The notes under the pieces: model-generated | Seen by the model: the letters and a program-made list of their open reading frames with translations, nothing else | Database searches by the model: none | Told to the model about the DNA's origin: nothing | Source: a virus | IMG/VR virus record: IMGVR_UViG_3300027861_000001 | Coordinates: 1 to 64,000 of that record | DNA: 64,000 nucleotides | Reading direction: 5' to 3' (one strand) | Program-made: the position numbers and the translations under genes | Shown here: positions 1 to 64,000 of the stretch, in pieces | Position numbering within the stretch: the stretch's first letter is position 1 | Layout of the letters: each line of letters starts with the position of its first letter

Positions 1-19
1 TTCACCTCCTTCACTGTAT

Positions 20-48
20 ACTATAACAGCTGCCTAACTGGAAGTCAA
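20..48 (-). promoter_or_regulatory. sigma70-type promoter with spacer GGC and extended -10
   Basis: Minus strand TTGACT-tccagttaGGCagcTGt-TATAGT, 17-nt spacer, upstream of an AGGAGGTG RBS at the window edge. Confidence 0.7.
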
Positions 49-160
49 GTAGTAGTTGGATGCCAGGTATATCCTCTGGCTAATATGCCTAGAATGATAT
101 ATTCTAGGCTGATCTGACATTCACACGCCATCACAGAACAGAACTATTTTCTCTGGCTAA

Positions 161-457
161 TTACTTCCCCATGAATCTTTTCTCCAGTTCAGTTTTCAGA
201 TGTCGAAAGTGCATAATATCTTCGAGCGTGGTTTCTTTTGGTTTCATGAATATGGCTGCTAAGACAGAGCTAGCTTTGAATCCATCAAGTATACCCTCAT
301 CCATCACAGTACTCATAGCTATCACAGCCTGCTGATAGGAGACGGAATCTTCAATCTTCGGTTCTATGTATTCCTCACAATCAGGACATTCCATCCCATT
401 CCCATATTTCAGGCAATCGTCTGTGTTTATGTTCTTCTGGCAACACTCATTTCCCAT
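161..457 (-). CDS. hypothetical protein with Cys-rich N-terminus
   Basis: 98-aa ORF, AGGAGG RBS, own promoter at 478-506. Confidence 0.7.
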   Translation of the reverse strand: MGNECCQKNINTDDCLKYGNGMECPDCEEYIEPKIEDSVSYQQAVIAMSTVMDEGILDGFKASSVLAAIFMKPKETTLEDIMHFRHLKTELEKRFMGK

Positions 458-477
458 TGTGTACCTCCTTTATATAT

Positions 478-506
478 AGTATATCACTAGCCTATTAGGA
501 AGTCAA
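478..506 (-). promoter_or_regulatory. sigma70-type promoter with spacer GGC
   Basis: TTGACT-tcctaataGGCtagTGa-TATACT. Confidence 0.75.
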
Positions 507-519
507 CCACTAATGACAG

Positions 520-1000
520 CCAAGTATCCCACCAGGCTAATATGACAAATGATCAAATTGGCTATTCAGAACCGGAGAGAAAGTACATAATTGTACAAAA
601 AGTAGGGGTAAAAGTGATCACATTGGCTATTATGACAAGGAAAAAGTGTGCGGGTTGGTAGTTTGCTATCGTTTATATACCAACAGGCTATTAAGACAAT
701 ACCCTATATAACAAGAACAAACCCCTCCCTATTGGCTTATATGAACGGAACATTCCCCTATGGCTTCTTTGATGAGAATTTACAGGTAATAGGCTAAGAT
801 GACAATATAAAAAAAGTAGAGAACACCTCTGTCAAAAGAACAGATCATATTCTCTATTTAGTTTTGGCTCTGGTTATTTGGCTCTGGCTTTTTCTATTTA
901 GCTTTGGGTAGGAATATCCTCTATTTACTTTTTTATCTTATATATGGCTTTGGCTATTTAGTTTTGAACAAGAATATCCTCTATTTGGCTTTTTACTTTG
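520..1000. repeat. non-coding region with degenerate direct repeats (GGCTAWTATGACAA-like and CTATTTAG-like); possible iteron/origin region
   Basis: ggctaatatgacaa (~535), ggctattatgacaa (~625), ggctattaagacaa (~686), ggctaagatgacaa (~792); atatcctctattt/ctatttag repeats 845-1000; no credible ORF. Confidence 0.5.
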
Positions 1001-1131
1001 AAAGAGCGATAATCTCAATCATTAATAGTAAGAATACTTGGCAAACTAACAAGTACTTTATGTCTTTTAGGTGTTTGTCTGTATTATTCATTATAACCTA
1101 ACCTCAGCCCGCAAATTTTTACTTTGTATGG

Positions 1132-1332
1132 CTATTTAGCTTTCTGTAGCTTCTTCAAAGAGCCATTCTTAGCCCATTTAAAGTTACATAGATAATAGGC
1201 ATACTTCTCAGGAGACATAGTTGTTCTGTAGTTACAATCATAACCATATAGGCAAAGAAGCATACTTATTCTTGTTTCTTCGTTCCTTCTAAATAGATCA
1301 TGTTTGAATGTTTGTAGTATCTCTATTGTCAT
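1132..1332 (-). CDS. hypothetical protein
   Basis: 66-aa ORF with GGAGG upstream. Confidence 0.55.
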   Translation of the reverse strand: MTIEILQTFKHDLFRRNEETRISMLLCLYGYDCNYRTTMSPEKYAYYLCNFKWAKNGSLKKLQKAK

Positions 1333-1706
1333 GTAATATGAACCTCCGCCCGCACACTTTTAAAGAGGCGGAAAATGTCCACCATTATTCTTGTTCCTTC
1401 TTCGTATAACGGCTCTCTTTATGGGTTGGAAGGTTATACAGCCACCTACGAAACCAAGGACAAACAATAGTATATCCATCTAACCTCCTTGTAGGCTTAA
1501 GGTTGGGTAATACCTTTGTGCATAGCTAAGGTTTCATGGTAAGTAAGTATGGCATCAATAACACCCAAAGCTGCTTTACATTCTTCTGTTTGTCCTTTGT
1601 CTAAATGTTCTTTGGCTGCATAGACCACGTGTCTAAGTTGAAATAATGTGTTATCTTCCATCTATTAGCTCCTTATATAGTAGGTAATAATGGTAATGTA
1701 TGAGCC

Positions 1707-1922
1707 TCAGCCCGCACGATTTTTTCCATAATTGGCTAACCACTCTACTCGTTCTCGTTCTAACTGTTTTTCCTTCTCTCGTTCTGCCTGTTTTTCCTTC
1801 TTATGTCGGCTATAGAAATACCAAGGAACAGACCATATAGGAAACGTAAGTATTAAGACAATCAACAATAAAATGTTAACGCCTGCTTCAACACCTTCAT
1901 CCAAGTTTTCGGCTGTAAGCAT
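1707..1922 (-). CDS. small membrane protein
   Basis: One hydrophobic segment then a charged tail; AGGAGG RBS. Confidence 0.65.
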   Translation of the reverse strand: MLTAENLDEGVEAGVNILLLIVLILTFPIWSVPWYFYSRHKKEKQAEREKEKQLERERVEWLANYGKNRAG

Positions 1923-2010
1923 TCCAACCTCCTTTTTTTGGTAGAGGCATCTTCTTTTACTACGTCTACTTGCAATTTGTAGTATTTAACCATTTGTACC
2001 TCCTTTTAGG

Positions 2011-2277
2011 CTAATAACTACGATTAGTGTAGTTTATGTGTTGTATCGTTATTTTATCCTCATCAATTCCTTTGGCTTTGGCTACCTTCTTCAAAGCCTT
2101 TACTACTTCAGGTATCACTTCAGCATCATCAGTCTCTATTGTGGCTGCTATGCTGATTACATGGGGGTGTGTTACATTACACATGTTATATACATCCTCC
2201 GCCGAAAATCTATTTGTTAGTGCCTTTGGTAAGCCTTTCAGGTCTTGTGGAAAATGCTCAGGATAAATCAACCTCAA
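2011..2277 (-). CDS. hypothetical protein
   Basis: 88-aa ORF, TTG start, AGGAGG RBS. Confidence 0.6.
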   Translation of the reverse strand: MRLIYPEHFPQDLKGLPKALTNRFSAEDVYNMCNVTHPHVISIAATIETDDAEVIPEVVKALKKVAKAKGIDEDKITIQHINYTNRSY

Positions 2278-2420
2278 TTTATACCTCCTTCTAGGCTTAT
2301 TTGATTATTAAGATAAGCATAATAGCTGTCAACTGTATTGATATTATTACAAGAAGCCAGTTAATATCACATAATTGTCTCTTGATTGGCATTTACCTCC
2401 CTTATTAGGCTAATGTGCAG

Positions 2421-2894
2421 TTACTTCACTTGTAATACTTCTAGGCGTTCAGGTAGGGAAGGATACACTAAGCCCACCCAAAAATTCCCTTTCATCTTCT
2501 CCATTTCCCTCAAATCGCTGTTATAGTTGTTAATGGCATTTCGCCACTCAGCAATCCTGGCACTCACAGCCTGTCCCTGCTCCATCTTTTCAAGCGAGCC
2601 GTCCACCAAGAACCCATCAGTTATGGCAGGGTCACTCAGCAAATCTTCTGTCAACTCAATGGCAGTAATATAATTGGCAGAGTTGGCATCATGAAAGGCC
2701 TCTAACTCGGCTACATCTTTCTGTAAGTCAATACTCATGCAAACAGGGACTAGCAGTAGGGTTACTATGGCACCAATAGAAATACCTATGAGAACTTTCC
2801 AGCCATCCTTATCATATCCTTTATACCTTTTCAGTTTATAGATGCCGAAAATTAACAGTGCGGCAAATATTACCAATAGAATTACGAATAACAT
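2421..2894 (-). CDS. membrane protein, weakly LemA-like
   Basis: Two N-terminal TM segments, coiled region, RIAEWRNAINNYN...NFW resembling the LemA C-terminal YN motif. Confidence 0.45.
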   Translation of the reverse strand: MLFVILLVIFAALLIFGIYKLKRYKGYDKDGWKVLIGISIGAIVTLLLVPVCMSIDLQKDVAELEAFHDANSANYITAIELTEDLLSDPAITDGFLVDGSLEKMEQGQAVSARIAEWRNAINNYNSDLREMEKMKGNFWVGLVYPSLPERLEVLQVK

Positions 2895-2918
2895 TAGACT
2901 ACCTCCATTTTTAGTTAT

Positions 2919-3152
2919 TTAATCATTCAACAGCGCATAAGTTATAGCTGCCAGTATGCACAGTAGTATAAGTGCGGCTAGAACTATCCATAGTGGGGAG
3001 AGTACAAACACCCAAGCCCACGAAATAACTCCTGCCACTTTCATGACGATGAATGCCACTGTCAGGATGGATGATATACCGGCAGAGACAGCGAGCAGTA
3101 CATACAGAACTACAGCAATGGCTCCTGAGAATATACCTAATATTGTTTTCAT
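2919..3152 (-). CDS. small membrane protein
   Basis: Fully hydrophobic, SWAWVFVLSPLWI motif, GGAGG RBS. Confidence 0.6.
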   Translation of the reverse strand: MKTILGIFSGAIAVVLYVLLAVSAGISSILTVAFIVMKVAGVISWAWVFVLSPLWIVLAALILLCILAAITYALLND

Positions 3153-3581
3153 GCTACCTCCATTTTATTTGGTAACGGCTATTGTTATATTATCGTTTTA
3201 TCAATAGAAGCCTCCCCACATCAAGAGTGCGACACAGATAATTGTACCTACCACAGAGCCAAAAAACTGTCCGCCACCCTCTTTGTCGCATTTACCTGCC
3301 GACGTTAGCAGGTTGATGGCTAATATTACCGTATAGATTATTTGTGGTGCGCCCATGTTACCTCCTTTACTAGGCTTATTTGTCAGTTGCTATCCAAACA
3401 CCCAAGTCCACACAAACTAACTTTAGAACTTTGTTGGCTTCAAGCGTGTCGATATACGCATCGAGGCAATCTTTATCTAGTCCTTGTTTTATAGTATCCT
3501 TGGCAAAGTTATGCACCGTTGGATCGGCTAACACATCCTTAATGTGTTTTTTCAGGGTTGGCGATACATAATCAAGATTGC

Positions 3582-3878
3582 TCATATAAACCTCCAAGGT
3601 TTTACACTGTTTATAACTGGGGCTAATTGTTTTGAGTGCTTCAGAACGATATGCCTAGCCTTGACCATTTCTGTCTTTGTCAACCCACCGTTGTGTGACT
3701 TCTCAGCCAAGAACGTGCCATAAGGAGCATCAAATCTATTGAAGCCGATACCATTCTTATGGAGGGTTCTGGCTGGTCTTATCTCGTCTGGTGTTTGCCG
3801 ATGATACAATACATTCAGGCAAAATAGCACGAAGTAGTCACCCTGTTGGGCGTAACCTTTGAACTCCGCTGTATTCAT
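3582..3878 (-). CDS. phage-type hypothetical protein
   Basis: LYHRQTPDE...NGIGFNRFDA; AGGTAGG RBS. Confidence 0.55.
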   Translation of the reverse strand: MNTAEFKGYAQQGDYFVLFCLNVLYHRQTPDEIRPARTLHKNGIGFNRFDAPYGTFLAEKSHNGGLTKTEMVKARHIVLKHSKQLAPVINSVKPWRFI

Positions 3879-3998
3879 GGCACCTACCTTTTTCTTCTGT
3901 GATAGAAAGCCCAGCCACTTATTCCAAAAATGGCTAGAACCAACAACACTACACTAATCGGCATTCCCTTCTCTCCCAGCTTTTTGATTTATAAACCA

Positions 3999-4196
3999 TT
4001 AATTCCTATTAGCTTCAGCGTATGCCATCCAAACGTTGTCTGGTAGTGGTTCAAACTTAGCCATATGAAAGACAATATGTTCCTGCCACTCAGCTAAGTA
4101 ATCTAAGAACTCTGCCACACAACTGAATGTGATACTCTCTCCATTGCGGTTGCGTATAGTTACAGTACCATCGTTGGCTTCATGTATACTTCCCAT
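3999..4196 (-). CDS. hypothetical protein
   Basis: 65-aa ORF, AGGAGG RBS. Confidence 0.55.
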   Translation of the reverse strand: MGSIHEANDGTVTIRNRNGESITFSCVAEFLDYLAEWQEHIVFHMAKFEPLPDNVWMAYAEANRN

Positions 4197-4204
4197 TACC
4201 CCTC

Positions 4205-4663
4205 CTAATCATCCATGTCTAGCTCATCGCTTATTTCGTAGGCATCACCGATATTGAAGAAAATCCACTGCCAACACTTTCTATATGCTTTGTTCCTTAC
4301 TTGCTTGATGGGGTCTTTGGCTGCTTCCTCAAACTCCCTTCGTCTTGCGGCGTGATCTATGATAGGTGTTTCACAACTAACTTTTTCACCTTCATATGGA
4401 ACTTGAATCATTGGCTCTATACCGAGACGAGGTTCATTCCAGTGCTGCCAAGTTTTAGAGGTTTCGGGATGGACAATATCGAAGTGGTGATAGAATAGCT
4501 GCCAACTTAACACATAGTGGACATATTCGTGGTAACCACCACAAACATCGCAGGAATCTCTGCCTATACTTCGATACCATCCCTTCTCTTTGGCTATTAG
4601 TCTCTTCTTTTCCGCAATCCTGTTCTGAGAAGCAGCCAGCGCAGTCCTAACTGTTTTATTCAT
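4205..4663 (-). CDS. hypothetical protein
   Basis: 152 aa, AGGAG RBS, own promoter. Confidence 0.65.
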   Translation of the reverse strand: MNKTVRTALAASQNRIAEKKRLIAKEKGWYRSIGRDSCDVCGGYHEYVHYVLSWQLFYHHFDIVHPETSKTWQHWNEPRLGIEPMIQVPYEGEKVSCETPIIDHAARRREFEEAAKDPIKQVRNKAYRKCWQWIFFNIGDAYEISDELDMDD

Positions 4664-4696
4664 AGCCAGAACGCTCCTTTTTCTTTCTTCTACCTT

Positions 4697-4725
4697 ATTT
4701 TACCATTAGCCAGACATTAAGTCAA
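4697..4725 (-). promoter_or_regulatory. sigma70-type promoter with spacer GGC
   Basis: TTGACT-taatgtctGGCtaaTGg-TAAAAT. Confidence 0.7.
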
Positions 4726-4759
4726 GAGGTAGATTGATGCCACAAAACCACATCGGCTA

Positions 4760-5767
4760 TTATGCGGTGCTGTCTACTTTGGCATCATCTTCAATAACGA
4801 ATCCAGACTTCTTTAAGGCAACACTCATAAAGTCACCAAAAGTCAACATATGGCTCTTAAATGCATCAATTATTGCTTCAATATCATTCTCATGTTCTTT
4901 TAAGAATACGTTAGACGCATCACCATCGACATAAGTGTGTTTTCCTTCTACAACGGAAGTCAACACATCTACAGTAGGCATCACAGAGAACCATCCATTA
5001 ACATAATCAGCACGTTCCATTCTATAATAATAACGGGTAAACTCTCCAGTAGCTTTGTTTACGTAGCCAGATTGTATACCAAGTTTTGTTTTCAATGAGC
5101 TTAATATATATCTACTAAAGTCATCGTAGTCGTGTATATAAGTCTGAGACCTAGATACACCAACCGCCTTTCCATAGAGAGCAGAAAGTAACTTTTGTTT
5201 ATCTTTATAAGGCAGATTTGAGGCTTCTATTTGTTTTGCTCTGATTAACGCTTGTCTAATTTTTGTTTCATCTAAGACTTTTCTGTAACCTTTAGGAGAT
5301 TTCATATGAGCGAGTGCGGCATTTTTCAACCATCGAGCATTATCATTGTATGTCCTATTCATAGTCTTTATCATTTCATCAACCACAGTGGGTTGCTTTT
5401 CTTCTACTTTACGTTCCTTTTTCTTTTTGTATTCAGCAAGTTGCCGTTCTTTCGTAGCTTGTGCTTCTACCCAATATTTGGGGGTAAATGGTGGAAGTAT
5501 TGTTGCCGGTCTACCTGCATAATCAAAGCTACCGTAATGATTTCTTCTTGAAGACACCCCACAAAGCCCACTTGGTTCGTAATCAAGATTACCCAACCTT
5601 TTGATGCCATCTTTTTTACTCGGTATTGTGTTCTCGAAATAAACTAGCAATTCCTTTCTTAGGGTATTAAGGGTTCTCTCGCTGAGACAAGAAAGCCCTT
5701 CTACCAAATGGATTGCTTTTAGTAGTTTTTCTGCCTTTTCATGATCCTCCAGTTGATAGTACCCCAT
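4760..5767 (-). CDS. hypothetical protein
   Basis: 335-aa ORF, GAGGTG RBS. Confidence 0.75.
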   Translation of the reverse strand: MGYYQLEDHEKAEKLLKAIHLVEGLSCLSERTLNTLRKELLVYFENTIPSKKDGIKRLGNLDYEPSGLCGVSSRRNHYGSFDYAGRPATILPPFTPKYWVEAQATKERQLAEYKKKKERKVEEKQPTVVDEMIKTMNRTYNDNARWLKNAALAHMKSPKGYRKVLDETKIRQALIRAKQIEASNLPYKDKQKLLSALYGKAVGVSRSQTYIHDYDDFSRYILSSLKTKLGIQSGYVNKATGEFTRYYYRMERADYVNGWFSVMPTVDVLTSVVEGKHTYVDGDASNVFLKEHENDIEAIIDAFKSHMLTFGDFMSVALKKSGFVIEDDAKVDSTA

Positions 5768-5782
5768 TATGCACCTCTTTTT

Positions 5783-6478
5783 TTACTTCATTGTGCTACA
5801 GAAGCTCAGGATTTCCCTCAGCGCCGTTCGTGTATCTTCATCCGAAATTGCCAAATTCATCTTAGCAAGCATAGCAAGATCGGTGGCAGTTGCTTTATGT
5901 TCCTTCAACTTACCAAGCATACCTTCCAAATCGCCGAGTAGCTTCTTGATTTCGCTGTGACCTCTTACAGCCCTCTCCCAGGCTCTTTTAGCCCTCTCAG
6001 CCGCAGTTTCAAGCTTTCTTACAGCAAGATCATGAAGTTGCATCTCTATTCGATATGTACCATATGCCTTTTCTTTGTCTTCGATGGTAATGGTAATATC
6101 ACTTACCGGACGCTCAGGTGTTTCGGCTTTTTTGTCCATGACAACCATTTGTGCCTCAACATAAGCATCATAGAGTTTTTGTGTTCCTGAGATTTCAGTG
6201 AGTTTTTCTTTCATTACGTCGAAGCCAGCAGAATCGTGATAGTAGCTATCCTGCTTGTTACGAATGAAATTAACAAGCATAGTAATTTCGCCTTCACGTA
6301 CGCTCAGCTTATCAAGTACATTTGTTTCCCAATCGTTCAGCACTTGGACGCCGGTTTCACGCTGCCCATCTGTCAGTTTATCGCTCTTGCCCAGACCTTC
6401 GATTGTTTTTTGCAATTTGGAGAAGTCAATTTCACTGACTAGGGCTAACGCCGTGGATTTTTCCTTTTTCTCTGCCAA
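5783..6478 (-). CDS. coiled-coil-rich hypothetical protein
   Basis: 231 aa, helical heptad pattern, GGAGG RBS. Confidence 0.7.
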   Translation of the reverse strand: MAEKKEKSTALALVSEIDFSKLQKTIEGLGKSDKLTDGQRETGVQVLNDWETNVLDKLSVREGEITMLVNFIRNKQDSYYHDSAGFDVMKEKLTEISGTQKLYDAYVEAQMVVMDKKAETPERPVSDITITIEDKEKAYGTYRIEMQLHDLAVRKLETAAERAKRAWERAVRGHSEIKKLLGDLEGMLGKLKEHKATATDLAMLAKMNLAISDEDTRTALREILSFCSTMK

Positions 6479-6512
6479 AATATTCCTCCCGTTTTATTTA
6501 GACCTTAAATGC

Positions 6513-6550
6513 AAGTAAGGAGAGGCTATCTTTCAAGTCTCTCCTTACTT
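6513..6550. terminator. long intergenic hairpin (terminator or processing site)
   Basis: aagtaaggagaggct...agtctctccttactt inverted repeat of about 15 bp. Confidence 0.55.
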
Positions 6551-6621
6551 ATTAGGTTTTTTGAACCTTCACCTCTTGATTAGAGGCGTCTGTTGTTAAG
6601 TGTGCTTATTCAGCACTCGGC

Positions 6622-7425
6622 TTATTCAGTTGTAGGTTTATCTTCTTCGGCGTTAAACGTTAGAGTTTTTCCGTCCCAAACTGGGGGAGTCCACAACACG
6701 ATATAACCGCCCGATTTGTTTCGGGAGTCTGGAACCGATTTGCCACTCCCATAAGCATCGGGGAGTTCTGACGGAGTGCCATCATCGGAACCAACCATTG
6801 CACCTTGCTTTGAGCCAACAACGTTAGTTCGTGGACTGGTGTACTGTCCTCGTCCGGCTTCACCATCAGGAACTTTTGACCCGTCACCCCAGCCGACCTG
6901 AGCAACCGAAAGAAGTCTTTCGGGGTTTGCCTTTGTGGCCAGATCAATCACACAGGCTTCTGAAATCTTGGTTGTCTGCATGAGAGTCATAATAATGGGA
7001 TTGGGGTACTCGGCGGAAATCTCAACAAGGTTATTCAACCGGAATTGCATTTCCTTGATAAGATTTTTTGCATCAGCAGCCTTCATATTATCAATGGTTT
7101 CGGTTTTGACGGATAGAAAATAGTTTTCCATTTCCAGCACACCGTTTTGAATTCTGCGTGTAGCATCCCGCCACGCATACTTCCTCTCACTTGTGCCAGG
7201 CTGGGTTGAGGATTCTGCACTCACCAGAAGAATTGCCTCCTCCAGCTCAGGTAAATCAATTCCCTGTAAGCCAGCGAAAGCGGTACTCATCGGAACCCTC
7301 AGAGCTTCATCTGGGATGGCGTCAATCATTGCGATGTGACCCTTGATAGTGTTTTTATGGACATCTTTACCACCAGCGAGCCTGAGCCATCCTTTTTTCG
7401 GTTTGTCTGTAATTACTTGTGCCAC
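6622..7425 (-). CDS. hypothetical protein
   Basis: 267 aa, GTG start with AGGAGG RBS, first long gene after the promoter at 7551-7579. Confidence 0.75.
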   Translation of the reverse strand: MAQVITDKPKKGWLRLAGGKDVHKNTIKGHIAMIDAIPDEALRVPMSTAFAGLQGIDLPELEEAILLVSAESSTQPGTSERKYAWRDATRRIQNGVLEMENYFLSVKTETIDNMKAADAKNLIKEMQFRLNNLVEISAEYPNPIIMTLMQTTKISEACVIDLATKANPERLLSVAQVGWGDGSKVPDGEAGRGQYTSPRTNVVGSKQGAMVGSDDGTPSELPDAYGSGKSVPDSRNKSGGYIVLWTPPVWDGKTLTFNAEEDKPTTE

Positions 7426-7550
7426 TTCGACCTCCTAAAATAAAGATTTGTTAGTGTATAACCATTATCTAACTTGTCGTATAGGCGATCTCCCTTATTT
7501 GTTGTGCTTCTTGGCGTCTCCATTTTCCTCTATCCGTTCCTTACATACTA

Positions 7551-7579
7551 ATCTTATCATATGCCCAGTTAAATGTCAA
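7551..7579 (-). promoter_or_regulatory. sigma70-type promoter with spacer GGC
   Basis: TTGACA-tttaactgGGCataTGa-TAAGAT. Confidence 0.7.
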
Positions 7580-7776
7580 TACCCTGTTATTAGGCACAGT
7601 TTTACAAAATATTTGTGGCAATGTCAGGGTGCTGTAGGGTATAATATAATGTACCTGTACATTATATAGTTGACATAACGTTATAAAGCTGTGGTCTGGG
7701 CATTATTCCTACCCCCCTAGGCTAATCTGCTATACCAAATACCCTTTGGCTAATATGACAGAGTGAAGCTGTGGGG

Positions 7777-7805
7777 TTGACGATTTTCTAGGCGTTTGCT
7801 ATACT
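7777..7805 (+). promoter_or_regulatory. sigma70-type promoter with spacer GGC (divergent partner)
   Basis: TTGACG-attttctaGGCgttTGc-TATACT. Confidence 0.7.
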
Positions 7806-7872
7806 TAAATTGTAGGGACAGATTTTCAACAGAAAATAACCTGCCTGTATAATCTCAGGCAGAGGAAGTGAA

Positions 7873-8055
7873 ATGACAAAAGCTATATTTATGGTGATTG
7901 AAGCAAGGTGTAGAATCTGTGGCATCCCAATCATTTTAGATATAGAACCCCTCACCAGCCTATTTGAACATAAATCCTTTCCTTGGGCTATCTGTGAGGA
8001 CTGCCAGAACAGGGGTATAAATAGTGAAAAATCACTGAACAGCGCCGAACCCTAG
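7873..8055 (+). CDS. small zinc-ribbon protein
   Basis: CRIC...CEDC, GAGG RBS. Confidence 0.55.
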   Translation: MTKAIFMVIEARCRICGIPIILDIEPLTSLFEHKSFPWAICEDCQNRGINSEKSLNSAEP

Positions 8056-8079
8056 AGATTTTTTAATTAAGGAGATACT

Positions 8080-9225
8080 ATGATTAAAGAAGATGAAAGG
8101 TTAAAACTAGCTACTCCAGAAGAGCAAGCCTTGCTGCATTTACAGAGGCGGATAAATGATTTAGAGAATGAGTTTAAAAGTTATATAGGAAATAGAAAAG
8201 GGTATTCTGGACACCAATTACCAAAAGATAGTGAAAGCAAGGCACACCTATTTGAAAAACACCTACGACCTATCTACAAACAAGCTATTATTCTTTGTGC
8301 TGAAGATATTTGGAGAAAGGATGAGCATGGCGTAGATGTTGATTCAATGACTAAAAAGATACTTGAACTTGCCAGCTTAGAACATGTTCTAGTCAATACT
8401 AAGGACATTCACAAACTAAAAAACATGGTAAATTTTGTTGAAGAAAGGCGAAACGATTTAACGATAGAAACAAGTGATGAGTGGGCAGAGCTGCTCCTTC
8501 CAACCTTAGAAGGTTCGGAGGAACCAACATTGATTTGTATAGATGGCAATCAATTTTGGAGCCAATCACCTAACACACTTATTTATTTGTTTGAAAAGTT
8601 TCCAAACGCCGATTTAGTCATTACTTTCTTAAATTTATATTATGGAAAGAGTGCTAATTCAATACAGAACCAATGGTCTGAGATTTTATCAGTGTTTGGC
8701 TTAAATCCACCCACATCAACATTTGAGGATATAAGAGAAGTCTATGAAAAAAAGGTAAAAGAAAGATTTCCTCGCATCAAGATTACATGGCAACAATATT
8801 CTAATAACTCGGATGGTAAGTTCTTGATGTTTGCTAGCCTAAAGAATAAAATCTCTAAATCTACGTCTAACAAACATACAGACAAGGAGCAATTAACTAA
8901 TTTAGTTAAGAAAGTTGGATTGGAGACGGCAGCTGAAATGCTTAATTTAAAACCCTACTATGTTAGAGTACTTAGATATCCTACCACAAGAATGTCTACT
9001 GTTGTCAGCGAAAAATTGTGGGCAGTTTGTAATGGGGGTAATCCTGTTAAAGACCTAACCAATTACCAAGTTATTGAACTTATCAATGAGCTAGGAATTA
9101 AAAAAACCGCAGATGTTTGTGACATTCAACCTCAATCAATTTATCAGCAACGAAATGGATATCATCCAATAAGCAGAAACGTTAGAAGAAGGTTATCAGC
9201 ATATAAGGCTCAACTTGATGGATGA
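8080..9225 (+). CDS. hypothetical protein with two C-terminal HTH-like repeats; N-terminal part weakly TcmP-like
   Basis: VKKVGLETAAEMLNL and INELGIKKTADVCDIQPQSIYQQRNG resemble Cro-type HTH; AGGAG RBS. Confidence 0.55.
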   Translation: MIKEDERLKLATPEEQALLHLQRRINDLENEFKSYIGNRKGYSGHQLPKDSESKAHLFEKHLRPIYKQAIILCAEDIWRKDEHGVDVDSMTKKILELASLEHVLVNTKDIHKLKNMVNFVEERRNDLTIETSDEWAELLLPTLEGSEEPTLICIDGNQFWSQSPNTLIYLFEKFPNADLVITFLNLYYGKSANSIQNQWSEILSVFGLNPPTSTFEDIREVYEKKVKERFPRIKITWQQYSNNSDGKFLMFASLKNKISKSTSNKHTDKEQLTNLVKKVGLETAAEMLNLKPYYVRVLRYPTTRMSTVVSEKLWAVCNGGNPVKDLTNYQVIELINELGIKKTADVCDIQPQSIYQQRNGYHPISRNVRRRLSAYKAQLDG

Positions 9226-9622
9226 AGAAGACAAAGAAAAACTAAACCTAATTCATTATCAGGATCAAATAGATGGTTTAATACTAAGCGTAAAGTTTAA
9301 TATAGTGCCTGATCCACCAGACGAAGAAGTCATGAAAGAACTAATTAAACTTTGTGATAGTTTAAAGGAGGGAGAAATGGCATACACTAGAAAAGTCACC
9401 TTTACAAAAACAGGGCTGTATGGTTGCGGGTTGTACGATGAAGATGATGTTTACACAGTAGAGGAGTTTAAGGAGTTTTGTGGTGCAGGTGCATTCATTG
9501 ATTATGATGGATTCGGGCACCCTGTTAAAGATGGTTTTGCTGATGCTTGTATTAATATTAAACCATCTAGATTGAGTGCAATTCCTGAAGATGCTACACA
9601 CATTGTTTGGTATAATCGTTAG
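9215..9622 (+). CDS. hypothetical protein (possible internal start at 9377)
   Basis: ORF; strong AGGAGG before the in-frame ATG at 9377. Confidence 0.55.
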   Translation: MMDEEDKEKLNLIHYQDQIDGLILSVKFNIVPDPPDEEVMKELIKLCDSLKEGEMAYTRKVTFTKTGLYGCGLYDEDDVYTVEEFKEFCGAGAFIDYDGFGHPVKDGFADACINIKPSRLSAIPEDATHIVWYNR

Positions 9623-10623
9623 GAGGAATAAAATGGGCAAGGAAGAAATAGTACGTATACTCGTTGTTGGTGCAGTGGTTTGTGCTTTAGCTTTTGCCTG
9701 CTCAACTTGTATAATAAGTATGGACAACAACGAAACTGAGAAATACTTAGAAGAACTACGCCTTGAACACGAGTGTGAATAATGAAGTCAGATAAATATC
9801 ACCCAGACGGCAGCAGAAAAATTCCTGATGATATATTTAAGGCACCAGGACCTTTTGCGGCTATAGCTAACGATGAGTTTGACTTTGAAGATGTGTGGGC
9901 AGCTATTGTTATAGATATGCTTTGTGCATCTGAACTTCAAGAAGCTGAACTAGAAAATAATATACCGTTTCATGTCTTTTATTAAGGAGGCACATATGAA
10001 TTGTCCAACATGTGGTTGTAATGGAGAAAAACTACTGAAGGCTCTAAACTATGCTCTAAACTGTCTTGAAGTAATGGCACTGAACATGGATGGGGAAGCT
10101 AATGTGCTGGATCGTTGGAGAGAAGTTAGAGAAGCCAGAACAGACCTTGAACGTGAACACTATGGGGAGGAATAAGTTTGAACATAATTCTTGGGTTTTT
10201 AGTGCATGAACTTTTACATATGAAGTATAGAAAAATATGCCAAAAGGAGATAAAGACATGGGTTCTATGAAAAGACTAGCCGAAGATATAATGGAAGACC
10301 TAGATGCCATAGTTAAGAAGCACAAAATGACACCGATTGAGTTAATATCAGTGTTTGAGCTGTGGCAAGAGCATAACGAAGATGGGTGGGAAATGAAACT
10401 ACAATGGACTAATAAAACTTGTCCATGCAAATCTCCTGGCGGAATATGTGAGTATCCTCTAAACGGGCTTCCTTCTCACAGATTATGTAGGTTTGATACC
10501 TGCCCTGATGAAAGTAAAAAACTAATAGAGAAATAAGGAGGCAGAGCATGAACAAGAGAGATTCTGCTGGTGTATTTGTTTGCCTAGTAATCATCATTCT
10601 TCTAATTACTTAGGAGGTAGAAT

Positions 10624-10851
10624 ATGCCAACTACTGGTAAATATTCACTGAAGGATTATAAATGTACTCGGTGTGGAAGGATAGAAAAACACGGCACAAA
10701 TCACTGGGGTGAAATCTATCCTAGATGTAGTGGCTGTTCTTTGAAACATCCCCTTGACCCTAATGTTGTGTGGGAATGCCTTGAACAGATGCCTGAAGGA
10801 TACACTAAACCTGAACAGTGGCAAAAGGTAAGGCTTGGTGACATTAGTTAG
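10624..10851 (+). CDS. zinc-ribbon protein
   Basis: CTRC...CSGC; AGGAGG RBS. Confidence 0.6.
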   Translation: MPTTGKYSLKDYKCTRCGRIEKHGTNHWGEIYPRCSGCSLKHPLDPNVVWECLEQMPEGYTKPEQWQKVRLGDIS

Positions 10852-11092
10852 TTGTATAACACCAAAACCTAGAAGGGCATTCATAACACTTATCTAACAC
10901 CGGTTGCAAATTCCTATGTTTATAACACCACTCAAAAGTATCAGTGTTATTACAAACATCACAGTGCCATTTACCATATCTACCTAGGTTATAAGCTTCA
11001 CGCCATAATACATTTTTGTATTCAGCATACGGCATCACATTACCACAAGTTAGACACACTACCTTCAAGTCTTCACTAAGACGATCAACCAT
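10844..11092 (-). CDS. CxxCxxRFxC(W)T-family protein (Zn ribbon + tag)
   Basis: Ends CYECPSRFWCYTTN. Confidence 0.75.
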   Translation of the reverse strand: MVDRLSEDLKVVCLTCGNVMPYAEYKNVLWREAYNLGRYGKWHCDVCNNTDTFEWCYKHRNLQPVLDKCYECPSRFWCYTTN

Positions 11093-11320
11093 TCAACTTG
11101 TCCAACACGCAAATCTTTGTCTACACTTCCCACACTTACCTCTTGCCGCTTGTTCGTGCCTAATTGTCATACACCTAACTATACTTCTACATTTACACTT
11201 GTCGCAGGCAGTAATTCCCGCACTTGTAGACGTGGATGATAGTTCCCATACGTCTACATAATGAAATCGTGACTCTCCACAGTCTGCACAAACATAACTC
11301 GTAGGGTATAAATTATCCAT
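11093..11320 (-). CDS. CWT-family protein (Zn ribbon + tag)
   Basis: Ends CGKCRQRFACWTS; start moved to ATG 11320. Confidence 0.75.
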   Translation of the reverse strand: MDNLYPTSYVCADCGESRFHYVDVWELSSTSTSAGITACDKCKCRSIVRCMTIRHEQAARGKCGKCRQRFACWTS

Positions 11321-11321
11321 T

Positions 11322-11537
11322 TTAATTTGTCCAGCACCTGTACCTTTCGTTACACAAATCACATTTACCCCTTGCCATTTGTTCGTCTTTAATTAAGTGG
11401 CACCACTCTAAATTTTGGCTACCACAAGAAGGGCAAGAATAATCGTTTTTGTGATAAGTTAGATACTCTCTATATGTTAGATGTTCTCCGCACACAGAGC
11501 AAGCCACTGACCACAAATCTAGATAGTTTATTGCCAT
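11322..11537 (-). CDS. CWT-family protein (Zn ribbon + tag)
   Basis: Ends CDLCNERYRCWTN; paralog of both downstream neighbours. Confidence 0.75.
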   Translation of the reverse strand: MAINYLDLWSVACSVCGEHLTYREYLTYHKNDYSCPSCGSQNLEWCHLIKDEQMARGKCDLCNERYRCWTN

Positions 11538-11798
11538 TTCTAAAAATATTTTGCCTTTTTAAGCAAATCTCCCCATAAAATACTACTGTTTTGAAGCTAA
11601 ACCACAACCAGAAATAGGAAAATAATAGGTATTAAATGGCTATTTTTTACCCTTTTTTTCCTCTTTTTTGACACTTTTTACCCATTTAATTCCAATTAAA
11701 TTCATCAAAAAATACTTCATAAGCTACAGTACCACGTACCAGTTTAGGTGTTGATATGTCTATATATCCAATGCCATTCTCCTCGCAAAACTTTTTAA

Positions 11799-12182
11799 CT
11801 ATGTCTGACTTGGTTGTTCTGGGTTTCCTCCATTCCATCTCCATAATTTTCTCCTTAATCTTTCTTTCCAAGAATATTTAATGGCTACTATATGTATGAA
11901 TCTCCATGTTCCAATTTTGAATATGTCCTCATTTTCTACGGCATATTCAATAGTATCTACCTTTCTCCAATACCATTCAAAGTGTTCAAAGTCTTCGGTT
12001 AGCCTAGTGTCCTTTATTTTGACAGCACCACTCTTTATTAACTGTTTAGCGTAGGCTCTAGAATAACCTATTGATTCCATAACATCTACCATATTCAAGG
12101 TTAAAAAGTCACTGTAATAAAAATCACAGTGATGATAGAACTGCATAAAACCGTATCCTTTGGGTGCTTTTTGTTGTGCCAT
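11799..12182 (-). CDS. S4-like RNA-binding domain protein
   Basis: IGYSRAYAKQLIKSGAVKIKD and IFKIGTWRFIHI resemble the S4 domain of TyrRS; start at the TAATG overlap. Confidence 0.55.
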   Translation of the reverse strand: MAQQKAPKGYGFMQFYHHCDFYYSDFLTLNMVDVMESIGYSRAYAKQLIKSGAVKIKDTRLTEDFEHFEWYWRKVDTIEYAVENEDIFKIGTWRFIHIVAIKYSWKERLRRKLWRWNGGNPEQPSQT

Positions 12183-12459
12183 TATTTTACATTTACTCCG
12201 TGAGTAGTACATATAAACTTATGTTGGCAGGAGTTACATTTAGTGTTACACAAAATAATAGAAGTGGTTTGTACATAAAGAATCATACGATCACAAGCAA
12301 CAGTGGGTTCTAATGCAGTAATGTTAGTTCCATCAAACTCACGTGGAGTCATCACACATTATAATGCTTAAAAAGAAGCTCATCAATATCGCGTAGACTT
12401 GCCGTGGCTCTATCACTATATATCAATACAACAATATCGCCTTCTTTAAATTTAGACAC
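12182..12459 (-). pseudogene. frameshifted CWT-family gene
   Basis: GTG-SKFKEGDIVVL... in one frame and ...CNTKCNSCQHKFICTTHGVNVK* in another; one base missing near 12360. Confidence 0.7.
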
Positions 12460-12706
12460 CCATCTTTACTCCCATTGTCATACATCTAAACCTGTGCTGG
12501 CATTCTTTGCAGTTGGGTACACATTTAAGTAAAGTTGATTTTGTATACGTGTATGCTTCCCAATCTTCTTTACCAGCTCGAACTAACTTATAACTGAAAA
12601 TCTTAAAAACTTTAGCTTTAGTTCCTATATATTGTTCCGTATCTTTTGAATCATATACGTTAATAGTAGTTATGACAACAGTATCGCCAACTTTTAATTC
12701 ACTCAT
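12452..12706 (-). CDS. CWT-family protein (KOW/SH3-like + tag)
   Basis: LKVGDTV N-terminus; CKECQHRFRCMT. Confidence 0.75.
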   Translation of the reverse strand: MSELKVGDTVVITTINVYDSKDTEQYIGTKAKVFKIFSYKLVRAGKEDWEAYTYTKSTLLKCVPNCKECQHRFRCMTMGVKMGV

Positions 12707-13037
12707 CTATTTTTACTCCATGTGTAATACAAATAAACCTGTTATGGCACTCCTTACAAACCTTTTCGCAAAGGATTACAGATGTTTTTAAAACAACAAA
12801 ACTTCGCAGAGCTATAGCAACATCATGTTTTGCATCTGTTCTGAAAATCTTATCAATCCAACCTCGACGATGATGGCCGTAGATGCTTTTATTCATTATA
12901 ATAAGATAGCTACCAAGGTCACGAATAACAACATAGTGTCCGGCTAAACTAATACTCTTGTATCTACCGATTTTTCTTTCTGTAAACATGTCGTAATGCA
13001 GCAAAATTACAGTGTCTTTCTCCTTTATCTCTGTCAT
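12699..13037 (-). CDS. CWT-family protein
   Basis: CKECHNRFICITHGVK. Confidence 0.75.
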   Translation of the reverse strand: MTEIKEKDTVILLHYDMFTERKIGRYKSISLAGHYVVIRDLGSYLIIMNKSIYGHHRRGWIDKIFRTDAKHDVAIALRSFVVLKTSVILCEKVCKECHNRFICITHGVKIDE

Positions 13038-13297
13038 TTCTTCCTGTTCTTCCTTTTAACAGCCTCTATCATCTCGTCTACTGTAGTTGCGACACTTATT
13101 TTAGCTTTCTTAACAGCATCTTCAAATGACATACCTTCTATCTCTTTGAAGTGGGTATAATAACACCCCCACGCTTCTTTCTGACCGTCAAACCCACCAG
13201 AGAATACAGACTCGTAGTGTGCCTTGCACAGAGGTAACCTACCTAAAGGCTGTAGGTTCTCAATTACTTCTTCTTCACAGTAAATACATTTTTTCAT
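13034..13297 (-). CDS. hypothetical protein
   Basis: ATGA-coupled to the upstream gene; CIYC...CKAH. Confidence 0.6.
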   Translation of the reverse strand: MKKCIYCEEEVIENLQPLGRLPLCKAHYESVFSGGFDGQKEAWGCYYTHFKEIEGMSFEDAVKKAKISVATTVDEMIEAVKRKNRKK

Positions 13298-13509
13298 GAC
13301 GTACAACACCTAAATCTTTCTTCGCAAGTTTCACAAGCTTTTAAATGCCCAAACATTAGTCTTTTTATAACAAAATCAAGACACTCACTACAATTTTCAC
13401 CTATGTTTTCACAGAAGTCATCCATATTATCTGCAAATGATGGACAAGGCATTGCTTGTGCTAGACTATCCCTTTCCATAATAGAATAAACAATTTCTAA
13501 ACATTTCAT
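13294..13509 (-). CDS. CWT-family protein
   Basis: Ends CETCEERFRCCTS. Confidence 0.7.
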   Translation of the reverse strand: MKCLEIVYSIMERDSLAQAMPCPSFADNMDDFCENIGENCSECLDFVIKRLMFGHLKACETCEERFRCCTS

Positions 13510-13928
13510 TATTCAGTCCAACATTGAAAACGACGCTTACAGTTCTCACATAAATTTAAAGAATTATCAATTTCAAAATCATTCTTCCATCTAATAACAT
13601 AATATTCCTTTCCGGTTACGTTTGCTCTAAAGCTATTAATTACATAACTTTTATCGGTTCGGTGAGCAACAATTTTTCCATAAAGGCAACTAAAATAGGG
13701 ATGTTTGAGCTTAACAATAGTTTCATTTTCTACCGCAGCAGACAAAATTGATTCTTCAATAAATCTCTTAAGATCACTTGGGTGTATATTATACCCATCA
13801 CTCTCTATAGAAGAAATGAGTGGTGAATATCTTTTCTTGTTAGGTTTTGGTGATATTATATCAGCGTGCCATCCACCTATATAATACATCCACTCTTGCC
13901 CATTAATGTGTAACTTTCTATACTTCAT
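13509..13928 (-). CDS. CWT-family protein
   Basis: Ends CENCKRRFQCWTE. Confidence 0.75.
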   Translation of the reverse strand: MKYRKLHINGQEWMYYIGGWHADIISPKPNKKRYSPLISSIESDGYNIHPSDLKRFIEESILSAAVENETIVKLKHPYFSCLYGKIVAHRTDKSYVINSFRANVTGKEYYVIRWKNDFEIDNSLNLCENCKRRFQCWTE

Positions 13929-14276
13929 TTAGCTTGTCCAACATTGAAATCTAAAGTAGCATACGGCACAAAGGTCTGGTGGGTCGTCTTTTTCTGGATA
14001 TATTTTCTCCAATTCTTTGTAGTATACTTCATAAGATGGATAGGAACCTTTAGCCATTGCATTACAATATACTCCACACTCTTTAAAAATGGGACATGTT
14101 TTACAAGTATTTAGGTTACTTGGTTTTGTTGTGTTTATTGTGTTTAACCAATAGTAACAATATATATTAACAGCACACTTATCAATTATAAATTTCAAAC
14201 AAGGGTTATTCTTTCCTTCAGATAATAGTTTTTGGTTTCGTCGCTCTATACGAGCCATTATCTCGTCTTGATTCAT
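13929..14276 (-). CDS. CWT-family protein, tandem paralog
   Basis: Ends YPEKDDPPDLCAVCYFRFQCWTS. Confidence 0.75.
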   Translation of the reverse strand: MNQDEIMARIERRNQKLLSEGKNNPCLKFIIDKCAVNIYCYYWLNTINTTKPSNLNTCKTCPIFKECGVYCNAMAKGSYPSYEVYYKELEKIYPEKDDPPDLCAVCYFRFQCWTS

Positions 14277-14635
14277 GATGTTACACACTTAAATCTAAAG
14301 TAACAAACAGCGCACAAGTCCGTCGGATCATCTTTCTCTGGATAGTTTTCTTCTAAAACAGTATAAAACTTTAATGAACCTTCTTCATCAGTGACATGAT
14401 CTTCACAATACATATCACATGCATACTTAATGGGGCACCTAATACATCTAACCTCACCATTATTTACTGCAACAAAATACTCACAAAACACAAAATCATA
14501 CGTGTTTGCTACGTTAGTCATCATGTCTACACAATGGTTGTGGGTATTAGTAGCCATACATTTTTGGTTGTTTCGTTCTATACGAATCATAATTTCTTCT
14601 TGACTCATGGTGTTGGTGCCTATCAAATAATTCAT
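14273..14635 (-). CDS. CWT-family protein, tandem paralog
   Basis: Ends YPEKDDPTDLCAVCYFRFKCVTS. Confidence 0.75.
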   Translation of the reverse strand: MNYLIGTNTMSQEEIMIRIERNNQKCMATNTHNHCVDMMTNVANTYDFVFCEYFVAVNNGEVRCIRCPIKYACDMYCEDHVTDEEGSLKFYTVLEENYPEKDDPTDLCAVCYFRFKCVTS

Positions 14636-14655
14636 ATACCACTCCCTCTAATGTA

Positions 14656-14684
14656 ATGATATCATATGCCCACCGAGTTGTCAA
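14656..14684 (-). promoter_or_regulatory. sigma70-type promoter with spacer GGC
   Basis: TTGACA-actcggtgGGCataTGa-TATCAT. Confidence 0.8.
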
Positions 14685-14729
14685 CTGATATGCCGCTGAG
14701 AGTGCAGTTAGGCTCGTCCGAGTGGGTCA

Positions 14730-14758
14730 TTGACATTTCGTCAGGCATATGATATTAT
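14730..14758 (+). promoter_or_regulatory. sigma70-type promoter with spacer GGC (divergent partner)
   Basis: TTGACA-tttcgtcaGGCataTGa-TATTAT. Confidence 0.8.
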
Positions 14759-14795
14759 AGTAGTGTAAAGGTCAATCTGAAGGAGCATATTCTTA

Positions 14796-15017
14796 ATGAA
14801 GAAAAAAAGTACGATTAAAGTAGGCTTTCATTGTGATGGTTTTTACAGTGCATGTGAAAATAGAGGATTTCGTGACTCAGCAGACGTTAAAAAGAGAGCT
14901 TTCTGTGAGTCTGGTGGGCAATATACAGATAGAACCATGTGTAGGCATTGCGTAGAACTAAAAAGTAGGTTCCGTAATAAACCACAAAAAAGGATTTGGA
15001 ACTCCAAGAAAAAGTAG
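14796..15017 (+). CDS. small Cys-containing basic protein
   Basis: AGGAG RBS, first gene after the promoter. Confidence 0.6.
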   Translation: MKKKSTIKVGFHCDGFYSACENRGFRDSADVKKRAFCESGGQYTDRTMCRHCVELKSRFRNKPQKRIWNSKKK

Positions 15018-15158
15018 GGGTAAAAATGAAAATAACTAAGAAAACTATTGTAAATGGAATAACTCGTCAACTATTAAGATTTGTTGTTGGGACAATTATC
15101 GTTTTGGTTTTATTGTGTATTATTGTTTCTTTTTTAGATTAAGGAGATATACATAGTT

Positions 15159-15503
15159 ATGCTGGAAGAAGCTTCAACAGAAATACTAAATAATATACAC
15201 ACCAACGAGATAACCTTAAGAGCTAAAACTAGAAAAGTATTTAATGAAGCAAACAGTATATATGCAAAAGCTAGGGAAACTTATACTTCCCACTATCGTA
15301 TAGATACTACAGCAAATGGTGGCAAGGAGTTTAAAAAACTGTTAAAGGTGTCAGGATGGTTGTACAAAAGGGGAGATGTTACTTTTAACGAGTATTTAAA
15401 ATTACAAAGCAAAGTAGACGACGTAGTGAATACCAAAAATAACTTAACAAACCTGTTTACTGTTTTGGAGTTTTACTATGTGAGAGGGAATGTACTATGC
15501 TAA
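15159..15503 (+). CDS. hypothetical protein
   Basis: AGGAG RBS. Confidence 0.6.
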   Translation: MLEEASTEILNNIHTNEITLRAKTRKVFNEANSIYAKARETYTSHYRIDTTANGGKEFKKLLKVSGWLYKRGDVTFNEYLKLQSKVDDVVNTKNNLTNLFTVLEFYYVRGNVLC

Positions 15504-16078
15504 AACATATCATTACAACAAAGTGTGACAGGGAATGTCCGTATTGTATTACAAAAAACGTTCCTGCTGGGTGTACTACAGACTTTAAATTGCTTAAGGA
15601 AACTTATAAAAGGCTGACAAAACAGGGACACAAACAAATAATGTTAACAGGTGGAGAACCTACACTCGCCGAAGACTTTCAAACACTAGCATTTTGTGCT
15701 AAGATGTGGTTTGATAAAATACATATAACAACACAGAATGAGTCAATGCTGGATTGGGTGGCAATGTACATGGACTCGGTAAATTTCTCCATACACGATA
15801 GAGGTATAATACCAAAAGCTCCTTCCAGTAATGCACCAATTTATGCGGCAGTTATGGTGTCTTCATATTATGCTGACCTACCAAATGAACTGAACAAGTT
15901 AGGTTACAGTGGGCTAACAATAAATGAAGACTACCGAGGTACAGAAGATTTTGAAAGACCTATTCCCCAAATAGAAAACTTTTCAATAAGAATAAATAAG
16001 AGAGGATATTGTATTACTGATGAAACAATTATCCTCCCTAGTTTAGAAGTTATAACAGACTTTAGACCTTATCTGTAG
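15497..16078 (+). CDS. radical SAM protein (short, activase/QueE-like size)
   Basis: CDRECPYC (CxxxCxxC) and LTGGEPTL. Confidence 0.85.
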   Translation: MLKHIITTKCDRECPYCITKNVPAGCTTDFKLLKETYKRLTKQGHKQIMLTGGEPTLAEDFQTLAFCAKMWFDKIHITTQNESMLDWVAMYMDSVNFSIHDRGIIPKAPSSNAPIYAAVMVSSYYADLPNELNKLGYSGLTINEDYRGTEDFERPIPQIENFSIRINKRGYCITDETIILPSLEVITDFRPYL

Positions 16079-16229
16079 GAGAAAAAAAATGAATGTTAAC
16101 TACATCGGTCAAGGATTAGCCACAGTCGGAGTGTGCGCGCTAGTTGGATTTCTAATTCATACTACTGGTACAGATGCGTGGGCTTGGTTACTCTTGGTGC
16201 TTTTGATAGTTTGGTAAGTAGGAGGAAAA

Positions 16230-16445
16230 ATGTTTAGATGTGCTGATTGTGGAAACGTGTCAAAACCTAGGGAAGCTCGTAACTTGGTGGTTACTAAAAC
16301 TAGGAAAAAAGAGTATCCATACAGACCAAAAGCTTTTAAGTTTTGGCAGAATGGTAAAGAAGAAAGAAGGGATGATTCTGGTGGAACCGGAGTTGAGATC
16401 GTTGCTGAAAAAGCAATTTGTAAATCTTGTTTAGAGGCATATTGA
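16230..16445 (+). CDS. zinc-ribbon protein
   Basis: CADC...CKSC; AGGAGG RBS. Confidence 0.6.
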   Translation: MFRCADCGNVSKPREARNLVVTKTRKKEYPYRPKAFKFWQNGKEERRDDSGGTGVEIVAEKAICKSCLEAY

Positions 16446-16446
16446 C

Positions 16447-16794
16447 ATGGATAGAGACTATCTCGAAAAAAGATTAGCTAAAATTTGGAGAGAAGTCATC
16501 CTTTTAATGATGAAACGATTTGTTACCTACGATGAAAAAAAGAAAAATGAATTGAATGATAAAATAAATAAGCTACGAGAAGAAGCTAATAGAATAATGG
16601 AAACTTTGGATATGGCGGAAGTGTCATTACCCAGCGTAAAAACTGAACCAAAGTACATCAGGAGACGATGGTTGTTTCTTGCTTATGTAGTTTGTTGTAT
16701 TCTTGTCTTTACGATGCATCCAATATTCGCTATTCCAGCATTTATTTTTCTAGCTTATGAGATTAAATCCATGTACAAAAAGTTACCATTTTAG
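16447..16794 (+). CDS. membrane protein
   Basis: Coiled N-terminus, C-terminal hydrophobic hairpin. Confidence 0.55.
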   Translation: MDRDYLEKRLAKIWREVILLMMKRFVTYDEKKKNELNDKINKLREEANRIMETLDMAEVSLPSVKTEPKYIRRRWLFLAYVVCCILVFTMHPIFAIPAFIFLAYEIKSMYKKLPF

Positions 16795-17096
16795 GAGAAA
16801 TTAAGTGGAAGAAGAAAAAGTAATTACAAGTGTCAGAGGTTCTACTAAAAATGAAGGCAAAGCAAGTCTAATCAAAAGAGGTTATGATGTAAATTGCCCT
16901 GTGTGTGCGAAAAAGTTTAACGACAGTTCCACACAAAAAAGGGTTACTTGCCCAAACTGTAGACACAGCTGGCGAGTTAATTTCAGTGGAAAACCTGAAT
17001 GGGGGAAATAATGGAAAATAAAGATTTACTACAAGATACGCTAGACAGAATGAGGTCTATGTTGGCTAAATTAGATGCATTATTGAAGGACAAAAA

Positions 17097-17462
17097 ATGA
17101 GTTGGTTGTCTTTTAAAGAGTTACAAATTGTTGGAAAAGTAAATGATAGGGTTATAATTACTGCAAGTAATTATTCCACAACCTGCCCTTGTCCTATTTG
17201 CAAATCACTTTCAGAACATGTTACCAAACTAATAATTGAGTCTTTTGAGATTGGTCTAAATGAGTTAATGGTGCATCTTAAGGTTAATAAGCTAGAAGGA
17301 AACCCTACTTTTGACGAAAATTACATTTCGTTATCGTTGGACGCCGCTCGTTGTTGCGAGGCAGATATAAAGTTTCTTATTTGTAATAACTATTGTGGTT
17401 GTTGTAAAGCAAGGTTTCTTTGTAAAACAACAAGTGACTTTTTTTGGACGGGGGAAGAATAA
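17097..17462 (+). CDS. CWT-family protein (variant)
   Basis: CGCCKARFLCKTT. Confidence 0.6.
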   Translation: MSWLSFKELQIVGKVNDRVIITASNYSTTCPCPICKSLSEHVTKLIIESFEIGLNELMVHLKVNKLEGNPTFDENYISLSLDAARCCEADIKFLICNNYCGCCKARFLCKTTSDFFWTGEE

Positions 17463-17463
17463 A

Positions 17464-17922
17464 ATGAGTAACATGAGAGCAGACAGGGATAGGCGGGCAG
17501 ACGATCAAGAAAGAGACTTAGTAAAACGAGCCAGAGATAATGGGTGTATCTCTAATAGAGTTGATGCTGAGATAGATGTTGAGATATTTTCAGAAGGGCA
17601 TATACAAGTAATAGATTGTAAACAGACTGATGATTCAGTTTTTTATGTAGCAAAAACAGACATAGAGAAAGGATTGGACTATACACAGCGGCTGAGAAAT
17701 TGGTATGCAGGTGTGGAAGTCACATTCCTAGTGGAAATGTTCTTTCCTAAGTATAAAAATAAAAACAAACAACTGTTGGAAATTACGGAAGAAAATCGTG
17801 GGATTAGTATTAAGGTATTAAAAACAAAAGAAGGTATGCTTGCTGTAAGGGCAGATAAAACTCACGGTAAAGGTGTTGGAACCGTAGAAGAATTAAGGAA
17901 AGAGCTAGAAAAGGTGGATTGA
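17464..17922 (+). CDS. hypothetical protein
   Basis: ORF, start refined to ATG 17464. Confidence 0.6.
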   Translation: MSNMRADRDRRADDQERDLVKRARDNGCISNRVDAEIDVEIFSEGHIQVIDCKQTDDSVFYVAKTDIEKGLDYTQRLRNWYAGVEVTFLVEMFFPKYKNKNKQLLEITEENRGISIKVLKTKEGMLAVRADKTHGKGVGTVEELRKELEKVD

Positions 17923-18185
17923 GATGGAATGTCCTTATTGTGAAATGGAAAATTTTGTTCCAGAGGTAGTTTTTACCCATACAGAATATTATGGTGGTGG
18001 TATAAAATACTTTAGATGCCTACACTGTGAGCGTGTTGTTCAGGTAGTTTGTCAAAGAACTGTTCGCCTTAGCGAACCACGTAAAACAGACCACGAAAGT
18101 GACTGGGGATAGTTGGAGGTGAGTAATGACTAAATAGTAAGTTAAAAACTACTAATAAAATCTAAAAAGGAGAAAAGAAGAAACA

Positions 18186-18539
18186 ATGGCTGAAAAAACA
18201 CAAAAAGACAACAGCATGAAAGGGGCATTCATCGATTCCCTGAAAAGAACCAACAAAGAAATCAAGTCAGATCGCGCAGAGGCAATTGGTGAAGATGCTC
18301 AAATCATGTACAGGCGCACAGTCGAGGACTTGGAAGTTGATTTGAAAAGGTTGAAAAGAAATCGAGAAAACATGCTTGACATGAGCCCCGCCAATACTAT
18401 GAGCTTGATGGTAGCTCAGGACTTCGATTCCAGAAAGTTTGTCGAAGATGATATTCAACTGGGCATCGAAATCAGAAATACCGAGATCAAGCTCGAAATC
18501 GCCCAAGAACAGTACGAATTTCTGTTCGGTGTTAGCTAA
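18186..18539 (+). CDS. coiled-coil hypothetical protein
   Basis: AGGAG RBS; precedes the VWA/PurA-like pair. Confidence 0.7.
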   Translation: MAEKTQKDNSMKGAFIDSLKRTNKEIKSDRAEAIGEDAQIMYRRTVEDLEVDLKRLKRNRENMLDMSPANTMSLMVAQDFDSRKFVEDDIQLGIEIRNTEIKLEIAQEQYEFLFGVS

Positions 18540-18566
18540 ATTTAATTCAGAAAGGAGAAATTATTT

Positions 18567-19418
18567 ATGGGACATGGAACTTATTCATTCAACAGTCGGT
18601 CAGTCAGAGCGTCTACTATGGGATATAGTACAAAATCAACCCAAGAGCTTTTTCCACAACGTGATATAAATAGTGCTATGAGTCCTGATGGGGTCACTCT
18701 GCGTGAGGCTAGGGACTCAGACGACCATCCAGACTCATTTCCTATTGTTCTTGCGTTGGATGAAACTGGTTCAATGGGATCAATTCCTCACTTCTTGGTA
18801 AAAGAAGGCTTACCAAATATGATGGACAAAATCATCAAAAGTGGTGTGAACAGTCCTCAAATTCTTTTTCTGGGTATCGGAGATCATAAATGTGATAGGT
18901 CGCCGTTACAGGTAGGACAGTTTGAATCTTCGGATGACCTATTGGATAAGTGGCTTACTGATCTGTACCTTGAAGGTGGTGGTGGTGGAAATGCTGGTGA
19001 GAGTTACCATCTGGCATGGTTCTTTGCTGGTAGATACACCTTTACGGACAGCCTGGAGAAACGCGGGAAGAAGGGCGTGCTCATCACTATTGGTGACGAA
19101 CCTACTTTAAAGAGCATTTCGTCAAGCTCACTAAAATCTATTATGGGTGATGGTGAGTATTCCGACGTATCTGCTGCCGAGCTGTTGGATAGTGCTAGGG
19201 AGAAATATCACGTATTTCATCTGCACATGCTCCAAGGGCACAACGGTAACCGGCAAGACGTAAAGGACGGCTGGAAAGAATTAATGGGGGATGATGCAAT
19301 CTTTGTACAGCGTCGGGAAGATGTTGCAGATATTATAGCCGACATTGTTTCAAATGTAGCATTATCGACCAGCAACCAAACAACCAAAGTCAAAGCAACC
19401 ACAGAGGAAATGCTCTAG
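18567..19418 (+). CDS. VWA (MIDAS) domain protein
   Basis: LALDETGSMG, EGGGGGNAGESY, ITIGDE. Confidence 0.75.
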   Translation: MGHGTYSFNSRSVRASTMGYSTKSTQELFPQRDINSAMSPDGVTLREARDSDDHPDSFPIVLALDETGSMGSIPHFLVKEGLPNMMDKIIKSGVNSPQILFLGIGDHKCDRSPLQVGQFESSDDLLDKWLTDLYLEGGGGGNAGESYHLAWFFAGRYTFTDSLEKRGKKGVLITIGDEPTLKSISSSSLKSIMGDGEYSDVSAAELLDSAREKYHVFHLHMLQGHNGNRQDVKDGWKELMGDDAIFVQRREDVADIIADIVSNVALSTSNQTTKVKATTEEML

Positions 19419-20560
19419 TGAATACAGCAGTCGTTGGGCTTGGGTTCGGAGATGAGGGCAAGGGTGTAGTAACAGATTATCTCTGTTCTCTAAGCCCGCG
19501 TTCTGCTGTGCTAAGATTTTCTGGCGGACATCAAGCAGCACATACCGTATTTTATAACGGCACAAACCACGTATTCTCAAACTTTGGTTCAGGCACACTA
19601 CGAGGATGTGAGACATATTGGAGTGAATTTTGTACATTTGAACCTAGAGGGTTTTGTAACGAACTTAACATTCTAAGAAAAAAAGGTATTTCACCTATAC
19701 TACATATACATAATAATTGTATGGTGACTACACCCTACGATATAATAGCTAATTGGTTATCATCTGAGAGAGCACACGGCACAACCGGAGTAGGTATTTG
19801 GAAGACGATAGAGAGAAATAATAATAACTTTCATCTATCAGCCACACAAATACTTACACAAAATGAGAAAACAACGAAAGCACACATAAAAGAAGTAGCT
19901 AATTACTACAGTAATCTTCAACATGAAAATTTATCTGATATGCTAGAAGAATTTTACGATGCAGTTAAGCAAATTCAGAATGATGACAGTATACAACTGT
20001 TTTATAACTACCCACACGCAAATTCTATGGTGTTTGAAGGAAGTCAAGGATTGCTTTTGGATAAAGACATAGGATTCTGGCCTTATGTAACACCATCAAA
20101 GACTAATATGGAAAATGTATTTAAGTTGGGATATTCTCCAAGTGATGTATTTCTAGTTACTAGAGCATATCAAACTCGTCATGGCACTGGGCCTATGACA
20201 AACGAGGATAAACCTTTCCTCACACGTCAGGTTGAAGCTGCCACACAGGACAACGTATTTCAGGGAAAACTTCGTAAAACTATGCTTGATTTGGACTTAC
20301 TAGAAAAAGGGGTAAGGCTAGGAATTGACCCTGCGTGTGGACAGCGTGGAATAAAAAAGAATTTAGTAATCACATGCTTAGATCAAATAGATGAGTATAC
20401 TCTTACACACAACGAGACGGTACTGTCGTTTGATGGGGTTGGTGAGTTCATTAGTTATATTGGGGAAACTTTGGGAATAACGGGTGAGTTGTATGGTAAT
20501 TACAGTCCTTATTCTGATACGGTTAGTAAAGTGTTGGAGGTTATAGGATGCCAGACATAG
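19418..20560 (+). CDS. purA: adenylosuccinate synthetase-like protein (divergent)
   Basis: GLGFGDEGKG, GGHQAAHT, GTTGVG, FEGSQGLLLD...PYVT, YQTRHGTGP. Confidence 0.8.
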   Translation: MNTAVVGLGFGDEGKGVVTDYLCSLSPRSAVLRFSGGHQAAHTVFYNGTNHVFSNFGSGTLRGCETYWSEFCTFEPRGFCNELNILRKKGISPILHIHNNCMVTTPYDIIANWLSSERAHGTTGVGIWKTIERNNNNFHLSATQILTQNEKTTKAHIKEVANYYSNLQHENLSDMLEEFYDAVKQIQNDDSIQLFYNYPHANSMVFEGSQGLLLDKDIGFWPYVTPSKTNMENVFKLGYSPSDVFLVTRAYQTRHGTGPMTNEDKPFLTRQVEAATQDNVFQGKLRKTMLDLDLLEKGVRLGIDPACGQRGIKKNLVITCLDQIDEYTLTHNETVLSFDGVGEFISYIGETLGITGELYGNYSPYSDTVSKVLEVIGCQT

Positions 20561-20708
20561 TAATACATGACAGAATTAAAATAGGATTTGCGAATAGCGG
20601 TAGTAGGCTTGTTGTTGATGAGGATGGAAATGTTACTTTAATCCAAGACAATGGGAAAAATTCAGAAGAAGAAACTTTCAAAATAGTATTAAAAGGAACT
20701 ATTATAAT

Positions 20709-20978
20709 ATGATTCCTAGGTTACATACGGACTCTTTTGACTGGATTACTTGGAGAGGTGGTCGTTTAGCCGACTTAGGTATTCCTTGTAGAGAAGAGGC
20801 ATTAATAACCAGTGCTGAAATACTAAAGAAGCATATTGTGGGTTATTTAGAGGGAGAAAGATTAACCTGTCGCCCGAAAGCAGGACACACTGCAATTATG
20901 TTGTTGAAAAACGATGAATTTTTCTGGTTCCATTTACGCAACATAGAATTTCAACGTATATTTAAGGAGGTATTATGA
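20709..20978 (+). CDS. hypothetical protein
   Basis: ORF ATGA-coupled to the radical SAM gene. Confidence 0.55.
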   Translation: MIPRLHTDSFDWITWRGGRLADLGIPCREEALITSAEILKKHIVGYLEGERLTCRPKAGHTAIMLLKNDEFFWFHLRNIEFQRIFKEVL

Positions 20979-21937
20979 AATTAGAAGAAATAGGATTCTA
21001 CACACTGTCGGATGCCAGAGTTAAGCAGGTAGCTTCAACTTCACCTATGTGGAGGGGTGAAATACTTATAACCGACAAATGTAATTTTAAGTGTCCATAC
21101 TGTCAAGGAATAAGAAAAGATTGTGCTGGTGTTTTAACTTTGGATGAGGTAAAAAACATAATTGACTACTGGAGAATGACTGGGTTAAAACATATTAGAT
21201 TTTCTGGTGGTGAACCTACCCTCCACGAAAATTTAATAGATATGGTAGCTTATGCAAAAGTCAAAGGAGTTGAAAGAATCGCCATATCCACCAACGGGTC
21301 TAATGATATTGAAGTTTACAAACAGCTTACTTCTGTCGGTGTTAACGATATGTCAATATCGTTAGATGCCTGCTGTTCTTCTTTTGGTGAACAAATGTGT
21401 GGTGGAATTACAGGAATGTGGGAAAAGGTAGTAGATAATATTAAAGAATTATCTAAGTTAACTTACGTATCACTTGGTATGGTATTCACAAAGGACACGA
21501 TCAGAGATGCCGTTGAAACTATTGAGTTTGGACATTCTCTAGGGGTGTCAGACATAAGAATTATTTCCGCATCACAAGAAGATCAGCTAATCGAAGGTTT
21601 AGGTGGGTTAGCTGATACATTAAAAGAACATCCAATTTTGAATTACAGAATCAACAACTACCTAAACGGCAGAAATGTGAGAGGTATAAGACCTACTGAT
21701 GCAAACAGGTGTGGGTTGGTTGTAGACGACAGTGCCATAGCTGGTAACTATCACTTTCCTTGCATCATATACTTGCGAGAAAAAGGAGAACCTATAGGAA
21801 AGGTTAGTGCTAATATGAGGCAGGAAAGAATGGAATGGTCATTAACTCACGACATTCAAAAAGACCCTATTTGTAGAGAACAGTGTTTGGACGTGTGTAT
21901 AGATTACAACAACAAATACAGGGAGTATCATGATTAA
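20975..21937 (+). CDS. radical SAM protein with C-terminal Cys cluster (MoaA/twitch-like)
   Basis: CNFKCPYC, FSGGEPTL, STNG, C-terminal C..FPC..CREQCLDVC. Confidence 0.85.
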   Translation: MKLEEIGFYTLSDARVKQVASTSPMWRGEILITDKCNFKCPYCQGIRKDCAGVLTLDEVKNIIDYWRMTGLKHIRFSGGEPTLHENLIDMVAYAKVKGVERIAISTNGSNDIEVYKQLTSVGVNDMSISLDACCSSFGEQMCGGITGMWEKVVDNIKELSKLTYVSLGMVFTKDTIRDAVETIEFGHSLGVSDIRIISASQEDQLIEGLGGLADTLKEHPILNYRINNYLNGRNVRGIRPTDANRCGLVVDDSAIAGNYHFPCIIYLREKGEPIGKVSANMRQERMEWSLTHDIQKDPICREQCLDVCIDYNNKYREYHD

Positions 21938-22352
21938 CCCTATAGGAATGATAAAAGAACTGCACTATTTGGCATATCATGACTCATTGACAGGATTATT
22001 TAATCGAAATTACCTGTATAACAAGTTGTGTATTAAAAAGTTCCAGTACGTTTACTTTGTTGATATAAACGGGTTGAGAAAAATTAACAAGTTAGGGCAT
22101 AGTTATGGTGATAGTTATATAAAAAATTGTGTAACTGACATAGTAGGTAAGATGCTTGTGGATGATTGCCTAGTAAGATATGCTGGTGATGAGTTCTTGC
22201 TGTTTTCAACGACAGACAATCTTATTGAAACTAATGATATGTATACTGTGGGGTTGGCTCCGATAGAGAGCGACCTTTACACATCGATTAACGAAGCTGA
22301 CAAAGTAATGCTAGAGCAAAAAGCCGGTGGTTATAGAAGATATATTTATTAG
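21930..22352 (+). CDS. stand-alone GGDEF-family (AGDEF) diguanylate cyclase-like protein
   Basis: HDSLTGLFNR, FVDING..KIN..GHSYGD, RYAGDEF, ADKVM. Confidence 0.85.
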   Translation: MINPIGMIKELHYLAYHDSLTGLFNRNYLYNKLCIKKFQYVYFVDINGLRKINKLGHSYGDSYIKNCVTDIVGKMLVDDCLVRYAGDEFLLFSTTDNLIETNDMYTVGLAPIESDLYTSINEADKVMLEQKAGGYRRYIY

Positions 22353-22728
22353 AGTTTTCCTTGGTCATTTAGTTGGTGACTTTCTATTGCAAAGTCGTGC
22401 AATGGCTCTAGGAAAATCAGAGAAAGGATGGAATGGACACAAATGGTGTACGTTCCATTGCGTGGTTTACACGTTGGCAGTGTGTCTCTTTGCGTGGACT
22501 GCTAATCCTTTATTTATAGTACTTGTTTTTCTTAGCCATTGGCCAATAGATAGATGGTCATTGACTTCATATTGGCTTAAATTAATCAGGAGTAGAAATT
22601 TAGTTGGTGCATATCTATCTGAAGAAAAGTTTAGAGAGTTTGACATAGCATTTTCAGCTATTGTTTACACGGTTGCTGATAATACTTTGCATTTAGTAGC
22701 TCTTTGGGCTATTGTTAACTATATTTAG
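22327..22728 (+). CDS. DUF3307-like membrane protein
   Basis: GHLVGDFLLQ, H, HWPID, DNTLH motifs in hydrophobic helices. Confidence 0.75.
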   Translation: MVIEDIFIRVFLGHLVGDFLLQSRAMALGKSEKGWNGHKWCTFHCVVYTLAVCLFAWTANPLFIVLVFLSHWPIDRWSLTSYWLKLIRSRNLVGAYLSEEKFREFDIAFSAIVYTVADNTLHLVALWAIVNYI

Positions 22729-22739
22729 TAGGGGGAATA

Positions 22740-23951
22740 ATGAACAAAATTCAACGACTCATTGATGAAGGTGTTGCTTATTCTGTAGCTGAGGCGCAGG
22801 GTATACTCGGAGCAGATAAATACGAAGAAGCCCTAAATTATAGGGTAATAAACAGATATCGGCAGTATGCTGATAAATATTTCCTTCGTTCTAACCAGAT
22901 ATTAAAAGCTGAAGGGCTTAATCCTTGGGTTAACATGCAAATTTTCATAAGAAAAGGACCTGGAATTGTTGGTGGCGTATGGGAAGCGTTGGAGAAGGTA
23001 ACAAGCAACGCAAATGTTACTTCCGATTGGAGAGTATATTCCAAGAATGATGGTGACAGGTATGAGGCTGAAGAAACTATAATAAACATCATAGCTCCAA
23101 TTCAAGAGATAATGGAGCTAGAAACATTATATCTAGGAATTATATCTTATGGAACCTCTGTAATTAACGGAAAGGCTCTTGACCTTAAAAGAATCAGAGA
23201 AAACGTTGAAAAAGTGGTTGAGCTTGCTTATCCTAGACTTGTTTTCTATTTTGGTGCTAGACATTGGCACTGGGAAATGGATTACGAAATATCTAAAATT
23301 GCTATGAAAGCTGGTTGTTCTGATTGTTCTACAGACAACGGAGCAAAGAAGTTTGGAAAAGAAGGTATAGGAACCATACCACACGCACTTGAAAATATCT
23401 ATGCGTATTATTATGGAGTTGAAAATGCTGTTGTTGAGTCTACAAAGGCATTTGATAGGTACATGTCACCAGAAATTCCAAGGATAGCTTTAATTGATTA
23501 CGCAAATAAAGAAATTACTGATACAATAACACTGATAAGGGAAATGGGGTCTGGCTTGTATGGTGTGAGAGTAGACACGTGTGGTGAAAACTTCATGCAA
23601 GGTGCAACCGCCAAAAGAAGTGTTTCTATTGACGGAGTTCATGGGGTAGTAAAAGCAATACAAAACCAATCAGGCGCACCGGAAGCTAAAGTAATTCTTA
23701 GTAGCGGATTTGGTAATCCAGATAAAGTACAAATGTTTAACAAAGCTGAAGATTTTTTAGGAATACAGCTATACGATTCTATAGGTGCTGGATTTATGTA
23801 TGATACAATTACTGCTACAGCAGATATAATTGCGGTTGGAGATTCTCCTGATGATGTAGATTACATTGCAGGAAATCCTAATAGTAACAATATAATTCAT
23901 AAAGTAGGTAGACCACCAAAAGTAAACAGAAATATAAGGAGAGTAGTATGA
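22740..23951 (+). CDS. pncB: nicotinate phosphoribosyltransferase
   Basis: YADKYF, FGARH, GTIPHAL, LIDY, GVRVDT, SSGF. Confidence 0.8.
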   Translation: MNKIQRLIDEGVAYSVAEAQGILGADKYEEALNYRVINRYRQYADKYFLRSNQILKAEGLNPWVNMQIFIRKGPGIVGGVWEALEKVTSNANVTSDWRVYSKNDGDRYEAEETIINIIAPIQEIMELETLYLGIISYGTSVINGKALDLKRIRENVEKVVELAYPRLVFYFGARHWHWEMDYEISKIAMKAGCSDCSTDNGAKKFGKEGIGTIPHALENIYAYYYGVENAVVESTKAFDRYMSPEIPRIALIDYANKEITDTITLIREMGSGLYGVRVDTCGENFMQGATAKRSVSIDGVHGVVKAIQNQSGAPEAKVILSSGFGNPDKVQMFNKAEDFLGIQLYDSIGAGFMYDTITATADIIAVGDSPDDVDYIAGNPNSNNIIHKVGRPPKVNRNIRRVV

Positions 23952-24478
23952 AATCAGCACTCTTAGTGGTAGATATGATTAATGACTTTGTGGAAGAAAA
24001 TGGAGCACTTTATGTTAAAGGAGCGAGTGATTTAATTCCGAACATTGAAAAAGCAATGAAAGTTTCAAGCAATTTTACCATATTCTGTAACGATTGTCAC
24101 GATGAAAACGATCCAGAGTTTGAACAATTTCCTAAACATGGTATATGGGATACGTGGGGTTCTAACCTTTCTAAACAATTTGAGCTTGTGTTTCCCCCAA
24201 TGATTTTGAGTAAGAATACTTTTTCAGCCTTCTCTAACGAACTGTTGCATCCTCTGTTAAATGGTATGAAAGTTGATAGAGTTTATGTTTGTGGAGTCGT
24301 AACTGAAATATGTGTATTTAAAACTGTGATTGATTCTATAAAGCATGGATTCAAAACATATGTTATTGTAGATGGAATCACTGGTCTTAATGCAGAAAAA
24401 GGTGACGCCGATGTTTCTTTAATGTTAATGGGAAACGCAGGAGCAATACCTATAGTAGCTTCTGATATAAAAGTTTAA
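23948..24478 (+). CDS. pncA: nicotinamidase / isochorismatase-family cysteine hydrolase
   Basis: VVDMINDF, D.H, K, GVVTEICV; ATGA-coupled to pncB. Confidence 0.85.
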   Translation: MKSALLVVDMINDFVEENGALYVKGASDLIPNIEKAMKVSSNFTIFCNDCHDENDPEFEQFPKHGIWDTWGSNLSKQFELVFPPMILSKNTFSAFSNELLHPLLNGMKVDRVYVCGVVTEICVFKTVIDSIKHGFKTYVIVDGITGLNAEKGDADVSLMLMGNAGAIPIVASDIKV

Positions 24479-24498
24479 ATAATAAGGAGTGAAAAGTT

Positions 24499-24852
24499 AT
24501 GAGAATTAACAGATATCTAGTAATAGGCTCAGCGGCAGCAGTTATTGTATTTATATGTATGTTAATAGCTTTTATTGGTTGTAATGATTGTGACTATCCG
24601 CCTGGTCATCACGACGAAACATATGATTACTTATATAGAATAAAAGTAAACGGCAGTAAGTATTACACAGATACCGAACCGGAACAAATCAGTAAACTAA
24701 CTAGCGACAGTGCTGGTACATATAAGTTGTATAATGTAAGACAAGGTGCCGGTTGCTGTAGTGCTACGTATTCAGAGGAAATTACCATTGATTATACAGA
24801 CAATATAATTATAATTAAAAGATATGGGGAGTATGATTATGGAAGTAATTAA
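24499..24852 (+). CDS. membrane-anchored hypothetical protein
   Basis: N-terminal TM/signal segment; AGGAG RBS. Confidence 0.55.
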   Translation: MRINRYLVIGSAAAVIVFICMLIAFIGCNDCDYPPGHHDETYDYLYRIKVNGSKYYTDTEPEQISKLTSDSAGTYKLYNVRQGAGCCSATYSEEITIDYTDNIIIIKRYGEYDYGSN

Positions 24853-24973
24853 GAAAGTATACGGAAAAGTGATTGGACAAATGTGTTTTCGTTCTTTTGC
24901 TTTGGGTGCTGTGTCTTGGGCTATAGCATATGAAATAACGAGGTGTATTGGTTTAGTACCATAGGAAGGAACA

Positions 24974-25249
24974 ATGAAACTAAGAACAGGGCAGTGTGTA
25001 AAAGTTACAGAAATTAAATATCTTACCTACAATGCACTTGCTGATACACGCACCAAAGAAAAGTTTGCGTGGGCTATAGGAAGATTAGGTAGGATTAAAA
25101 CCTCTCTACGTAACGATTGGTACGAAGTAAATGTAGAAAAAGAAGGATATCCATCGCCAATCAACATAAACTTAAGTTCAGAAGAATTTGAGGTTATGGA
25201 AGAAGATTGTAATAGTTGCAAAATAAGATTCAAATGTTGGACTGAATAA
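24974..25249 (+). CDS. CWT-family protein (SH3-like 'QIKY' subgroup)
   Basis: Ends CNSCKIRFKCWTE. Confidence 0.8.
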   Translation: MKLRTGQCVKVTEIKYLTYNALADTRTKEKFAWAIGRLGRIKTSLRNDWYEVNVEKEGYPSPININLSSEEFEVMEEDCNSCKIRFKCWTE

Positions 25250-25539
25250 TGAAATACGAAATTGGTAGTTGTGTAAAAATAGTACAAATAAAATATAAAG
25301 ATTATGATACTTTAGTTGACGATGAAACAATAAAAAGGTACTTACATTTCGTAGGTAAGGTGGGCAAAATTACTGACCATCTTAGATTGAACTGGTTTCA
25401 GATATCTTTTGTGGAACCAATTAAAGTAAACGAGTATATACACAACATGCTACGGGTTCATCCAGAAGAAATAAGACTAACATCAAAAGAAGATTGTAAT
25501 AATTGTTCAATTCGTTATAAATGTTGGACTGAAAAGTAG
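25249..25539 (+). CDS. CWT-family protein ('QIKY' subgroup)
   Basis: Ends CNNCSIRYKCWTEK. Confidence 0.8.
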   Translation: MKYEIGSCVKIVQIKYKDYDTLVDDETIKRYLHFVGKVGKITDHLRLNWFQISFVEPIKVNEYIHNMLRVHPEEIRLTSKEDCNNCSIRYKCWTEK

Positions 25540-25550
25540 GAGGTAAGATA

Positions 25551-25814
25551 ATGGAAGATAAACGACCAGAAGAGTGGTTTGAGGTTAAGTATTCTTATGT
25601 TGACTTCTTAGAAATGCGAAATATTGATGAACCTTGCCCTGTGTGTAATGGGTTCGGTTGCAGAGCGTACGCCAACACAACCCAGTGGAAAGGTGGTATT
25701 GGAGGACAAATGATAACAAACGGTGTCTGTGACTATTGTTGGGGGTCAGGTGACAGATACAGGCATGGTGCTAACTTAAATGAGTTAATGAACCAACCAA
25801 AAGGAGGTAAATAA
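25551..25814 (+). CDS. DnaJ-type zinc-finger protein
   Basis: CPVCNGFG and CDYCWGSG (CxxCxGxG repeats). Confidence 0.65.
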   Translation: MEDKRPEEWFEVKYSYVDFLEMRNIDEPCPVCNGFGCRAYANTTQWKGGIGGQMITNGVCDYCWGSGDRYRHGANLNELMNQPKGGK

Positions 25815-26069
25815 TGAGCAGAGCCTTAGTTACTGCGGTGTATTATGAAGTAAAGTATGTTGTTGACAAACTGTTAACAAAAGATCAAACTGAAAGAGTG
25901 TTGAATCTGTATTGCGTATCAGAAGTTAAGACTGTAGCATTTAGTACATATATTACTTTTAAACTTGATACTTCTTTAACCACCAAGCCAGAATATTGGA
26001 AGGTTGGTGGTTTAACAGGTGTTCGAAATGACATAGAGTCTATAGTAAATGAAAAACAGGAGGATAATA

Positions 26070-26366
26070 ATGGATAAAGATGTAGTAGTAAAGTTCACAG
26101 AGGGTAACATAGTGACAGCCGTCTGTCATTATAAAGGTTCAGATGTGTGTGATGAGTGTAAGCTTCGCTTTGATTGTTATCTACATGAAAATCTAATAAT
26201 TGAGGCAGCAACACTAGGATTCAAAAAGGATAAGGTAATCACTGAACCACTTACTGAGCTGACAGAAAGGTATTTAAGAGCACAGAATGGGCAGAAAGAA
26301 GAGGGTGATGATGATATGGTTGTTACTGTCAGCCAGAGAAGGTATCTTACAGATGAAGATGAATGA
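26070..26366 (+). CDS. CWT-family protein (internal motif)
   Basis: CDECKLRFDCYL; AGGAGG RBS. Confidence 0.65.
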   Translation: MDKDVVVKFTEGNIVTAVCHYKGSDVCDECKLRFDCYLHENLIIEAATLGFKKDKVITEPLTELTERYLRAQNGQKEEGDDDMVVTVSQRRYLTDEDE

Positions 26367-26538
26367 TGGAGTGGATTAAGCGATTATTCTGTGGCCCTAA
26401 GTGTCCACAATGTAAAGAAAGGCAAGCGTTGCTAATACAAGAGGGGTTATTTCCAGCATATTATGAGTGCTTTAATTGTTTTACTAAGTGGTTCGTTCTT
26501 ACAGGTGAACGATTTTATTGGACGTTTGGAGGAAAATA

Positions 26539-27717
26539 GTGTTAACATTCAAAGGTAAATATAGTACCGCCATAGTAATGATTGACGAGATAGACGAAAC
26601 CACCGAAGAACAAATACGTACTTTCATCAATCATCCAGCCTTTGCGGGAACCTATATCGTAATCATGCCAGACTGTCATGCTGGTAAGGGTGCTGTGATA
26701 GGGTTTACTTCTACTTTGAATGACTACATAATTCCAAATGTTGTTGGGGTAGACATCGGTTGTGGTATGTTAGGTTATAAACTTAATGTATCAGAAATAG
26801 ATTTTGCAAAGTTAGATAAATTCATTAGGAAACAAATTCCAAGCGGTTTTAACATAAGACCTAGAACCCACAAACTTGTAGGAAATAATAAACCGTTGGT
26901 GGGTGAGATTACGGAGATAGTAGAAAAACTTGATTTAGTTCCAAGCAGAGTCTTTGATTCCCTTGGAAGCCTTGGTGGTGGAAATCATTTCATTGAGGTA
27001 GATAAAACAGAAGAAGGTGATTTGTGGTTGGTAGTTCATTCAGGTTCCAGAAACTTTGGGTTACAAATAGCTAACTATCACCAAAAGATAGCAAAGAATA
27101 ATTTGGTAGACAGAGACGTTAAAGATATGCTACGAGTCTTAAACTTGACAGAAGTAATAAAGGATGCTGAATTTCTTGAAAACTATGAGGCTGAAGAATA
27201 TTTGGAAGACATGAAGGTGGCACAGAAGTATGCTATCCTTAATAGAAAGATAATGATGCACGTTATGATTGAAGATTTCTTTGGGTTGAAATACGATGCT
27301 GGTAGAACGCTAGAAACAGTACATAACTATATAGACTTCTCTGCCGGTGTAGTAAGAAAAGGAGCTATATCAGCCCAGGAAGGTGAGCAACTTATTATAC
27401 CTTTCAACATGCAAGATGGTATCATCATAGGAACTGGAAAAGGTAATAGCGATTGGAACTACTCTGCTCCACACGGGGCTGGACGTATTTTATCAAGGAC
27501 ACAGGCAAAGAAACAACTTTCAGTGGACGATTTTAAAGAATCAATGAAAGGTGTTTGGACTTCTTGTGTATCAGAAAATACTCTTGATGAAGCTCCTATG
27601 GCATACAAAGACACGCAAGTAATCCTTAATGCTATAAAAGATACTGTTGACATAAATTTCTGGATGAAACCAACGTACAACTTTAAAGCAGATGAGGTAA
27701 AAAAATTCAAGAAATGA
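26539..27717 (+). CDS. rtcB: RtcB family RNA ligase
   Basis: MPDCHAGKG, VGVDIGCG, GGGNHF, HSGSR, HNY, SAPHGAGR, DEAPMAYK. Confidence 0.95.
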   Translation: MLTFKGKYSTAIVMIDEIDETTEEQIRTFINHPAFAGTYIVIMPDCHAGKGAVIGFTSTLNDYIIPNVVGVDIGCGMLGYKLNVSEIDFAKLDKFIRKQIPSGFNIRPRTHKLVGNNKPLVGEITEIVEKLDLVPSRVFDSLGSLGGGNHFIEVDKTEEGDLWLVVHSGSRNFGLQIANYHQKIAKNNLVDRDVKDMLRVLNLTEVIKDAEFLENYEAEEYLEDMKVAQKYAILNRKIMMHVMIEDFFGLKYDAGRTLETVHNYIDFSAGVVRKGAISAQEGEQLIIPFNMQDGIIIGTGKGNSDWNYSAPHGAGRILSRTQAKKQLSVDDFKESMKGVWTSCVSENTLDEAPMAYKDTQVILNAIKDTVDINFWMKPTYNFKADEVKKFKK

Positions 27718-27840
27718 CTGATGACGAAGAAATTCCCAGAAAATACAGAGTAATTTTAGCAGTAATTTTTGTTTATGTGATAATGGCTCCTGCTTCTCTG
27801 TTTGCATTCTTGGGAATAATAAAATTAATACTTGGTTAAA

Positions 27841-28110
27841 ATGAAAGAAAACTGTCGAGTTATCGTAAAGGACAACTGCCCAATCAGCGAAGAATACGAA
27901 TCAACAGAATATTTTGTTGGTCTTAGGGGTAAAAAAGGAACCGTAAGAAGAGCTTATTATGAGGTAGACACAGACTTTGGAGCCATGCATTCGGTTACTA
28001 TAGACGAACATAAGTTATCTACAGACTTATATTCTCAAGAATTACAACCTTTATCAGAAGAAAATGATTGTAATAACTGCAAAATAAGATTTCAATGTTG
28101 GACAGAGTAA
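27841..28110 (+). CDS. CWT-family protein
   Basis: Ends CNNCKIRFQCWTE. Confidence 0.8.
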   Translation: MKENCRVIVKDNCPISEEYESTEYFVGLRGKKGTVRRAYYEVDTDFGAMHSVTIDEHKLSTDLYSQELQPLSEENDCNNCKIRFQCWTE

Positions 28111-28370
28111 TGAGGGGTACAAAAGTAGTAGTTTGTCCAAAATGTAAAATACAATATTACTACAAGTGTTGGATTGCTCTTGAAAAAAGACCGCAACCAA
28201 CGTATAATGGAGATAAGTTCCACATAGTTACTTGCCCTAATTGTAATTTTATGGAAAAGGTTAAAAAAGGAAGCCTTGATTTAGAGTGGGAGTGGGGTAC
28301 GATACTGCACCCAGTAGAAGAACAAGACTGTAATGAGTGTGTAGATAGGTTTAAGTGTTGGACAGAATAA
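28110..28370 (+). CDS. CWT-family protein (Zn ribbon + tag)
   Basis: Ends CNECVDRFKCWTE; TAATG coupling. Confidence 0.8.
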   Translation: MRGTKVVVCPKCKIQYYYKCWIALEKRPQPTYNGDKFHIVTCPNCNFMEKVKKGSLDLEWEWGTILHPVEEQDCNECVDRFKCWTE

Positions 28371-28591
28371 TGGAATATAAAGTTGGAGATGTCGTTCGAT
28401 TAAACTTTCTTCATGATAGCTATAAATACGCATATAAAATAGTTGAGGTTAATCATAGTAGAGAACATCCATACAAAATAGAACGAATACTAACCAATAG
28501 AATTTCAGATTTTAACTGGAGTGGTAATGAGTTAGAACCATGCGCTAGTTGCGACAAATGTGAACTTAGATTCAAATGTTGGACAGAGTAA
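28370..28591 (+). CDS. CWT-family protein (KOW/SH3-like + tag)
   Basis: YKVGDVV; ends CDKCELRFKCWTE. Confidence 0.8.
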   Translation: MEYKVGDVVRLNFLHDSYKYAYKIVEVNHSREHPYKIERILTNRISDFNWSGNELEPCASCDKCELRFKCWTE

Positions 28592-28779
28592 TGAAAATAT
28601 GGGGTATGCTCACTGATGAACAAATAGACGAGGGATATAGTATTGAAGTTAAAGGTGAGGTTTACTTTTTGTATAAGTGCGGAGAAGAAATTCACAGATG
28701 GGCAGAAACAATTACTAAACCTGATGTACAAGATGCAATAGAATCATTTGGTGGTAACTATGAGTAAAGGGGAAAATTA

Positions 28780-29571
28780 ATGCGAAGAAGATTTCCTTCA
28801 GATAATGCATTGATACAGTACTTCAAAGATGGAGGCACTTTTGGTTATACTAGAAGTATGAGTATAGAAGAAGATAAGCTGTACTCATATTCTAAATGTA
28901 TTGCTGTTAGGTTGAGAGGTGGTTCTTTCATAGTTAGTAATAAGTCATCTACTATGGGTGGTGGTTGTCATTCCATGAGCACCAGCCAACACATCCATAA
29001 AGTTTATGATAAGTTGGATAATGTAATATTAGTTGATGGTTGGGCATCAGTTGACGGAGTAGTAGTAAACTACGAAAAAGCACAAGGAACACATAAAACT
29101 GTTTGGGGTGTTGTGAAAGCTTTTAGTTCGTGGAAGAGTTATTCTTCTCATAATAGCAGATACTTTGACGAAAATAACACTTTAATCATAAACTCTACTG
29201 GATTTTCCGATACACAACCAGCCAAACTGTTGCTAGGTAGTGATAATACTATACTTGTAGAAAAATATAACATTCGTAATTGTGCAATGAAATCAATAAA
29301 TCTAACTTACCCTGACGTACCTTATTACAAAGCATATAACAAACAGGATGCATACGTACATATGGGTGCTTTTGAGTACTGTGTGAGGTGCCCAAGAAGA
29401 TTCAGGTGTATTACTGGTGACACACACTACATAAACTCAGGTAGTGTTTATTATTTAAATCCAATCTTACACGAAAGAGATGATTTAAAAGACGTTCTTC
29501 GTTATTGTAAGTCATTTCTTAACCCACACGGTTGGAAGGAGGAATTACGTGGAACTACTGATACAATTTAG
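28780..29571 (+). CDS. CWT-family protein (internal motif), paralog of 51598-52446
   Basis: CVRCPRRFRCITG; GWAS...THKTV shared with the paralog. Confidence 0.7.
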   Translation: MRRRFPSDNALIQYFKDGGTFGYTRSMSIEEDKLYSYSKCIAVRLRGGSFIVSNKSSTMGGGCHSMSTSQHIHKVYDKLDNVILVDGWASVDGVVVNYEKAQGTHKTVWGVVKAFSSWKSYSSHNSRYFDENNTLIINSTGFSDTQPAKLLLGSDNTILVEKYNIRNCAMKSINLTYPDVPYYKAYNKQDAYVHMGAFEYCVRCPRRFRCITGDTHYINSGSVYYLNPILHERDDLKDVLRYCKSFLNPHGWKEELRGTTDTI

Positions 29572-29744
29572 ATGTATGGATTGTGGTACAATCTATGAAG
29601 TAGAGATGGATTCTTTTATGGCTGAGTCATTCTCAGATATAAAAGATGAGTTCGGTGAGCTTGAGGGCATCTGCCCACTGTGCGAAAAAGTGAATGGAAA
29701 GCACAGTAGAGAAAAAGTAGAAATTTCATTTTCAGAGTTAGAAA

Positions 29745-29993
29745 ATGGTTGGGAAAGAGAGTAGAGCTATTTTAGTCCATATCTCTGACTACTTGTATGA
29801 TGATGTGAGAGTAAAAGAGTGGAGGCATTTTAGGTGTCCTAGATATCAAATCCTTTGTGACGATTGTAAATTAAAATTTCAATGTGCAACTACACCAGAT
29901 AAAGAGACACTTTCTGTGGATGTTCCTGAACTACAAAAAGATGATACACACCTAGAACATAGGCTTTGGAGTTGGTGTAAAATAAAGAAATGA
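29745..29993 (+). CDS. CWT-family protein (internal motif)
   Basis: CDDCKLKFQCATT. Confidence 0.65.
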   Translation: MVGKESRAILVHISDYLYDDVRVKEWRHFRCPRYQILCDDCKLKFQCATTPDKETLSVDVPELQKDDTHLEHRLWSWCKIKK

Positions 29994-30229
29994 GTAAACA
30001 GAAATTTAAAGTTGGTGATAGGGTTGTAGTGAACAGAAAATACCTTAATCCTAATCATAACAATTATATGATTGGTTGCAAAGAAATCACACACACCAAA
30101 AACTGTAAAGGGGAAAACAGAATTACGTATTTTGTTCTAGGTGTTTGGTTTTTCAGTTATCACCTTGATATGTGGACAGAAGATTCGTGTAGTTTTTGTC
30201 TTAAACGCTTTAAGTGTTGGACAAATTAA
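29990..30229 (+). CDS. CWT-family protein
   Basis: FKVGDRV; ends CSFCLKRFKCWTN. Confidence 0.8.
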   Translation: MSKQKFKVGDRVVVNRKYLNPNHNNYMIGCKEITHTKNCKGENRITYFVLGVWFFSYHLDMWTEDSCSFCLKRFKCWTN

Positions 30230-30487
30230 ATGAAAAGAAAGTTTAAACCAGGCAACATGGTTGTGTTCAGAGCAAAATATCCTAGCACTGAAAGCATGTA
30301 TTATTTTGTTGGGTGTGCCAAAGTTACTGATGTATGGAAAAACCTCGACGGAAGGGCTGTTTATTCGTTAGAGAGTGTATCAGGACTTCACAGATTTACG
30401 ATTGGTTATTATAGTTATGAATTAGATGAAGCACCAAAGGATAAATGTAATATCTGTGAAGTTAGATTCAAATGTTGGACAAGCTAA
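30230..30487 (+). CDS. CWT-family protein
   Basis: Ends CNICEVRFKCWTS. Confidence 0.8.
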   Translation: MKRKFKPGNMVVFRAKYPSTESMYYFVGCAKVTDVWKNLDGRAVYSLESVSGLHRFTIGYYSYELDEAPKDKCNICEVRFKCWTS

Positions 30488-30742
30488 ATGAAAAGAAAAT
30501 TTAACTTAGGAGATATGGCTCTCATAAGTCCTAAGTATATTAGGTATATTATTGATTGGAAATATTTCGAAGGATGTAGAAAGGTTACAAGAATTAAGAC
30601 AAAGGAGTCTGGATATACGAAGTATAGTATAGAAGTCATAGAACACGCTATTCACCGCGAATACTATAGTTGGGAACTGAATAAACCAACAAAAGAAGAT
30701 TGTAATAAGTGTAAAGAAAGATTTAAATGTTGGACTAGTTAA
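30488..30742 (+). CDS. CWT-family protein
   Basis: Ends CNKCKERFKCWTS. Confidence 0.8.
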   Translation: MKRKFNLGDMALISPKYIRYIIDWKYFEGCRKVTRIKTKESGYTKYSIEVIEHAIHREYYSWELNKPTKEDCNKCKERFKCWTS

Positions 30743-31051
30743 ATGGAAAGAAAATTTAAAGCTGGAGATAAGGTTAAAATATTTGATATAGGTGTTCTAC
30801 CTTATACATATGATTATATTGTAGGGCAAGTTGGTATAGTATCTGGGACAGGAAATGTTCTAGGGGTATCAGAGGTACTTGTTGGAGGTTTGAGCCTACA
30901 TGCAGGATTTAACGAAGATTCAAAGGGTATGATAGCTGGAGGTTGGGATATTTCTAGTGGTACTTTTTTATATATAAAGGAAGAAGGGTTAGAACTTTGC
31001 ACTGAGAAGTGTGAAACTTGTAACTTTAGATTTCGTTGTTGGACTAGTTAA
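30743..31051 (+). CDS. CWT-family protein
   Basis: Ends CTEKCETCNFRFRCWTS. Confidence 0.8.
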   Translation: MERKFKAGDKVKIFDIGVLPYTYDYIVGQVGIVSGTGNVLGVSEVLVGGLSLHAGFNEDSKGMIAGGWDISSGTFLYIKEEGLELCTEKCETCNFRFRCWTS

Positions 31052-31333
31052 ATGTCAGATGAATATATAAATTTTAGTTGTAGAGCCGAGTATCGTATTC
31101 CTATGAGTAATACTAGATGTTACTTAGTGAATGAGTGTATTAGAGAGGAAAGAGAAGCTTGTGGTGCAGTGTGGGCAGAGTATGATTTTTTGGAAGATAA
31201 AATTAATAGACTTTGGATGTATAACCCAAATGTTCAAACACGTATACTACAGCAATATAAAAGATACTGTAAAGAATTAGAAAAGGATAATTGTGATGAA
31301 TGTAAATTACGTTATCTTTGTTGGACTACCTGA
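31052..31333 (+). CDS. CWT-family protein
   Basis: Ends CDECKLRYLCWTT. Confidence 0.8.
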   Translation: MSDEYINFSCRAEYRIPMSNTRCYLVNECIREEREACGAVWAEYDFLEDKINRLWMYNPNVQTRILQQYKRYCKELEKDNCDECKLRYLCWTT

Positions 31334-31542
31334 TGAGTAAATTAAAAGTAGGAGACAAAGTTCGTTTAAAATATGCTTCTAATTTTTGGCAATATAAAGT
31401 AAGAACGATAACTAAAATTCTTAACGAGTTAGATGAACCATACTTTCTCAACCATTCGTTTATAGGGTGGGCAGAAGAAGAATTGGTACTGTGTAAAGAC
31501 TGTGATCAATGTGAAGAAAGATTTCGTTGTTGGACAAATTAA
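31333..31542 (+). CDS. CWT-family protein
   Basis: LKVGDKV; ends CDQCEERFRCWTN. Confidence 0.8.
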   Translation: MSKLKVGDKVRLKYASNFWQYKVRTITKILNELDEPYFLNHSFIGWAEEELVLCKDCDQCEERFRCWTN

Positions 31543-31911
31543 ATGGATATGAGAAAAGAAGAAAAGTTTGCTATACTTTGTACATTTGCATATGGTGGTT
31601 ATTTTTTTTATATAATAAATACTCCACTTAGCCATGTAATGATACGTAGAGTTGAACATAATTACTCGAACGTTGCAAAATTTGAAAACAGTAGCTATCC
31701 ACGCGAACAAATTGATCGTACATGGGAAAAGTTTGTAGAGTGGCGTGATAATGGTAAACAAAACATACCAATACAATGTAAAGGTTGTGAAAATATATTT
31801 AAATGTTTAACTTTCTACGGACAAGGAATTTCTCTGGCACTAAATAGAGATATTCCATTTAGTATTAAAGAATCTGTAGTAGGAGAAGATAGTGAGTGGT
31901 TACTTAAATAA
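31543..31911 (+). CDS. CWT-family protein (internal, degenerate motif)
   Basis: CKGCENIFKCLTF; resembles 49245-49520. Confidence 0.6.
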   Translation: MDMRKEEKFAILCTFAYGGYFFYIINTPLSHVMIRRVEHNYSNVAKFENSSYPREQIDRTWEKFVEWRDNGKQNIPIQCKGCENIFKCLTFYGQGISLALNRDIPFSIKESVVGEDSEWLLK

Positions 31912-33229
31912 AATAGCAGATGATTTTAATAAGGCTGGGTATGAGATATACGAGGTTGGTGGTATGGTAAGAGATTCTATTTTAGGTAGACCTTCCAACG
32001 ACATTGACCTATGTACAGACGCAGTACCAGAAGAAACTATTAGGTTATTAAAACCATTTGGTTCTGTCTATACTATAGGCAGGAAGTTTGGTACTGTGGG
32101 AGTGTTGTTGGCTGATGAAACAAAAGTAGAAGTAACAACCTACAGAACAGAAACCTATAGCAAAGACTCTAGGAAACCAGAAACTGTTTTCGAAAAGAGC
32201 TTGATTAAGGATTTATGTAGGAGGGACTTCACCATAAACGCCATAGCACGTGACATAAAAACTGGTGAATTGATTGATCCTCGTAATGGAAAGAGAGACA
32301 TAGGAAATAAAATTATAAGATGTACTCAACACAGAGATACGACATTTAGTGACGATCCTCTTAGAATGATGCGTGCTGTGAGGTTTGAGGCACAACTTCC
32401 TGGTTTCAGTTTTGTAGAAAAAATAGATAACCCAGAAAGGTTAGAGATTGTGTCAATGGAAAGAATCAGGGAAGAATTAGATAAAATAATGAAAACTGAC
32501 GAACCACACAGAGGAATTAGGAGGTTATGTTCTTTAGGGCTTATGAAGTATATAATACCTGAGTTGTTAGAATTGAAAACGATACCCCACGGAAAGCATC
32601 ATTTCAAAGACCCATTTGATCATACAATGTTAGTTTTACAAAAAGGGGCTGTTGTTTCAAACGAATTATCATTTAGATATGCTTGTTTATTTCATGATAT
32701 TGCTAAACCAGACACCATAAGTATGGATGAAACTGGGGTGCATTTCAATAACCATAACATTGTAGGTGCAGGTAAAGCAAAAACAATCATGAAACGGCTC
32801 AGGTTCGACAAAAAGACTATTACAACCGTCAGAACTTTGGTTAACCATCATATGGAACCTTTACACTCACAAAAACTATTAGAAGACGCAACTGATAAGC
32901 GTAAAGATTATTTGGTGGGTAGAATGGTGCGTAGGATTGGAAGGGAAAACATATATGACTTAATCAATTTGGTTAGGTGTGATATTCGTTCATCCAAAAA
33001 TCCAAAGCTTGATTTCTTAGATATCTTAGAAGAGGCAGTAAATAATCACTTTATTGTGGTTCCAGTTGTTAAGTCTCCTTTAAGCGGTAATGAAATTATG
33101 GACTATTTAAACATAAAACCTAGCCAAGAGGTTGGTAGATTAAAGAGTATCTTAGTTCAAAAGGTAATTGACGGGGAGCTAGGGTTTGATGATAAGGAAG
33201 CTGCCAAGAAACTTATCAAGGAATTGTGA
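31892..33229 (+). CDS. cca: CCA-adding tRNA nucleotidyltransferase with HD domain
   Basis: VGGMVRD..DIDL, RRDFTINA, DDPLRMMRAVRF, ERIREE, HDIAKP. Confidence 0.9.
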   Translation: MSGYLNKIADDFNKAGYEIYEVGGMVRDSILGRPSNDIDLCTDAVPEETIRLLKPFGSVYTIGRKFGTVGVLLADETKVEVTTYRTETYSKDSRKPETVFEKSLIKDLCRRDFTINAIARDIKTGELIDPRNGKRDIGNKIIRCTQHRDTTFSDDPLRMMRAVRFEAQLPGFSFVEKIDNPERLEIVSMERIREELDKIMKTDEPHRGIRRLCSLGLMKYIIPELLELKTIPHGKHHFKDPFDHTMLVLQKGAVVSNELSFRYACLFHDIAKPDTISMDETGVHFNNHNIVGAGKAKTIMKRLRFDKKTITTVRTLVNHHMEPLHSQKLLEDATDKRKDYLVGRMVRRIGRENIYDLINLVRCDIRSSKNPKLDFLDILEEAVNNHFIVVPVVKSPLSGNEIMDYLNIKPSQEVGRLKSILVQKVIDGELGFDDKEAAKKLIKEL

Positions 33230-33501
33230 TGATAGACAAAGACCTACCAGCGTATGAACACTTCCTTATATGGTCAGAAAAGTATAAAATGGCACTCCAC
33301 TACCGATGTAATACTTGTGGAACAGTTTGTACATACGAATGGGTAGATAACGTTAAGCAAGATAGAACACCATGCCCTGTTTGCAAAGATTCACAGATTC
33401 CAACTTCTTCTCTTTGGGTAACAGCCTGTACTTTAGATGAGGAATTTCCAGTAGATGTTTGTGAGAAATGTGAACTTAGGTTTGTTTGTTGGACAGGATG
33501 A
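33226..33501 (+). CDS. CWT-family protein (Zn ribbon + tag)
   Basis: Ends CEKCELRFVCWTG. Confidence 0.8.
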   Translation: MMIDKDLPAYEHFLIWSEKYKMALHYRCNTCGTVCTYEWVDNVKQDRTPCPVCKDSQIPTSSLWVTACTLDEEFPVDVCEKCELRFVCWTG

Positions 33502-33752
33502 TGAAGCATAAAAACAGGTGTATAAGAATCACGCAAATTAAATATAGTACTCCATTTTGCTTGGCTGATGACAATGTCAAGAAGCATTTCTCACACTGCG
33601 TAGGAAGAAAGGGAAAGATAGTTGGTGGGACAGATGATTGGGTAAACATCGAGTTCTTAGACACCGGTGGTAAATTTCACTTTCATCCAGACGAGATTGA
33701 GTTATTTCCTTGTGAAGAATGTGAAAAAAGATTTAAATGCTGGACAACTTAA
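33498..33752 (+). CDS. CWT-family protein ('QIKY' subgroup)
   Basis: Ends CEECEKRFKCWTT. Confidence 0.8.
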   Translation: MMKHKNRCIRITQIKYSTPFCLADDNVKKHFSHCVGRKGKIVGGTDDWVNIEFLDTGGKFHFHPDEIELFPCEECEKRFKCWTT

Positions 33753-34019
33753 ATGAAACAACCTAAAGATGGGCAACGGGTAATTATTACACAGATTAAA
33801 TACGGTTCTGTGGATATTCTTGCCAACGACAGTACAAAAACTAACCATGCTGATTTCGTGGGAAAAGTAGGAATAATACATCGGGAAGCTGGTGATAAAG
33901 ATTGGTATTTGGTACAACTACCGTCTGGAAGTTGGAACCGCTTTCATCCAGAAGAATTTGTGTTATGTACAGAGAAGTGTAATGAGTGCAAAGCTAGATT
34001 TGTTTGTTGGACAGGGTGA
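33753..34019 (+). CDS. CWT-family protein ('QIKY' subgroup)
   Basis: Ends CNECKARFVCWTG. Confidence 0.8.
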   Translation: MKQPKDGQRVIITQIKYGSVDILANDSTKTNHADFVGKVGIIHREAGDKDWYLVQLPSGSWNRFHPEEFVLCTEKCNECKARFVCWTG

Positions 34020-34291
34020 TGAAAAAAATAAAGGTGGGAGATAGGGTTAGACTTAAAAAGATACACAAGGGGTATCTTCCAGCCAACCTTGATGTAGAGT
34101 TTGCGTGGGAACGATGTTATATCGTATCTGAGGTATTTTTTAGACCATTAATAGGTTCTAAAACAGGGAACTATGTAACACTTATAAAGTTTAAAAGTTA
34201 CAACACCGGTGCGAGCAAAGCCAATCATTTTTCTCACACTAAAAAGACTTGTGAAAAGTGTAAATATAGATTTAAATGCTGGACTGAATGA
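34019..34291 (+). CDS. CWT-family protein
   Basis: Ends CEKCKYRFKCWTE. Confidence 0.8.
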   Translation: MKKIKVGDRVRLKKIHKGYLPANLDVEFAWERCYIVSEVFFRPLIGSKTGNYVTLIKFKSYNTGASKANHFSHTKKTCEKCKYRFKCWTE

Positions 34292-34545
34292 TGAATAGAA
34301 AATTTAAAATTGGAGATTTTTCTACAGTAAATAGAGTCGGATGCTACCCAAATGAGTTGGGGCGTATTGTACGGATTACAAGAAGCTGGAATGACAATAT
34401 TCTATATGAAGTAAAAATATGTGCTAGAGTTAAGAATGGTTTTATTTATGATAAAAAACTACATCCTGCAAGAAGGTTGTGTAAAGTAGACAACCCACCA
34501 AAATGTGAAGAATGTGAAAAAAGATTTAAATGCTGGACTACGTGA
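34288..34545 (+). CDS. CWT-family protein
   Basis: Ends CEECEKRFKCWTT. Confidence 0.8.
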   Translation: MMNRKFKIGDFSTVNRVGCYPNELGRIVRITRSWNDNILYEVKICARVKNGFIYDKKLHPARRLCKVDNPPKCEECEKRFKCWTT

Positions 34546-34793
34546 TGCTAAAAGAAGGTGATAAAGTATTTATAACAGGTATGGATGATTGGTGTGATTG
34601 TGTAGACTGCGTGGAAACATACTGGCAAGATGTACACAACAAACAAGCAACTGTAGTAATGTCGGTAATAAACGCACCAACTCTTGTCTTTACTACAAGC
34701 GATGGTATTAGATTTAGCATTAAAGACGTAACTTATGACGTTTGTGAGAAATGCGATGAATGCAAACATCGTTTCATATGTTGGACTAGTTGA
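34545..34793 (+). CDS. CWT-family protein, paralog of 57453-57704
   Basis: KVFITG..DWCDC..C; ends CDECKHRFICWTS. Confidence 0.8.
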   Translation: MLKEGDKVFITGMDDWCDCVDCVETYWQDVHNKQATVVMSVINAPTLVFTTSDGIRFSIKDVTYDVCEKCDECKHRFICWTS

Positions 34794-35084
34794 ATGATAA
34801 AAAAAAGAATTAAAAAAGGAAGCTGTGTAATAGTAACACAAATACTGTATGGTTCATATGGAGTAAAAGCGTCTGACAGAATACTCCAAGACTACGCTCA
34901 ATACGTAGGAAAAGTGGCAACAGTTGAGGCATCAGATGTTGAAAAAGATGGTTTTTCAATTAAACATACACTAAAATTCAAATCTTTCGACGAAATAGTA
35001 GGAGGATTTTTTGTAGAGGAGCTTGAGGAGCTGGAAAAACCATGTGAAGAGTGCCCTGCAAGATTTCAATGTTGGACTAGTTAA
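34794..35084 (+). CDS. CWT-family protein ('QIKY' subgroup)
   Basis: Ends CEECPARFQCWTS. Confidence 0.8.
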   Translation: MIKKRIKKGSCVIVTQILYGSYGVKASDRILQDYAQYVGKVATVEASDVEKDGFSIKHTLKFKSFDEIVGGFFVEELEELEKPCEECPARFQCWTS

Positions 35085-35333
35085 ATGTTTTACGAGTTGG
35101 ATGAAATAGTAGATTCACTTGGTAAAACTAAATACTCGTCATGCTTAGTTATAAAGTATTGGTATTCTATAGTAGATTACAAAGAATATGTATTAGTCAA
35201 AAGAGGTTGCGAGGAATGTGAAGAACGTTTTAAATGTTTTACATCGAACACAAACATTCCACCACGAACAACACTAATGTCTAGAAATAGATTTAGTTTA
35301 TATAATACTTGGGTAATAGAAAGGGAGGATTAA
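35085..35333 (+). CDS. CWT-family protein (internal motif)
   Basis: CEECEERFKCFTS. Confidence 0.7.
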   Translation: MFYELDEIVDSLGKTKYSSCLVIKYWYSIVDYKEYVLVKRGCEECEERFKCFTSNTNIPPRTTLMSRNRFSLYNTWVIERED

Positions 35334-35675
35334 ATGAAACATATACCTAGAATACAAAAGGACTCTATTAAAAAGCTTAACTTGGAAATGAAAGAAGCTC
35401 AAGAGAGTGACCTTGTTAGCTGGTTAACAAACCAACTAGACACAATGAAAAATGAGAATCCAAAACTATACGAATACTTTACAATTCGTGCTCAAAGGTT
35501 CTCAGAGTCAACTATAGGTAGGCCAGATACTAATTTCATGGCAACATTTGCTTCTGAAATGTTGTTCATGTTGACTCTAATAGACCTATCATTAGATAAG
35601 CAAAAAAAGCTAGACAAAACGAATAAAAACTTGGAAACATTTATAAATGATATCGAAGGGCTGGACGAGTTCTGA
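35334..35675 (+). CDS. hypothetical protein
   Basis: GGAGG RBS. Confidence 0.6.
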   Translation: MKHIPRIQKDSIKKLNLEMKEAQESDLVSWLTNQLDTMKNENPKLYEYFTIRAQRFSESTIGRPDTNFMATFASEMLFMLTLIDLSLDKQKKLDKTNKNLETFINDIEGLDEF

Positions 35676-36184
35676 TGAATGGGTTTGGTAAGGCAATTGA
35701 TAAAGTTGAAGCTTTTATCAACGCAGCAGAACAGAACAAAAACCTATGGACAATGTTAGAGGACATAGAAAAAATTCCTTGGTATAAACCTGTAGCTGAA
35801 AACCTGAAAGATTATGTTAGAAGAAAAGGCAGGTTATCAGACAAGCAAAAAAGCTATGTAACTTCCATGTATTTAGATTATTGTGTGATAACAGACAACG
35901 AAATAGAAAAGCAACGGGAAGCTAGAAAGTTGCTTTGGCGGATGCGAACAATGGAGTCAGACGCGTTTACGTTTAAGACGTGGAATAGAAGGTTTATATC
36001 TAGTTTGTGGGCACAGCATAAACCTTACACATTTGCACAGCTAGATACACTAAACAAAATTGCTACAAAATATAAACTAAGACTTTCTAGAGTTCCAGAA
36101 GTTGCTGATGAAGCATTTGATGGTTGGAACGTAGATTATCTTAAACAGAGGGAAGCAGAGAATGGAACCGTACATAAAGATTGA
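35675..36184 (+). CDS. hypothetical protein
   Basis: 169-aa ORF, TGATG coupling. Confidence 0.65.
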   Translation: MNGFGKAIDKVEAFINAAEQNKNLWTMLEDIEKIPWYKPVAENLKDYVRRKGRLSDKQKSYVTSMYLDYCVITDNEIEKQREARKLLWRMRTMESDAFTFKTWNRRFISSLWAQHKPYTFAQLDTLNKIATKYKLRLSRVPEVADEAFDGWNVDYLKQREAENGTVHKD

Positions 36185-36392
36185 ACGTACAGTAATAGAG
36201 TTAAAGTATAACCCACAATATGGAGATAAAAGAATATGTATTTGTGGACATACTTACTACAGACACTTTGACACATACGAAGATATGTTAGCAGTTGGGT
36301 GCAAATATTGTATGTGTCGTGAGTTTAAGGAGGCAGAGCATGAAACGCAGTTAGGCTCGGATAGATTAGAGTAAAGCTCAATAGGCTATCCG

Positions 36393-36421
36393 TTGACATA
36401 TACTCAGGCATATGATATTAT
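36393..36421 (+). promoter_or_regulatory. sigma70-type promoter with spacer GGC
   Basis: TTGACA-tatactcaGGCataTGa-TATTAT. Confidence 0.8.
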
Positions 36422-36463
36422 AAGGGTGTTGAGGTCAAACTAAAATTAATTGGAGGTCGAATA

Positions 36464-37651
36464 GTGGACAATATTCCGGTAATGACTCAGATCATAAAAA
36501 AGTGCATCGAAGTAAAAAGGACGCCCCTGTTGTGGGGTAAACATGGTATTGGTAAATCTGATATCATAAGAGACATTGGAGAACAGTTGGGATTCGATAA
36601 GGTAATTGACTTGCGGCTGGGGCAGTTGGAAGTTGGTGACCTTATTGGGATGCCGGACAGAGAGTATTACTGTCCATCATGTAAAACTTCATTTGGAACA
36701 AAAGGTGATTTAATCTTTTGTCCTGTGTGTGAGGATGAAGGCAGAGGAAAGGTAGCAATCGCAGGCAGAACAATCTTTCTACCTCCAGATTGGTTACCAC
36801 AAAACGGAGAAAAGTATTTACTATTCTTCGACGAATTTAATAGAGGAAGGTTGGATGTTCAGCAGGCAGCTTTCCAAATTGTGTTGGATAGAAAAATCCA
36901 TCGTCACGTAATTCCTGACAATTGTGCAATTATTTGTGCTTGTAATCCTTCTGGTGGAAATTACAATGTTGAGGAATTGGATGAGGCTTTGATCGATAGG
37001 TTCATCAACATTAAGTTTTCTCTGAGGGCTGATGAATGGTTGAAGTGGGCTACTGATCATAATATTAATGAAAATATTGTGGACTTTATTATGACAGACA
37101 ATACCGCCCTCGGTGCTGATCCTATTGAAATTCCTGTTGAAATTAAACCTTCTCCACGCTCTTATGAGTTCCTTAGCAACGTAATTACAGGACTCGACAG
37201 GAACTATTGGTCAGCAACTGCGGCAATGATTGTTGGAGAAACCACCGCTTTACAGTTTATGGCAAGCCTTAAAACAGACCTTGATAAACCTGTTAGAGCA
37301 AAAGACATATTCGACAAATTCAACGATAAGAAAGACCCTTCAAAAGCTACTCCAACAAGAAGGAAAGTTATTGCTCAATGCAGAAAAACAGAAGGACAAA
37401 CAAGGTTTGATTTGCTTGACCAAACTATAAAAGAAATTGTGCGTGACTTGAAAGATGACCAAAGCAAAAAATACAATGAAAGTCAGCTTAACAATCTCGG
37501 CGATTTCCTTTTGTTGATTCCTAAAGACTTGGCATTTACTGCAATAAAAGACCTTTCCTTGATGAACGACGTAAACATGAGACTTCTATTGATTAGAACT
37601 GACCTATTCGACCTCATCAAAGGGGCTAGGGGAACTGACAAAGACGGTTAA
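36464..37651 (+). CDS. MoxR-like AAA+ ATPase with inserted zinc ribbon
   Basis: Walker A GKHGIGKS, DLIGMP, Walker B FFDEFNR, ACNP, LIDRF, SPRS; CPSC...CPVC insert. Confidence 0.85.
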   Translation: MDNIPVMTQIIKKCIEVKRTPLLWGKHGIGKSDIIRDIGEQLGFDKVIDLRLGQLEVGDLIGMPDREYYCPSCKTSFGTKGDLIFCPVCEDEGRGKVAIAGRTIFLPPDWLPQNGEKYLLFFDEFNRGRLDVQQAAFQIVLDRKIHRHVIPDNCAIICACNPSGGNYNVEELDEALIDRFINIKFSLRADEWLKWATDHNINENIVDFIMTDNTALGADPIEIPVEIKPSPRSYEFLSNVITGLDRNYWSATAAMIVGETTALQFMASLKTDLDKPVRAKDIFDKFNDKKDPSKATPTRRKVIAQCRKTEGQTRFDLLDQTIKEIVRDLKDDQSKKYNESQLNNLGDFLLLIPKDLAFTAIKDLSLMNDVNMRLLLIRTDLFDLIKGARGTDKDG

Positions 37652-37662
37652 TTCCCCAAAAC

Positions 37663-37703
37663 AAGCTGGTGGTGTGTGTTAGCGAGGCATGCGCCACCAG
37701 CTT
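37663..37703 (+). other. intergenic RNA hairpin
   Basis: aagctggtggtgtgtg...catgcgccaccagctt, about 16-17 bp including G-U pairs, no U-tract. Confidence 0.55.
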
Positions 37704-37724
37704 ATCAATAAAGGAGAGAGAATA

Positions 37725-39269
37725 ATGGCAGAGAAAAAACAAGACACAAGCTATCTTGATAAGGTAGATGTTACTTCTCCAATTATAACTGATGCTTGCA
37801 TTGACCAAGAAATTATTCAGTTAGTATTGCTACATAAGTATTTTTATTCACACTTTTTACAGCAGTTTAGACGGCACATCATTAAAAAAGGTGACCCGTT
37901 GTGGGATAAAGTACCAACACTTGGTGTAAACATCACAGATGATTTACGTCCAAATTTATTTGTAAATGAGGCTTGGTATGGTAGTTTAACACCAGATGAG
38001 AAGCTAGCCGTGCTAGAGCATGAGGTTCTTCACATACTAAATAAACACTTAATAAGAAAAGAAGGCAGAGAACCTTATCTGTGGAATCTTGCTAGCGATG
38101 TTGCTATTAATCAATACATAAAAGGATTACCAAACGAGGGGCTTTGCCCTGATTGTAATATACTAGTCAGGCGCACAAGTGACGGTAAGTTACCAACACG
38201 TTGTAATGTATGTAACAGAGAGCTTGACCCTAAAAAAGATAAATGGGAAGCACTAGACTATCAAACTTTCAAGTTACTAAAAGATAAGAAATTACCTAAA
38301 GAAGAACCAACAGAATGTTATTATGACCTTATGAATGAAAACTTACCAAAAGAAACTATCCAACTTGGCATAAAAATGACTAAGGAAAAAACAAAAGGAT
38401 GTAAGGAGTGTGGTGGGTTTGGTAACTCAAACGATCCGCAACCAAGCGAAGAGCCACAAGACGGTGAGGGAAGTGGAGGACAGGGTGAAGAAGAATCCGA
38501 TAAGCACGGTTGTGGGCAGTTAGAAATAGATGGCGTAAAAGTTCCTATGACTATGGACCCACATGAAATTTGGGAAACTGGTTCTGATAATCAGGAAATG
38601 GCTCATGAAAAGATTAAAGAAATGGTTAGGTCTGCTCTTGATGAATCAAACCAAAGACAACAAGGGCATCTTCCAGACTTCTTAAGAGGTTTGATTGATT
38701 CGTGTATTGCTCATAAGATTCTTAACTGGAAATCAGAACTTCGTAGGTTCGTTGGTTATGAGGAATTTGCGAAGATGGAATCTACCAGAAAGAAAACCAA
38801 CAGACGATATGGTGTGTATCAGCCTGGAACTAGGGTAGTAAGGAAAGCACACATTGCTGTAATTGTAGATAGTTCTGGTTCTGTTTCTAATGACGAATTT
38901 GCTAAATTCTTTAAAGAAATAGAGTTTATGAAGAAGGCTGGTGTTGGTATCACTATTATTGAATGTGATGCTGATGTCCAATCTGTTTATGAGTATAAGA
39001 AACGACCAACTATCGAAAGAATTGGATATGGTGGCACAGACTTTAGACCACCTTTCAAGTTACTTGTTGATAAGAAGTATACACAAGGAAGGCATGGAAA
39101 CAACAAAACGTTTGAACTAAGAAAAAGTGTTGACTGCATCATTTACTTGACAGACGGTTATGGTAGTTTTCCTACGTTTGTTCCAAAACCTACTATTTGG
39201 GTTATGACTCCTAACTACCAAGACCCAAAGAATCCAGCTCTTGGTAAGGTTATAGTAATGAAAGACTAA
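37725..39269 (+). CDS. DUF2201-type metallopeptidase (HExxH) + VWA-like domain protein
   Basis: EHEVLH, WNLASDVAIN, VDSSGS, ECDA, GGTDFRP, YLTDG; typical partner of MoxR-like ATPases. Confidence 0.85.
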   Translation: MAEKKQDTSYLDKVDVTSPIITDACIDQEIIQLVLLHKYFYSHFLQQFRRHIIKKGDPLWDKVPTLGVNITDDLRPNLFVNEAWYGSLTPDEKLAVLEHEVLHILNKHLIRKEGREPYLWNLASDVAINQYIKGLPNEGLCPDCNILVRRTSDGKLPTRCNVCNRELDPKKDKWEALDYQTFKLLKDKKLPKEEPTECYYDLMNENLPKETIQLGIKMTKEKTKGCKECGGFGNSNDPQPSEEPQDGEGSGGQGEEESDKHGCGQLEIDGVKVPMTMDPHEIWETGSDNQEMAHEKIKEMVRSALDESNQRQQGHLPDFLRGLIDSCIAHKILNWKSELRRFVGYEEFAKMESTRKKTNRRYGVYQPGTRVVRKAHIAVIVDSSGSVSNDEFAKFFKEIEFMKKAGVGITIIECDADVQSVYEYKKRPTIERIGYGGTDFRPPFKLLVDKKYTQGRHGNNKTFELRKSVDCIIYLTDGYGSFPTFVPKPTIWVMTPNYQDPKNPALGKVIVMKD

Positions 39270-39565
39270 TGAAAATCTTTAAAGTAAAAACATTTGGTAG
39301 TGGTATATCTATTAGGTGTAGTGCCGAAGATTGTGGTAATTGCAACATTAGGTTTAGGTGTTGGACAACTAACTACTTGGACTATACCGAAGCATATTAC
39401 TACTTTGAAATTGATAAATCTAGGCTACCGGCTGAGGATTGGGCAGTAAAAAAATTGAACCTTGGAAATAAATATGACACAAGAGGTTATTTCGCAGTAG
39501 TAAAAATACTTGAACTGTATTTGTTTGGTAGGGTAGTAAACAAATTCAAATCTGTGAGTAGTTAA
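39269..39565 (+). CDS. CWT-family protein (N-terminal motif)
   Basis: CGNCNIRFRCWTT at residues ~23-35. Confidence 0.7.
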   Translation: MKIFKVKTFGSGISIRCSAEDCGNCNIRFRCWTTNYLDYTEAYYYFEIDKSRLPAEDWAVKKLNLGNKYDTRGYFAVVKILELYLFGRVVNKFKSVSS

Positions 39566-39567
39566 GT

Positions 39568-39996
39568 ATGGGAAAATCTATACCAATTCGAAAAGAATGC
39601 TTAGATAATAAGTTTATGTGTAATAGTTGTTCTGTGAGATACCTTTGTTACACAAACAGCTTACCTAGTAGAAAGTGCAGTGACTTAGAATATGCTTTTG
39701 ACTATAACAACACACCTTTTGAGTATGAAGATATTCTAGCTATTTGGGCAGCTGTTTATGGAGCAAATGACGGTTCCGACTGGTTTTGGGTAGTACAATT
39801 ATCTGGAAATAAATATTCATTAGTACGTGGTGGTTGTGACTATACAGGTTGGGACTGACAGAGTTGGGTTAGTTGCGAGTTCGCAACATCAACAGAAGAG
39901 GCAGCTAAGTTGTCACCTATTAAAGACGACGGCAGACCTATACAAGACACTTTGTTGAAACAAATAAAAGGTGAAATTCCTTATGGGACTGTTTAA
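39568..39996 (+). CDS. candidate selenoprotein (in-frame UGA at 39856-39858) with an N-terminal CWT-family motif
   Basis: GGCDYTGWD-UGA-QSWV... stays open to TAA 39994-39996, which overlaps the next ATG; SECIS-like hairpin follows the UGA. Confidence 0.65.
39863..39893 (+). promoter_or_regulatory. putative bacterial SECIS element
   Basis: gttgg..GTTGCG-AGTT-CGCAAC..tcaac hairpin, apical G about 21 nt after the UGA. Confidence 0.6.
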
Positions 39997-40223
39997 TGGA
40001 ATTACCAAAAATAGGTACTAGACTTATAGTGGTAAGCAACGAAGGAAGATGGTTGCCTAAAGGTGAGGTTGTAATATTTGATGGTACGTCTTACTCAGGT
40101 AACTGGATGATTATTACACCAGATGGTAGACGTTCGGGTGGGTGGTTGCCAGGAAGATTTAAAGTATGCCCAGCTAATACCTGTGATACATGTAAACAAC
40201 GATATAGGTGTTGGACTACTTAG
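39996..40223 (+). CDS. CWT-family protein
   Basis: Ends CDTCKQRYRCWTT. Confidence 0.8.
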   Translation: MELPKIGTRLIVVSNEGRWLPKGEVVIFDGTSYSGNWMIITPDGRRSGGWLPGRFKVCPANTCDTCKQRYRCWTT

Positions 40224-40235
40224 GAGGAAAACACT

Positions 40236-40487
40236 ATGGATTTAAATGATATTTCAACAGAAGAATTAGAAGAAGAAGTCGAGAAAAGAAAGCGAGATGC
40301 CATACCAAAACCATTAAGTGTGATAGGTCTAACCGCTTTGACACGAATATGTAACGAATATATCAATGGATTAGCAGGTGGTTACCAAATTAAAGACGGT
40401 GAACATTACATCTTTGAAACAGCAATAGAAGCTGTATACGGTAAAGATGTGTGGGATTGGGTTAATTCACAAGACTGTATGTTGTAG
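40236..40487 (+). CDS. hypothetical protein
   Basis: AGGAGG RBS. Confidence 0.6.
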   Translation: MDLNDISTEELEEEVEKRKRDAIPKPLSVIGLTALTRICNEYINGLAGGYQIKDGEHYIFETAIEAVYGKDVWDWVNSQDCML

Positions 40488-40600
40488 GAAAATAAAAATG
40501 AAAAAGATAATAAACCTAATTAAAAACCTGTTAAACAGTAAACCAAAACAATCAAAGTATAATAACGTAGAAAAGAACGTGATGGATACGATAAAAGAAT

Positions 40601-40969
40601 ATGATAAAGGGCATCGTTAGTATGAGTAAAACACACGTAAAAGCATTTTTTAAGTTGTTTCTGGGTGTAGTAATAGTTCAATTACTGCTGGCACTGCTTT
40701 TTGTACCGTTCTGGAATATGTCTGTAGCTGAAACATTTACCTTTGCTAACAGTATAGAATATATTCAGGCACTTGGTGCGCTAGGAATATTTTGGTGCTT
40801 TTTACTTGTTACTCTAGTAATTAAATCGTTCGTAAGTTTGGTAACAGGTGCTATTGCTACTGTTCACATTACTAAAGCGTGGGAAACTGCCAAAGAAGAA
40901 GCTAGAAAAAAGATGGAAGAAAATATGGAAAAACTGGGCAAACATTTCCCTGATGATAATGATGAATAA
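40601..40969 (+). CDS. membrane protein
   Basis: Two hydrophobic segments. Confidence 0.55.
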   Translation: MIKGIVSMSKTHVKAFFKLFLGVVIVQLLLALLFVPFWNMSVAETFTFANSIEYIQALGALGIFWCFLLVTLVIKSFVSLVTGAIATVHITKAWETAKEEARKKMEENMEKLGKHFPDDNDE

Positions 40970-41315
40970 AAACGGATCGGGGTTAGGCGTGGAAAGTAAG
41001 TTTTTATGTTGTTACACTGAAGGAAACCCTTTGGAACTTGAATTTAAGTTTATTATAAAATTAGTTTACCGTGGTGTTTTCCAAAAGTATATACTTTACA
41101 AACGTGAAAACTTTCTTAATTACTTTGGTGATAAACGAAATCCATTCGAAAAAGATACGTACACGCATTTAGATTTAATGTACGAAAAGTTTTATATGGC
41201 AGGTTATACAGTAGATAAAAATTGTGATGATTGTAACTACAGGTTCTTCTGTTTTACTGATGAACCTATTTCGATAACTATCGACGCATCAGGGAAAAAT
41301 TGGATACTTTTATGA
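40959..41315 (+). CDS. CWT-family protein (internal motif)
   Basis: CDDCNYRFFCFTD; start uncertain. Confidence 0.65.
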   Translation: MMNKNGSGLGVESKFLCCYTEGNPLELEFKFIIKLVYRGVFQKYILYKRENFLNYFGDKRNPFEKDTYTHLDLMYEKFYMAGYTVDKNCDDCNYRFFCFTDEPISITIDASGKNWILL

Positions 41316-41662
41316 AAAAGAAGTATTATCCTATAGTAACATTTCCAAGTAAATCCAGTAGTAAGGTTTATACTGTCTCAATGGATAATGATGGAGGATT
41401 AAGTTGTGATTGTCCTGCTTGGGTATTTAAAAAAGCTGGAGAAAGAATTTGTAGGCATATAAAAGAAGTCACAGCACAAGGTTTTGGTACAGTAGAAGGA
41501 AAGTTTGTTGTGTTAGTAGATTCATTGTCAAACAAAGAACCTATCTTCTGTAAAAAATATCCAAGGCAGTGTGATACTTGTAGTTTAAGATTTCCATGTT
41601 ATACAGCTAATACACCTGAGTTTTCTATTAAAGAATTGAGAAAAGAAGGTATTGTTAAGTGA
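41312..41662 (+). CDS. SWIM zinc-finger + CWT-family motif protein
   Basis: YTV...SCDCPAW...CRH (SWIM); CDTCSLRFPCYTA. Confidence 0.75.
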   Translation: MKKKYYPIVTFPSKSSSKVYTVSMDNDGGLSCDCPAWVFKKAGERICRHIKEVTAQGFGTVEGKFVVLVDSLSNKEPIFCKKYPRQCDTCSLRFPCYTANTPEFSIKELRKEGIVK

Positions 41663-41982
41663 ATTGGAATGATCAAACAAAGGAACAAAAACGGTATGCG
41701 TTAAATAAATTAGCGGCTGATGGTTCTGCTTTAGAACGAGGATATAAAGTTTGTATAGTAAACCAATCTGACCTTTCACATGAAGATTATACACACAAAA
41801 TATTTTGTGTAACTGGTTTTCGACCCATAAACGAGTCTTTATGCACAGATGATTCACTGGTTGTAGAATTACAAAGCGAAAAAATGGGAGGACTTAGTTG
41901 TTACGCTTGGCGTCTTCACATTATGGAAGATGAAGAAAGTTGTAATAATTGTCCAGCTAGGTTTAAATGTTGGACAGGATAA
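41659..41982 (+). CDS. CWT-family protein
   Basis: Ends CNNCPARFKCWTG. Confidence 0.8.
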   Translation: MNWNDQTKEQKRYALNKLAADGSALERGYKVCIVNQSDLSHEDYTHKIFCVTGFRPINESLCTDDSLVVELQSEKMGGLSCYAWRLHIMEDEESCNNCPARFKCWTG

Positions 41983-42202
41983 TGAATTATTATGAGAAAG
42001 TTTTTTGAAAGAGTAGCTGACCACATACTGGTTTTTGCCTTTGGAATGGTATTAGGAGCAGCTGTGGCATGTACGACGTGCTTCTCTTTGTTTCTACTCA
42101 CCAACGAAACAAAAGAAGGTTATGCTAATGGATATGAAGATTGCAAAACAAGTATCATAGAGGCTATAGATTGCTTACCCAAATATAATTTAGAGGTGAA
42201 TA

Positions 42203-42802
42203 ATGATTAGGTTACGAACAAAAAAATCCAAAGGAACAACAGTGAAAGTAGTGGAAGAAATAGTAGAGAAAGTAGAAGTTCCACTCAAAGAAAAAATATC
42301 AATTGAAAAACTGGAAAATTTGTACATTACTAAGAATGTGAGAAGTTTGGAGTTATCAACTAAAGACATTACCGAACATGCTCGCACCTCATTAAAAATA
42401 ATGCAGGCAATTGAGAGTGTTGGACTTGATCCAATTGAAATAAATTCAAAATGGTACACTTATGCAATAACAGGAGATTGGCTTAGTGAAAGTATAATGG
42501 CTCCAAATCAACTTATACGCTTTCAATATGCTTACCCTATTCCAAAATTTGTTCAAGAAAACATGCAAAAAGTTCTTAAAGTCGTTGGATTACCGAACAA
42601 AGACAGAACTACAAAACACTGCTCTGCTTATATATATTCTGCTTCTCCTGTGTTAGGGTATTCACCAGATATCGACAGACGACCCGCCACAATATTAGCT
42701 GATCCGATAATGGCAGTTCATGTTTATGTACTTGGTAACTCCTACACCTACGAAGTGGGAACGTGGGATTTATCCATTGACTTAGATAATCTACCAGAAT
42801 AA
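42203..42802 (+). CDS. hypothetical protein
   Basis: 199 aa, GAGGTG RBS. Confidence 0.65.
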   Translation: MIRLRTKKSKGTTVKVVEEIVEKVEVPLKEKISIEKLENLYITKNVRSLELSTKDITEHARTSLKIMQAIESVGLDPIEINSKWYTYAITGDWLSESIMAPNQLIRFQYAYPIPKFVQENMQKVLKVVGLPNKDRTTKHCSAYIYSASPVLGYSPDIDRRPATILADPIMAVHVYVLGNSYTYEVGTWDLSIDLDNLPE

Positions 42803-42821
42803 AAAAAAAAGGAGAACAACA

Positions 42822-43151
42822 ATGAAAATTCGTAAAGGTTTTGTCAGTAATAGTAGTAGCACAAGTTTCTGTATCTTTGGAGCCTGTGTCAAGGAAGGTT
42901 GGGGAGAAAGTTTAGTAACTTTGAGTGCTGAGGAAATTGAAGATAGGTTACAAAATACTACCTTAAGATATGCAACTGGTGAGTCAGATGAAATTTATGT
43001 TGGGTTAAATTGGCATGATATGGACGACAACGAAACCAAACAAGACTTCATGCGACGAATAAGAAAGCTAATCTTGGACGCATTTCCAGAAATAACTGAC
43101 CAAGAATCCTTAAAAGTATATATGGAAGTGCAGGGGTGGTATGACGGATGA
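42822..43151 (+). CDS. GFVSNSS-leader family protein 1
   Basis: MKIRKGFVSNSSSTSF. Confidence 0.8.
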   Translation: MKIRKGFVSNSSSTSFCIFGACVKEGWGESLVTLSAEEIEDRLQNTTLRYATGESDEIYVGLNWHDMDDNETKQDFMRRIRKLILDAFPEITDQESLKVYMEVQGWYDG

Positions 43152-43711
43152 AAATAAGAAATGGTTTTGTGTCTAACAGTTCTACAGCTAGCTTTATTGT
43201 TTTAATAAAACCTAAAAGAATTAAAGATGTAGAGTTTGTTTTGCGGTATGCAACAGGTGAGTATCCTGTATGTAAAACTGTGTCTAAAAGAAAGAAAGAA
43301 TTAAATAAAGAAATAAGTAAGCTGGACGAAGATATACTTTACGTTAAGGAAAAATACAAGGAACTAGATTCGCTTTATAGTGAGAATGCTTTTGATTTTC
43401 ATGAGTTGTGCCATGACATATCAAACATAAATAATTATAGAAAATCTATATTCGCTATTAGGACAATGAGAGAGCATCCATCAAAAATTAAGCTAAAAAG
43501 AACTTTCTACCACGACAAACTCAAAAATGTAATTGAAAACATTAAGGAAGCAAAGGTTGATTGCCAAAATGAGTTGAAAAGTCTAACTGGTAATGAAACT
43601 TGGAGTATTGTTAGTTTTCAAGATGATGCCAATTTCGGTAGAATGCAAGGAATGGTAGACGAGTTAGTTAAAGATGGAGACGCTATAATTATTTTGGAGG
43701 AAAGAACATGA
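43148..43711 (+). CDS. GFVSNSS-leader family protein 2
   Basis: MKIRNGFVSNSSTASF. Confidence 0.8.
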   Translation: MKIRNGFVSNSSTASFIVLIKPKRIKDVEFVLRYATGEYPVCKTVSKRKKELNKEISKLDEDILYVKEKYKELDSLYSENAFDFHELCHDISNINNYRKSIFAIRTMREHPSKIKLKRTFYHDKLKNVIENIKEAKVDCQNELKSLTGNETWSIVSFQDDANFGRMQGMVDELVKDGDAIIILEERT

Positions 43712-44250
43712 AAACTAGAACAGGGTTTGTATCAAACAGTTCCAGTAGCTCTTTCGTAGTTTTATTTCCAAAAGTTCCAAAAACTGTTGAAGATGTTAAG
43801 AAGATGGTTTTTTCGAAAGATGAATCATTCTACCCTCGTCCATCTGGTTCAGACTTAAAAACGTGGAGAATAAACAAAGAATATTGGGAAGTTGAGGAAG
43901 TTGCCAAAACAATATTCAGTGATATACAAGAGCAGGAAGTAAATAATAAAGAAGCCATGCTTAATGAGGTGGATGGTGGTGTAAATCCAGATGATTTTAG
44001 GTCTGGTGTAGCAACCACTTATGAGAGAGGAGACGGAACTTCTTACACAATAAATGAGATAGATTGGAAAGCGTATTATAAAGCTGAACACAAACAAAGC
44101 AAGAGAATATTAGAGGCATTTTTAAAGAATAATACAGAAACGGCAGGTTATGTGTTTGAGTATTCAGACAACGATAGTGGTTATTCCAGTGCATTAGAAC
44201 ACGATGGTTTGTTTGAAAATCTTCCACACATCAAAACCAGTAAACACTAA
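43708..44250 (+). CDS. GFVSNSS-leader family protein 3
   Basis: MKTRTGFVSNSSSSSF. Confidence 0.8.
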   Translation: MKTRTGFVSNSSSSSFVVLFPKVPKTVEDVKKMVFSKDESFYPRPSGSDLKTWRINKEYWEVEEVAKTIFSDIQEQEVNNKEAMLNEVDGGVNPDDFRSGVATTYERGDGTSYTINEIDWKAYYKAEHKQSKRILEAFLKNNTETAGYVFEYSDNDSGYSSALEHDGLFENLPHIKTSKH

Positions 44251-44264
44251 AAAGGAGAAAGTAA

Positions 44265-44588
44265 ATGAAAGTAAGGCAGGGATTCGTAAGCAATAGTTCA
44301 AGTAGCTCGTTCATAGTGTTGGTAAAAGATGAAACCATGTCGGCAGAAGAGCGAAGAGAAAAAAACATAGCAATATACAGAGAAGAATATGGAGAAGACT
44401 TCGACGAAGTTGCAGAGGATGGTTACATAAACAAGTGGTTAGCTGGGTACGAGAAAGAACACCAATATATTCTTCTAAAACAAAGTGTTGAGTATGGCGG
44501 AGAAGACTCGGTGACCGCTATAGTAACTGCTTTGTTAGATAAGCTAGGAGTTGCTACAGAAAATATAACGTTTGCGTGGGATGAGTAA
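44265..44588 (+). CDS. GFVSNSS-leader family protein 4
   Basis: MKVRQGFVSNSSSSSF. Confidence 0.8.
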   Translation: MKVRQGFVSNSSSSSFIVLVKDETMSAEERREKNIAIYREEYGEDFDEVAEDGYINKWLAGYEKEHQYILLKQSVEYGGEDSVTAIVTALLDKLGVATENITFAWDE

Positions 44589-44589
44589 C

Positions 44590-44847
44590 ATGAAAATTAG
44601 AACAGGTTTTGTATCAAACAGTAGCAGTAGTAGTTTTGTTCTAACAAAAATGAATTTGTCACAACAACAACTTCAAAAAATTAGTGAGAAGATACGTTTA
44701 TTTGAAGGTGCGAGTAGTGATATGTACATTTATAATGGAAAAAGATTTTTTCACGGTGAGATGTCAATGCATGACATCGAAGCATTTGAAAATTTTCTTG
44801 TGAATCAACTAGGGGTTAGTGAGGAAGATTTCGAATTTAATCAGTAG
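44590..44847 (+). CDS. GFVSNSS-leader family protein 5
   Basis: MKIRTGFVSNSSSSSF (start refined to 44590). Confidence 0.8.
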   Translation: MKIRTGFVSNSSSSSFVLTKMNLSQQQLQKISEKIRLFEGASSDMYIYNGKRFFHGEMSMHDIEAFENFLVNQLGVSEEDFEFNQ

Positions 44848-44856
44848 GAGAACGAA

Positions 44857-45183
44857 ATGAAAATAAGACAAGGATTTGTGTCCAATAGTTCTAGTTCGTC
44901 TTTTATAGTTCTGAAAGAGAACTTGAATAATTGGCAGCTTAAACAACTGTATGAACATATGTCTGTTGGGAAAACATTGGGAGTGTATATTCCTTATAGA
45001 CCAATAGATAAACCATTCACAGATGACGATAGAATGTATGAAGGTATGGACGCTTGGAGCATAAATGAAGAAGTTAAAGACGACGGTAATACTTACATAA
45101 CAGGATATACTTCTATGAATAATTTTCCAATGGAGGATTTCTTAAAGAAAATTGGTGTTAAGGGTGTACTTTGGGATTACTAA
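44857..45183 (+). CDS. GFVSNSS-leader family protein 6
   Basis: MKIRQGFVSNSSSSSF. Confidence 0.8.
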   Translation: MKIRQGFVSNSSSSSFIVLKENLNNWQLKQLYEHMSVGKTLGVYIPYRPIDKPFTDDDRMYEGMDAWSINEEVKDDGNTYITGYTSMNNFPMEDFLKKIGVKGVLWDY

Positions 45184-45198
45184 AAAAGGAGTAAAATA

Positions 45199-45558
45199 AT
45201 GAAAATAAGAAAAGGTTTTGTGAGTAATAGTAGCTCAACTTCGTTCTGTGTTTATGGTGATATTATCGAAGAAAGTGAATTAAAAGATATCTTTTCAAAA
45301 CTTGTAGATACGTGGAGTGATGAGGATGATTTGTATGCAATTTGTGAAGATTTGGAACTTGTGTTTCAAGACACGGGAATAGAAGTTATAGCCGGAGAAG
45401 ACTGTCTAGTGATTGGTAGAGGTTATGACACGCTACGCGACAACGAAACTGGGGCAGAATTCAAAACCTCCGTAGAGACAGCTTTAAAGGCAAAGCTTGG
45501 AGATGAAGCTGTAGGTAAAATGCACCTCAGTTATAACGAGGGAGAAATTTATAGTTAA
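45199..45558 (+). CDS. GFVSNSS-leader family protein 7
   Basis: MKIRKGFVSNSSSTSF; full-length similarity to member 1 (DNET..F). Confidence 0.8.
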   Translation: MKIRKGFVSNSSSTSFCVYGDIIEESELKDIFSKLVDTWSDEDDLYAICEDLELVFQDTGIEVIAGEDCLVIGRGYDTLRDNETGAEFKTSVETALKAKLGDEAVGKMHLSYNEGEIYS

Positions 45559-45569
45559 AGGAGTAAGTC

Positions 45570-46589
45570 GTGGGAACAAAAACAGTTAAGTCACCAGAGT
45601 ATAATTATATCTTTAATGACGAAACAGGGTTCTTTTTAAGGTGGGGAAAGTCTCTAGAGGACGACCCACTTTACTCACCATACGGCCCAGAGATACTAGA
45701 TATAGAAATATCAACAATTTGCTCTCATGGGTGTTCGTTCTGTTATAAAACAAACAAGAGTGAAGGAATTAATATGACTTATGAAACCTTTACTAGTATG
45801 TTTGAAAAGTTCCCAAGTAACTTGACTCAGATTGCCTTTGGAATTGGGGATATTGACGGGAATCCAGACTTATATGATATTATGGATTATTGCAACCTAA
45901 AAAAAGTAATCCCCAACATTACTATCAACGGTACTAGGATGACTCCTGGGCATTATGACTCTCTATCACAGTTGTGTGGAGCAGTAGCAGTAAGTCTCTA
46001 TGATTATGACACCTGTTATAACGCTGTTAAGGAATTGACAGATCGAGGAATGAAACAAGTAAACATTCACTGTCTCTTGGCTGTTGAGACTTTGGAAAAA
46101 TGTTACCAAGTACTTAAAGATGTAAAAACTGATGAAAGACTGAGTGGTCTTAACGCTGTAGTGTTTTTAATTTTGAAACCAAAAGGAGAAAGAAACCACT
46201 TCACACAAGTAAAAGATAAAGAAGAATTTAAACGTCTTATTGATTTTGCTTTAAAGGCCGAAGTTGGTTTTGGATTTGATTCATGTACTGCTTCAAGTTT
46301 TCTAGAGGCAGTTAGCACAGAACCTAACTATGATACGTATAATTTGTTGTCTGAACCATGTGAATCTACTTTATTTTCATACTACATTAACGTTGAAGGT
46401 AAAGGATTTCCTTGCAGTTTCACCGAATCAGTTTCACCGTACAACGGTATTGACATCTTGAAAGTGGAAGACTTTATGCTTGAGGTGTGGAACCATGAAG
46501 AAACTTTATCTTTTAGAAATAAAGTATTAAGCAATCTTGATTGTAGAGGATGCAGAATGTGTCCTCAATATGATTTACAAATGGTATAA
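45570..46589 (+). CDS. radical SAM protein with SPASM/twitch-like C-terminal domain
   Basis: CSHGCSFC; PCES..YYINVEG..FPCSF...W...CRGCRMCP. Confidence 0.85.
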   Translation: MGTKTVKSPEYNYIFNDETGFFLRWGKSLEDDPLYSPYGPEILDIEISTICSHGCSFCYKTNKSEGINMTYETFTSMFEKFPSNLTQIAFGIGDIDGNPDLYDIMDYCNLKKVIPNITINGTRMTPGHYDSLSQLCGAVAVSLYDYDTCYNAVKELTDRGMKQVNIHCLLAVETLEKCYQVLKDVKTDERLSGLNAVVFLILKPKGERNHFTQVKDKEEFKRLIDFALKAEVGFGFDSCTASSFLEAVSTEPNYDTYNLLSEPCESTLFSYYINVEGKGFPCSFTESVSPYNGIDILKVEDFMLEVWNHEETLSFRNKVLSNLDCRGCRMCPQYDLQMV

Positions 46590-46606
46590 ACAAGAGGAGA
46601 TTTGTT

Positions 46607-48079
46607 GTGAAAGCAGTTGTAAGAGAAGGTGTCGCACAAGGTAGCTACAGAGGTGGTGCTTACTATAACTATGATATGGTAAGAATACAGGGCAAAACTA
46701 TCGAAGTATCTACAATCAAAAACAGTGAATATGATTATATAACTATACCAAACGGAACTGACGAGCGTAGTTGGAGTTGGTTGAGAGAATGGCTTGTAAT
46801 CAACTCTGCCGGAGAGGTGCGAGAGGCAAGAGTAAGGTTACTAAAAGCTTTTGATGATGTTGATGTTAATACACCTGTTGTACTAGACATTTATACAGCT
46901 TTGAGGCTTGGTGTAGGTAAAGATCAAATGGTTGGGTTCAGTGTTGAAAGGGAAGGTAGGATTGCTTACGCCAGTAAACCTGAACACTTGTACGACATTA
47001 CAAAAAGACAACGAAGCTCACTACAGAGATATATACGTAGACAATTGAAATTTGGCACATCTCGTATCAAAGATCATGAGTTGGATTTACTTTGTCGTCA
47101 AGTTGTAAAAGTGTGTTATGACGGACAATTTACACTATTAAAAGGTGTTGCTATAGCAGATGCATACGAACGTCACGCTGGGTGCGACTCATGTATGACA
47201 GGTGATAGAACTTTAGTAGAAATGTACGCTATTAATAGTAATATTGAACTGGCTCTGTATCAATTCAACGGACGAGAAGCAAGGGCACTGTTGTGGACTT
47301 GTGATGACGGTATGAAAGTTCTTGATCGTATATATCCAAATGATGGTGGTCATATTGAAATTATGAAGGCGTGGGCAGCGGAGAATGGGTGGATATACAG
47401 AGTTAGTAACTCATTACCTGAAGACGATACTATAGAGTTATCAGATCGTAGTTTAAGGTATATAACTGTTAAACCTACACAAAATATACCATATTTGGAT
47501 ACTTTTTACCACGGAGAAGGAGTCAACGGTGGTATGATGGTATTGTCAAATGACGAAGATCATGGTCATTTTGTAGGTGACGGAGAGGGTGGATATACAT
47601 GTGAGTTTTGTGGCGCATATGTTAACCCAGATGATTGTTTTTGTGATAATGATGACTATATATGTGATTCTTGTCAAGATGAGTATTATGTACTATGTGA
47701 CAGATGTGATGAGTATGTTAATATTGAGAGTAGCCGAGCTACTGTAGAGGTAGATAATGAGATAATATGTCGTGACTGTCGCTCTGAATTAGATATAGTA
47801 GAGTGCTATCACTGTGGTTCTTTCACGCTCGATTATGTTGAAGTAGACAATAAGTATAATTATTGTGAATGTTGTGCTGATATTTATGCTGATGAGTGTG
47901 ATAAGTGTGGTAACCTTACAACTAATATAAAGGTTACTAATGATGATAGTTCTATCTGTCCTGATTGTTGGGACGAAAAGGCATACATATGTGATGGGTG
48001 TGGTAGTTTATTCGACGTAGATAATACAGAAGGAGGTTACTGTGTGGAATGTCAGTCAACCAGAAAAGAAACCATATAA
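46607..48079 (+). CDS. hypothetical protein with a C-terminal array of CxxC zinc-ribbon repeats
   Basis: SCM...RALLW...DRIYP core, then about ten CxxC pairs. Confidence 0.75.
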   Translation: MKAVVREGVAQGSYRGGAYYNYDMVRIQGKTIEVSTIKNSEYDYITIPNGTDERSWSWLREWLVINSAGEVREARVRLLKAFDDVDVNTPVVLDIYTALRLGVGKDQMVGFSVEREGRIAYASKPEHLYDITKRQRSSLQRYIRRQLKFGTSRIKDHELDLLCRQVVKVCYDGQFTLLKGVAIADAYERHAGCDSCMTGDRTLVEMYAINSNIELALYQFNGREARALLWTCDDGMKVLDRIYPNDGGHIEIMKAWAAENGWIYRVSNSLPEDDTIELSDRSLRYITVKPTQNIPYLDTFYHGEGVNGGMMVLSNDEDHGHFVGDGEGGYTCEFCGAYVNPDDCFCDNDDYICDSCQDEYYVLCDRCDEYVNIESSRATVEVDNEIICRDCRSELDIVECYHCGSFTLDYVEVDNKYNYCECCADIYADECDKCGNLTTNIKVTNDDSSICPDCWDEKAYICDGCGSLFDVDNTEGGYCVECQSTRKETI

Positions 48080-48953
48080 AAAAAACTTACCAGAGGTTAT
48101 GAGGGCAACGTCTTTAAAAAACCTATCGTGGTACTGTCATGCAGACATACCAACGTTGTTTAACGCTACAGGTGGAAACCATAACGACGAGTATGCGTTC
48201 AAAGATAACGGAAGTAAGATTCTAGCTGTTGCTCATTGTGACGTATCAAGAATCATAGAAAAGCAACGTCATTTTAGCGTAGCCAAACTTACAACTGATA
48301 CACTTATATACTCAACTTATTTAGATGATAGATTAGGTGTATACACAATACTTGAAGTGTTACCAAGGCTTGGTATTAATGTTGATGTTTTATTGACCAC
48401 AGACGAGGAAATAGCTAAGTCTACAGCTACGTTGTTTACACCTAAAAAAGAATACAATTGGATGGTAGAGTTTGATAGAAGGGGTGATGATGCCGTAACG
48501 TATCAATACGATTGGGAAGATATTATAGGAGATTATTTCCAAGTTGGTACTGGCACATTCTCTGATTTGAATGATTTAGACCATGTTGGTGTATGTGGAG
48601 TAAACGTTGGAGTAGGTTACCAAGATGAACATTCACCTTTTTGCTATATGTCAGTTGCGGAATATAGGCACCAACTAGCAAGGTTTGTGTCGTTCTGGGA
48701 TTACGAAAAAGATAATAGGTACGAACACTTTGAACAAGCCAGTCCAACTTTGTTAAATGATATCCCTTCAGTTGATATAACAGACGATGGGTGTGTTACG
48801 TGTCCTAGGTGTGCATCTCACTTTAATGTTGCAGACCTATACGAATGGCATAAATGGTTGTGTTGTCCTATGTGTGGTGAAGATATTGTAGAAACGAAAG
48901 AACACCTAGGCAACAGGGTTATAGATGATTGGGATGAGATATGGGAGCTCTGA
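48042..48953 (+). CDS. M28/M20-like zinc peptidase-fold protein with C-terminal zinc ribbon
   Basis: AHCD, DDRLG, TDEE, EFDR, FSD, GYQDEH. Confidence 0.75.
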   Translation: MWNVSQPEKKPYKKNLPEVMRATSLKNLSWYCHADIPTLFNATGGNHNDEYAFKDNGSKILAVAHCDVSRIIEKQRHFSVAKLTTDTLIYSTYLDDRLGVYTILEVLPRLGINVDVLLTTDEEIAKSTATLFTPKKEYNWMVEFDRRGDDAVTYQYDWEDIIGDYFQVGTGTFSDLNDLDHVGVCGVNVGVGYQDEHSPFCYMSVAEYRHQLARFVSFWDYEKDNRYEHFEQASPTLLNDIPSVDITDDGCVTCPRCASHFNVADLYEWHKWLCCPMCGEDIVETKEHLGNRVIDDWDEIWEL

Positions 48954-49244
48954 AATGCACGAAATATATACTCTTACTACTATCAGAAATAAAGCTTGGG
49001 ACACTGACACACGATGTGTTGGATGGTTCCCAAACTACGAAGATGCCGAATCAACAATAATTAGGTCTGGTGAACTATTGAATGAAGCTGGTTATTATGA
49101 ATATGCTGTCATAGAATGTATTAAGGCAGGTATCTACCAATACGACGATAACCCAGCTTGGTTTGCTTATAACTATAACCTTGAAACTTATGGAAAAATA
49201 GAAAGACCAGAAGACTTTGAACATGTTTGCGGGTTTGGAATAGG

Positions 49245-49520
49245 ATGAAAAACCATAAAGTGCTGTGTACCTACACTAAGGATGGTAGTTATTACTACAT
49301 GCTCTGGGATGAGGACGAACGTCGATTAAAGAAGTATTCACACGATAGGTATCCTTTGGATATGGTTGATAGTCTATTCAACAACACTCTTTATTATACG
49401 TATAGCCAACTAGAGTATATGAATATTCGTTACACAGAATGGATAAACGGTGGAGAAGATTTAGAACCAGAAAATTGTGACGCTTGTAAGTATAGATTCA
49501 TATGTTGGACTGAGGAATGA
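49245..49520 (+). CDS. CWT-family protein
   Basis: Ends CDACKYRFICWTEE. Confidence 0.75.
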   Translation: MKNHKVLCTYTKDGSYYYMLWDEDERRLKKYSHDRYPLDMVDSLFNNTLYYTYSQLEYMNIRYTEWINGGEDLEPENCDACKYRFICWTEE

Positions 49521-49837
49521 GGGTATTAAACCAAACTAAATATTCAAGGTTCGTATGTTACTACGACGACTGTAATAGTTGTAAAATAAGATATAAGTGT
49601 TGGACTGGGGATATCACCGCATACGGCACCCTATATTACAAAATAAAAATAGAAGCATATGCTTTCTTTAGAGAAAAGTACGGTGCTGAAATAGACGACT
49701 ATGCTATTAGCGAAGCTTTTGAAGGTAAAAAAAGTAACCTTTTGAGCTTTTTTATTACAGGAGACCTTGATAGTACTGTTATTGCTTGTGAAGTGTTTCA
49801 CAGCAAAGAATGGAAAAGTTTTAGAGAAGGAGAATAA
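49517..49837 (+). CDS. CWT-family protein (N-terminal motif)
   Basis: CNSCKIRYKCWTG. Confidence 0.7.
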   Translation: MRVLNQTKYSRFVCYYDDCNSCKIRYKCWTGDITAYGTLYYKIKIEAYAFFREKYGAEIDDYAISEAFEGKKSNLLSFFITGDLDSTVIACEVFHSKEWKSFREGE

Positions 49838-50098
49838 TATGGCAACACTAATCTTAGCAGTAGCATCTACATCAATATTAATTACTTTGTTAATTACTGT
49901 TCCATCGTTGATTTGGTTATTTACTAGACCAGCCACGGAGTTAAAAGTACCTAGAAAAATAGAGGCTTGTCCAGAGTGTGGAAAGGATATTTCAATTATT
50001 GGTACTTTGGATAAAAAAAGTAACACTATAAAAAACGAAAAAAAGTGCGGTTTTATAAAAAATTAATTGAGCCTCACTCCAGCACGATGGTGAGATAA

Positions 50099-50398
50099 AT
50101 GTATAGAAAGATTGATAGAATACCTCCCAAAACATTTCCAAAAGACGATTGTGATACATGCTTAATTCGTTTTAAATGTCATTCTTCTGCTGTAGATGAA
50201 GCTGGTTGTCGATTATCAGCAGAAGAGGCAGCAGATAGAATCTTCAAAACTATAGATGAAAATGGTGCTTACTGGAATAATATTGTCTCAAGTATTTTGA
50301 GAGTAGTAGCTGAAGATTGTGGGTATGATGTTGCTAATCATGTAATAGATTTATGTGGATTAGAAAGTTTGGGTTGGTGTCATGAAAGTGGATTGTAG
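50099..50398 (+). CDS. CWT-family protein (N-terminal, variant)
   Basis: CDTCLIRFKCHSS. Confidence 0.65.
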   Translation: MYRKIDRIPPKTFPKDDCDTCLIRFKCHSSAVDEAGCRLSAEEAADRIFKTIDENGAYWNNIVSSILRVVAEDCGYDVANHVIDLCGLESLGWCHESGL

Positions 50399-50672
50399 TG
50401 TAAAACTTAATGCTAATTATCCAGTTGAGTATACTGTAGATGGAGATGAATTGCTTCCTAGTGATACGAAAATTATTGAGCAAAGCGCAGGTAAAGTGTA
50501 CAAAATATTAAATATAAAAGAGGATAATCCAGACGAGCAGTTTGGAATAATCTACGAGGTTGGACAACTTAATGAAATTCCCGTAGTTTTCGCATACAGA
50601 CTAGAAATAGACCCAGCCTATATGAACGTATGCAACATTTGTGAAGAAAGGTTTAAATGTTTCTGTGAATAA
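50382..50672 (+). CDS. CWT-family protein (variant)
   Basis: Ends CNICEERFKCFCE. Confidence 0.7.
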   Translation: MKVDCSVKLNANYPVEYTVDGDELLPSDTKIIEQSAGKVYKILNIKEDNPDEQFGIIYEVGQLNEIPVVFAYRLEIDPAYMNVCNICEERFKCFCE

Positions 50673-50716
50673 GACGAAGGAAGGTACATTCTAATATAGA
50701 GTGATTAGGCTTGGAC

Positions 50717-50745
50717 TTGACAAATTCATAGGCGTATGCTATTCT
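50717..50745 (+). promoter_or_regulatory. sigma70-type promoter with spacer GGC
   Basis: TTGACA-aattcataGGCgtaTGc-TATTCT. Confidence 0.75.
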
Positions 50746-50782
50746 TAGAGTATGACTAAGGGTCTACTCGGTAGGTTGATAT

Positions 50783-51598
50783 ATGAGTATTACGAAGTTT
50801 ATAGAGATACACGATTACAGCACCCTTAACAAATATATGGCAGCTTTCTCACTAAAACATATGGGACTGCTAATTATCGTGTCAAGGGCGGGACTTGGAA
50901 AATCATACCTAGTAGAACAGAATCTCGAAGTAGAGGCACCGTTGTTACTAAACTCACACGTAACCCCACTTCGATTCTACCAACTGTTATATGAAAGAAC
51001 CCAAGAAGAAAAAGATTGTTTACTAATTATTGACGAAGCAGAAATGATGTTTCAAAACCCAAAATTAAAAACAATGCTGAAAATAACCTGCGATACACGC
51101 GATGAAAAGATAATTAAATACGATTCTACTTCTCCGTTGTTAGCAGGAGTTCCTAAAGAATTTTCCACAGAGGTAAAAACTGTTCTTTTACTTAACACAT
51201 TAAACCCATCAGACGAGCACATAAAAGCCATAATGTCAAGAGGACATTTAGTTTATTTTAATCCTCCAGATGTAGAAATATTAAATTACTTAAAAGGGTG
51301 GGGAGAAGATAAGGAAGTTATAAAGTTTATTGGTGACTTTGCTTCACACTCAAAATCTCTCAACCTAAGAACTTATGTTAAAGCCGTAGAATCTAAGAAA
51401 GCTGGGTTAAATTGGGAACAAGAGGTAATAAACGAACTTGATCTAGATAATCGTTTTCTTGTTATAAGAAGTTTAATAAAAAATTACAAGACAGACAAAG
51501 AGCGAATAATTGGTTGGACTAAGATTACCAGAGAATCACGTGCTAACTACTTTCGTTGGAAAAAACTATACGACAACAAAAACAAGAGAGGTAATTAA
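50783..51598 (+). CDS. P-loop (AAA-like) ATPase with possible C-terminal HTH
   Basis: SRAGLGKS, LIIDEAE, AIMSR; C-terminal SRANYFRW. Confidence 0.7.
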   Translation: MSITKFIEIHDYSTLNKYMAAFSLKHMGLLIIVSRAGLGKSYLVEQNLEVEAPLLLNSHVTPLRFYQLLYERTQEEKDCLLIIDEAEMMFQNPKLKTMLKITCDTRDEKIIKYDSTSPLLAGVPKEFSTEVKTVLLLNTLNPSDEHIKAIMSRGHLVYFNPPDVEILNYLKGWGEDKEVIKFIGDFASHSKSLNLRTYVKAVESKKAGLNWEQEVINELDLDNRFLVIRSLIKNYKTDKERIIGWTKITRESRANYFRWKKLYDNKNKRGN

Positions 51599-52446
51599 TG
51601 GGTTATAGAGGAAGAGGAAGAAAGATTAGGAACCACGCCAGAGAAGGTGTAGGAGATTCCTATTGGTATAAGAATGCGATTAACGATTTTATGAACGATA
51701 TAAAGCATGAAAAGGCCTATTCTACTAGCTACGGACTTAAAGTTCATTGGGAGTCTCCAACACGGTTGGTGTATAACGGAAATCCCATTCTTGTAAAAGA
51801 CGAAGCTGGGCAAATATTCATAACCAACAAAATTACACATCTTGGTGGAGTAAGTAATGATATTCCTAGAACATACTCCGACGCTATAGAAATGGTTTGG
51901 AGAGAATTAGTAACAAAAGGAATAGATTATAAGGTAGTAAATGGTTGGGCATCTCTGAACAATGAGGTTGTTGATCCACCACCAACTCACAAAACGGTTG
52001 GCGGATTGATCAGAAGTTTTGGTAAATATACAACTGACCAACTAAATGAAAAATATTGTTGGTGTGGAACACCTCCAGAATATATTATTGAAACACCATT
52101 AAATTTACTGTGGAGAGCTAAAAGACCTATTAGTTATCTAAAAAAGGTTGATGGTAATTTAACTATGGCAGCTAGGTATCACAACATATATAAGTGCGAA
52201 GACAAAGATACTTATATGTGTGATGTGTGTCCTGCTAAGTTTCAATGTCTTACACAAACTGAAACCTACAAAGGAGAAATCTTTTATATTAATGTCGATG
52301 CTTTTGTAGACTTAGAAATATTTAAGCTATACCCAGCAATGAAAAATAGCTTGCCATGTAGTGTACTGCAAAGTTTTTCTAAGTTGGGAGACTTATCCTT
52401 GACCGTTGCTGAAAGAGAAGCTACAGCAGAGGGAACTGATGAGTAA
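51598..52446 (+). CDS. CWT-family protein (internal motif), paralog of 28780-29571
   Basis: CDVCPAKFQCLTQ; GWAS...THKTV. Confidence 0.7.
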   Translation: MGYRGRGRKIRNHAREGVGDSYWYKNAINDFMNDIKHEKAYSTSYGLKVHWESPTRLVYNGNPILVKDEAGQIFITNKITHLGGVSNDIPRTYSDAIEMVWRELVTKGIDYKVVNGWASLNNEVVDPPPTHKTVGGLIRSFGKYTTDQLNEKYCWCGTPPEYIIETPLNLLWRAKRPISYLKKVDGNLTMAARYHNIYKCEDKDTYMCDVCPAKFQCLTQTETYKGEIFYINVDAFVDLEIFKLYPAMKNSLPCSVLQSFSKLGDLSLTVAEREATAEGTDE

Positions 52447-53053
52447 AGCAACAGCCGCACTTTGTGATAAGTGTCCTCTAAATACAGAAGATGACACTGC
52501 TCTAAAGAATATTTTTGTTCCTAGTGAAATACACGACAAGTCTAGCATTATTCTTTTAGTTGAAGCCCCTGGATACTACGAGGCTAAGGCTGGAATTCCA
52601 TTGGTTGGACAGGCAGGTAATGACTTAATGGATGTAATTTATAACTTAGAGCTTAATCGTTCAGACTTCAACTTAGTAAACAGTGTAAGTTGTAGACCAA
52701 CAGCCATGAAGAACGAAAGAGTTATAAATAGAACACCGACGGACAAAGAAATCTATTGTTGCAATCAAAGATTGCTAGGTGAAATAAATAATATAGCTCC
52801 AGTGTCAATTGTTGCGATGGGTAAAGTACCTTACATTGCTTTAGGAGGAAGTAAGGAAGCTAAAGTAAAAGACATAGCAGGAACTACTTTTGATTTACAA
52901 GGTAATTATAAAGTGTTTGTTACTTACCATCCGGCAGCTATAGGTTATAACAAAAAAACACAGCTTGGAGAAATGATAAAGAAAAATATCTATGACCAAA
53001 TCTTAGCAGCAACTCTATTAAAACCAAAAGTAAAACAGTTTAGATTGCTATGA
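52439..53053 (+). CDS. family-4 uracil-DNA glycosylase (Fe-S)
   Basis: CDKCPL, EAPG..E, GQAG, NSVSCRP, NRTP, TYHPAA. Confidence 0.85.
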   Translation: MSKATAALCDKCPLNTEDDTALKNIFVPSEIHDKSSIILLVEAPGYYEAKAGIPLVGQAGNDLMDVIYNLELNRSDFNLVNSVSCRPTAMKNERVINRTPTDKEIYCCNQRLLGEINNIAPVSIVAMGKVPYIALGGSKEAKVKDIAGTTFDLQGNYKVFVTYHPAAIGYNKKTQLGEMIKKNIYDQILAATLLKPKVKQFRLL

Positions 53054-53277
53054 AAAAAGAGTTTAACGTTGGTGACAAGGTTTGTATGTTCCCTAACGAA
53101 ATGTCAGCTGCTGGTAAAAAGGTAGGAGTAGGTGTAGTAATAGACACTAAGTCATACCGAGCCGATTACCCATACGAAGTAAGAGGTACTGGTTTTGTTT
53201 GGTCATCAGAAGAATTAAACCTTTGTTTAGGAAATTGTGATACTTGCAAAGCTAGATTTGTTTGTTGGACGAGCTAA
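53050..53277 (+). CDS. CWT-family protein
   Basis: FNVGDKV; ends CDTCKARFVCWTS. Confidence 0.8.
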   Translation: MKKEFNVGDKVCMFPNEMSAAGKKVGVGVVIDTKSYRADYPYEVRGTGFVWSSEELNLCLGNCDTCKARFVCWTS

Positions 53278-53366
53278 ATGAAAAAGAAAAAATCAGTAAA
53301 AGATATAAAAAAGCAAAAGAAAACAAGAACCAAACGAAGAAGAAAGAATCGGTTAGGTGGAAAACG

Positions 53367-53681
53367 ATGACAGACGAAACCATTGCTGAGAAAACTAGAA
53401 TACTTACGTGTCAACTGGAATACAAAAATACTAAGTATTCTAAACCTTGTTTAACATGTAATGATAGGTTCAAATGCCATACAATGGTTGCGAAAGAGTT
53501 TGTAATGACAGAAATGTACTCAGGGTGGAAAGATCATTATATTGTAGCAGAAACTAAAGAAGAAGCACAGAACTGGTTCGATAAATTAGGATTTGAGTTG
53601 TTTGAAGAATATGGTGAATATAATCGTTTGGGTGACGAGTACGGTGAAAATACAGAGTGGAAAGAAATAGATTATAGATAA
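53367..53681 (+). CDS. CWT-family protein (internal motif)
   Basis: CLTCNDRFKCHTM; start uncertain. Confidence 0.6.
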   Translation: MTDETIAEKTRILTCQLEYKNTKYSKPCLTCNDRFKCHTMVAKEFVMTEMYSGWKDHYIVAETKEEAQNWFDKLGFELFEEYGEYNRLGDEYGENTEWKEIDYR

Positions 53682-53693
53682 AAGGAGGTAGAC

Positions 53694-53930
53694 ATGTTCA
53701 ACAGAGGAGTAGAAAGTAGGGTAGGTAAGACAGCAGCCAAAATAGATAAGGTTTTGAGTGGATTCAACAAAATCGTATCTGACTTGGAAACAGCACAGGA
53801 AAAGTTCGCTGAAGCAGTAGATGAAGCAAATGTAGAAATTGCTAGGCTCAGCAATGTTGTTGCAGCGGCTGAAGATGGGATCAAAAGGACTGAAAAAGTC
53901 AAAAATAACATCAAAAAACTGGTAAGTTAA
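53694..53930 (+). CDS. coiled-coil protein
   Basis: AGGAGG RBS, heptad pattern. Confidence 0.65.
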   Translation: MFNRGVESRVGKTAAKIDKVLSGFNKIVSDLETAQEKFAEAVDEANVEIARLSNVVAAAEDGIKRTEKVKNNIKKLVS

Positions 53931-53941
53931 AGGAGCATATA

Positions 53942-54352
53942 ATGGTAGTTCAAACAGAGTGGATACGTACGCCTAAAGAGTTGAGAGAGGATGGGTACAA
54001 CGTATTGTTCTATAACATATCTGGTTTCATCAAAGTTTGTCTTATTAGGAAAGAAGGACAGAACTTGGCTCGCGGTATAGCTATCTGTTCTTATTTTGAC
54101 AAATATGATAAACTTGAGGGTGCTAAACAGGCATTCAATAGAGCAGTAGCTGCGTTGGATACTGGTATTGGTAGTGAACCAATTAATACTTTCGGGAGAA
54201 AAGGTAAACTCAAAAAGCGACTTTCTTTAGCAAATGACTTTTTCTTTTGGAAGTCTGAACCTAATCCATACCTAAAAACTGCACACGAACAAGAGCTGGT
54301 TGAGAGACGGTTATGGCGAATAGAAAAGCGGTTGCAAGCAAAAAAGAAATAA
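53942..54352 (+). CDS. phage-type hypothetical protein
   Basis: ARGIAICS..D.Y....G...A..RA; AGGAG RBS. Confidence 0.6.
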   Translation: MVVQTEWIRTPKELREDGYNVLFYNISGFIKVCLIRKEGQNLARGIAICSYFDKYDKLEGAKQAFNRAVAALDTGIGSEPINTFGRKGKLKKRLSLANDFFFWKSEPNPYLKTAHEQELVERRLWRIEKRLQAKKK

Positions 54353-54573
54353 GAAAGCCCACAGTTGGACAAACTCTTATAGTAATTGAAGGTAAGGCGG
54401 GTATACCTACCGGAGAACTGGCTCATTTTCGTGATTCTTACAAGCACAACGGTGTAACTCTCTGGGTTGTAGACGGTATAAAAAACGGAACTTCTTTCTT
54501 TTCTTGGAGATTTGTCATTTGTGAAAAACCTTGTGAAACTTGTAAAGAAAGATTTAGGTGTTGGACAGCATGA
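54313..54573 (+). CDS. CWT-family protein
   Basis: Ends CETCKERFRCWTA. Confidence 0.75.
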   Translation: MANRKAVASKKEIRKPTVGQTLIVIEGKAGIPTGELAHFRDSYKHNGVTLWVVDGIKNGTSFFSWRFVICEKPCETCKERFRCWTA

Positions 54574-55349
54574 AAATAAAAAAGTATTTTACATTGAAGC
54601 TGTTCTGGACGTTCATTTTCATTTATGTAATACATAATGGTTGTGACTTTGTCTGGTTCACAGTGGGTAGATGGACAGATATACATGTAGCCATAGTAAT
54701 TGCTGGTATAATTTTATGGTCGTTTGTAGCTGCTTTGGTATTGGAAAAATGGCATCATTAAAACTAACAACACCTTCTGGAAAATTGCTGTGGTGGCAAG
54801 TAGTGTTTGGTATCATTGGATTATGCTTATATTTTAAAGTTTGGAAATTTTGGGGAGTAAAAGAAAGAATAAACTTAACAATTTCTATGAGAAAATCTAT
54901 AGGTATAATACATAAAGACGAAAAATTAACTAAGGCAAAAGCTGTCGGGTTTGGATACTTTGTAATCACAGGAAGAATATTTAATTTACTAAGGTATAGA
55001 TAAAACGAAACCAATTGATGTAGTAATAATAACTGCGAGTTGTAAACAATGAGAAAGAGAACTAGAAAAACTAGAGTAACTCTTACAGAAGCGGAAAGAA
55101 AACAAAGAGATTTTCATAACACCGCATGGTTAGATGATCACTGGGGTATGCAAGGAACAGTGATGTTTTACCTTGGTAAGTATTGGGGGGTCAAAATAAA
55201 GGAAGATGGTGTATGTGTGCCTACCTTCTGGACAGAGGAAGCATGGGAGAAAAGAAAAACAGACATAGCTGAAGGTAAAAAGAAAAAGGAAAAAGAATCC
55301 ACCCCCAAAAGAAGAAAAAAAGTAAAAACTACTAAGAAGGCAAAGAAGA

Positions 55350-55853
55350 ATGCAAGTTAGTATAAGAGCATATGGGTGGTTTTGTATTGCTTGTGACTGC
55401 CCAAAACCTGTAGAGAAAGTAAGAGTAGTCAAGGCACCAAATAAAGAATTTATAGGTGTAATTTGTAATGATTGTTCTACAGAACTACACGATTGTTTCT
55501 TATATAAAAAGGGTGTAGAGTGCGATAGCTGTAAAGACAGATTCCATTGCTTCACAATGTCAGGAGCTACTGTACCTAAACCTTTGGAAAATGTTAAAAG
55601 CCATGAAATACAAAGTATTGCTCCTATAAAAACCGACAATAAAAGCATGGGGATTAAATCGTACACAGGACATTATCACTATAAATTAGACCAATCTTAT
55701 TGTGCTTATCCATATAGAGACGACTGTAATCACAGTTGGATGAGAGCCAATTACAGTGGAACCTCTTATACACGGTGTGAATATATGGAATATGCTATTA
55801 AAGAAGAAAAGTGGTATTGTTTGTATGGAGAAACAGTAAGGGGCAACAGATAG
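55350..55853 (+). CDS. CWT-family protein (internal motif), Cys-rich
   Basis: CDSCKDRFHCFTM. Confidence 0.65.
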   Translation: MQVSIRAYGWFCIACDCPKPVEKVRVVKAPNKEFIGVICNDCSTELHDCFLYKKGVECDSCKDRFHCFTMSGATVPKPLENVKSHEIQSIAPIKTDNKSMGIKSYTGHYHYKLDQSYCAYPYRDDCNHSWMRANYSGTSYTRCEYMEYAIKEEKWYCLYGETVRGNR

Positions 55854-55967
55854 GTGTGGTTATCAGAAGGTTAATCTGTTGTTTTAGGTGTAACAATATA
55901 GTCCCAAAAGCATCTTATTGTATACACTGTGGGGTTATGTTAATAAATAGACAAGAGAGGTTAGAAA

Positions 55968-56402
55968 ATGGAAAACATGAGTAATAAATGTTACGAGTGT
56001 CAATATAGGAGAGACCTGCCAGGATCAGCACACTCAAAATGTGTTCATCCTAATCTTCCTAAAGTAGTGGCAGACAACCCTATGATGGAAATGTTTTCTA
56101 TTTTAGGTGGAGTAGGTAGAACATTGGTTACTGGTGGTAAAGAGATAGATTTAAAAACAGCCTTACCAGCAGTTTCTGAGTTTCTAATGGATTCAGACGA
56201 GACCTCAATAAAAGTAAAGGGACACGAACATGGAATTAAAAATGGTTGGTTCATGTTCCCATATAACTTTGACCCAACGTGGTTATTAGAGTGTGATGGT
56301 TTTGAGGGGTGTGAATCTTGTGAACATAGATTTATTTGTGCAACCGAGTCTCCTAAAAAATGTTATAAACAGAAAGGTATTACACCTAATGATGCACATT
56401 AA
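55968..56402 (+). CDS. CWT-family protein (near-C-terminal variant)
   Basis: CYEC...HGIKNGWFMFPYNFDPTW; CESCEHRFICATE. Confidence 0.7.
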   Translation: MENMSNKCYECQYRRDLPGSAHSKCVHPNLPKVVADNPMMEMFSILGGVGRTLVTGGKEIDLKTALPAVSEFLMDSDETSIKVKGHEHGIKNGWFMFPYNFDPTWLLECDGFEGCESCEHRFICATESPKKCYKQKGITPNDAH

Positions 56403-56622
56403 AGATATTGGTTATGAGGATGGATGGAAAGAAAGACGTATATCACGTGAATCAGAAGAAGAAAGATTCATGAGGAAATGTAAAGAAATTTCCACCAACA
56501 CAGAAAAGTGTGATAAATGTGAGTTTCGTTATAAGTGTTATACGCTAGAACATAAAGAAACAACTTTATTTGGTGAGGATTTAGGTGCTAAATATCAAAA
56601 AATACGTCACGTAAAGAAATAA
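56389..56622 (+). CDS. CWT-family protein (internal motif)
   Basis: CDKCEFRYKCYTL. Confidence 0.6.
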   Translation: MMHIKDIGYEDGWKERRISRESEEERFMRKCKEISTNTEKCDKCEFRYKCYTLEHKETTLFGEDLGAKYQKIRHVKK

Positions 56623-56636
56623 GTTGGAGAAAAAAA

Positions 56637-57134
56637 ATGAGAACTTTAATATCGGTGAACACGGTTGGTGGGAAAGAGCTTCTATCAAAGAGAAGTAAGC
56701 CAGTAAAGAAAGTAACTAAGGAAATAAGAAGCATAGTCGAAGACATGGTAAGAATCCGTGATGAAAGTCATGGAGAAGGTATAGCCGCTCCACAGGTAGG
56801 AGAATTGAAACGTATAATCGCATTGCGGTTAGGCTCGCGGGAAGTCATAGTAATAAATCCACGAATCGAAAGAAGGGATGCAGACACAGATGTAATTGAA
56901 GGTTGCTTAAGTGTTCCTTATTATTATTACACAGTAAGAAGACCTAATAGGTGTGCATTGATTGGAACTGACTTAGAGGGCAATGAAATAAGAATACAAT
57001 GTTATAATTCATTTCGCGCATCATTAGCTTGTCATGAAGTAGACCACTTAGACGGTATAACAATAGATAGAATAGGAATACAAGCACACGAAAAAGAACA
57101 AAAAGAGGAATCAAAACTTGCTTGGGCAGAATAG
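56637..57134 (+). CDS. def: peptide deformylase
   Basis: GEGIAAPQVG, EGCLS, HEVDHLDG. Confidence 0.92.
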   Translation: MRTLISVNTVGGKELLSKRSKPVKKVTKEIRSIVEDMVRIRDESHGEGIAAPQVGELKRIIALRLGSREVIVINPRIERRDADTDVIEGCLSVPYYYYTVRRPNRCALIGTDLEGNEIRIQCYNSFRASLACHEVDHLDGITIDRIGIQAHEKEQKEESKLAWAE

Positions 57135-57135
57135 T

Positions 57136-57453
57136 ATGATTGATCGTACCGGTTATGGTTTAGAGGACTTAAACACAGAAAGGTTTGAGAAAAGTAAAAA
57201 CCAACTTGATTTTTACTACCAAAAACTATCGTCTGGTGACAACTTTGTAGTTGTGGACAACGAAGGTGTAGACGTACCTAGTGGTACAGCTGGTAGTATA
57301 CTATATTTTAAGGGGAACGAGAATTGGGTTTGTGAGGTTAGATTGAATGAAGCTTCTGGACGCAAAGAAAGAGGTTTATTTTCTTGGCGCCTAGCTAAGT
57401 GTACAAAAGATTGTAATGCTTGTAATGCAAAGTTCTGGTGCTGGACAAACTGA
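57136..57453 (+). CDS. CWT-family protein
   Basis: Ends CNACNAKFWCWTN. Confidence 0.75.
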   Translation: MIDRTGYGLEDLNTERFEKSKNQLDFYYQKLSSGDNFVVVDNEGVDVPSGTAGSILYFKGNENWVCEVRLNEASGRKERGLFSWRLAKCTKDCNACNAKFWCWTN

Positions 57454-57704
57454 TGAAATTAGAGAAGGCTGAAAAAGTATTCATAACAGGAAAAACAGAA
57501 GATTGGTGTGATTGTGAGTCTTGCCAAGCACTTTTTGAGGAAGAAGTAATAAATAGACAAGCTATTGTAGCACACAGTAGAAAGTCTTTCATACTTAAGT
57601 TGTTGTCTGGTCGTAGTGTACATATTAATTCCGTAACATATATACAGTGCAAAACACAACCCTGCGACAAGTGTGAATTTAGGTATAAATGCTGGACTAG
57701 TTAA
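57453..57704 (+). CDS. CWT-family protein, paralog of 34545-34793
   Basis: Ends CDKCEFRYKCWTS. Confidence 0.8.
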   Translation: MKLEKAEKVFITGKTEDWCDCESCQALFEEEVINRQAIVAHSRKSFILKLLSGRSVHINSVTYIQCKTQPCDKCEFRYKCWTS

Positions 57705-57719
57705 AAGGAAGTTCAGGCA

Positions 57720-57755
57720 TAAAAATAGCTCGGTGAAAGCCGAGCTATTGTTTTA
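57720..57755. terminator. bidirectional intrinsic terminator
   Basis: aaaAATAGCTCGG-tgaaag-CCGAGCTATTgtttt at the convergence of the plus and minus blocks. Confidence 0.85.
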
Positions 57756-57833
57756 TCTATGGCGATGAGTCTCAAAGTCTCACCCATTCCCAAAAATGCA
57801 TGTGACAACAGTGGGTCTAAGCCTAGTGAGTTG

Positions 57834-57907
57834 CAAGGGTAATAGGATTCGAACCTATAATCTTCTCGGTCAAAGCGAGATGCATTAGCCAGTTATGCTA
57901 TACCCTT
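57834..57907 (-). tRNA. tRNA-Gln(UUG)
   Basis: AAGGGTA/TACCCTT acceptor stem, anticodon loop CTTTGAC, GGTTCGAATCC T-arm; followed by CAA, not CCA. Confidence 0.9.
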
Positions 57908-57946
57908 ATTTGGTTTTCTTCTCATATCTACACCACAGCGGAATAA

Positions 57947-58651
57947 TTAAATATCTAAAAAGTACAACTCCCAAGTATTGTCTTGTATTTCTACCCAACT
58001 GAAACTATCTTCAAAGTCACCACTATCTGCCAGTAACCCATCAAATTCAGTAGGACAGTGCGAGTGATTAACACATATTTTACTATTATGTTTTTTTGCA
58101 TATTCTCTTGCTCTAAGGTGCATTATACCTACGTTCGTACTCCAATCACCTACATAATCATGTTTCTTATCAGAAAGTGTTTTTCCTTTGAACGGTCTGT
58201 TAGTATGAAGATTGTATAGGAATACTAAAGAGTTAGGAAAACGATCAGCCCACCAGAACAGGAAGTTTCCTATGACTTTATAGAATCCTCCCCATATAAG
58301 GTCAAACTCCCATCCATGTCTGAACATCAGATTTCCATCATCATATTTCTTACACAGTTGTGTTCCTGGTAAATATTCTTGTTTTGCGTTAGAATCATGA
58401 TTTACGGCAACCCACACAGTTGTTAAACCAAGTAAGTTTCTTTGTTTACATGTTTCTTTCAACCGCAACCAAGTCTTAGATTTAAGTATGTTCTTCCACT
58501 TAGCCTTCCAAGGGTCTCCTATATCTCCGTTTAGTACGAGAACATCCGGTTTCTTCTGGTCTACTTTATCTAAGAACTTTGAGATTGGTATGAATCTTTC
58601 ATCTTTATCGTCTATATGAAAGTCACCACAAACAAGATAGTATTTATTCAC
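57947..58651 (-). CDS. calcineurin-like metallophosphoesterase
   Basis: GDFH, NGDIGD, NHD, HG, HSH. Confidence 0.8.
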   Translation of the reverse strand: MNKYYLVCGDFHIDDKDERFIPISKFLDKVDQKKPDVLVLNGDIGDPWKAKWKNILKSKTWLRLKETCKQRNLLGLTTVWVAVNHDSNAKQEYLPGTQLCKKYDDGNLMFRHGWEFDLIWGGFYKVIGNFLFWWADRFPNSLVFLYNLHTNRPFKGKTLSDKKHDYVGDWSTNVGIMHLRAREYAKKHNSKICVNHSHCPTEFDGLLADSGDFEDSFSWVEIQDNTWELYFLDI

Positions 58652-58655
58652 TCTC

Positions 58656-58988
58656 TCACCTCTTTCCTACTATTATAAACTCCTGTAAATCTCTTGGAGA
58701 CACATACCACATCCCAATTTTGTAATCAGCATAATCAACTTCTTTCTTCTGTAAATAAAATTTTACATTATCATCAGTCCTATACTCTATATAATATGCA
58801 CGATTACTATCAATTCTCCAACGCTGATCAACTGGTATATGTAAAGCATTTTTAATTATTTGATTATTAGATATCTCTACATAATCACCACGCCCACCAT
58901 GAACTATTCTTTTAAACCCAATTGTTACCTGTACATCGGTGTTTGTGGTTAACCAAAAGTTGCCACCGTTATGTGCATAGTTGTTCAT
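58656..58988 (-). CDS. hypothetical protein
   Basis: RIVHGGRGDYVE; 110-aa ORF. Confidence 0.6.
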   Translation of the reverse strand: MNNYAHNGGNFWLTTNTDVQVTIGFKRIVHGGRGDYVEISNNQIIKNALHIPVDQRWRIDSNRAYYIEYRTDDNVKFYLQKKEVDYADYKIGMWYVSPRDLQEFIIVGKR

Positions 58989-59207
58989 TGCTTTCCTACT
59001 AAAGTCTTATTACTTCACTAACACCATGTCCACAACAGGCACTCGCTATTCCTTTCAGAGTACCAAGACAGGCATCTTGTCCTTTGTAAGGAAATCTATT
59101 ACACTTCTTACACGGTCTTGAATCATCATAAAGTTGATGGGTATCCTCATACAACCACTTATCACCTTCATACACAATAACCCATCCTCTAGAGTATGAT
59201 CGTATCA

Positions 59208-59396
59208 TTATTCCTCTCCTAAACGCTTATTCCAAAGTCTAATTGCCTCATATTTATTATCATCACTTACGCACGGTGTAACATCACACACATCGCTTCT
59301 ACATTCAACATAGAAAGTTGCAAATCCTTCATATCCACTACCAGCCCATACAGTAGGTAATTCTCCACAGAACGGACATGGTTTCAAGTCATCCAT
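59208..59396 (-). CDS. Lar-family (restriction alleviation) zinc-ribbon protein
   Basis: LKPCPFCG...EC...C...AIRLWNKR. Confidence 0.7.
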   Translation of the reverse strand: MDDLKPCPFCGELPTVWAGSGYEGFATFYVECRSDVCDVTPCVSDDNKYEAIRLWNKRLGEE

Positions 59397-59562
59397 TACC
59401 TTTCCTCCCCTAATTGCTTAATCAGTGCTTGCCAACCCTCGCTTCGTTTATGCCCCTCAATAAGACCATCAGCTATTATTTTGTTGTTTACCTTGACAAT
59501 ATATTTATAGTTCGAAATTTCAGCTAGCTCACTAATATTCCACATGTGAATTATTAACATAT

Positions 59563-59892
59563 CTACTTCCCACCATTATCCACCGTTAACTTCCAACCTT
59601 CTTCTTTCATATCTTTTACTACGGTTTTCTCCATATTTACAAACCAGTTGCTTAGGTGGTTGCTTTCATGCTTTTGCTTCTTCGCTATCACTCCCAACAT
59701 GCGTGAGCCATCAGGTCGTTTGAGGGCTAGGATGGCACTGATATCACCATCTCTTGAACATTCCACAAGTATACATGTGCGGTTGTAATTCGGACTTCTA
59801 GGGTTTTCTCTGTCAGTCTTAAATGTCCTACTCCCACACTTTAAACAGAGAACATCCCTTATCGCCTCCTTTACTTCTTCATATTCGCTCAT
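59563..59892 (-). CDS. hypothetical protein
   Basis: ORF in a coupled minus-strand block. Confidence 0.55.
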   Translation of the reverse strand: MSEYEEVKEAIRDVLCLKCGSRTFKTDRENPRSPNYNRTCILVECSRDGDISAILALKRPDGSRMLGVIAKKQKHESNHLSNWFVNMEKTVVKDMKEEGWKLTVDNGGK

Positions 59893-60548
59893 CTTTCACC
59901 ACCTTATAAATTGTATCTGCGAGGGTATCAAAATAGTTTTTATCACCATAAATAAAAACACCTTCACACAGATTAAAAACTTTTAACCTTTGACTGACAG
60001 TAAGCTTAGGCCACATCCACTCAAACAGTATATTCATATCTTGAGGTGGGAGTTGCATCAAAACCTCACCGTCAGGAGTGTTGTACGATATTACCTTGCA
60101 CGGTCCCATATGAGAACTCCATTCCCACCCCGCCCACTCGCATAGCTCTTGCCATTGCCCATCTTCCATCAGATACCTCCTGTTATGAAATTGCACCCCT
60201 AAACCAATAGAGGTGCAATCGTCTACCTATCATTCTTGATATAATGCCTTACGACACATATTGTTGTTATAAATATTACAACTGACACCACAAGTATACT
60301 AGCTAATACTACCATTCGTCTCCTCTGTTGTTACCGCTAAAGCTTCAACACCGTATAGTGCAACTAGCTTTATCTTTTCATCCGAAAGTTTACCAGTACC
60401 TTTTTTAAATCCCCATTTAGCTCTTAACCTCCCATTTTTCTTAATTTCTTCTTTAATATACCTTAATTCTGTTAAGACAAGCTTCCCTGCCCAACCAGGA
60501 ATTAATAATCTTTTAGCATAAAACTCAGTAAGATGTTTGTCTTTACCT

Positions 60549-60887
60549 TTACTCACAGCAGACCAACTCCCCTATATAGTTTGGAGGATTGTTTCGATTA
60601 TTACGTCTATCAACAGCTCGTTGTTGCGGAGTTTTGGCTGGTGGAGGTGGATGCTTTTTAATATGACACTCTGGACACAAAACTTGTATATTATCTCTGT
60701 CATCATGACCACCATCCTCAAGGTGAACTATATGATGACATTGCAATTCCTCAACCTCACTACACTCTTCACACTTACCAACCTCTGAACGTATCTCTTG
60801 TAGTTTTTTACTCCTCTCAATACCAGCTAATTCTAATATAACACGTTCACGATTAGTAAGTAGCTCTTTTGGGCCAAATCTATTCAT
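60549..60887 (-). CDS. HNH endonuclease-family protein
   Basis: CEEC...HHIVHLEDGG...N..VLCPECH. Confidence 0.8.
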   Translation of the reverse strand: MNRFGPKELLTNRERVILELAGIERSKKLQEIRSEVGKCEECSEVEELQCHHIVHLEDGGHDDRDNIQVLCPECHIKKHPPPPAKTPQQRAVDRRNNRNNPPNYIGELVCCE

Positions 60888-61243
60888 CCTCTACTTCCTT
60901 TACAAGTTGGTTCCAATCTTCTTCTCTCAGCGATAACTCTTGAGTACGACAATCTCTAAACAAGCTATACTCGTTTCCTGACATACACGGGTACAAAGCG
61001 TTAACTACTTTTTTAAGTTGCGCTTTGGCTACAACATCAAACAGTCCTATAGCGTCTACTTCCCAATGTGGGTTCTTGTCTAATGCCTCAGTCCACACTT
61101 TTTCTGTCTCTTCCTTAGTTAATAAATAAGATACTTCTTTATCCATTTTACCATCCTATTCGATTTTCGTTCTTCAAACATATAACAGTCACCGAACGAG
61201 TTTTGATTCATACAGGAATAAATACACCTACCACAATCTTTCA

Positions 61244-61708
61244 TCAAATACTCTCCCATTTATCATCAAGCCACCGCTTACCAAACTTTTCTTCCATTAC
61301 AAACGCTAACCAAAGTTTCTCACCTGAATCGAATACATTTGTTGGAACACAAACATAAGCCTCATCACAGTACTGCTCATTCATCCACGCAACGAAACAC
61401 AAGAAAGCTGCTTCGATGTAGAAGGAAGAATACACTATCTCATCCTGTAATGCATAATATTGTCCAATAATTTCCTGTAGTTGGTCTTGCCGTGGAAGCC
61501 AAATATGGTACGCATCGTCCGGTATTACTTGTGCAAAACAACTTCCATTAACTATAGTTTTACAACTGCACACTGGACAACCTGTATAATCAAGGTTTGT
61601 TACTTCAAGGCATTTCGTGCATCCGTGGAAATTTCTACTCTCGATTACATACTTCTCTTGTACCTCAGCACAGTTGCACATCTTAATATAAGTTTTTGAA
61701 TTATCCAT
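61244..61708 (-). CDS. hypothetical protein
   Basis: YIKMC...WLPRQDQLQ...LWLAFVM. Confidence 0.6.
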   Translation of the reverse strand: MDNSKTYIKMCNCAEVQEKYVIESRNFHGCTKCLEVTNLDYTGCPVCSCKTIVNGSCFAQVIPDDAYHIWLPRQDQLQEIIGQYYALQDEIVYSSFYIEAAFLCFVAWMNEQYCDEAYVCVPTNVFDSGEKLWLAFVMEEKFGKRWLDDKWESI

Positions 61709-61711
61709 TAC

Positions 61712-61978
61712 TTATCTCCATTCTACTTTTACACCAAAAACCTTAGACATTAACCAGTATCTAACCCTGTTTCTTTTACTCCTTTCTATGTGATAACAAA
61801 ACTTTAAAGTACCAAAATTATCACCAAAAGAAACTTCAATATTGTGATTTTCTAAATTAACCGACAGTGATCCCCAGTGATCATCTTGCTCACAAATATT
61901 TTCTACTTGTGTGAAGCACCTAAACCTATCTATACACGTATCACACTTGTTCTTTTTTTTTCTCCAAGGCTTTCTCAT
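61712..61978 (-). CDS. CWT-family protein (N-terminal motif)
   Basis: CDTCIDRFRCFTQ. Confidence 0.65.
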   Translation of the reverse strand: MRKPWRKKKNKCDTCIDRFRCFTQVENICEQDDHWGSLSVNLENHNIEVSFGDNFGTLKFCYHIERSKRNRVRYWLMSKVFGVKVEWR

Positions 61979-62262
61979 AATCCCGCTTCTTTAACTTTGC
62001 GAACTGCTTCCTCTTCTGTTAGTTTTCCTTTCTCAACATCTCGAATCAAAGGATAGAGAACCCAGTGAATATCGACACACACAGCTAATAAGTCGTTTAT
62101 CTCGTCATACAACTCCTTAATGTTAGTAGACTCAGGTCGATCTGGATGCCAATTAAAGTAACCAAACCGTCTAGCTTTGCCAAGAGCTTTGAACACTTCC
62201 CCTACTTCTTCCAATAACTTGTCCTGAAGTCCACCTATATTCTTATAATCTTTATGACTCAT
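61975..62262 (-). CDS. MazG-like nucleotide pyrophosphohydrolase
   Basis: LLEEVGEV...ELYDEINDLL (EExxE...ExxD). Confidence 0.7.
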   Translation of the reverse strand: MSHKDYKNIGGLQDKLLEEVGEVFKALGKARRFGYFNWHPDRPESTNIKELYDEINDLLAVCVDIHWVLYPLIRDVEKGKLTEEEAVRKVKEAGL

Positions 62263-62282
62263 AATCTACTCCATTTCTTTTG

Positions 62283-62364
62283 CGGAAGGTGAGAGATTCG
62301 AACTCCCAAGGCTTTTATACCTGCTGTTTTCAAGACAGTTTACTTCACCAATAGCAGACCTTCC
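62283..62364 (-). tRNA. tRNA-Ser(UGA)
   Basis: GGAAGGT/ACCTTCC-G acceptor stem, loop CTTGAAA, long variable arm, GTTCGAATC; followed by CAA. Confidence 0.85.
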
Positions 62365-62367
62365 ATC

Positions 62368-62652
62368 TTAACTCGTCCAACAGACAAATCTTGCAATACA
62401 ATCTTCACAATCAGGACACGGTAGTTTATCTATCTTTTCATGAAAATGCCTTAGCACTTCATACTTTATACCATTCTTCACTTCTTCATGAGTTTCGTAA
62501 CAATTGTTACAATCCCAGCATTCGTGTATCCAAGAGTCATAATCAACTATATCCCAAGAATTTAATTCGTTGTGTCTGTCTTTAGAAGTATAAACCCAAC
62601 CCCAACACACCCAAACTGAACCACAATAGTCGCATGTTCTTAAATTATTCAT
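62368..62652 (-). CDS. CWT-family protein
   Basis: Ends CEDCIARFVCWTS; start refined to 62652. Confidence 0.75.
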   Translation of the reverse strand: MNNLRTCDYCGSVWVCWGWVYTSKDRHNELNSWDIVDYDSWIHECWDCNNCYETHEEVKNGIKYEVLRHFHEKIDKLPCPDCEDCIARFVCWTS

Positions 62653-62929
62653 AATATAACATATCCAAGCTGTCAGTCCAGCACGGAAACTTATATTTAC
62701 ATTCGTCACAATTATAAGGTACTATTTCCCACGGATACATCCACACACTAAAGAAGAATGATGGATTGCTGGTTGTAATACTTACCAAATACAATTCACC
62801 TCTTGGTGCTTTAGTTTCAGCTGTTACGATTCTTACATCAAACTCTCTACTTGTAAATGTACCCTGCCAAGTCTCGTCCAAATGAACTCCATTTGGTAAA
62901 CAGACCTTGTCGTCAACTTCAAACTTCAT
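62645..62929 (-). CDS. CWT-family protein
   Basis: FEVDDKV; CDECKYKFPCWTDS. Confidence 0.75.
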   Translation of the reverse strand: MKFEVDDKVCLPNGVHLDETWQGTFTSREFDVRIVTAETKAPRGELYLVSITTSNPSFFFSVWMYPWEIVPYNCDECKYKFPCWTDSLDMLYYE

Positions 62930-62933
62930 TTTG

Positions 62934-63006
62934 AGCCCCCAGTAGGAATCGAACCCACAACCTATCGCTTACAAGGCGATTGCTCTTCCAGTTGAGCTAT
63001 GGAGGC
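62934..63006 (-). tRNA. tRNA-Thr(UGU)
   Basis: GCCTCCA/TGGGGGC acceptor stem, loop CTTGTAA, GGTTCGATTCC; followed by CAA. Confidence 0.9.
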
Positions 63007-63011
63007 GTAGT

Positions 63012-63260
63012 TTACTTTCCTCTTATAGCAAGTATGAACAAAACTAACCACGCTGTTGCGTTTATGCATGTTGCCACTATTGATGCCACCAATCCCATAC
63101 TACCAAATACACCAGCCAAACAAAACAAGCACAATGCTGTCATACCTGAACTAAACTTACTTACATAAATACCCTGCAAAGCCATTTTAATTTGTGGGAT
63201 TAGCATAAATCCCAAAGACATTATCAAGACAGTAGTTACATAGTCCTGCCAAATCATCAC
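63012..63260 (-). CDS. PQ-loop/SemiSWEET-like small membrane protein
   Basis: Three hydrophobic segments, LIPQI motif. Confidence 0.55.
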   Translation of the reverse strand: MMIWQDYVTTVLIMSLGFMLIPQIKMALQGIYVSKFSSGMTALCLFCLAGVFGSMGLVASIVATCINATAWLVLFILAIRGK

Positions 63261-63396
63261 TTACCCTTCTTTTTCTTATTCCTTTTAGTAACGGCGTTTT
63301 TATACATTTCTCCTAAACCACCACCGTGCCTAGGTATATTCTCTTTTTTAGTTTTTTGTTTCCTGTCTCTTCTTTGCCACTTGTATTCGCTTGACA

Positions 63397-64000
63397 TTAT
63401 GTTATCTCGTTTATAGATTCTATATTCGCTATGGTTATACCATTTATAGTGTCTGCGTGAACTAGTTGTATACCGTTCCTATAATGGTCAGCTAACGGAT
63501 TACCAACATCACCACCAGCCCAAGGATATGGTAGAAAGCAAGGTACTGGTGATTGATCATATGTTACCTCTAACGCAAACTTGGCTTTAGCAAGTACCGA
63601 AACAGAAGTACTCCATGCTACTGGTGGTTCCTGCCTTTGTGGATCACTATAAGTACTAACTTGAGATGTGAATCCAAACCCAAGAGTTGTGAACCCAGAC
63701 GTGTCAACCCAATCTGCTGCATATTGATTTCCAGTAAGCCTGTACCACTTATTTGTTGTTATTTCGTCTAAATGACAGGCTCCTATACTTAGTAGATGAT
63801 CATCACCTACAAACTGCATTGCGTTTCCGAAATTAAAAGAACCATCCAACCAACTTGGTAAGAATATACCCAAGTCACACTCATATACCCCTAAGTAAAG
63901 ATTTGGTAATGGTAAGGTTAACGTTTCAAAATTAAAAAGAAACCTAACATTTGTAATTGTAACTGAGCCTATAGTGCTTGTGTCAAAGCAGCAAACACTC
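63397..64000 (-). CDS. partial (5'-truncated) beta-rich protein, possibly virion-associated
   Basis: Frame stays open from the window edge to the stop at 63397; rich in Thr/Ser/Gly/aromatic residues. Confidence 0.5.
   Translation of the reverse strand, partial: SVCCFDTSTIGSVTITNVRFLFNFETLTLPLPNLYLGVYECDLGIFLPSWLDGSFNFGNAMQFVGDDHLLSIGACHLDEITTNKWYRLTGNQYAADWVDTSGFTTLGFGFTSQVSTYSDPQRQEPPVAWSTSVSVLAKAKFALEVTYDQSPVPCFLPYPWAGGDVGNPLADHYRNGIQLVHADTINGITIANIESINEIT

Follow-up and report, generated by a model that had tools for sequence, protein, structure and literature searches.

A 12-residue cysteine signature common to small, mostly unrelated proteins of a marine phage clade

Small and mostly unrelated proteins of a marine phage carry a common 12-residue signature, C-x2-C-x2-[RK]-[FY]-x-C-[WYF]-T. 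The signature is undescribed in domain databases: in its carriers the motif is covered by none of the Pfam, NCBIfam or PHROG models, in line with an earlier note that had not recognized it as a named family, and the PDB contains no matching sequence. The trait belongs to one clade of marine phages of approximately 135 to 153 kb (TerL 70 to 73% identical), and cellular genomes lack it almost entirely. Every carrier contains at least a fourth cysteine, and the same residues surround the cysteine triad of Cas4-domain exonucleases. On this basis the motif may be a portable intramolecular four-cysteine metal staple of the C-Xn-C-X2-C-X5-C type, a reading that we regard as evenly poised.

Occurrence of the motif and its carriers

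The window (the whole 64,000-nucleotide stretch analyzed) belongs to a phage genome of 149,053 bp with direct terminal repeats. A six-frame search with the expression C..C..[RK][FYWH].C.[TS] retrieved 53 strict matches, every one of them inside an ORF and in the interval 10853 to 62710; 20 mononucleotide shuffles gave 0. Together with three degenerate copies (at 26148, 31777 and 50631) these make 56 motifs in 10844-62929, reproducing the manual count of the earlier note. Its division by position was also recovered, with the motif at most three residues from the stop in 34 of the 56 and internal or N-terminal in 22, as were its dense arrays, which hold 10 carriers (10844-14635), 12 (27832-31911) and 8 (33226-35333). 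The carriers in the window are listed below with coordinates, strand, length, motif position and cysteine content; negative numbers are residues upstream of the triad.

10844..11092, minus: 82 aa; motif 10853-10888, C-terminal; zinc-ribbon body; 8 Cys, nearest extra -13
11093..11362, minus: 89 aa; motif 11099-11134, C-terminal; 10 Cys, nearest extra -13
11322..11537, minus: 71 aa; motif 11328-11363, C-terminal; zinc-ribbon body; 8 Cys, nearest extra -13
12182..12355, minus: 57 aa; motif 12203-12238, 6-residue tail; 5 Cys, extra -4
12452..12706, minus: 84 aa; motif 12476-12511, 7-residue tail; SH3-like N terminus; exactly 4 Cys, fourth -4
12699..13037, minus: 112 aa; motif 12723-12758, 7-residue tail; exactly 4 Cys, fourth -4
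13294..13509, minus: 71 aa; motif 13300-13335, C-terminal; 9 Cys
13509..13928, minus: 139 aa; motif 13515-13550, C-terminal; exactly 4 Cys, fourth -46
13929..14288, minus: 119 aa; motif 13935-13970, C-terminal; 11 Cys; paralog of 14273..14635
14273..14635, minus: 120 aa; motif 14279-14314, C-terminal; 10 Cys; paralog of 13929..14288
17097..17462, plus: 121 aa; motif 17394-17429, 10-residue tail; 10 Cys, extra -4
24974..25249, plus: 91 aa; motif 25208-25243, C-terminal; SH3-like barrel (folded); exactly 4 Cys, fourth in first beta-strand (residue 8)
25249..25539, plus: 96 aa; motif 25495-25530, C-terminal; same subfamily as 24974..25249; exactly 4 Cys, fourth in first strand
26049..26366, plus: 105 aa; degenerate motif (last Thr replaced) 26148-26183, internal; exactly 4 Cys, fourth -8
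27832..28110, plus: 92 aa; motif 28069-28104, C-terminal; 5 Cys; remote A1 subfamily member
28095..28370, plus: 91 aa; motif 28329-28364, C-terminal; zinc-ribbon body; 8 Cys (ribbon 4, one extra, triad 3)
28355..28591, plus: 78 aa; motif 28550-28585, C-terminal; SH3-like N terminus; exactly 4 Cys, fourth -3
28780..29571, plus: 263 aa; motif 29380-29415, internal; orphan body related to 51598-52446, no Pfam match; 7 Cys
29745..29993, plus: 82 aa; motif 29856-29891, internal; 5 Cys, extra -7
29990..30229, plus: 79 aa; motif 30188-30223, C-terminal; tandem paralog trio; 5 Cys
30230..30487, plus: 85 aa; motif 30446-30481, C-terminal; tandem paralog trio; exactly 4 Cys, fourth -44
30488..30742, plus: 84 aa; motif 30701-30736, C-terminal; tandem paralog trio; exactly 4 Cys, fourth -42
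30743..31051, plus: 102 aa; motif 31010-31045, C-terminal; exactly 4 Cys, fourth -4
31052..31333, plus: 93 aa; motif 31292-31327, C-terminal; 8 Cys
31318..31542, plus: 74 aa; motif 31501-31536, C-terminal; exactly 4 Cys, fourth -3
31543..31911, plus: 122 aa; degenerate motif (Arg replaced) 31777-31812, internal; exactly 4 Cys
33226..33501, plus: 91 aa; motif 33460-33495, C-terminal; zinc-ribbon body; 9 Cys
33486..33752, plus: 88 aa; motif 33711-33746, C-terminal; A1 subfamily; Cys in first strand
33753..34019, plus: 88 aa; motif 33978-34013, C-terminal; A1 subfamily; Arg in place of the first-strand Cys, new Cys -4
34004..34291, plus: 95 aa; motif 34250-34285, C-terminal; exactly 4 Cys, fourth -45
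34288..34545, plus: 85 aa; motif 34504-34539, C-terminal; 6 Cys
34530..34793, plus: 87 aa; motif 34752-34787, C-terminal; 7 Cys, extra -3
34794..35084, plus: 96 aa; motif 35043-35078, C-terminal; A1 subfamily; exactly 4 Cys, fourth in first strand
35085..35333, plus: 82 aa; motif 35208-35243, internal; exactly 4 Cys
39269..39565, plus: 98 aa; motif 39332-39367, N-terminal; exactly 4 Cys, fourth -5
39568..39858, plus: 96 aa; motif 39619-39654, N-terminal; 6 Cys, extra -7
39996..40223, plus: 75 aa; motif 40182-40217, C-terminal; exactly 4 Cys, fourth -5
40848..41315, plus: longest frame 155 aa, true start probably further downstream; motif 41223-41258; 5 Cys
41300..41662, plus: 120 aa; SWIM finger and motif 41570-41605; clade-conserved; 7 invariant Cys (SWIM 3 + 4), C-x6-C-x2-C-x5-C
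41659..41982, plus: 107 aa; motif 41941-41976, C-terminal; 7 Cys
49227..49520, plus: 97 aa; motif 49476-49511, C-terminal; exactly 4 Cys, fourth -70
49517..49837, plus: 106 aa; motif 49571-49606, N-terminal; 5 Cys, extra -5
50099..50398, plus: 99 aa; motif 50150-50185, N-terminal; 7 Cys, extra downstream; orthologs in relatives
50382..50672, plus: 96 aa; degenerate motif (Thr replaced by Cys) 50631-50666, C-terminal; 5 Cys
51598..52446, plus: 282 aa; motif 52219-52254, internal; orphan body; 7 Cys, extra -8
53050..53277, plus: 75 aa; motif 53236-53271, C-terminal; SH3-like N terminus; 5 Cys, extra -4
53262..53681, plus: 139 aa; motif 53448-53483, internal; exactly 4 Cys, fourth -13
54313..54573, plus: 86 aa; motif 54532-54567, C-terminal; exactly 4 Cys, fourth -4
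55350..55853, plus: 167 aa; motif 55521-55556, internal; clade-conserved; 12 invariant Cys columns (3 x 4)
55968..56402, plus: 144 aa; motif 56310-56345, internal; 8 Cys; orthologs in relatives
56293..56622, plus: longest frame 109 aa, overlaps 55968..56402, true start probably further downstream; motif 56509-56544; 4 Cys, fourth -10
57118..57453, plus: 111 aa; motif 57412-57447, C-terminal; 5 Cys, extra -4
57438..57704, plus: 88 aa; motif 57663-57698, C-terminal; 7 Cys, extra -5
61712..61978, minus: 88 aa; motif 61910-61945, N-terminal; 5 Cys, extra downstream
62368..62709, minus: 113 aa; motif 62374-62409, C-terminal; 11 Cys, extra -3
62645..62929, minus: 94 aa; motif 62675-62710, 9-residue tail; exactly 4 Cys, fourth -64

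The complete genome encodes 68 carriers among approximately 277 ORFs, and carriers make up about a quarter of the genes in this phage and in its uncultured relatives alike. The motif never occurs twice in one protein (68 carriers in the phage, 194 in the relatives). Its placement is free, whether N-terminal, internal or C-terminal, and a C-terminal signal was rejected because the motif is internal or N-terminal in 150 of the 194 carriers of the relatives. Where Cys, Arg, Phe and Thr are conserved, their codons are used as in the genome at large (TGT for 77 to 84% of the Cys versus 77% genome-wide; AGA for 49% of the Arg in both), which shows that selection acts on the peptide, as the earlier note had argued from synonymous variation.

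The bodies of the carriers differ, as had been noted. The 68 phage carriers fall into 60 BLAST clusters, and among their body types are an SH3-like barrel (seen by AF2 and Foldseek), zinc ribbons and SWIM. Some homologs of these bodies lack the motif, and the motif is joined to different bodies. This variety and the free placement fit a self-contained module. The motif is absent from every Pfam-recognizable enzyme in the window, again as previously stated.

A fourth cysteine of variable position

All 68 carriers of the phage and all 194 distinct carriers of the relatives contain at least four cysteines. The counts peak at 4, with 64 proteins, and at 8, with 29; by comparison, 17% of the small non-carrier ORFs have no cysteine at all. 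A fourth cysteine 3 to 5 residues upstream had been described as frequent, which understates it: the residue is present in 68 of 68 phage carriers, at a variable distance from the triad. It lies 1 to 13 residues upstream in 71% of the carriers and otherwise in a distant element. In clade-wide orthologous families (33 to 56% identity) the invariant cysteine columns are the triad plus one (families 4, 8, 9, 10, 11 and 12), and where SWIM or ribbon sites are added the invariant totals are 3+4 or 3x4.

The fourth cysteine has been relocated in two families. In the A1 subfamily it is found in the first strand of four paralogs but at -4 in 33753-34019, and in family 2 four members have it in column 94, while the two without a cysteine there carry one at -4. 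Since each carrier supplies its own fourth cysteine, a metal site would be closed within one chain.

Likeness to the cysteine triad of Cas4-domain exonucleases

The sequence C-x-F-C-x-[YF]-R-[FY]-x-C-W forms the C-terminal cysteine triad in 4109 marine-phage proteins, a family that matches PHROG 1990, "Cas4-domain exonuclease" (E 6e-35). The Arg is present in 111 and the Trp in 117 of 117 members examined, and an N-terminal fourth cysteine is invariant. The best structural match of an AF2 model of this family (pLDDT 92.5) is the [4Fe-4S] Cas4 structure 4IC1 (probability 1.00), followed by Cas4-Cas1-Cas2, AdnAB, AddAB and Dna2. In hhalign the carrier motif profile aligns exactly on the exonuclease triad (probability 94.6%, E 7e-8). 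The non-ligand residues of the two groups coincide (C-x2-C-x2-R-[FY]-x-C-W). In the Cas4-like nuclease of the phage itself (82538-83281) the triad is plain and lacks R-F-x-C-W-T, and the signature of the carriers is thus not simply traceable to that gene.

The earlier note had proposed a portable metal-binding tag for docking or sorting onto one common partner. A portable, putatively metal-binding module that is conserved as a peptide on differing bodies is supported. The docking or sorting role is not supported, because the fourth cysteine is in-chain and the R, F/Y and W also surround the triad of exonucleases, enzymes without such a shared partner; these residues point to constraints of the metal site itself. 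The proposed likeness to SPASM-type ligation was also rejected, the C-X3-C extension occurring in just 1 of 262 carriers.

The putative staple and its metal

The 12-residue signature would form three quarters of a four-cysteine metal site, with CxxC as a knuckle, the R-F-x-C segment as a one-turn helix bearing the third ligand, and the aromatic residues and Arg packed around the metal center. The body would provide the fourth ligand, from a nearby upstream cysteine or from afar, for example from the first beta-strand of the SH3-like barrel. An "iron staple" pins a segment in Cas4/AddB/Dna2 nucleases, and the metal site may likewise pin the short motif segment to the carrier body, the contact between triad and distal cysteine being predicted. 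For the carrier 24974..25249, AF2 (5-sequence alignment) folds the SH3-like body confidently and leaves the motif unplaced (pLDDT 38 to 46).

We infer that the metal would most likely be a [4Fe-4S] cluster, to which we assign somewhat better than an even chance and which is favored over zinc. Ligands spaced as C-Xn-C-X2-C-X5-C are documented for [4Fe-4S] clusters in Dna2/AddB (PMC3439918), NUBP1/Nbp35 (PMC8007109), RseC (PMC11729352) and WhiB proteins (PMC5462746). Counted against the cluster, genes for an IscU or IscA scaffold are absent from the phage. Structural zinc is a less probable candidate of appreciable weight: many carriers also hold ordinary zinc ribbons, so the lineage clearly uses Zn(Cys)4 sites, and the first eight residues of the motif weakly resemble a C2H2 zinc finger knuckle (E>1). 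Disulfides would also be allowed by even cysteine counts, but a count of 6 is rarer than 8 and the carriers have no signal peptides.

A metal staple could stabilize mini-proteins unable to fold alone and possibly make them redox-sensitive. Within the clade, tandem duplication and domain shuffling may have carried the module to dozens of small, rapidly evolving proteins. Their genes lie in the non-structural half of the genome, and they are probably early or host-takeover proteins. For a phage of seawater, where iron is scarce, making approximately 68 Fe-S proteins in each infection would be costly, a point also counted against the [4Fe-4S] assignment.

Occurrence of the motif and the proteins that carry it

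The source record comprises 149,053 bp with direct terminal repeats and 37% GC, is rated 100% complete by CheckV, and contributes its first 64 kb as the window. It encodes TerL, a portal protein, head genes, PolA, DnaB, an intein-containing primase, class II RNR, RtcB, a CCA-adding enzyme, PurA, three radical SAM enzymes, and a UDG-family protein, and a MoxR-type AAA+ protein with a VWA/metallopeptidase partner is found among the motif-bearing genes at 36464-39269. A search of sequencing runs placed the phage DNA in a single seawater metagenome run, possibly the source sample, and listed no RNA sequencing runs with the phage sequence. Neither blastn nor tblastn retrieved a close relative among cultured phages, and among 50,697 phage records TerL gave a single match, at 22% identity. 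The DnaG-type primase (genome positions 91985-94021, L110:7985-10021 in local locus coordinates) contains an intein with a LAGLIDADG homing endonuclease, and a 316-aa ORF at genome positions 77135-78085 (L109:13135-14085) matches DruA, a Druantia defense protein (Pfam, E 7e-28). Across the genome, Cys accounts for 2.7% of residues in small ORFs (170 aa or less) even without the motif and for 1.5% in large ones, and many small ORFs have four or more Cys, which suggests a wide use of metal-stabilized mini-proteins.

The regular expression C..C..[RK][FYWH].C.[TS], applied to the window, gave 53 in-frame matches. With three degenerate copies these account for the 56 copies of the motif C-x2-C-x2-[RK]-[FY]-x-C-[WYF]-T counted by hand in the earlier note between 10844 and 62929; its division into 34 copies at most three residues from the stop codon and 22 internal or N-terminal copies also stands. 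No match was found in 20 shuffles of the window. The whole genome contains 68 carriers among approximately 277 ORFs, with 39 of the 68 copies at the extreme C terminus. All carriers but one lie inside the nonstructural half of the genome (10 to 88 kb). Codon use at the conserved positions equals genome-wide use (TGT, 77 to 84% versus 77%; AGA, 49% versus 49%), with both codons of Phe and each of the four Thr codons in use there. The peptide is therefore what is selected, as the earlier note had proposed, and on this basis the idea that the whole motif functions at the nucleotide level was discarded. A reading of the C-W-T-x-stop ending as a CaaX box was also rejected, given the variable tail lengths in relatives and the prokaryotic host.

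Scanning IMG/VR with the DNA pattern retrieved at least 10 related contigs from six samples. Five near-complete relatives (134 to 153 kb), whose TerL is 70 to 73% identical to that of this phage, present 27 to 45 pattern matches each, versus 0 with a reversed-pattern control. From 34 multicopy loci, 194 distinct carriers were identified, with the motif N-terminal in 62, internal in 88, and C-terminal in 44. In 185,579 species genomes, the same kind of scan gave 31 single matches, where chance alone predicts about 17. Almost all of these matches are out of frame or fall in short segments; a Rhodobacteraceae metagenome-assembled genome has one plausible carrier, on a contig of 2.6 kb. The DNA pattern is thus essentially absent from these species genomes. 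A word-index homolog search with one carrier or with the 68-sequence alignment returned this phage's own proteins only, the motif segment gave no usable match in the ESM Atlas, and the string CxxCxxRF and its variants were not found in a literature search. The motif is a real, statistically overwhelming trait of one phage clade.

The carriers range from 48 to 282 aa, and their bodies include zinc-ribbon, SWIM, SH3-like, and orphan types. When the motif is masked, BLAST groups the 262 carriers of this phage and its relatives into 172 clusters and the 68 of this phage into 60, with detectable paralog groups of 5, 3, 2, and 2. About 20 carriers of this phage share an SH3-like N-terminal pattern. 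In the 68 bodies, Pfam recognizes nothing beyond zinc ribbons and a SWIM finger, each confined to some of them, and among 10 long carriers from relatives it gave only a subthreshold kinase-like match and a subthreshold DUF6205 match. The motif itself is covered by no model of Pfam, PHROGs, or NCBIfam in 10 carriers, nor of Pfam in all 68, and so the question of whether it is an already described domain was answered in the negative by these databases. Subfamily A1 has the following SH3-like members in the window:

24974-25249, SH3-like carrier
25249-25539, SH3-like carrier
33486-33752, SH3-like carrier
33753-34019, SH3-like carrier with a relocated fourth Cys
34794-35084, SH3-like carrier

AlphaFold2 (AF2) models of this subfamily show an SH3/KOW-like barrel with a pLDDT of about 90, for which Foldseek matches SH3 domains, eL21, the NusG/Spt5 KOW domain, and NdhS. 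The motif is left unplaced in these models (pLDDT 38 to 46), which say nothing either way on a Cys4 contact. An HMM search with the subfamily against 1.84 billion representatives gave five self matches, one paralog, and a single further protein, 69 aa long and encoded on a contig of 1 kb from metagenome sample 3300037067; the bodies are therefore near-orphans, a result that is no measure of the spread of the motif.

In relatives, the motif also occurs on a 295-aa protein (L060:8145-9032) with a body homolog that lacks it (L012:1374-2750), and on members of a separate family that share a conserved N-terminal leader. The diversity of bodies described in the earlier note is borne out by the clusters, by the range of body types, and by the placement of the motif at either end or in the middle of the protein. 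The module is shuffled between different bodies, and duplication accounts for the tandem arrays.

The SWIM and motif protein at 41300-41662 is conserved across the clade. Its ortholog L072:8763-10196 reaches 477 aa owing to an intein-like insert inside the SWIM finger that resembles the intein of this phage's primase, which suggests that the protein is important and has a conserved site. In a conserved carrier family of relatives (L097:2099-2608, L028:2937-3395, and L005:52 onward), a start resembling family A DNA polymerase (T-G-R-L-S...P-N-x-Q-N) is followed by the cysteine module. Its pairwise match to this phage's PolA has an E value of 0.004, and the family may correspond either to a fragment of a polymerase or to a split gene.

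Cysteine content of the carriers and comparison with known metal sites

The triad formed by the three Cys of the motif (C-X2-C-X5-C) is invariant in the 68 carriers of this phage and the 194 of its relatives. A fourth Cys, which the earlier note had seen "often," is indeed present, and its frequency was understated, since all 68 carriers have at least four Cys. About 30 carriers of this phage have exactly four, the triad plus one (25 of 58 among the gene-called carriers), and the extra Cys lies 2 to 16 residues upstream, up to 79 residues upstream, or downstream. The relatives follow the same rule: none of the 194 carriers has fewer than four Cys or more than one motif, and the Cys counts show maxima at 4 (64 proteins) and 8 (29 proteins). 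By comparison, 17% of the small noncarrier ORFs of this phage have no Cys at all; if that rate held for the carriers, the probability of an extra Cys in all 262 would be approximately 1e-21.

Orthologous families across the clade (33 to 56% identity) show which cysteines are retained. In six families, the invariant Cys are the triad and exactly one more, while the invariant columns number three plus four in the SWIM family and three times four in the 55350 family. The fourth Cys can also change position. Four paralogs of subfamily A1 have it in the first strand, whereas 33753-34019 has Arg at this position and a Cys four residues ahead of the triad. Likewise, four members of family 2 have the fourth Cys in column 94, and the two members without it there have it at position −4. 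The Cys counts, the invariant columns, and the relocation together are strong evidence for a predicted tetrahedral Cys4 site that each chain would complete by itself.

The same ligand order, C-Xn-C-X2-C-X5-C, is the [4Fe-4S] ligand set in Dna2 and AddB (PMC3439918). The IMG/VR scan also matched a 285-aa protein on unrelated small marine-phage contigs, with the identical signature at its C terminus. This protein matches PHROG 1990, "Cas4-domain exonuclease" (E 6e-35), and weakly matches Pfam PDDEXK_1 up to the last position of the model, which is the third Cys. Its family has 4109 members at E ≤ 1e-5, and in 117 homologs the triad C-x-F-C-x-[YF]-R-[FY]-x-C-W retains Arg in 111 and Trp in all 117, with an invariant N-terminal Cys. 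The AF2 model of the exonuclease (pLDDT 92.5) presents the triad region as a knuckle and a one-turn helix; its best structural match is the [4Fe-4S] protein Cas4 SSO0001 (4IC1, probability 1.00), followed by Cas4-Cas1-Cas2, AdnAB, AddAB, and Dna2. In hhalign, a 22-column carrier profile aligns exactly on the exonuclease triad (94.6%, E 7e-8), and a PDB search with the exonuclease family profile returned nothing. The non-ligand residues of the motif are thus those of a known Fe-S cluster pocket, which argues for a metal site rather than for an outside partner.

The carriers share the triad spacing and a fourth Cys in the same chain with the iron staple of Cas4, AddB, and Dna2, and they share the R and F/Y before the third Cys and the W after it with the PHROG 1990 exonucleases. 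They are not members of the Cas4/AddB/Dna2 family, because the PD-(D/E)XK core is absent (PF12705 or PF01930 matched in 0 of 68). Moreover, the fourth Cys lies far along the chain in these nucleases but usually only 1 to 13 residues upstream in the carriers, which also differ in the Thr after the aromatic residue and in their dozens of copies per genome. The phage has a Cas4-like PDDEXK_1 nuclease of its own (genome positions 82538-83281, L109:18538-19281, E 1e-25), with a plain C-x2-C-x5-C triad that lacks the R-F-x-C-W-T signature.

In the Fe-S cluster loop of endonuclease III and MutY, n is 6 in C-Xn-C-X2-C-X5-C. The SWIM carrier family has exactly this spacing, which is found in some carrier families only (e.g., 41300-41662). 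[4Fe-4S] sites of the same form have an n of 13 at the N terminus of NUBP1/Nbp35 (PMC8007109) and an n of 5 in RseC (PMC11729352). All of these are short, self-contained four-Cys stretches with the last three spaced as in the carriers, and RseC further resembles the carriers in that conservation falls on the last three Cys. Beyond the Cys, however, there is no sequence similarity, and the carriers have neither an HhH-GPD domain nor a P-loop.

WhiB proteins bind [4Fe-4S] through Cys-X14-22-Cys-X2-Cys-X5-Cys (PMC5462746). Like the carriers they are small (80 to 120 aa), occur in phages, and have the same triad spacing; each WhiB protein contains one cluster. They differ in their conserved residues and in the G-[VI]-W-G-G turn, which is lacking in the carriers, and PF02467 matches 0 of 68 carriers at E ≤ 0.01. 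The first spacing differs as well, the nearest upstream Cys being at most 14 residues away in 71% of carriers. WhiB is found in Actinobacteria and actinophages in one or two copies, whereas the carriers occur by the tens per genome in a low-GC marine phage. If the carriers bind Fe-S, WhiB would be the obvious functional analogy.

The comparison with SPASM made in the earlier note holds for the C-X2-C-X5-C core but not for the rest of the SPASM/Twitch pattern, C-X2-C-X5-C-X3-C beside a radical SAM domain: the C-X3-C extension occurs in only 1 of 262 carriers, and PF04055 or PF13186 in 0 of 68. With C2H2 fingers, the motif shares a CxxC knuckle, a conserved Phe three residues on, and the stabilization of very small domains. 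It differs from these and from zinc ribbons in having no second CxxC knuckle, no His pair, and its third ligand two residues after the Phe. A PDB profile search with the motif gave nothing below an E value of 1 and only partial matches, to eight residues of C2H2 fingers, and the ribbon matches of Pfam fall in the carrier bodies and not on the motif.

Proposed reading of the site and its probable metal

The best reading of the module is that of a portable and as yet undescribed metal staple with four Cys, in the spacing class of Cas4, EndoIII, and NUBP1; such a staple would pin the motif to the body of its own carrier. The metal is somewhat more probably an Fe-S cluster than anything else, a reading favored by how the Cys are spaced, by the one fourth ligand whose position varies, and by the similarity to the signature of Cas4. 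The same anatomy of triad plus one Cys in one chain could instead hold a structural Zn(II), and this deserves appreciable but lesser credence; the site would then be an unusual zinc knuckle stabilizing mini-proteins, with neither cluster nor redox role. Small Cys4 phage proteins are usually zinc binding, several carriers contain canonical zinc ribbons or a SWIM finger, and the first eight residues of the motif resemble a C2H2 knuckle in their C-x2-C-x3-F spacing, which gave the best, although nonsignificant, PDB matches. In addition, the Fe-S assembly families IscU and IscA were looked for in the phage genome and are absent, and the habitat is iron-poor seawater. Against zinc, C-X2-C-X5-C with one variably placed fourth Cys is typical of [4Fe-4S], whereas zinc ribbons have two CxxC knuckles, and the same non-ligand residues surround the triad in the Cas4-domain exonucleases, whose solved relatives bind Fe-S clusters (PMC3439918).

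Three other readings are far less probable. The docking or sorting tag of the earlier note, which would bring effectors onto one common partner (capsid loading, an AAA+/VWA machine, or an oligomerization hub) with the metal only shaping the tag, is improbable. It would explain why R, F/Y, W/Y/F, and T are conserved beyond the needs of ligand geometry, why over half of the copies in this phage are terminal, why the motif trails free of the SH3-like body in the AF2 models, and why the MoxR and VWA pair lies among the carriers. However, the exonuclease triad conserves these non-ligand residues too, although a partner of this sort is not expected there; each carrier has its own fourth Cys, with compensatory relocation; 150 of 194 copies in relatives are internal or N-terminal; and a single carrier lies outside the nonstructural half of the genome. 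Ordinary paralog expansion from one small ancestor, with only the metal ligands outlasting fast divergence and nothing portable, is less probable still. The tandem arrays, the paralog groups, the common SH3-like N-terminal pattern, and the near-identical stop/start junctions after the motif within arrays are as it would predict, but duplication explains the arrays and not the combinations: the motif takes every position on zinc-ribbon, SWIM, SH3-like, and long orphan bodies in 172 masked clusters, and it occurs on leader-family members and on a protein whose body homolog lacks it. Hardly credible is a RiPP-like role, in which the carriers would be radical SAM substrates with their Cys cross-linked as thioethers and no metal. 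One of the three radical SAM genes has a SPASM domain (45570-46589), and in relatives some members of the leader family that precedes this enzyme bear the motif. A thioether, however, needs no fourth Cys, yet 262 of 262 carriers have one and the counts peak at multiples of four; the carriers are spread over about 80 kb on both strands with folded bodies of widely differing length; and in this phage the motif is missing from all seven genes of the leader family that adjoin the SPASM enzyme.

If the carriers bind metal as the staple reading proposes, about 25% of the genes of this lineage would rest on one undescribed mini-module, and the triad signature plus one more Cys would provide an annotation rule for hundreds of orphan ORFs in marine viromes. 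The module would also be a candidate compact metal-binding staple for protein engineering. With Fe-S, the infected cell would be loaded with dozens of cluster-dependent small proteins, a case that bears on the marine iron economy, on phage sensing of host redox, and on the stability and fast evolution of very small proteins. A more speculative and rather unlikely extension is that the clade made a Cas4-type [4Fe-4S] triad into an independent module, about 20 residues long, on about a quarter of its proteins. These would form a library of dozens of mini iron-sulfur proteins, functional analogues of WhiB outside Actinobacteria, with folding or activity tied to host Fe-S supply, oxygen, or redox, in the service of host takeover. 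With zinc, the motif would be a new type of zinc knuckle expanded in one lineage, which would be useful but less surprising.

Gene junctions and the radical SAM neighborhood

In this phage, the residue after the third Cys is Trp in 33 of 39 terminal copies versus 6 of 29 internal ones; the terminal bias is weak in relatives (12 of 33 versus 34 of 161). The Trp-Thr sequence TGG-AC places GGA 7 to 8 nucleotides before the next ATG in 24 junctions, with this ATG abutting or overlapping the carrier stop codon (e.g., 25243-25252, 30481-30490, and 34013-34022). In 31 of 36 such junctions, no Shine-Dalgarno-like element other than this GGA is present; junctions without it carry a full AGGAG(G). The pattern could reflect dual coding of a minimal ribosome-binding site, inheritance through tandem duplication, or both.

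At 42822-46589 of the window, seven tandem genes with a conserved N-terminal leader of about 16 residues are followed by the radical SAM/SPASM gene. Leader-family loci in relatives include L014:1190-1672, L014:810-1199, and L082:9412-9792, some with the triad motif, and one leader-family ortholog has lost the second Cys. Directly after the radical SAM/SPASM gene lies a 490-aa ORF (46607-48079) with 28 cysteines and no Pfam match; the next ORF, of 303 aa, gives a weak M42-peptidase-like match.

Follow-up and report, generated by a model that had tools for sequence, protein, structure and literature searches.

The window analysed here corresponds to the initial 64,000 nt of a phage genome that is complete at 149,053 bp with direct terminal repeats, a G+C content of ~36% and 23 tRNA genes. 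The gene under study lies in a tightly packed block of plus-strand genes (median gap −1 nt; 82% of gaps ≤20 nt), with its ATG 2 nt past the stop codon of the gene upstream, and its features are collected in Table 1. The gene caller predicted an ORF of 96 codons up to a TGA in the context GGCDYTGWD-stop-QSW (39568-39858), compared with 142 residues if this codon is recoded. Beyond the TGA there are 45 further open codons and then a TAA, which shares a base with the ATG of the next gene in the arrangement TAATG. These codons occupy what would otherwise be a non-coding gap of 137 nt (39859-39995). A sequence-only reading of this DNA had already claimed the TGA with 45 open codons beyond it, the TAATG overlap and the filling of a 137-nt gap in a tight operon, as well as a Cx6U motif with Sec97, an N-terminal CWT-type motif and a hairpin GTTGCG-AGTT-CGCAAC on a gttgg/tcaac stem 13 nt after the UGA. 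All of these points were confirmed directly from the sequence, the Cx6 spacing running from Cys90 to codon 97, the N-terminal motif lying at residues 18-29 and the hairpin having a predicted free energy of −10.6 kcal/mol.

Table 1. Features of the candidate selenoprotein gene and of its surroundings (positions in the window)
Feature	Position	Strand	Remarks
MoxR/dynein-type AAA ATPase	36464..37651	+	phrog_1297, PF07728
DUF2201 protein, putative metallopeptidase + VWA-like domains	37689..39269	+	PF13203 + PF09967; next after the AAA ATPase
Recoded CDS	39568..39996	+	142 codons (proposed Sec97) + TAA
N-terminal tag CNSCSVRYLCYT, residues 18-29	39619..39654	+	in the low-confidence N-terminal 31 residues
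Cys90 (TGT), nearly invariant partner in the C-x6-U/C motif	39835..39837	+	alignments
In-frame UGA, proposed selenocysteine codon 97	39856..39858	+	aligned with Cys of GGCDYTGWD-C-QS
Codons translated only with UGA recoding (45)	39859..39993	+	open frame, homologs, model
SECIS-type hairpin within the coding sequence	39863..39893	+	−10.6 kcal/mol, folding from the UGA onwards; its 26-nt window is the best folder of 124 in-gene windows
Upper stem, 6 bp	39872..39877 with 39882..39887	+	GTTGCG with CGCAAC; 13 nt past the UGA
Lower stem, 5 bp	39863..39867 with 39889..39893	+	GTTGG with TCAAC
Apical loop AGUU	39878..39881	+	contains G24 and U25 (the U of UGA being nt 1)
TAA	39994..39996	+	end of the recoded frame
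ATG of the next gene	39996	+	shares a base with the TAA
Small ORF with C-terminal tag	41300..41662	+	SWIM zinc-finger match below threshold (17.5 bits, cut-off 19.6; E = 0.0029)
tRNA genes, part within the window	57833..63006	−	series continues to ~81 kb

One alternative explanation of such an open frame would be that TGA is a sense codon throughout the phage or its host, as in code 4 or 25. Nothing beyond the open frame itself speaks for this, and we regard it as extremely improbable, since table 11 gives a high coding density in the window, the phage carries no suppressor tRNA, and Trp or Gly at this codon would replace an invariant Cys. Moreover, of 171 ORFs that are 100 aa or longer, 33 end in TGA, and a meaningful extension beyond it exists only for the ORF described here. 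A combination of an extension of at least 20 codons with a hairpin of −6 kcal/mol or lower at that place was likewise found in only one of the 121 TGA-ending ORFs of the 149-kb genome, namely the present gene.

We then considered the relatives of the protein. HMMER was run against 1.84 billion representatives with the gene translated through the UGA, with C in place of U, as the query, and the full search returned 844 representatives at E ≤0.001, the taxonomically labelled members being overwhelmingly viral. Homologs align across residues 37-142 of the window protein, and the aligned full-length homologs read GGCDYTGWD-C-QS, i.e. they carry Cys at the position of the UGA and continue beyond it; this Cys is invariant in one family alignment and nearly invariant in another. 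Several representatives stop one residue before the Cys, and the contigs fetched for them have a TGA there with an open frame beyond. A direct search of viral, metagenome and MAG contigs for the back-translated motif followed by TGA detected 5 viral contigs, 56 metagenome contigs and 1 MAG contig, corresponding to 56 distinct sequences. In every UGA form whose contig reaches far enough, the frame after the TGA is open for 30-98 codons, and these open frames are homologous to the C-terminal part of the Cys forms. When viral contigs were scanned without bias, leaving the codon as NNN, and the results were pooled with the other viral loci, 50 distinct viral-contig sequences had TGC (28), TGT (17) or TGA (5) and no other codon, indicating that this position accepts only Cys or UGA.

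Among the findings that the sequence-only reading had itself named as speaking against it are homologs that end at this position or have a residue other than Cys there. What we found is the opposite, as the homologs have Cys at the position and extend past it, and none of them refutes the proposal. As the TGA recurs in 56 distinct sequences with the frame open after it, these comparisons exclude a sequencing error or a private nonsense mutation as its source. A related proposal is that the TGA is a true stop, either because a recent truncation has left a pseudogene or because the gene product has 96 residues, with the downstream 137 nt decaying or regulatory. This would agree with the prediction of the gene caller and would require no more than a single TGY-to-TGA change. 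We nevertheless consider it very unlikely, given that the same TGA and open homologous frame persist down to ~30-50% protein identity, that there is no start codon after the UGA, and that the TAATG coupling requires ribosomes which arrive in the recoded frame. Substitution patterns argue in the same direction: in close UGA-bearing pairs the pS/pN values after the UGA were 0.41/0.026, 0.30/0.078 and 0.19/0, and so large an excess of pS over pN indicates that this region is selected as coding sequence in the UGA-bearing lineages.

The structure of the protein was predicted with AlphaFold2 from a 91-sequence alignment, giving a model with pLDDT >90 for residues 38-140 and <50 for residues 1-31. 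The predicted elements are a helix (residues 38-46), four strands (56-63, 72-78, 82-90 and 99-106) and two further helices (109-114 and 125-133). Because the last strand and both final helices lie after the UGA, a product of 96 residues would be an incomplete domain. In the model, Cys90 and Sec97 are placed at the ends of the β-hairpin loop GGC-DYTGWD-U between strands 3 and 4, and it is therefore plausible that they would form a redox-active selenylsulfide or a metal site in this α/β domain. No Pfam or PHROGs family was found for the window protein and its relatives, and Foldseek searches of the PDB and BFVD returned nothing at E ≤0.001. The best fold matches, obtained with VIA-align, were to the WGR domain of PARP1/PARP3 (2cr9, 7s68 and 2eoc; Z 5.2-5.5 over 80-92 residues); we take these as a resemblance only, as Z values this low do not distinguish true relatives from arrangements that are common among folds, only 7-10% of residues are identical, and there was no match to Pfam WGR at E up to 1. 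Pfam DUF7574 (PF24459) emerged as an Atlas lead (score 0.90, 11-68% of cluster members) with a natural Cys homolog, and not the recoded window protein, as the query, and was rejected, none of the 91 family members matching it at E ≤0.01. There was also a marginal profile match (E = 0.015), which we treated as weak, to the Tetrahymena mitoribosomal protein mS76 (PDB 6z1p chain BG, residues 76-156). Its sequence '...EPDCRFTGNDF...' aligns with 'GGCDYTGWDCQ', keeping the first Cys and having Phe at the second, and mS76 is possibly a remote relative or a chance match.

The N-terminal tag of the protein belongs to a motif that is common in this phage. When the 149-kb genome is translated in six frames, the pattern C-x2-C-x2-[RK]-[FY]-x-C-x-T occurs 64 times, and it is absent from five shuffles. 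Copies on the plus strand of the window include those at 39332, 39619, 40182, 41223, 41570 and 41941, and six copies fall in consecutive small genes around the Sec gene, the tag being C-terminal in the neighbouring genes and N-terminal in the Sec protein. The pair of genes for the AAA ATPase and the DUF2201 protein is located directly upstream of these small tagged genes. Another UGA-form homolog, on contig JBINOA010000057.1 of GCA_043956695.1 (L030:3001-3273, +), where the contig ends 3 nt past the TGA, has a tag CLTCPNRFLCWT N-terminal to the domain, and this shared arrangement suggests that its source is a phage related to the window phage. Over the 103 family loci we found no conserved neighbouring genes, a situation that we read as typical of free-standing accessory phage genes.

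Sec and Cys forms are interleaved in the family tree, with 24 changes on the best tree, of which well-supported branches require at least three; this count of switches is rough, as the alignment has few columns and the two states are unequally sampled. The nearest relatives of the window protein are UGA forms, with identities of ≤50%.

At the place of the window hairpin, a hairpin of at least 4 contiguous bp is present in 49 of 54 UGA homologs, whereas it is essentially absent from 24 Cys homologs. The 49 hairpins comprise 45 distinct stems, with all Watson-Crick pair types occurring at each stem position. With the U of UGA taken as nt 1, 41 of the 49 hairpins have a loop that begins at nt 23-24, and 39 have the G of a loop GU at nt 24-25; the commonest loops are AGUU (15), GGUC (9) and GGU (6). 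The mean folding energy of nt 13-38 was −9.6 kcal/mol for the 54 UGA forms compared with −2.9 kcal/mol for the 24 Cys forms (Mann-Whitney p = 4.6e-12), and a hairpin with GU in its loop was present in 76% of UGA forms and 0% of Cys forms. Within the UGA genes, the SECIS window folds better than a median 98.6% of the other windows, a ranking that controls for G+C content.

Other analyses of the same element were less informative. A 61-nt fold of the window gene that included upstream sequence was not significant alone (z = −1.1), a competing pairing being chosen. Counting pairs in a fixed register gave 46% of cells paired, about equal to slid controls, and RNAalifold found no consensus; no clear covariation appears with fixed columns or RNAalifold because the loops vary from 3 to 6 nt and the register differs from one sequence to another. 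Compensatory change and the tie of the hairpin to the UGA are supported instead by the 45 stems, the energy contrast between UGA and Cys forms and the in-gene rank. A covariance model (R1) built from the 54 UGA forms recovered 52 of them (missing L049 and L061), detected one independent sequence (L100) at 31 bits and scored its sole Cys form at E = 0.86, and adds little since it stayed ungapped. A search for Rfam SECIS families in 39700-40050 gave no match even at E up to 10, which has no bearing on function, as Rfam covers the SECIS elements of bacteria poorly. A conserved Phe-Ala of the protein also dictates part of the 3′ arm and loop (UUC GCN), and in the subfamily of the window protein the UGA forms show convergence to Ser-Glu-Phe-Ala, whose codons (AGC GAG UUC GCU) by themselves write out the hairpin.

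A hairpin after a UGA might also act without SelB. Under such leaky termination, the hairpin and a weak UGA-C context would permit a near-cognate tRNA to insert Trp, Cys or Arg, giving a minor full-length and a major 96-residue product. A C does follow the UGA in at least 90% of UGA forms, and the phage encodes its own tRNA-Trp(CCA) and tRNA-Cys(GCA) while lacking selB, selD and tRNA-Sec. However, this C belongs to a conserved Gln codon that is present in the Cys forms too, and the other homologs tolerate only Cys at the position, so that a product with Trp or Arg would probably be non-functional. Furthermore, a hairpin at a fixed distance with GU in the loop is the signature of SelB elements and not of readthrough stimulators, and the major product would be without a core strand and two helices. 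We therefore judge this explanation to be unlikely and favour SelB-dependent recoding.

As to the machinery, a search of the complete 149-kb phage genome for selB, selD and tRNA-Sec found none of them, which means that the phage must use that of its host; we infer that the host carries selABCD. The 23 tRNA genes of the phage, which all lie at 57.8-81.0 kb and are encoded by the minus strand, include no tRNA-Sec and no suppressor. Neither was a tRNA-Sec found in another phage, of 177 kb, that has a UGA form, nor a tRNA-Sec or suppressor tRNA in any fetched family locus. A UGA form occurs in just one MAG, an incomplete Ca. Ratteibacteria bin of 1.4 Mb, and this MAG had no selB or tRNA-Sec above cut-off, a result that is uninformative because the 7-kb contig is too short for reliable binning and is perhaps mis-binned. 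ARAGORN also reported, ~200 nt downstream of a Cys-form homolog, a tRNA-like gene whose anticodon '(ac)' is unusual in having two bases (L001:3501-3575 and L145:6585-6659, which are one contig, IMGVR_UViG_3300023222_000137).

A further variant is that recoding depends on the SECIS and SelB, but that the amino acid inserted is Cys, delivered by a host tRNA with a UCA anticodon that is charged with Cys; tRNAs of this kind, the 'tRNA-ReC' type of Mukai et al., reportedly exist. Although the evidence from the hairpin and the UGA applies equally to this variant, such tRNAs are rare, none was present in the phage or the fetched loci, and no positive evidence points to one, so that we consider it highly improbable in comparison with insertion of selenocysteine.

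Megablast of 5.6 kb of the window phage against phages gave no match, and tblastn with a 490-aa protein and the terminase detected only uncultured phages at 22-28% identity, without close cultured relatives. The large terminase gene (phrog_2, 3415-4986, −) lies in locus L168 (~133.5-139.9 kb of the phage genome) together with those for a portal protein (phrog_2739, 1540-3405, −) and the large subunit of ribonucleotide reductase (phrog_84, 5826-7856, −); the best database relative of this terminase is only 22% identical, placing the phage very distant from cultured phages.

These data establish, at the level of sequence, the pairing of UGA with Cys at one codon, a selected reading frame after the UGA and a hairpin that is specific to the UGA forms. 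We consider it very probable that the gene at 39568-39996 encodes, as the sequence-only reading had predicted, a selenoprotein of 142 residues with Sec97 that is made with the SelB machinery of the host. The description of its element as an fdhF-like SECIS also stands, given its restriction to UGA forms, its fdhF-like distance and the GU in its loop. In the proposed mechanism, a ribosome arriving at the UGA would be met by the hairpin, whose AGUU loop with G24 and U25 would recruit host SelB-GTP-Sec-tRNA(Sec); selenocysteine would then be inserted at position 97 and translation would continue as far as the TAA at the start of the next gene. We take SelB and Sec-tRNA to be the probable agents of recoding. 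With somewhat less assurance, we think it likely that a family of small proteins, widespread in tailed phages, has undergone repeated exchange between Sec and a Cys that is catalytic or binds metal, by means of a phage-borne SECIS that hijacks host SelB and tRNA-Sec.

Catalogued selenoproteins come from bacteria, archaea and eukaryotes and from two poxviruses, and if our interpretation is correct this would be a genuine family of bacteriophage selenoproteins. A UGA and SECIS carried by a phage would imply that phages can exploit a specialised recoding system of their hosts, and phage fitness would then depend on the selenium status of the host. The Sec or Cys state of the protein would mark selenium use by the host and might serve as a host-range marker. 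Gene callers systematically shorten such genes, here to 96 instead of 142 residues. In addition, a single small domain that occurs with either Cys or Sec offers a compact, testable pair for asking why selenium is preferred, and the ~50 natural SECIS variants could be used for engineering.

The nearest comparison within the family is with its Cys members (for example hypothetical proteins of Caudoviricetes sp. MW202608 and IMG/VR loci L001-L029), which have the same domain (residues ~37-142, GGCDYTGWDCQ) at 36-50% identity but have TGY for TGA and no hairpin, and most of which are without the N-terminal CxxCxxRYxCYT tag. Among known recoded genes, the window gene resembles those of the fdhF type in having a UGA that aligns with Cys, a hairpin of 5-7 bp inside the ORF a short way past the UGA and GU in the apical loop. 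In E. coli fdhF this GU is G23 U24, compared with nt 24-25 in the window element, and nine family homologs have the fdhF loop GGUC itself. Unlike fdhF, the window element has no bulged U corresponding to U17 and has a 4×1 internal loop instead. It agrees with the general description of a bacterial SECIS as a hairpin of 5-6 bp a few nucleotides after the UGA with an invariant G in the loop, similar to the minimal element of fdhF (PMC4607533, which also describes the bSECIS consensus of Zhang and Gladyshev 2005). In contrast with bacterial selenoprotein genes, this one is phage-encoded, in a genome without its own selB, selD or tRNA-Sec.

We found no report of a bacteriophage-encoded selenoprotein in the full-text papers searched. 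Deep-Sep makes no mention of phage, and the text of BSepDB (111 families, 2026; PMC13326102) contains neither phage nor virus. A review of viral recoding lists as virus-encoded selenoproteins only the GPx genes of two poxviruses, molluscum contagiosum and fowlpox (PMC8310308). Like the predicted phage protein, these are virus-encoded selenoproteins that rely on the Sec machinery of the host, and the fowlpox SECIS is also in the coding region. However, the poxviruses are viruses of eukaryotes whose captured host GPx gene uses a eukaryotic SECIS and SBP2, whereas the phage gene has a bacterial-type SECIS just after the UGA and belongs to a phage-specific family for which no cellular counterpart was found. 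Judged by these comparisons of sequence, what we describe is most likely the known bacterial UGA/SECIS mechanism, carried here by a phage in a new protein family.

Follow-up and report, generated by a model that had tools for sequence, protein, structure and literature searches.

Our analysis of a 64,000-nucleotide stretch of DNA from a marine phage (hereafter the window) identifies a two-part phage module in which seven tandem ORFs (42822-45558, plus strand; Table 1) all begin with the same 16-residue serine-rich tag, MKxRxGFVSNSS(S/T)xSF, and are followed, 11 nt downstream of the last of them, by a gene for a radical SAM enzyme. Tag and enzyme are associated by more than local chance and, since they turn up together again in many large phages as well as in immune-type operons of bacteria, probably represent an undescribed protein-modification system. 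We lean, with moderate confidence, towards a reading in which the enzyme modifies the tag and the latter is recognition and modification site in one. To our knowledge, only a small number of radical SAM enzymes have whole proteins as substrates (sulfatase maturases, glycyl-radical activases and a few more), and the searchable literature yielded no description of such a tag-enzyme system or of radical SAM protein modification of phage effector sets; a literature search with the string FVSNSS returned unrelated papers only.

Table 1. Positions (in the window) and features of the tagged genes and the neighbouring enzyme gene.
Feature	Position	Strand	Description
Tagged protein 1	42822..43151	+	109 aa, pI 4.6; paralog of protein 7
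Tagged protein 2	43148..43711	+	187 aa, pI 8.6; sole basic member
Tagged protein 3	43708..44250	+	180 aa; phrog_7397 member over full length
Tagged protein 4	44265..44588	+	107 aa, pI 4.5; body near-orphan (cluster of 2)
Tagged protein 5	44590..44847	+	85 aa; body remotely related to protein 6
Tagged protein 6	44857..45183	+	108 aa, pI 5.0; body family of 28 members in 26 loci
Tagged protein 7	45199..45558	+	119 aa, pI 4.2; paralog of protein 1
Radical SAM enzyme	45570..46589	+	339 aa; twitch/SPASM-like C-terminal domain

All seven ORFs with a near-invariant N-terminus that a preliminary description of the window had listed were recovered at their positions and on the same strand, and in their alignment M1, K2, R4, G6, F7, V8, S9, N10, S11, S12, S15 and F16 are invariant. 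A degenerate DNA pattern back-translated from GFVSNSS matches the window seven times (0.02 expected from 100 shuffles), and the complete 149-kb genome contains no tag copy beyond these. In IMG/VR we count 495 stretches that match the tag exactly. Among 395 copies examined the tag always starts at residue 1, and its serines are specified by both AGY and TCN codons, as they are in the window, so that selection acts on the protein, which is what had been proposed. The universally conserved core, FVSNSSS(S/T)SF, is kept far more tightly than the enzyme: partners of bacterial enzymes that share 28-31% identity with the window enzyme still begin MKIRxGFVSNSSSTSF. Proteobacterial cassettes retain FVSNSSSTSF with R4 replaced by K and G6 by D, the latter in 116 of 119 cassette proteins. 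Because of this G6 replacement we reject the idea of a glycyl radical enzyme and its activase, for which the spacing of R4-x-G6-F7 is also wrong when held against the fingerprint RVxG(Y/F). No conserved cleavage motif follows the tag, which passes directly into the first strand.

Beyond the tag the seven products are mostly acidic, as previously noted (six at pI 4.2-5.2, the gene 2 product being the exception), and a GGAG-type ribosome-binding site precedes each gene. A scan of the region for promoters and terminators gave the same result as shuffled sequence, and the sequencing runs listed for this stretch comprise one seawater DNA run, its probable source, and no RNA run. For gene 5, the position of the tag places the start at ATG 44590, while a mechanical ORF caller gives TTG 44572. 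That only proteins 1 and 7 align throughout holds at the level of BLAST, but proteins 5 and 6 prove remotely related by hhalign (91.5%). Overall, tagged-protein bodies fall into 119 BLAST clusters, most of them without profile-level relation by hhalign apart from the remote links 1-9, 5-14-15 and 4-13; the proteins span 77 to 491 aa and their body families are conserved across phages. The body of protein 1 belongs to the commonest of these families (cluster 0, with 87 members in 73 loci) and that of protein 2 to a rare one (4 members). Among 119 body representatives, Pfam searches found nothing above noise save two marginal single matches. The match to phrog_7397 spans all of protein 3 (1.7e-11) but only the tag of the remaining six, in protein 2 within residues 1-45. 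Both phrog_7397 and phrog_7293, the latter matched by the enzyme at 2.6e-88, are phage protein families of unknown function. Isolate phages gave no tblastn match to protein 3 and no nucleotide match to the region.

Membership of the enzyme in the radical SAM superfamily is clear (PF04055 at 1.1e-8, 35.9 bits against a cut-off of 29.5 bits), in agreement with the radical SAM gene claimed just downstream of the array, and the CX3CX2C motif at C51/C55/C58 shows no variation in sets of 42 and 116 homologs. Relatives number more than 3000, and 173 sequenced phage isolates, including therapy-relevant Klebsiella Slopekviruses, carry the enzyme. Its tail, which had been assigned to the SPASM/twitch type, fits the second of these terms better than the first. 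The SPASM domain (PF13186 / TIGR04085) is defined by seven Cys residues (CX9-15GX4C, gap, CX2CX5CX3C, gap, C) and two auxiliary clusters. Against PF13186 the window enzyme scores 19.4 bits, just below the 21.5-bit cut-off (27.9 bits for an Agrobacterium homolog), the CX2CX5CX3C stretch is missing, and the invariant C-terminal Cys residues are only four (C239, C264, C282, C331), conserved across phage and bacterial forms (116 homologs). Four such residues are enough for one auxiliary cluster and, judged by its cysteines, the C-terminal domain fits a twitch-like domain with a single cluster; NF033640 gives a twitch match at 1.3e-4. The only PDB sequence match is BtrN and, since this is limited to the radical SAM core at E 2e-4, the analogy to a dehydrogenase is a weak one. 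Similarly, NCBIfam maturase models match the core or the twitch part only, and anSME and other named maturases were rejected as identities by their equivalog models (best TIGR04317, 27.9 bits against a cut-off of 380 bits). We found no PqqD/RRE (RiPP recognition element) profile match in the enzyme, which has only ~45 residues ahead of its core, and no natural fusion to the tag among 120 enzyme ORFs.

The neighbourhood test suggested in the preliminary description came out strongly in both directions and gives good support to the notion of one enzyme and many tagged proteins as a functional pair. At least one tag gene lies within 10 kb in 71 of 80 enzyme-anchored IMG/VR loci and, conversely, of 76 tag-anchored loci about 48 encode the enzyme no more than 10 kb away, in most cases immediately next to the array. 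Where no enzyme is nearby, tag-bearing records that are at least 90% complete encode it elsewhere (4/4), and the reverse check on enzyme-bearing records located tag genes elsewhere in 4/5. Co-occurrence extends over unrelated phage lineages, whose genomes measure 50-550 kb and whose arrays reach up to 14 members as compared to the seven found here, and two isolates, Klebsiella phage KP15 and Vibrio phage D479, possess both parts. In KP15-like phages ~20 kb separate tag genes and enzyme, implying that co-transcription is not required. Among 190 related loci no third gene is conserved beside the pair (none of the genes flanking it in the window is conserved there), nor is a protease or exporter next to the enzyme. 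The C-terminal CWT motif, in which a mirror image of the present system had been seen, is present in 8 out of 195 related loci, each from one of the closest relatives of the present phage. Hence it is independent of the enzyme, we reject it as a second substrate, and the likeness between the two is formal only.

In two AlphaFold models the tag is predicted to be a flexible, low-confidence overhang rather than part of the fold core. The AF2 model of protein 1 (pLDDT 76) has residues 1-15 below 50 and its first strand at 18-22; in that of protein 3 (pLDDT 83) the mean pLDDT of residues 1-10 is 53 and residues 13-20 make up the body's first beta-strand, which means that structure could account for some of the conservation in the tag region. 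Neither model found a PDB match in Foldseek at E up to 0.001, VIA-align returned best Z values of 2.6 (protein 3) and 4.8 (protein 1), and ESM Atlas searches with both retrieved unnamed viral and bacterial clusters only. A strand-then-Asp pattern recurs in many bodies. An Asp column that seemed conserved across all of them was dismissed as mostly an effect of aligning acidic proteins.

A bacterial sister form, absent from the preliminary description, consists of one tagged protein and the enzyme, encoded in a cassette of four genes together with an Avs2-like SMEK-NACHT NTPase (PADLOC Avs2, 1.8e-23). Hosts are Proteus, Agrobacterium, Acidobacteriota and Verrucomicrobiota, and cultivable bacteria with the tag in immune-type cassettes include Proteus mirabilis, Agrobacterium and Photobacterium. 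Chromosomal and plasmid cassettes alike have their tag copy adjoining the enzyme in every case. The phage module has no STAND gene. A Nature 2026 survey of STAND proteins does not mention radical SAM partners. Given the presence of the pair in Avs2-like STAND cassettes, a role of the module in phage-host conflict is probable, with the phage arrays probably supplying early effectors of host takeover or anti-defence.

How might such a module operate? We envisage that the twitch/SPASM-type enzyme serves a set of small, mostly acidic proteins whose exposed N-terminal tails would be threaded into its barrel. There the enzyme may take a hydrogen atom from a residue of the hydroxyl-rich core and leave a covalent change behind. 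As a first guess, a Ser/Thr side chain would be oxidised to a carbonyl, following anSME and BtrN, both radical SAM dehydrogenases; cross-linking or epimerisation may be envisaged instead. Either way, the change would arm or activate the varied effector bodies. A bolder version, which we put forward tentatively and would not expect to hold in full, sees a new protein-arming chemistry on both sides of the phage-NLR conflict: a residue of the FVSNSSS core is made reactive or cross-linked, the modified tail gates or triggers the Avs2-like STAND sensor in bacteria, and phages, having copied the pair, equipped dozens of unrelated effectors, small and acidic, with a fused tag, turning them into enzyme-activated anti-defence or host-takeover proteins.

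Among other explanations, the tag might be a docking peptide rather than a substrate, with the tagged proteins as interchangeable adaptor or specificity subunits, or regulators, that insert their N-terminal tails into the enzyme and steer it to different host targets such as proteins, RNA or DNA. This would predict the same genomic coupling as modification does, diverse bodies kept as families across phages are what one expects of target-recognition modules, and the small accessory protein of the KpAvs2 system stably binds its partner (PMC11564622). However, a pure docking interface normally co-evolves, while the tag core stays invariant as the enzyme drifts to 28% identity, and five or six hydroxyl residues in a row are uncommon as an epitope for binding, yet just what H-atom abstraction would naturally act on; to our minds, docking is rather unlikely, if worth keeping in view. 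We give still less weight, roughly that of an outside chance, to a scenario in which the tagged proteins are diverged paralogs of one family, the motif belongs to their common fold or active site (as first strand and Ser-rich loop for ligand binding) and the enzyme is a mere neighbour. It draws on the first strand in the protein 3 model, on the remote relations between some body clusters, on the recurring strand-then-Asp pattern and on the protein 3 family, in which D154, E164 and H180 outside the tag are invariant and H165 nearly so, such that the tag could contribute to that protein's own active site. Yet residues 1-12 overhang with low confidence in both models and most cluster pairs lack profile similarity, which is why the motif does not qualify as merely the first strand of a common fold, the outcome that the preliminary description had named as fatal to its proposal; the spread in protein length also speaks against one family, and the scenario would leave unexplained why tag and enzyme almost always occur together in phages and bacterial cassettes.

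Alternatively, the tag itself may be the product, cut off after modification as a small RiPP-like molecule or cofactor that leaves the bodies behind as disposable scaffolds. PQQ and mycofactocin, which SPASM/twitch enzymes make from conserved residues of carrier peptides, set a precedent, and a conserved tag with a variable remainder is the reverse of the usual leader/core logic. We nonetheless find this very unlikely given that the pair has no conserved protease, exporter or additional tailoring enzyme as a neighbour, that the bodies are kept as families and are confidently folded in the models, and that the tag enters the first strand without a conserved cleavage motif. Least probable of all, to the point where we hardly reckon with it, seems a sorting signal unrelated to the enzyme, for instance for capsid targeting. 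T4 internal proteins combine a constant N-terminal leader with variable bodies, so that their loci are formally alike, and the tagged proteins are small and acidic, as many injected anti-restriction proteins are; against this, the tag is also present in bacterial cassettes that have no capsid, always beside the enzyme, and accompanies the latter in unrelated phage lineages.

Returning to the favoured reading, in which the enzyme modifies the tag, the chemistry, if solved, could provide a new post-translational modification, assign function to a large block of phage 'dark matter' genes and account for the radical SAM protein that accompanies Avs2-type defence systems. Being 16 residues long and, in this reading, recognised by one enzyme on unrelated proteins, the tag could also be developed into a protein-engineering handle.

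Several known systems invite comparison. As in RiPP/SPASM systems where one maturase serves many precursors, a parallel already drawn in the preliminary description, a tandem array shares a short invariant recognition sequence and differs elsewhere. In contrast to these, the invariant part is predicted to stay on folded proteins of 85-190 aa, entering their first strand, the variable parts are conserved protein families rather than hypervariable cores, and neither an RRE/PqqD-like domain nor a conserved protease or exporter accompanies the pair, for which reasons we do not regard it as a classical RiPP system. Like anSME and BtrN, the enzyme combines a radical SAM core with a domain of SPASM or twitch type in which cysteines hold an auxiliary cluster, and the Ser/Thr run of the tag recalls the substrate of anSME, a hydroxyl residue carried by a protein (in sulfatases, Ser/Cys becomes formylglycine). 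However, the tag lacks (C/S)xPxR, the motif targeted by anSME, and anSME has two auxiliary clusters where the cysteines of the phage enzyme would provide for one. In STAND-linked conflict systems, FxsA/FxsB pairs an FxSxx-COOH peptide with a radical SAM/SPASM enzyme (Kaur et al. 2020, eLife, PMC7159879). Enzyme type, a terminal F-x-S motif (F7-V8-S9 in the tag) and the link to a STAND-class NTPase are alike, but the motif is C-terminal there and N-terminal here, a processing metallopeptidase is part of that system and missing from ours, and the FxsB model does not match the enzyme at E up to 1.

Finally, the KpAvs2-Avap1-Avap2 operon of Klebsiella pneumoniae encodes an Avs2-type STAND NTPase, the radical SAM protein Avap1, whose role is unknown and for which viperin-type products were not found, and the small Avap2, defined through DUF6375 by HHpred (Bechon et al. 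2024, Nat Commun, PMC11564622). Using hmmscan on tagged and untagged small proteins, we obtained no DUF6375 (PF19902) match even at E up to 10; PF19902 is likewise absent from the precomputed Pfam annotation of the Proteus cassette. A search of five cassette genomes plus 401 genomes of one MAG's class gave no match either but tells little, as control genomes were equally silent. Given that HHpred is more sensitive than hmmscan, a remote relation to DUF6375 may exist. Our search for Avap1 found no matching Klebsiella plasmid. With no Avs2 STAND gene in its operon, many tagged proteins and no DUF6375 match, the phage module is not itself a KpAvs2-Avap1-Avap2 system, and the bacterial cassettes differ from the latter in having four genes and a SMEK_N effector instead of three genes and an Mrr nuclease. 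It is in gene content that the likeness lies: the bacterial sister cassettes, too, bring together an Avs2-like NTPase, small proteins and a radical SAM enzyme.

We consider it very probable that the radical SAM enzyme and the small proteins sharing the 16-residue N-terminal tag act together. An exact tag pattern matched 495 stretches in IMG/VR and, at about 48 of 76 loci anchored on the tag, a homolog of the enzyme lies within 10 kb, mostly adjoining 2-14 tag genes in tandem. The unbiased reverse test, anchored on the enzyme, found one or more tag genes no farther than 10 kb away at 71 of 80 loci; the co-occurrence expected from the preliminary description was thus seen from either end. All four records with a completeness of 90% or more that have tag genes and no nearby enzyme encode it elsewhere, records with tag genes and no enzyme at all are fragments, and enzyme records without a nearby tag gene carry tag genes elsewhere in four of five cases. 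Among isolates, 173 phage genomes have the enzyme, mostly T4-like Slopekviruses of Klebsiella, Enterobacter and Cronobacter; in KP15, where the enzyme is KP15_135, two tag genes, close to 70373-70885 and 66926 of its record, lie about 20 kb off, and Vibrio phage D479 has five at a distance of 2-11 kb. No other gene flanking the window array is conserved alongside the pair, so the module comprises only the enzyme and its tagged proteins. L010, a 531-kb ENA contig and probable jumbo phage, packs seven tag genes into 6 kb with no enzyme within 10 kb. In Klebsiella phage Kpn35c1, tblastn finds the enzyme gene in two pieces, and a published comparison (PMC9960720) reports that a GIY-YIG homing endonuclease occupies the site; the split gene offers a natural knockout for comparing phenotypes.

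The window belongs to a complete virus record (149 kb, direct terminal repeats), and the sequencing runs listed as holding its DNA come down to one seawater metagenome, with no RNA run. Its seven tag genes (85-187 residues) are closely packed, each preceded by a GGAG ribosome-binding site; gene 5 starts at ATG 44590 rather than at the upstream TTG chosen by the ORF caller. Alignment bears out a near-constant leader on all seven, MKxRxGFVSNSS(S/T)xSF, with M1, K2, R4, G6, F7, V8, S9, N10, S11, S12, S15 and F16 invariant; beyond the tag the proteins are only 21-32% identical. A degenerate DNA pattern for GFVSNSS matches the window seven times against 0.02 expected, and there are no further tag copies in the complete genome. 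That selection acts at the protein level, as originally argued, agrees with the mix of AGY and TCN serine codons, both in the window and over 395 distinct copies.

Positions and properties of the features discussed (window coordinates unless another sequence is named; L-numbers are collected related loci)
Feature	Position	Strand	Length (aa)	Remarks
Protein 1	42822-43151	+		body cluster 0, the commonest (87 members)
Protein 2	43148-43711	+		body cluster 18 (4 members)
Protein 3	43708-44250	+		body cluster 2 (25 members)
Protein 4	44265-44588	+		body cluster 33 (2 members)
Protein 5	44590-44847	+		body cluster 9 (8 members)
Protein 6	44857-45183	+		body cluster 1 (28 members)
Protein 7	45199-45558	+		body cluster 0, as protein 1
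Radical SAM enzyme	45570-46589	+	339	starts 11 bases past gene 7
Zinc-ribbon-like protein	46607-48079	+	490	directly downstream of enzyme; numerous CxxC pairs; DZR_2 0.0067
Phage peptidase family protein	48042-48953	+	303	phrog_4191 5.6e-12; C-terminal CxxC...CxxC
Adenylosuccinate-synthetase-like protein	19418-20560	+	380	phrog_1211 5.9e-52; family annotated PurZ-type
RtcB tRNA ligase	26518-27717	+		3.9e-132
CCA-adding tRNA nucleotidyltransferase	31892-33229	+		3.6e-73
CWT-motif ORFs	10888-62710	both		41 ORFs; e.g. 25208, 30188-31501, 33460-35208, 40182, 41941, 49476
Tag array of L010	L010:4908-10534			
Split enzyme gene, Kpn35c1	OK631813.1:138099-139110			
Cassette gene 1			880-960	SMEK_N domain and NACHT/Avs2-like NTPase; PADLOC Avs2 1.8e-23
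Cassette gene 2	L104:9612-9998, L096:9612-10004, L193:6273-6638, L194:6640-7017		~125	untagged
Cassette gene 3			~135	tagged protein
Cassette gene 4				radical SAM enzyme

What follows the tag is diverse. BLAST of the bodies (residue 21 onward) gave 119 clusters, and profile-profile comparison relates few of them (proteins 5 and 6, for instance, belong to clusters linked at 91.5%), leaving most cluster pairs with no relation. None of the 119 cluster representatives has a Pfam domain above noise, nor do the models of proteins 1 and 3 match a fold in the PDB. Bodies described as mostly acidic proved so: all but one of the seven window proteins are acidic, and 82% of all bodies have a pI below 5. 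In the protein-3 family (phrog_7397) D154, E164 and H180 are kept besides the tag and H165 is nearly invariant (YSDNDG...ALEHG...H), a conservation hinting at a catalytic or metal site within this family itself.

As for the enzyme, the radical SAM assignment (PF04055, 1.1e-8) stands, and the SPASM/twitch-type tail ascribed to it is twitch-like, the SPASM match of 19.4 bits lying just below the cut-off. It belongs with phrog_7293 (2.6e-88) and matches the twitch model NF033640 at 1.3e-4; its sole PDB sequence match, over the core only, is the twitch-domain dehydrogenase BtrN (E 2e-4). In the numbering of the homolog alignment, the SAM cluster motif is C51, C55 and C58, and only four further C-terminal cysteines (C239, C264, C282, C331) are universal among 116 homologs. 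Judged by sequence, these four would suffice for one auxiliary cluster, a twitch-like arrangement unlike the seven-cysteine SPASM motif. No RRE was found in the enzyme, which has about 45 residues ahead of the core, and no named maturase among the NCBIfam models comes near its own cut-off.

A bacterial sister form emerged from a tag scan over one genome for each prokaryotic species, with matches of two types: low-GC contigs with arrays, probably phage DNA binned into MAGs, and high-GC chromosomal contigs with single tag genes. In Acidobacteriota, Verrucomicrobiota, Bryobacterales and Terriglobales the gene immediately after such a single tag gene encodes an enzyme with 28-31% identity to that of the window, within a four-gene cassette (see table). 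Agrobacterium tumefaciens Ach5 has the identical arrangement on its plasmid pAt, and Proteus mirabilis has it adjoining an IS element; Brucella, Rhizobium, Photobacterium and Methylomonas are among the taxa with relatives of the cassette's tagged protein. In the tree, a single long-branched clade (support 1.0) unites the cassette enzymes and sets them apart from all 108 phage-type enzymes. Over 35 columns right behind the tag, the untagged cassette protein weakly resembles the tagged one (hhalign 80%); in some genomes its N-terminus looks like a decayed tag, as does MIYxTASNAxL in Verrucomicrobiota.

Over the 395 copies the tag reads M-K-[IVT]-R-x-G-F-V-S-N-S-S-[ST]-[ST]-S-F, with two or three hydrophobic residues behind it, and in every copy it begins at residue 1. 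Proteobacterial cassettes have MK[IVL]K[LFMI]DFVSNSSSTSF instead, with K at R4 and D at G6, so that neither position is essential and FVSNSSS(S/T)SF remains as the universal core. The same replacement of G6 excludes a glycyl-radical reading of this residue. The AlphaFold models speak against the improbable reading of the tag as an element of a shared fold or active site: residues 1-10 of protein 3 (mean pLDDT 53, 83 overall) and 1-15 of protein 1 (below 50, 76 overall) form a low-confidence overhang, the first strands spanning 13-20 and 18-22, respectively. The most conserved tag residues are thus predicted to be a flexible N-terminal overhang running into the first strand, and constraint on a tag that is invariant though unstructured must come from outside the tagged protein.

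To our minds, that constraint is somewhat better explained if the tag is the enzyme's substrate. Its core stays invariant while the enzyme drifts to 28% identity, a pattern more in keeping with a chemical constraint than with a docking surface that co-evolves, and one that leaves a docking-adaptor role for the tagged proteins rather unlikely; moreover, in this core hydroxyl residues follow one another, and the tail that bears them is exposed. Should the tag be modified, Ser/Thr oxidation to a carbonyl, after anSME and BtrN, is at best a tentative guess. We think it quite improbable that a RiPP-like product is released, and still less credible that the tag is a sorting signal. The STAND cassettes, together with bodies that are small, acidic and effector-like, lead us to infer that the module probably has a role in phage-host conflict.

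The preliminary description also saw the tag as mirroring a C-terminal CWT tag system. The motif in question reads C-x-x-C-x-x-[RK]-[FYW]-x-C-[WFY]-T, and in the majority of the 41 window ORFs that have it a stop codon follows after just one or two residues. Both do occur in this genome, but the parallel goes no further: the motif is confined to 8 of 195 fetched loci (84 motifs), all from the phage's closest relatives, and is hence a lineage-specific expansion independent of the enzyme. Other window genes deserve mention. None of the related loci encodes a homolog of the 490-residue protein downstream of the enzyme, and the neighbouring peptidase-family protein is not kept with the module. RtcB and the CCA-adding enzyme are a tRNA repair set in a shared early-type gene block, and the phrog_1211 match suggests that the phage DNA might carry 2-aminoadenine instead of adenine.

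In the literature searched, we found no account of the tag, nor of a phage that pairs a radical SAM enzyme with tagged proteins. A parallel in kind comes from STAND-linked conflict systems in which radical SAM/SPASM enzymes go with peptides bearing FxSxx at the C-terminus (Kaur et al. 2020, PMC7159879), but the FxsB model is without match to the window enzyme. Nearest, going by its published description, is the KpAvs2 operon of Klebsiella pneumoniae (strain S_15PV; Bechon et al. 2024, PMC11564622), whose Avs2 NTPase requires a small protein, Avap2; this is DUF6375-like by HHpred, while hmmscan gave no DUF6375 match for small proteins of the window or cassettes. The operon also encodes a radical SAM protein, Avap1, whose role is unassigned and which is required against some phages.
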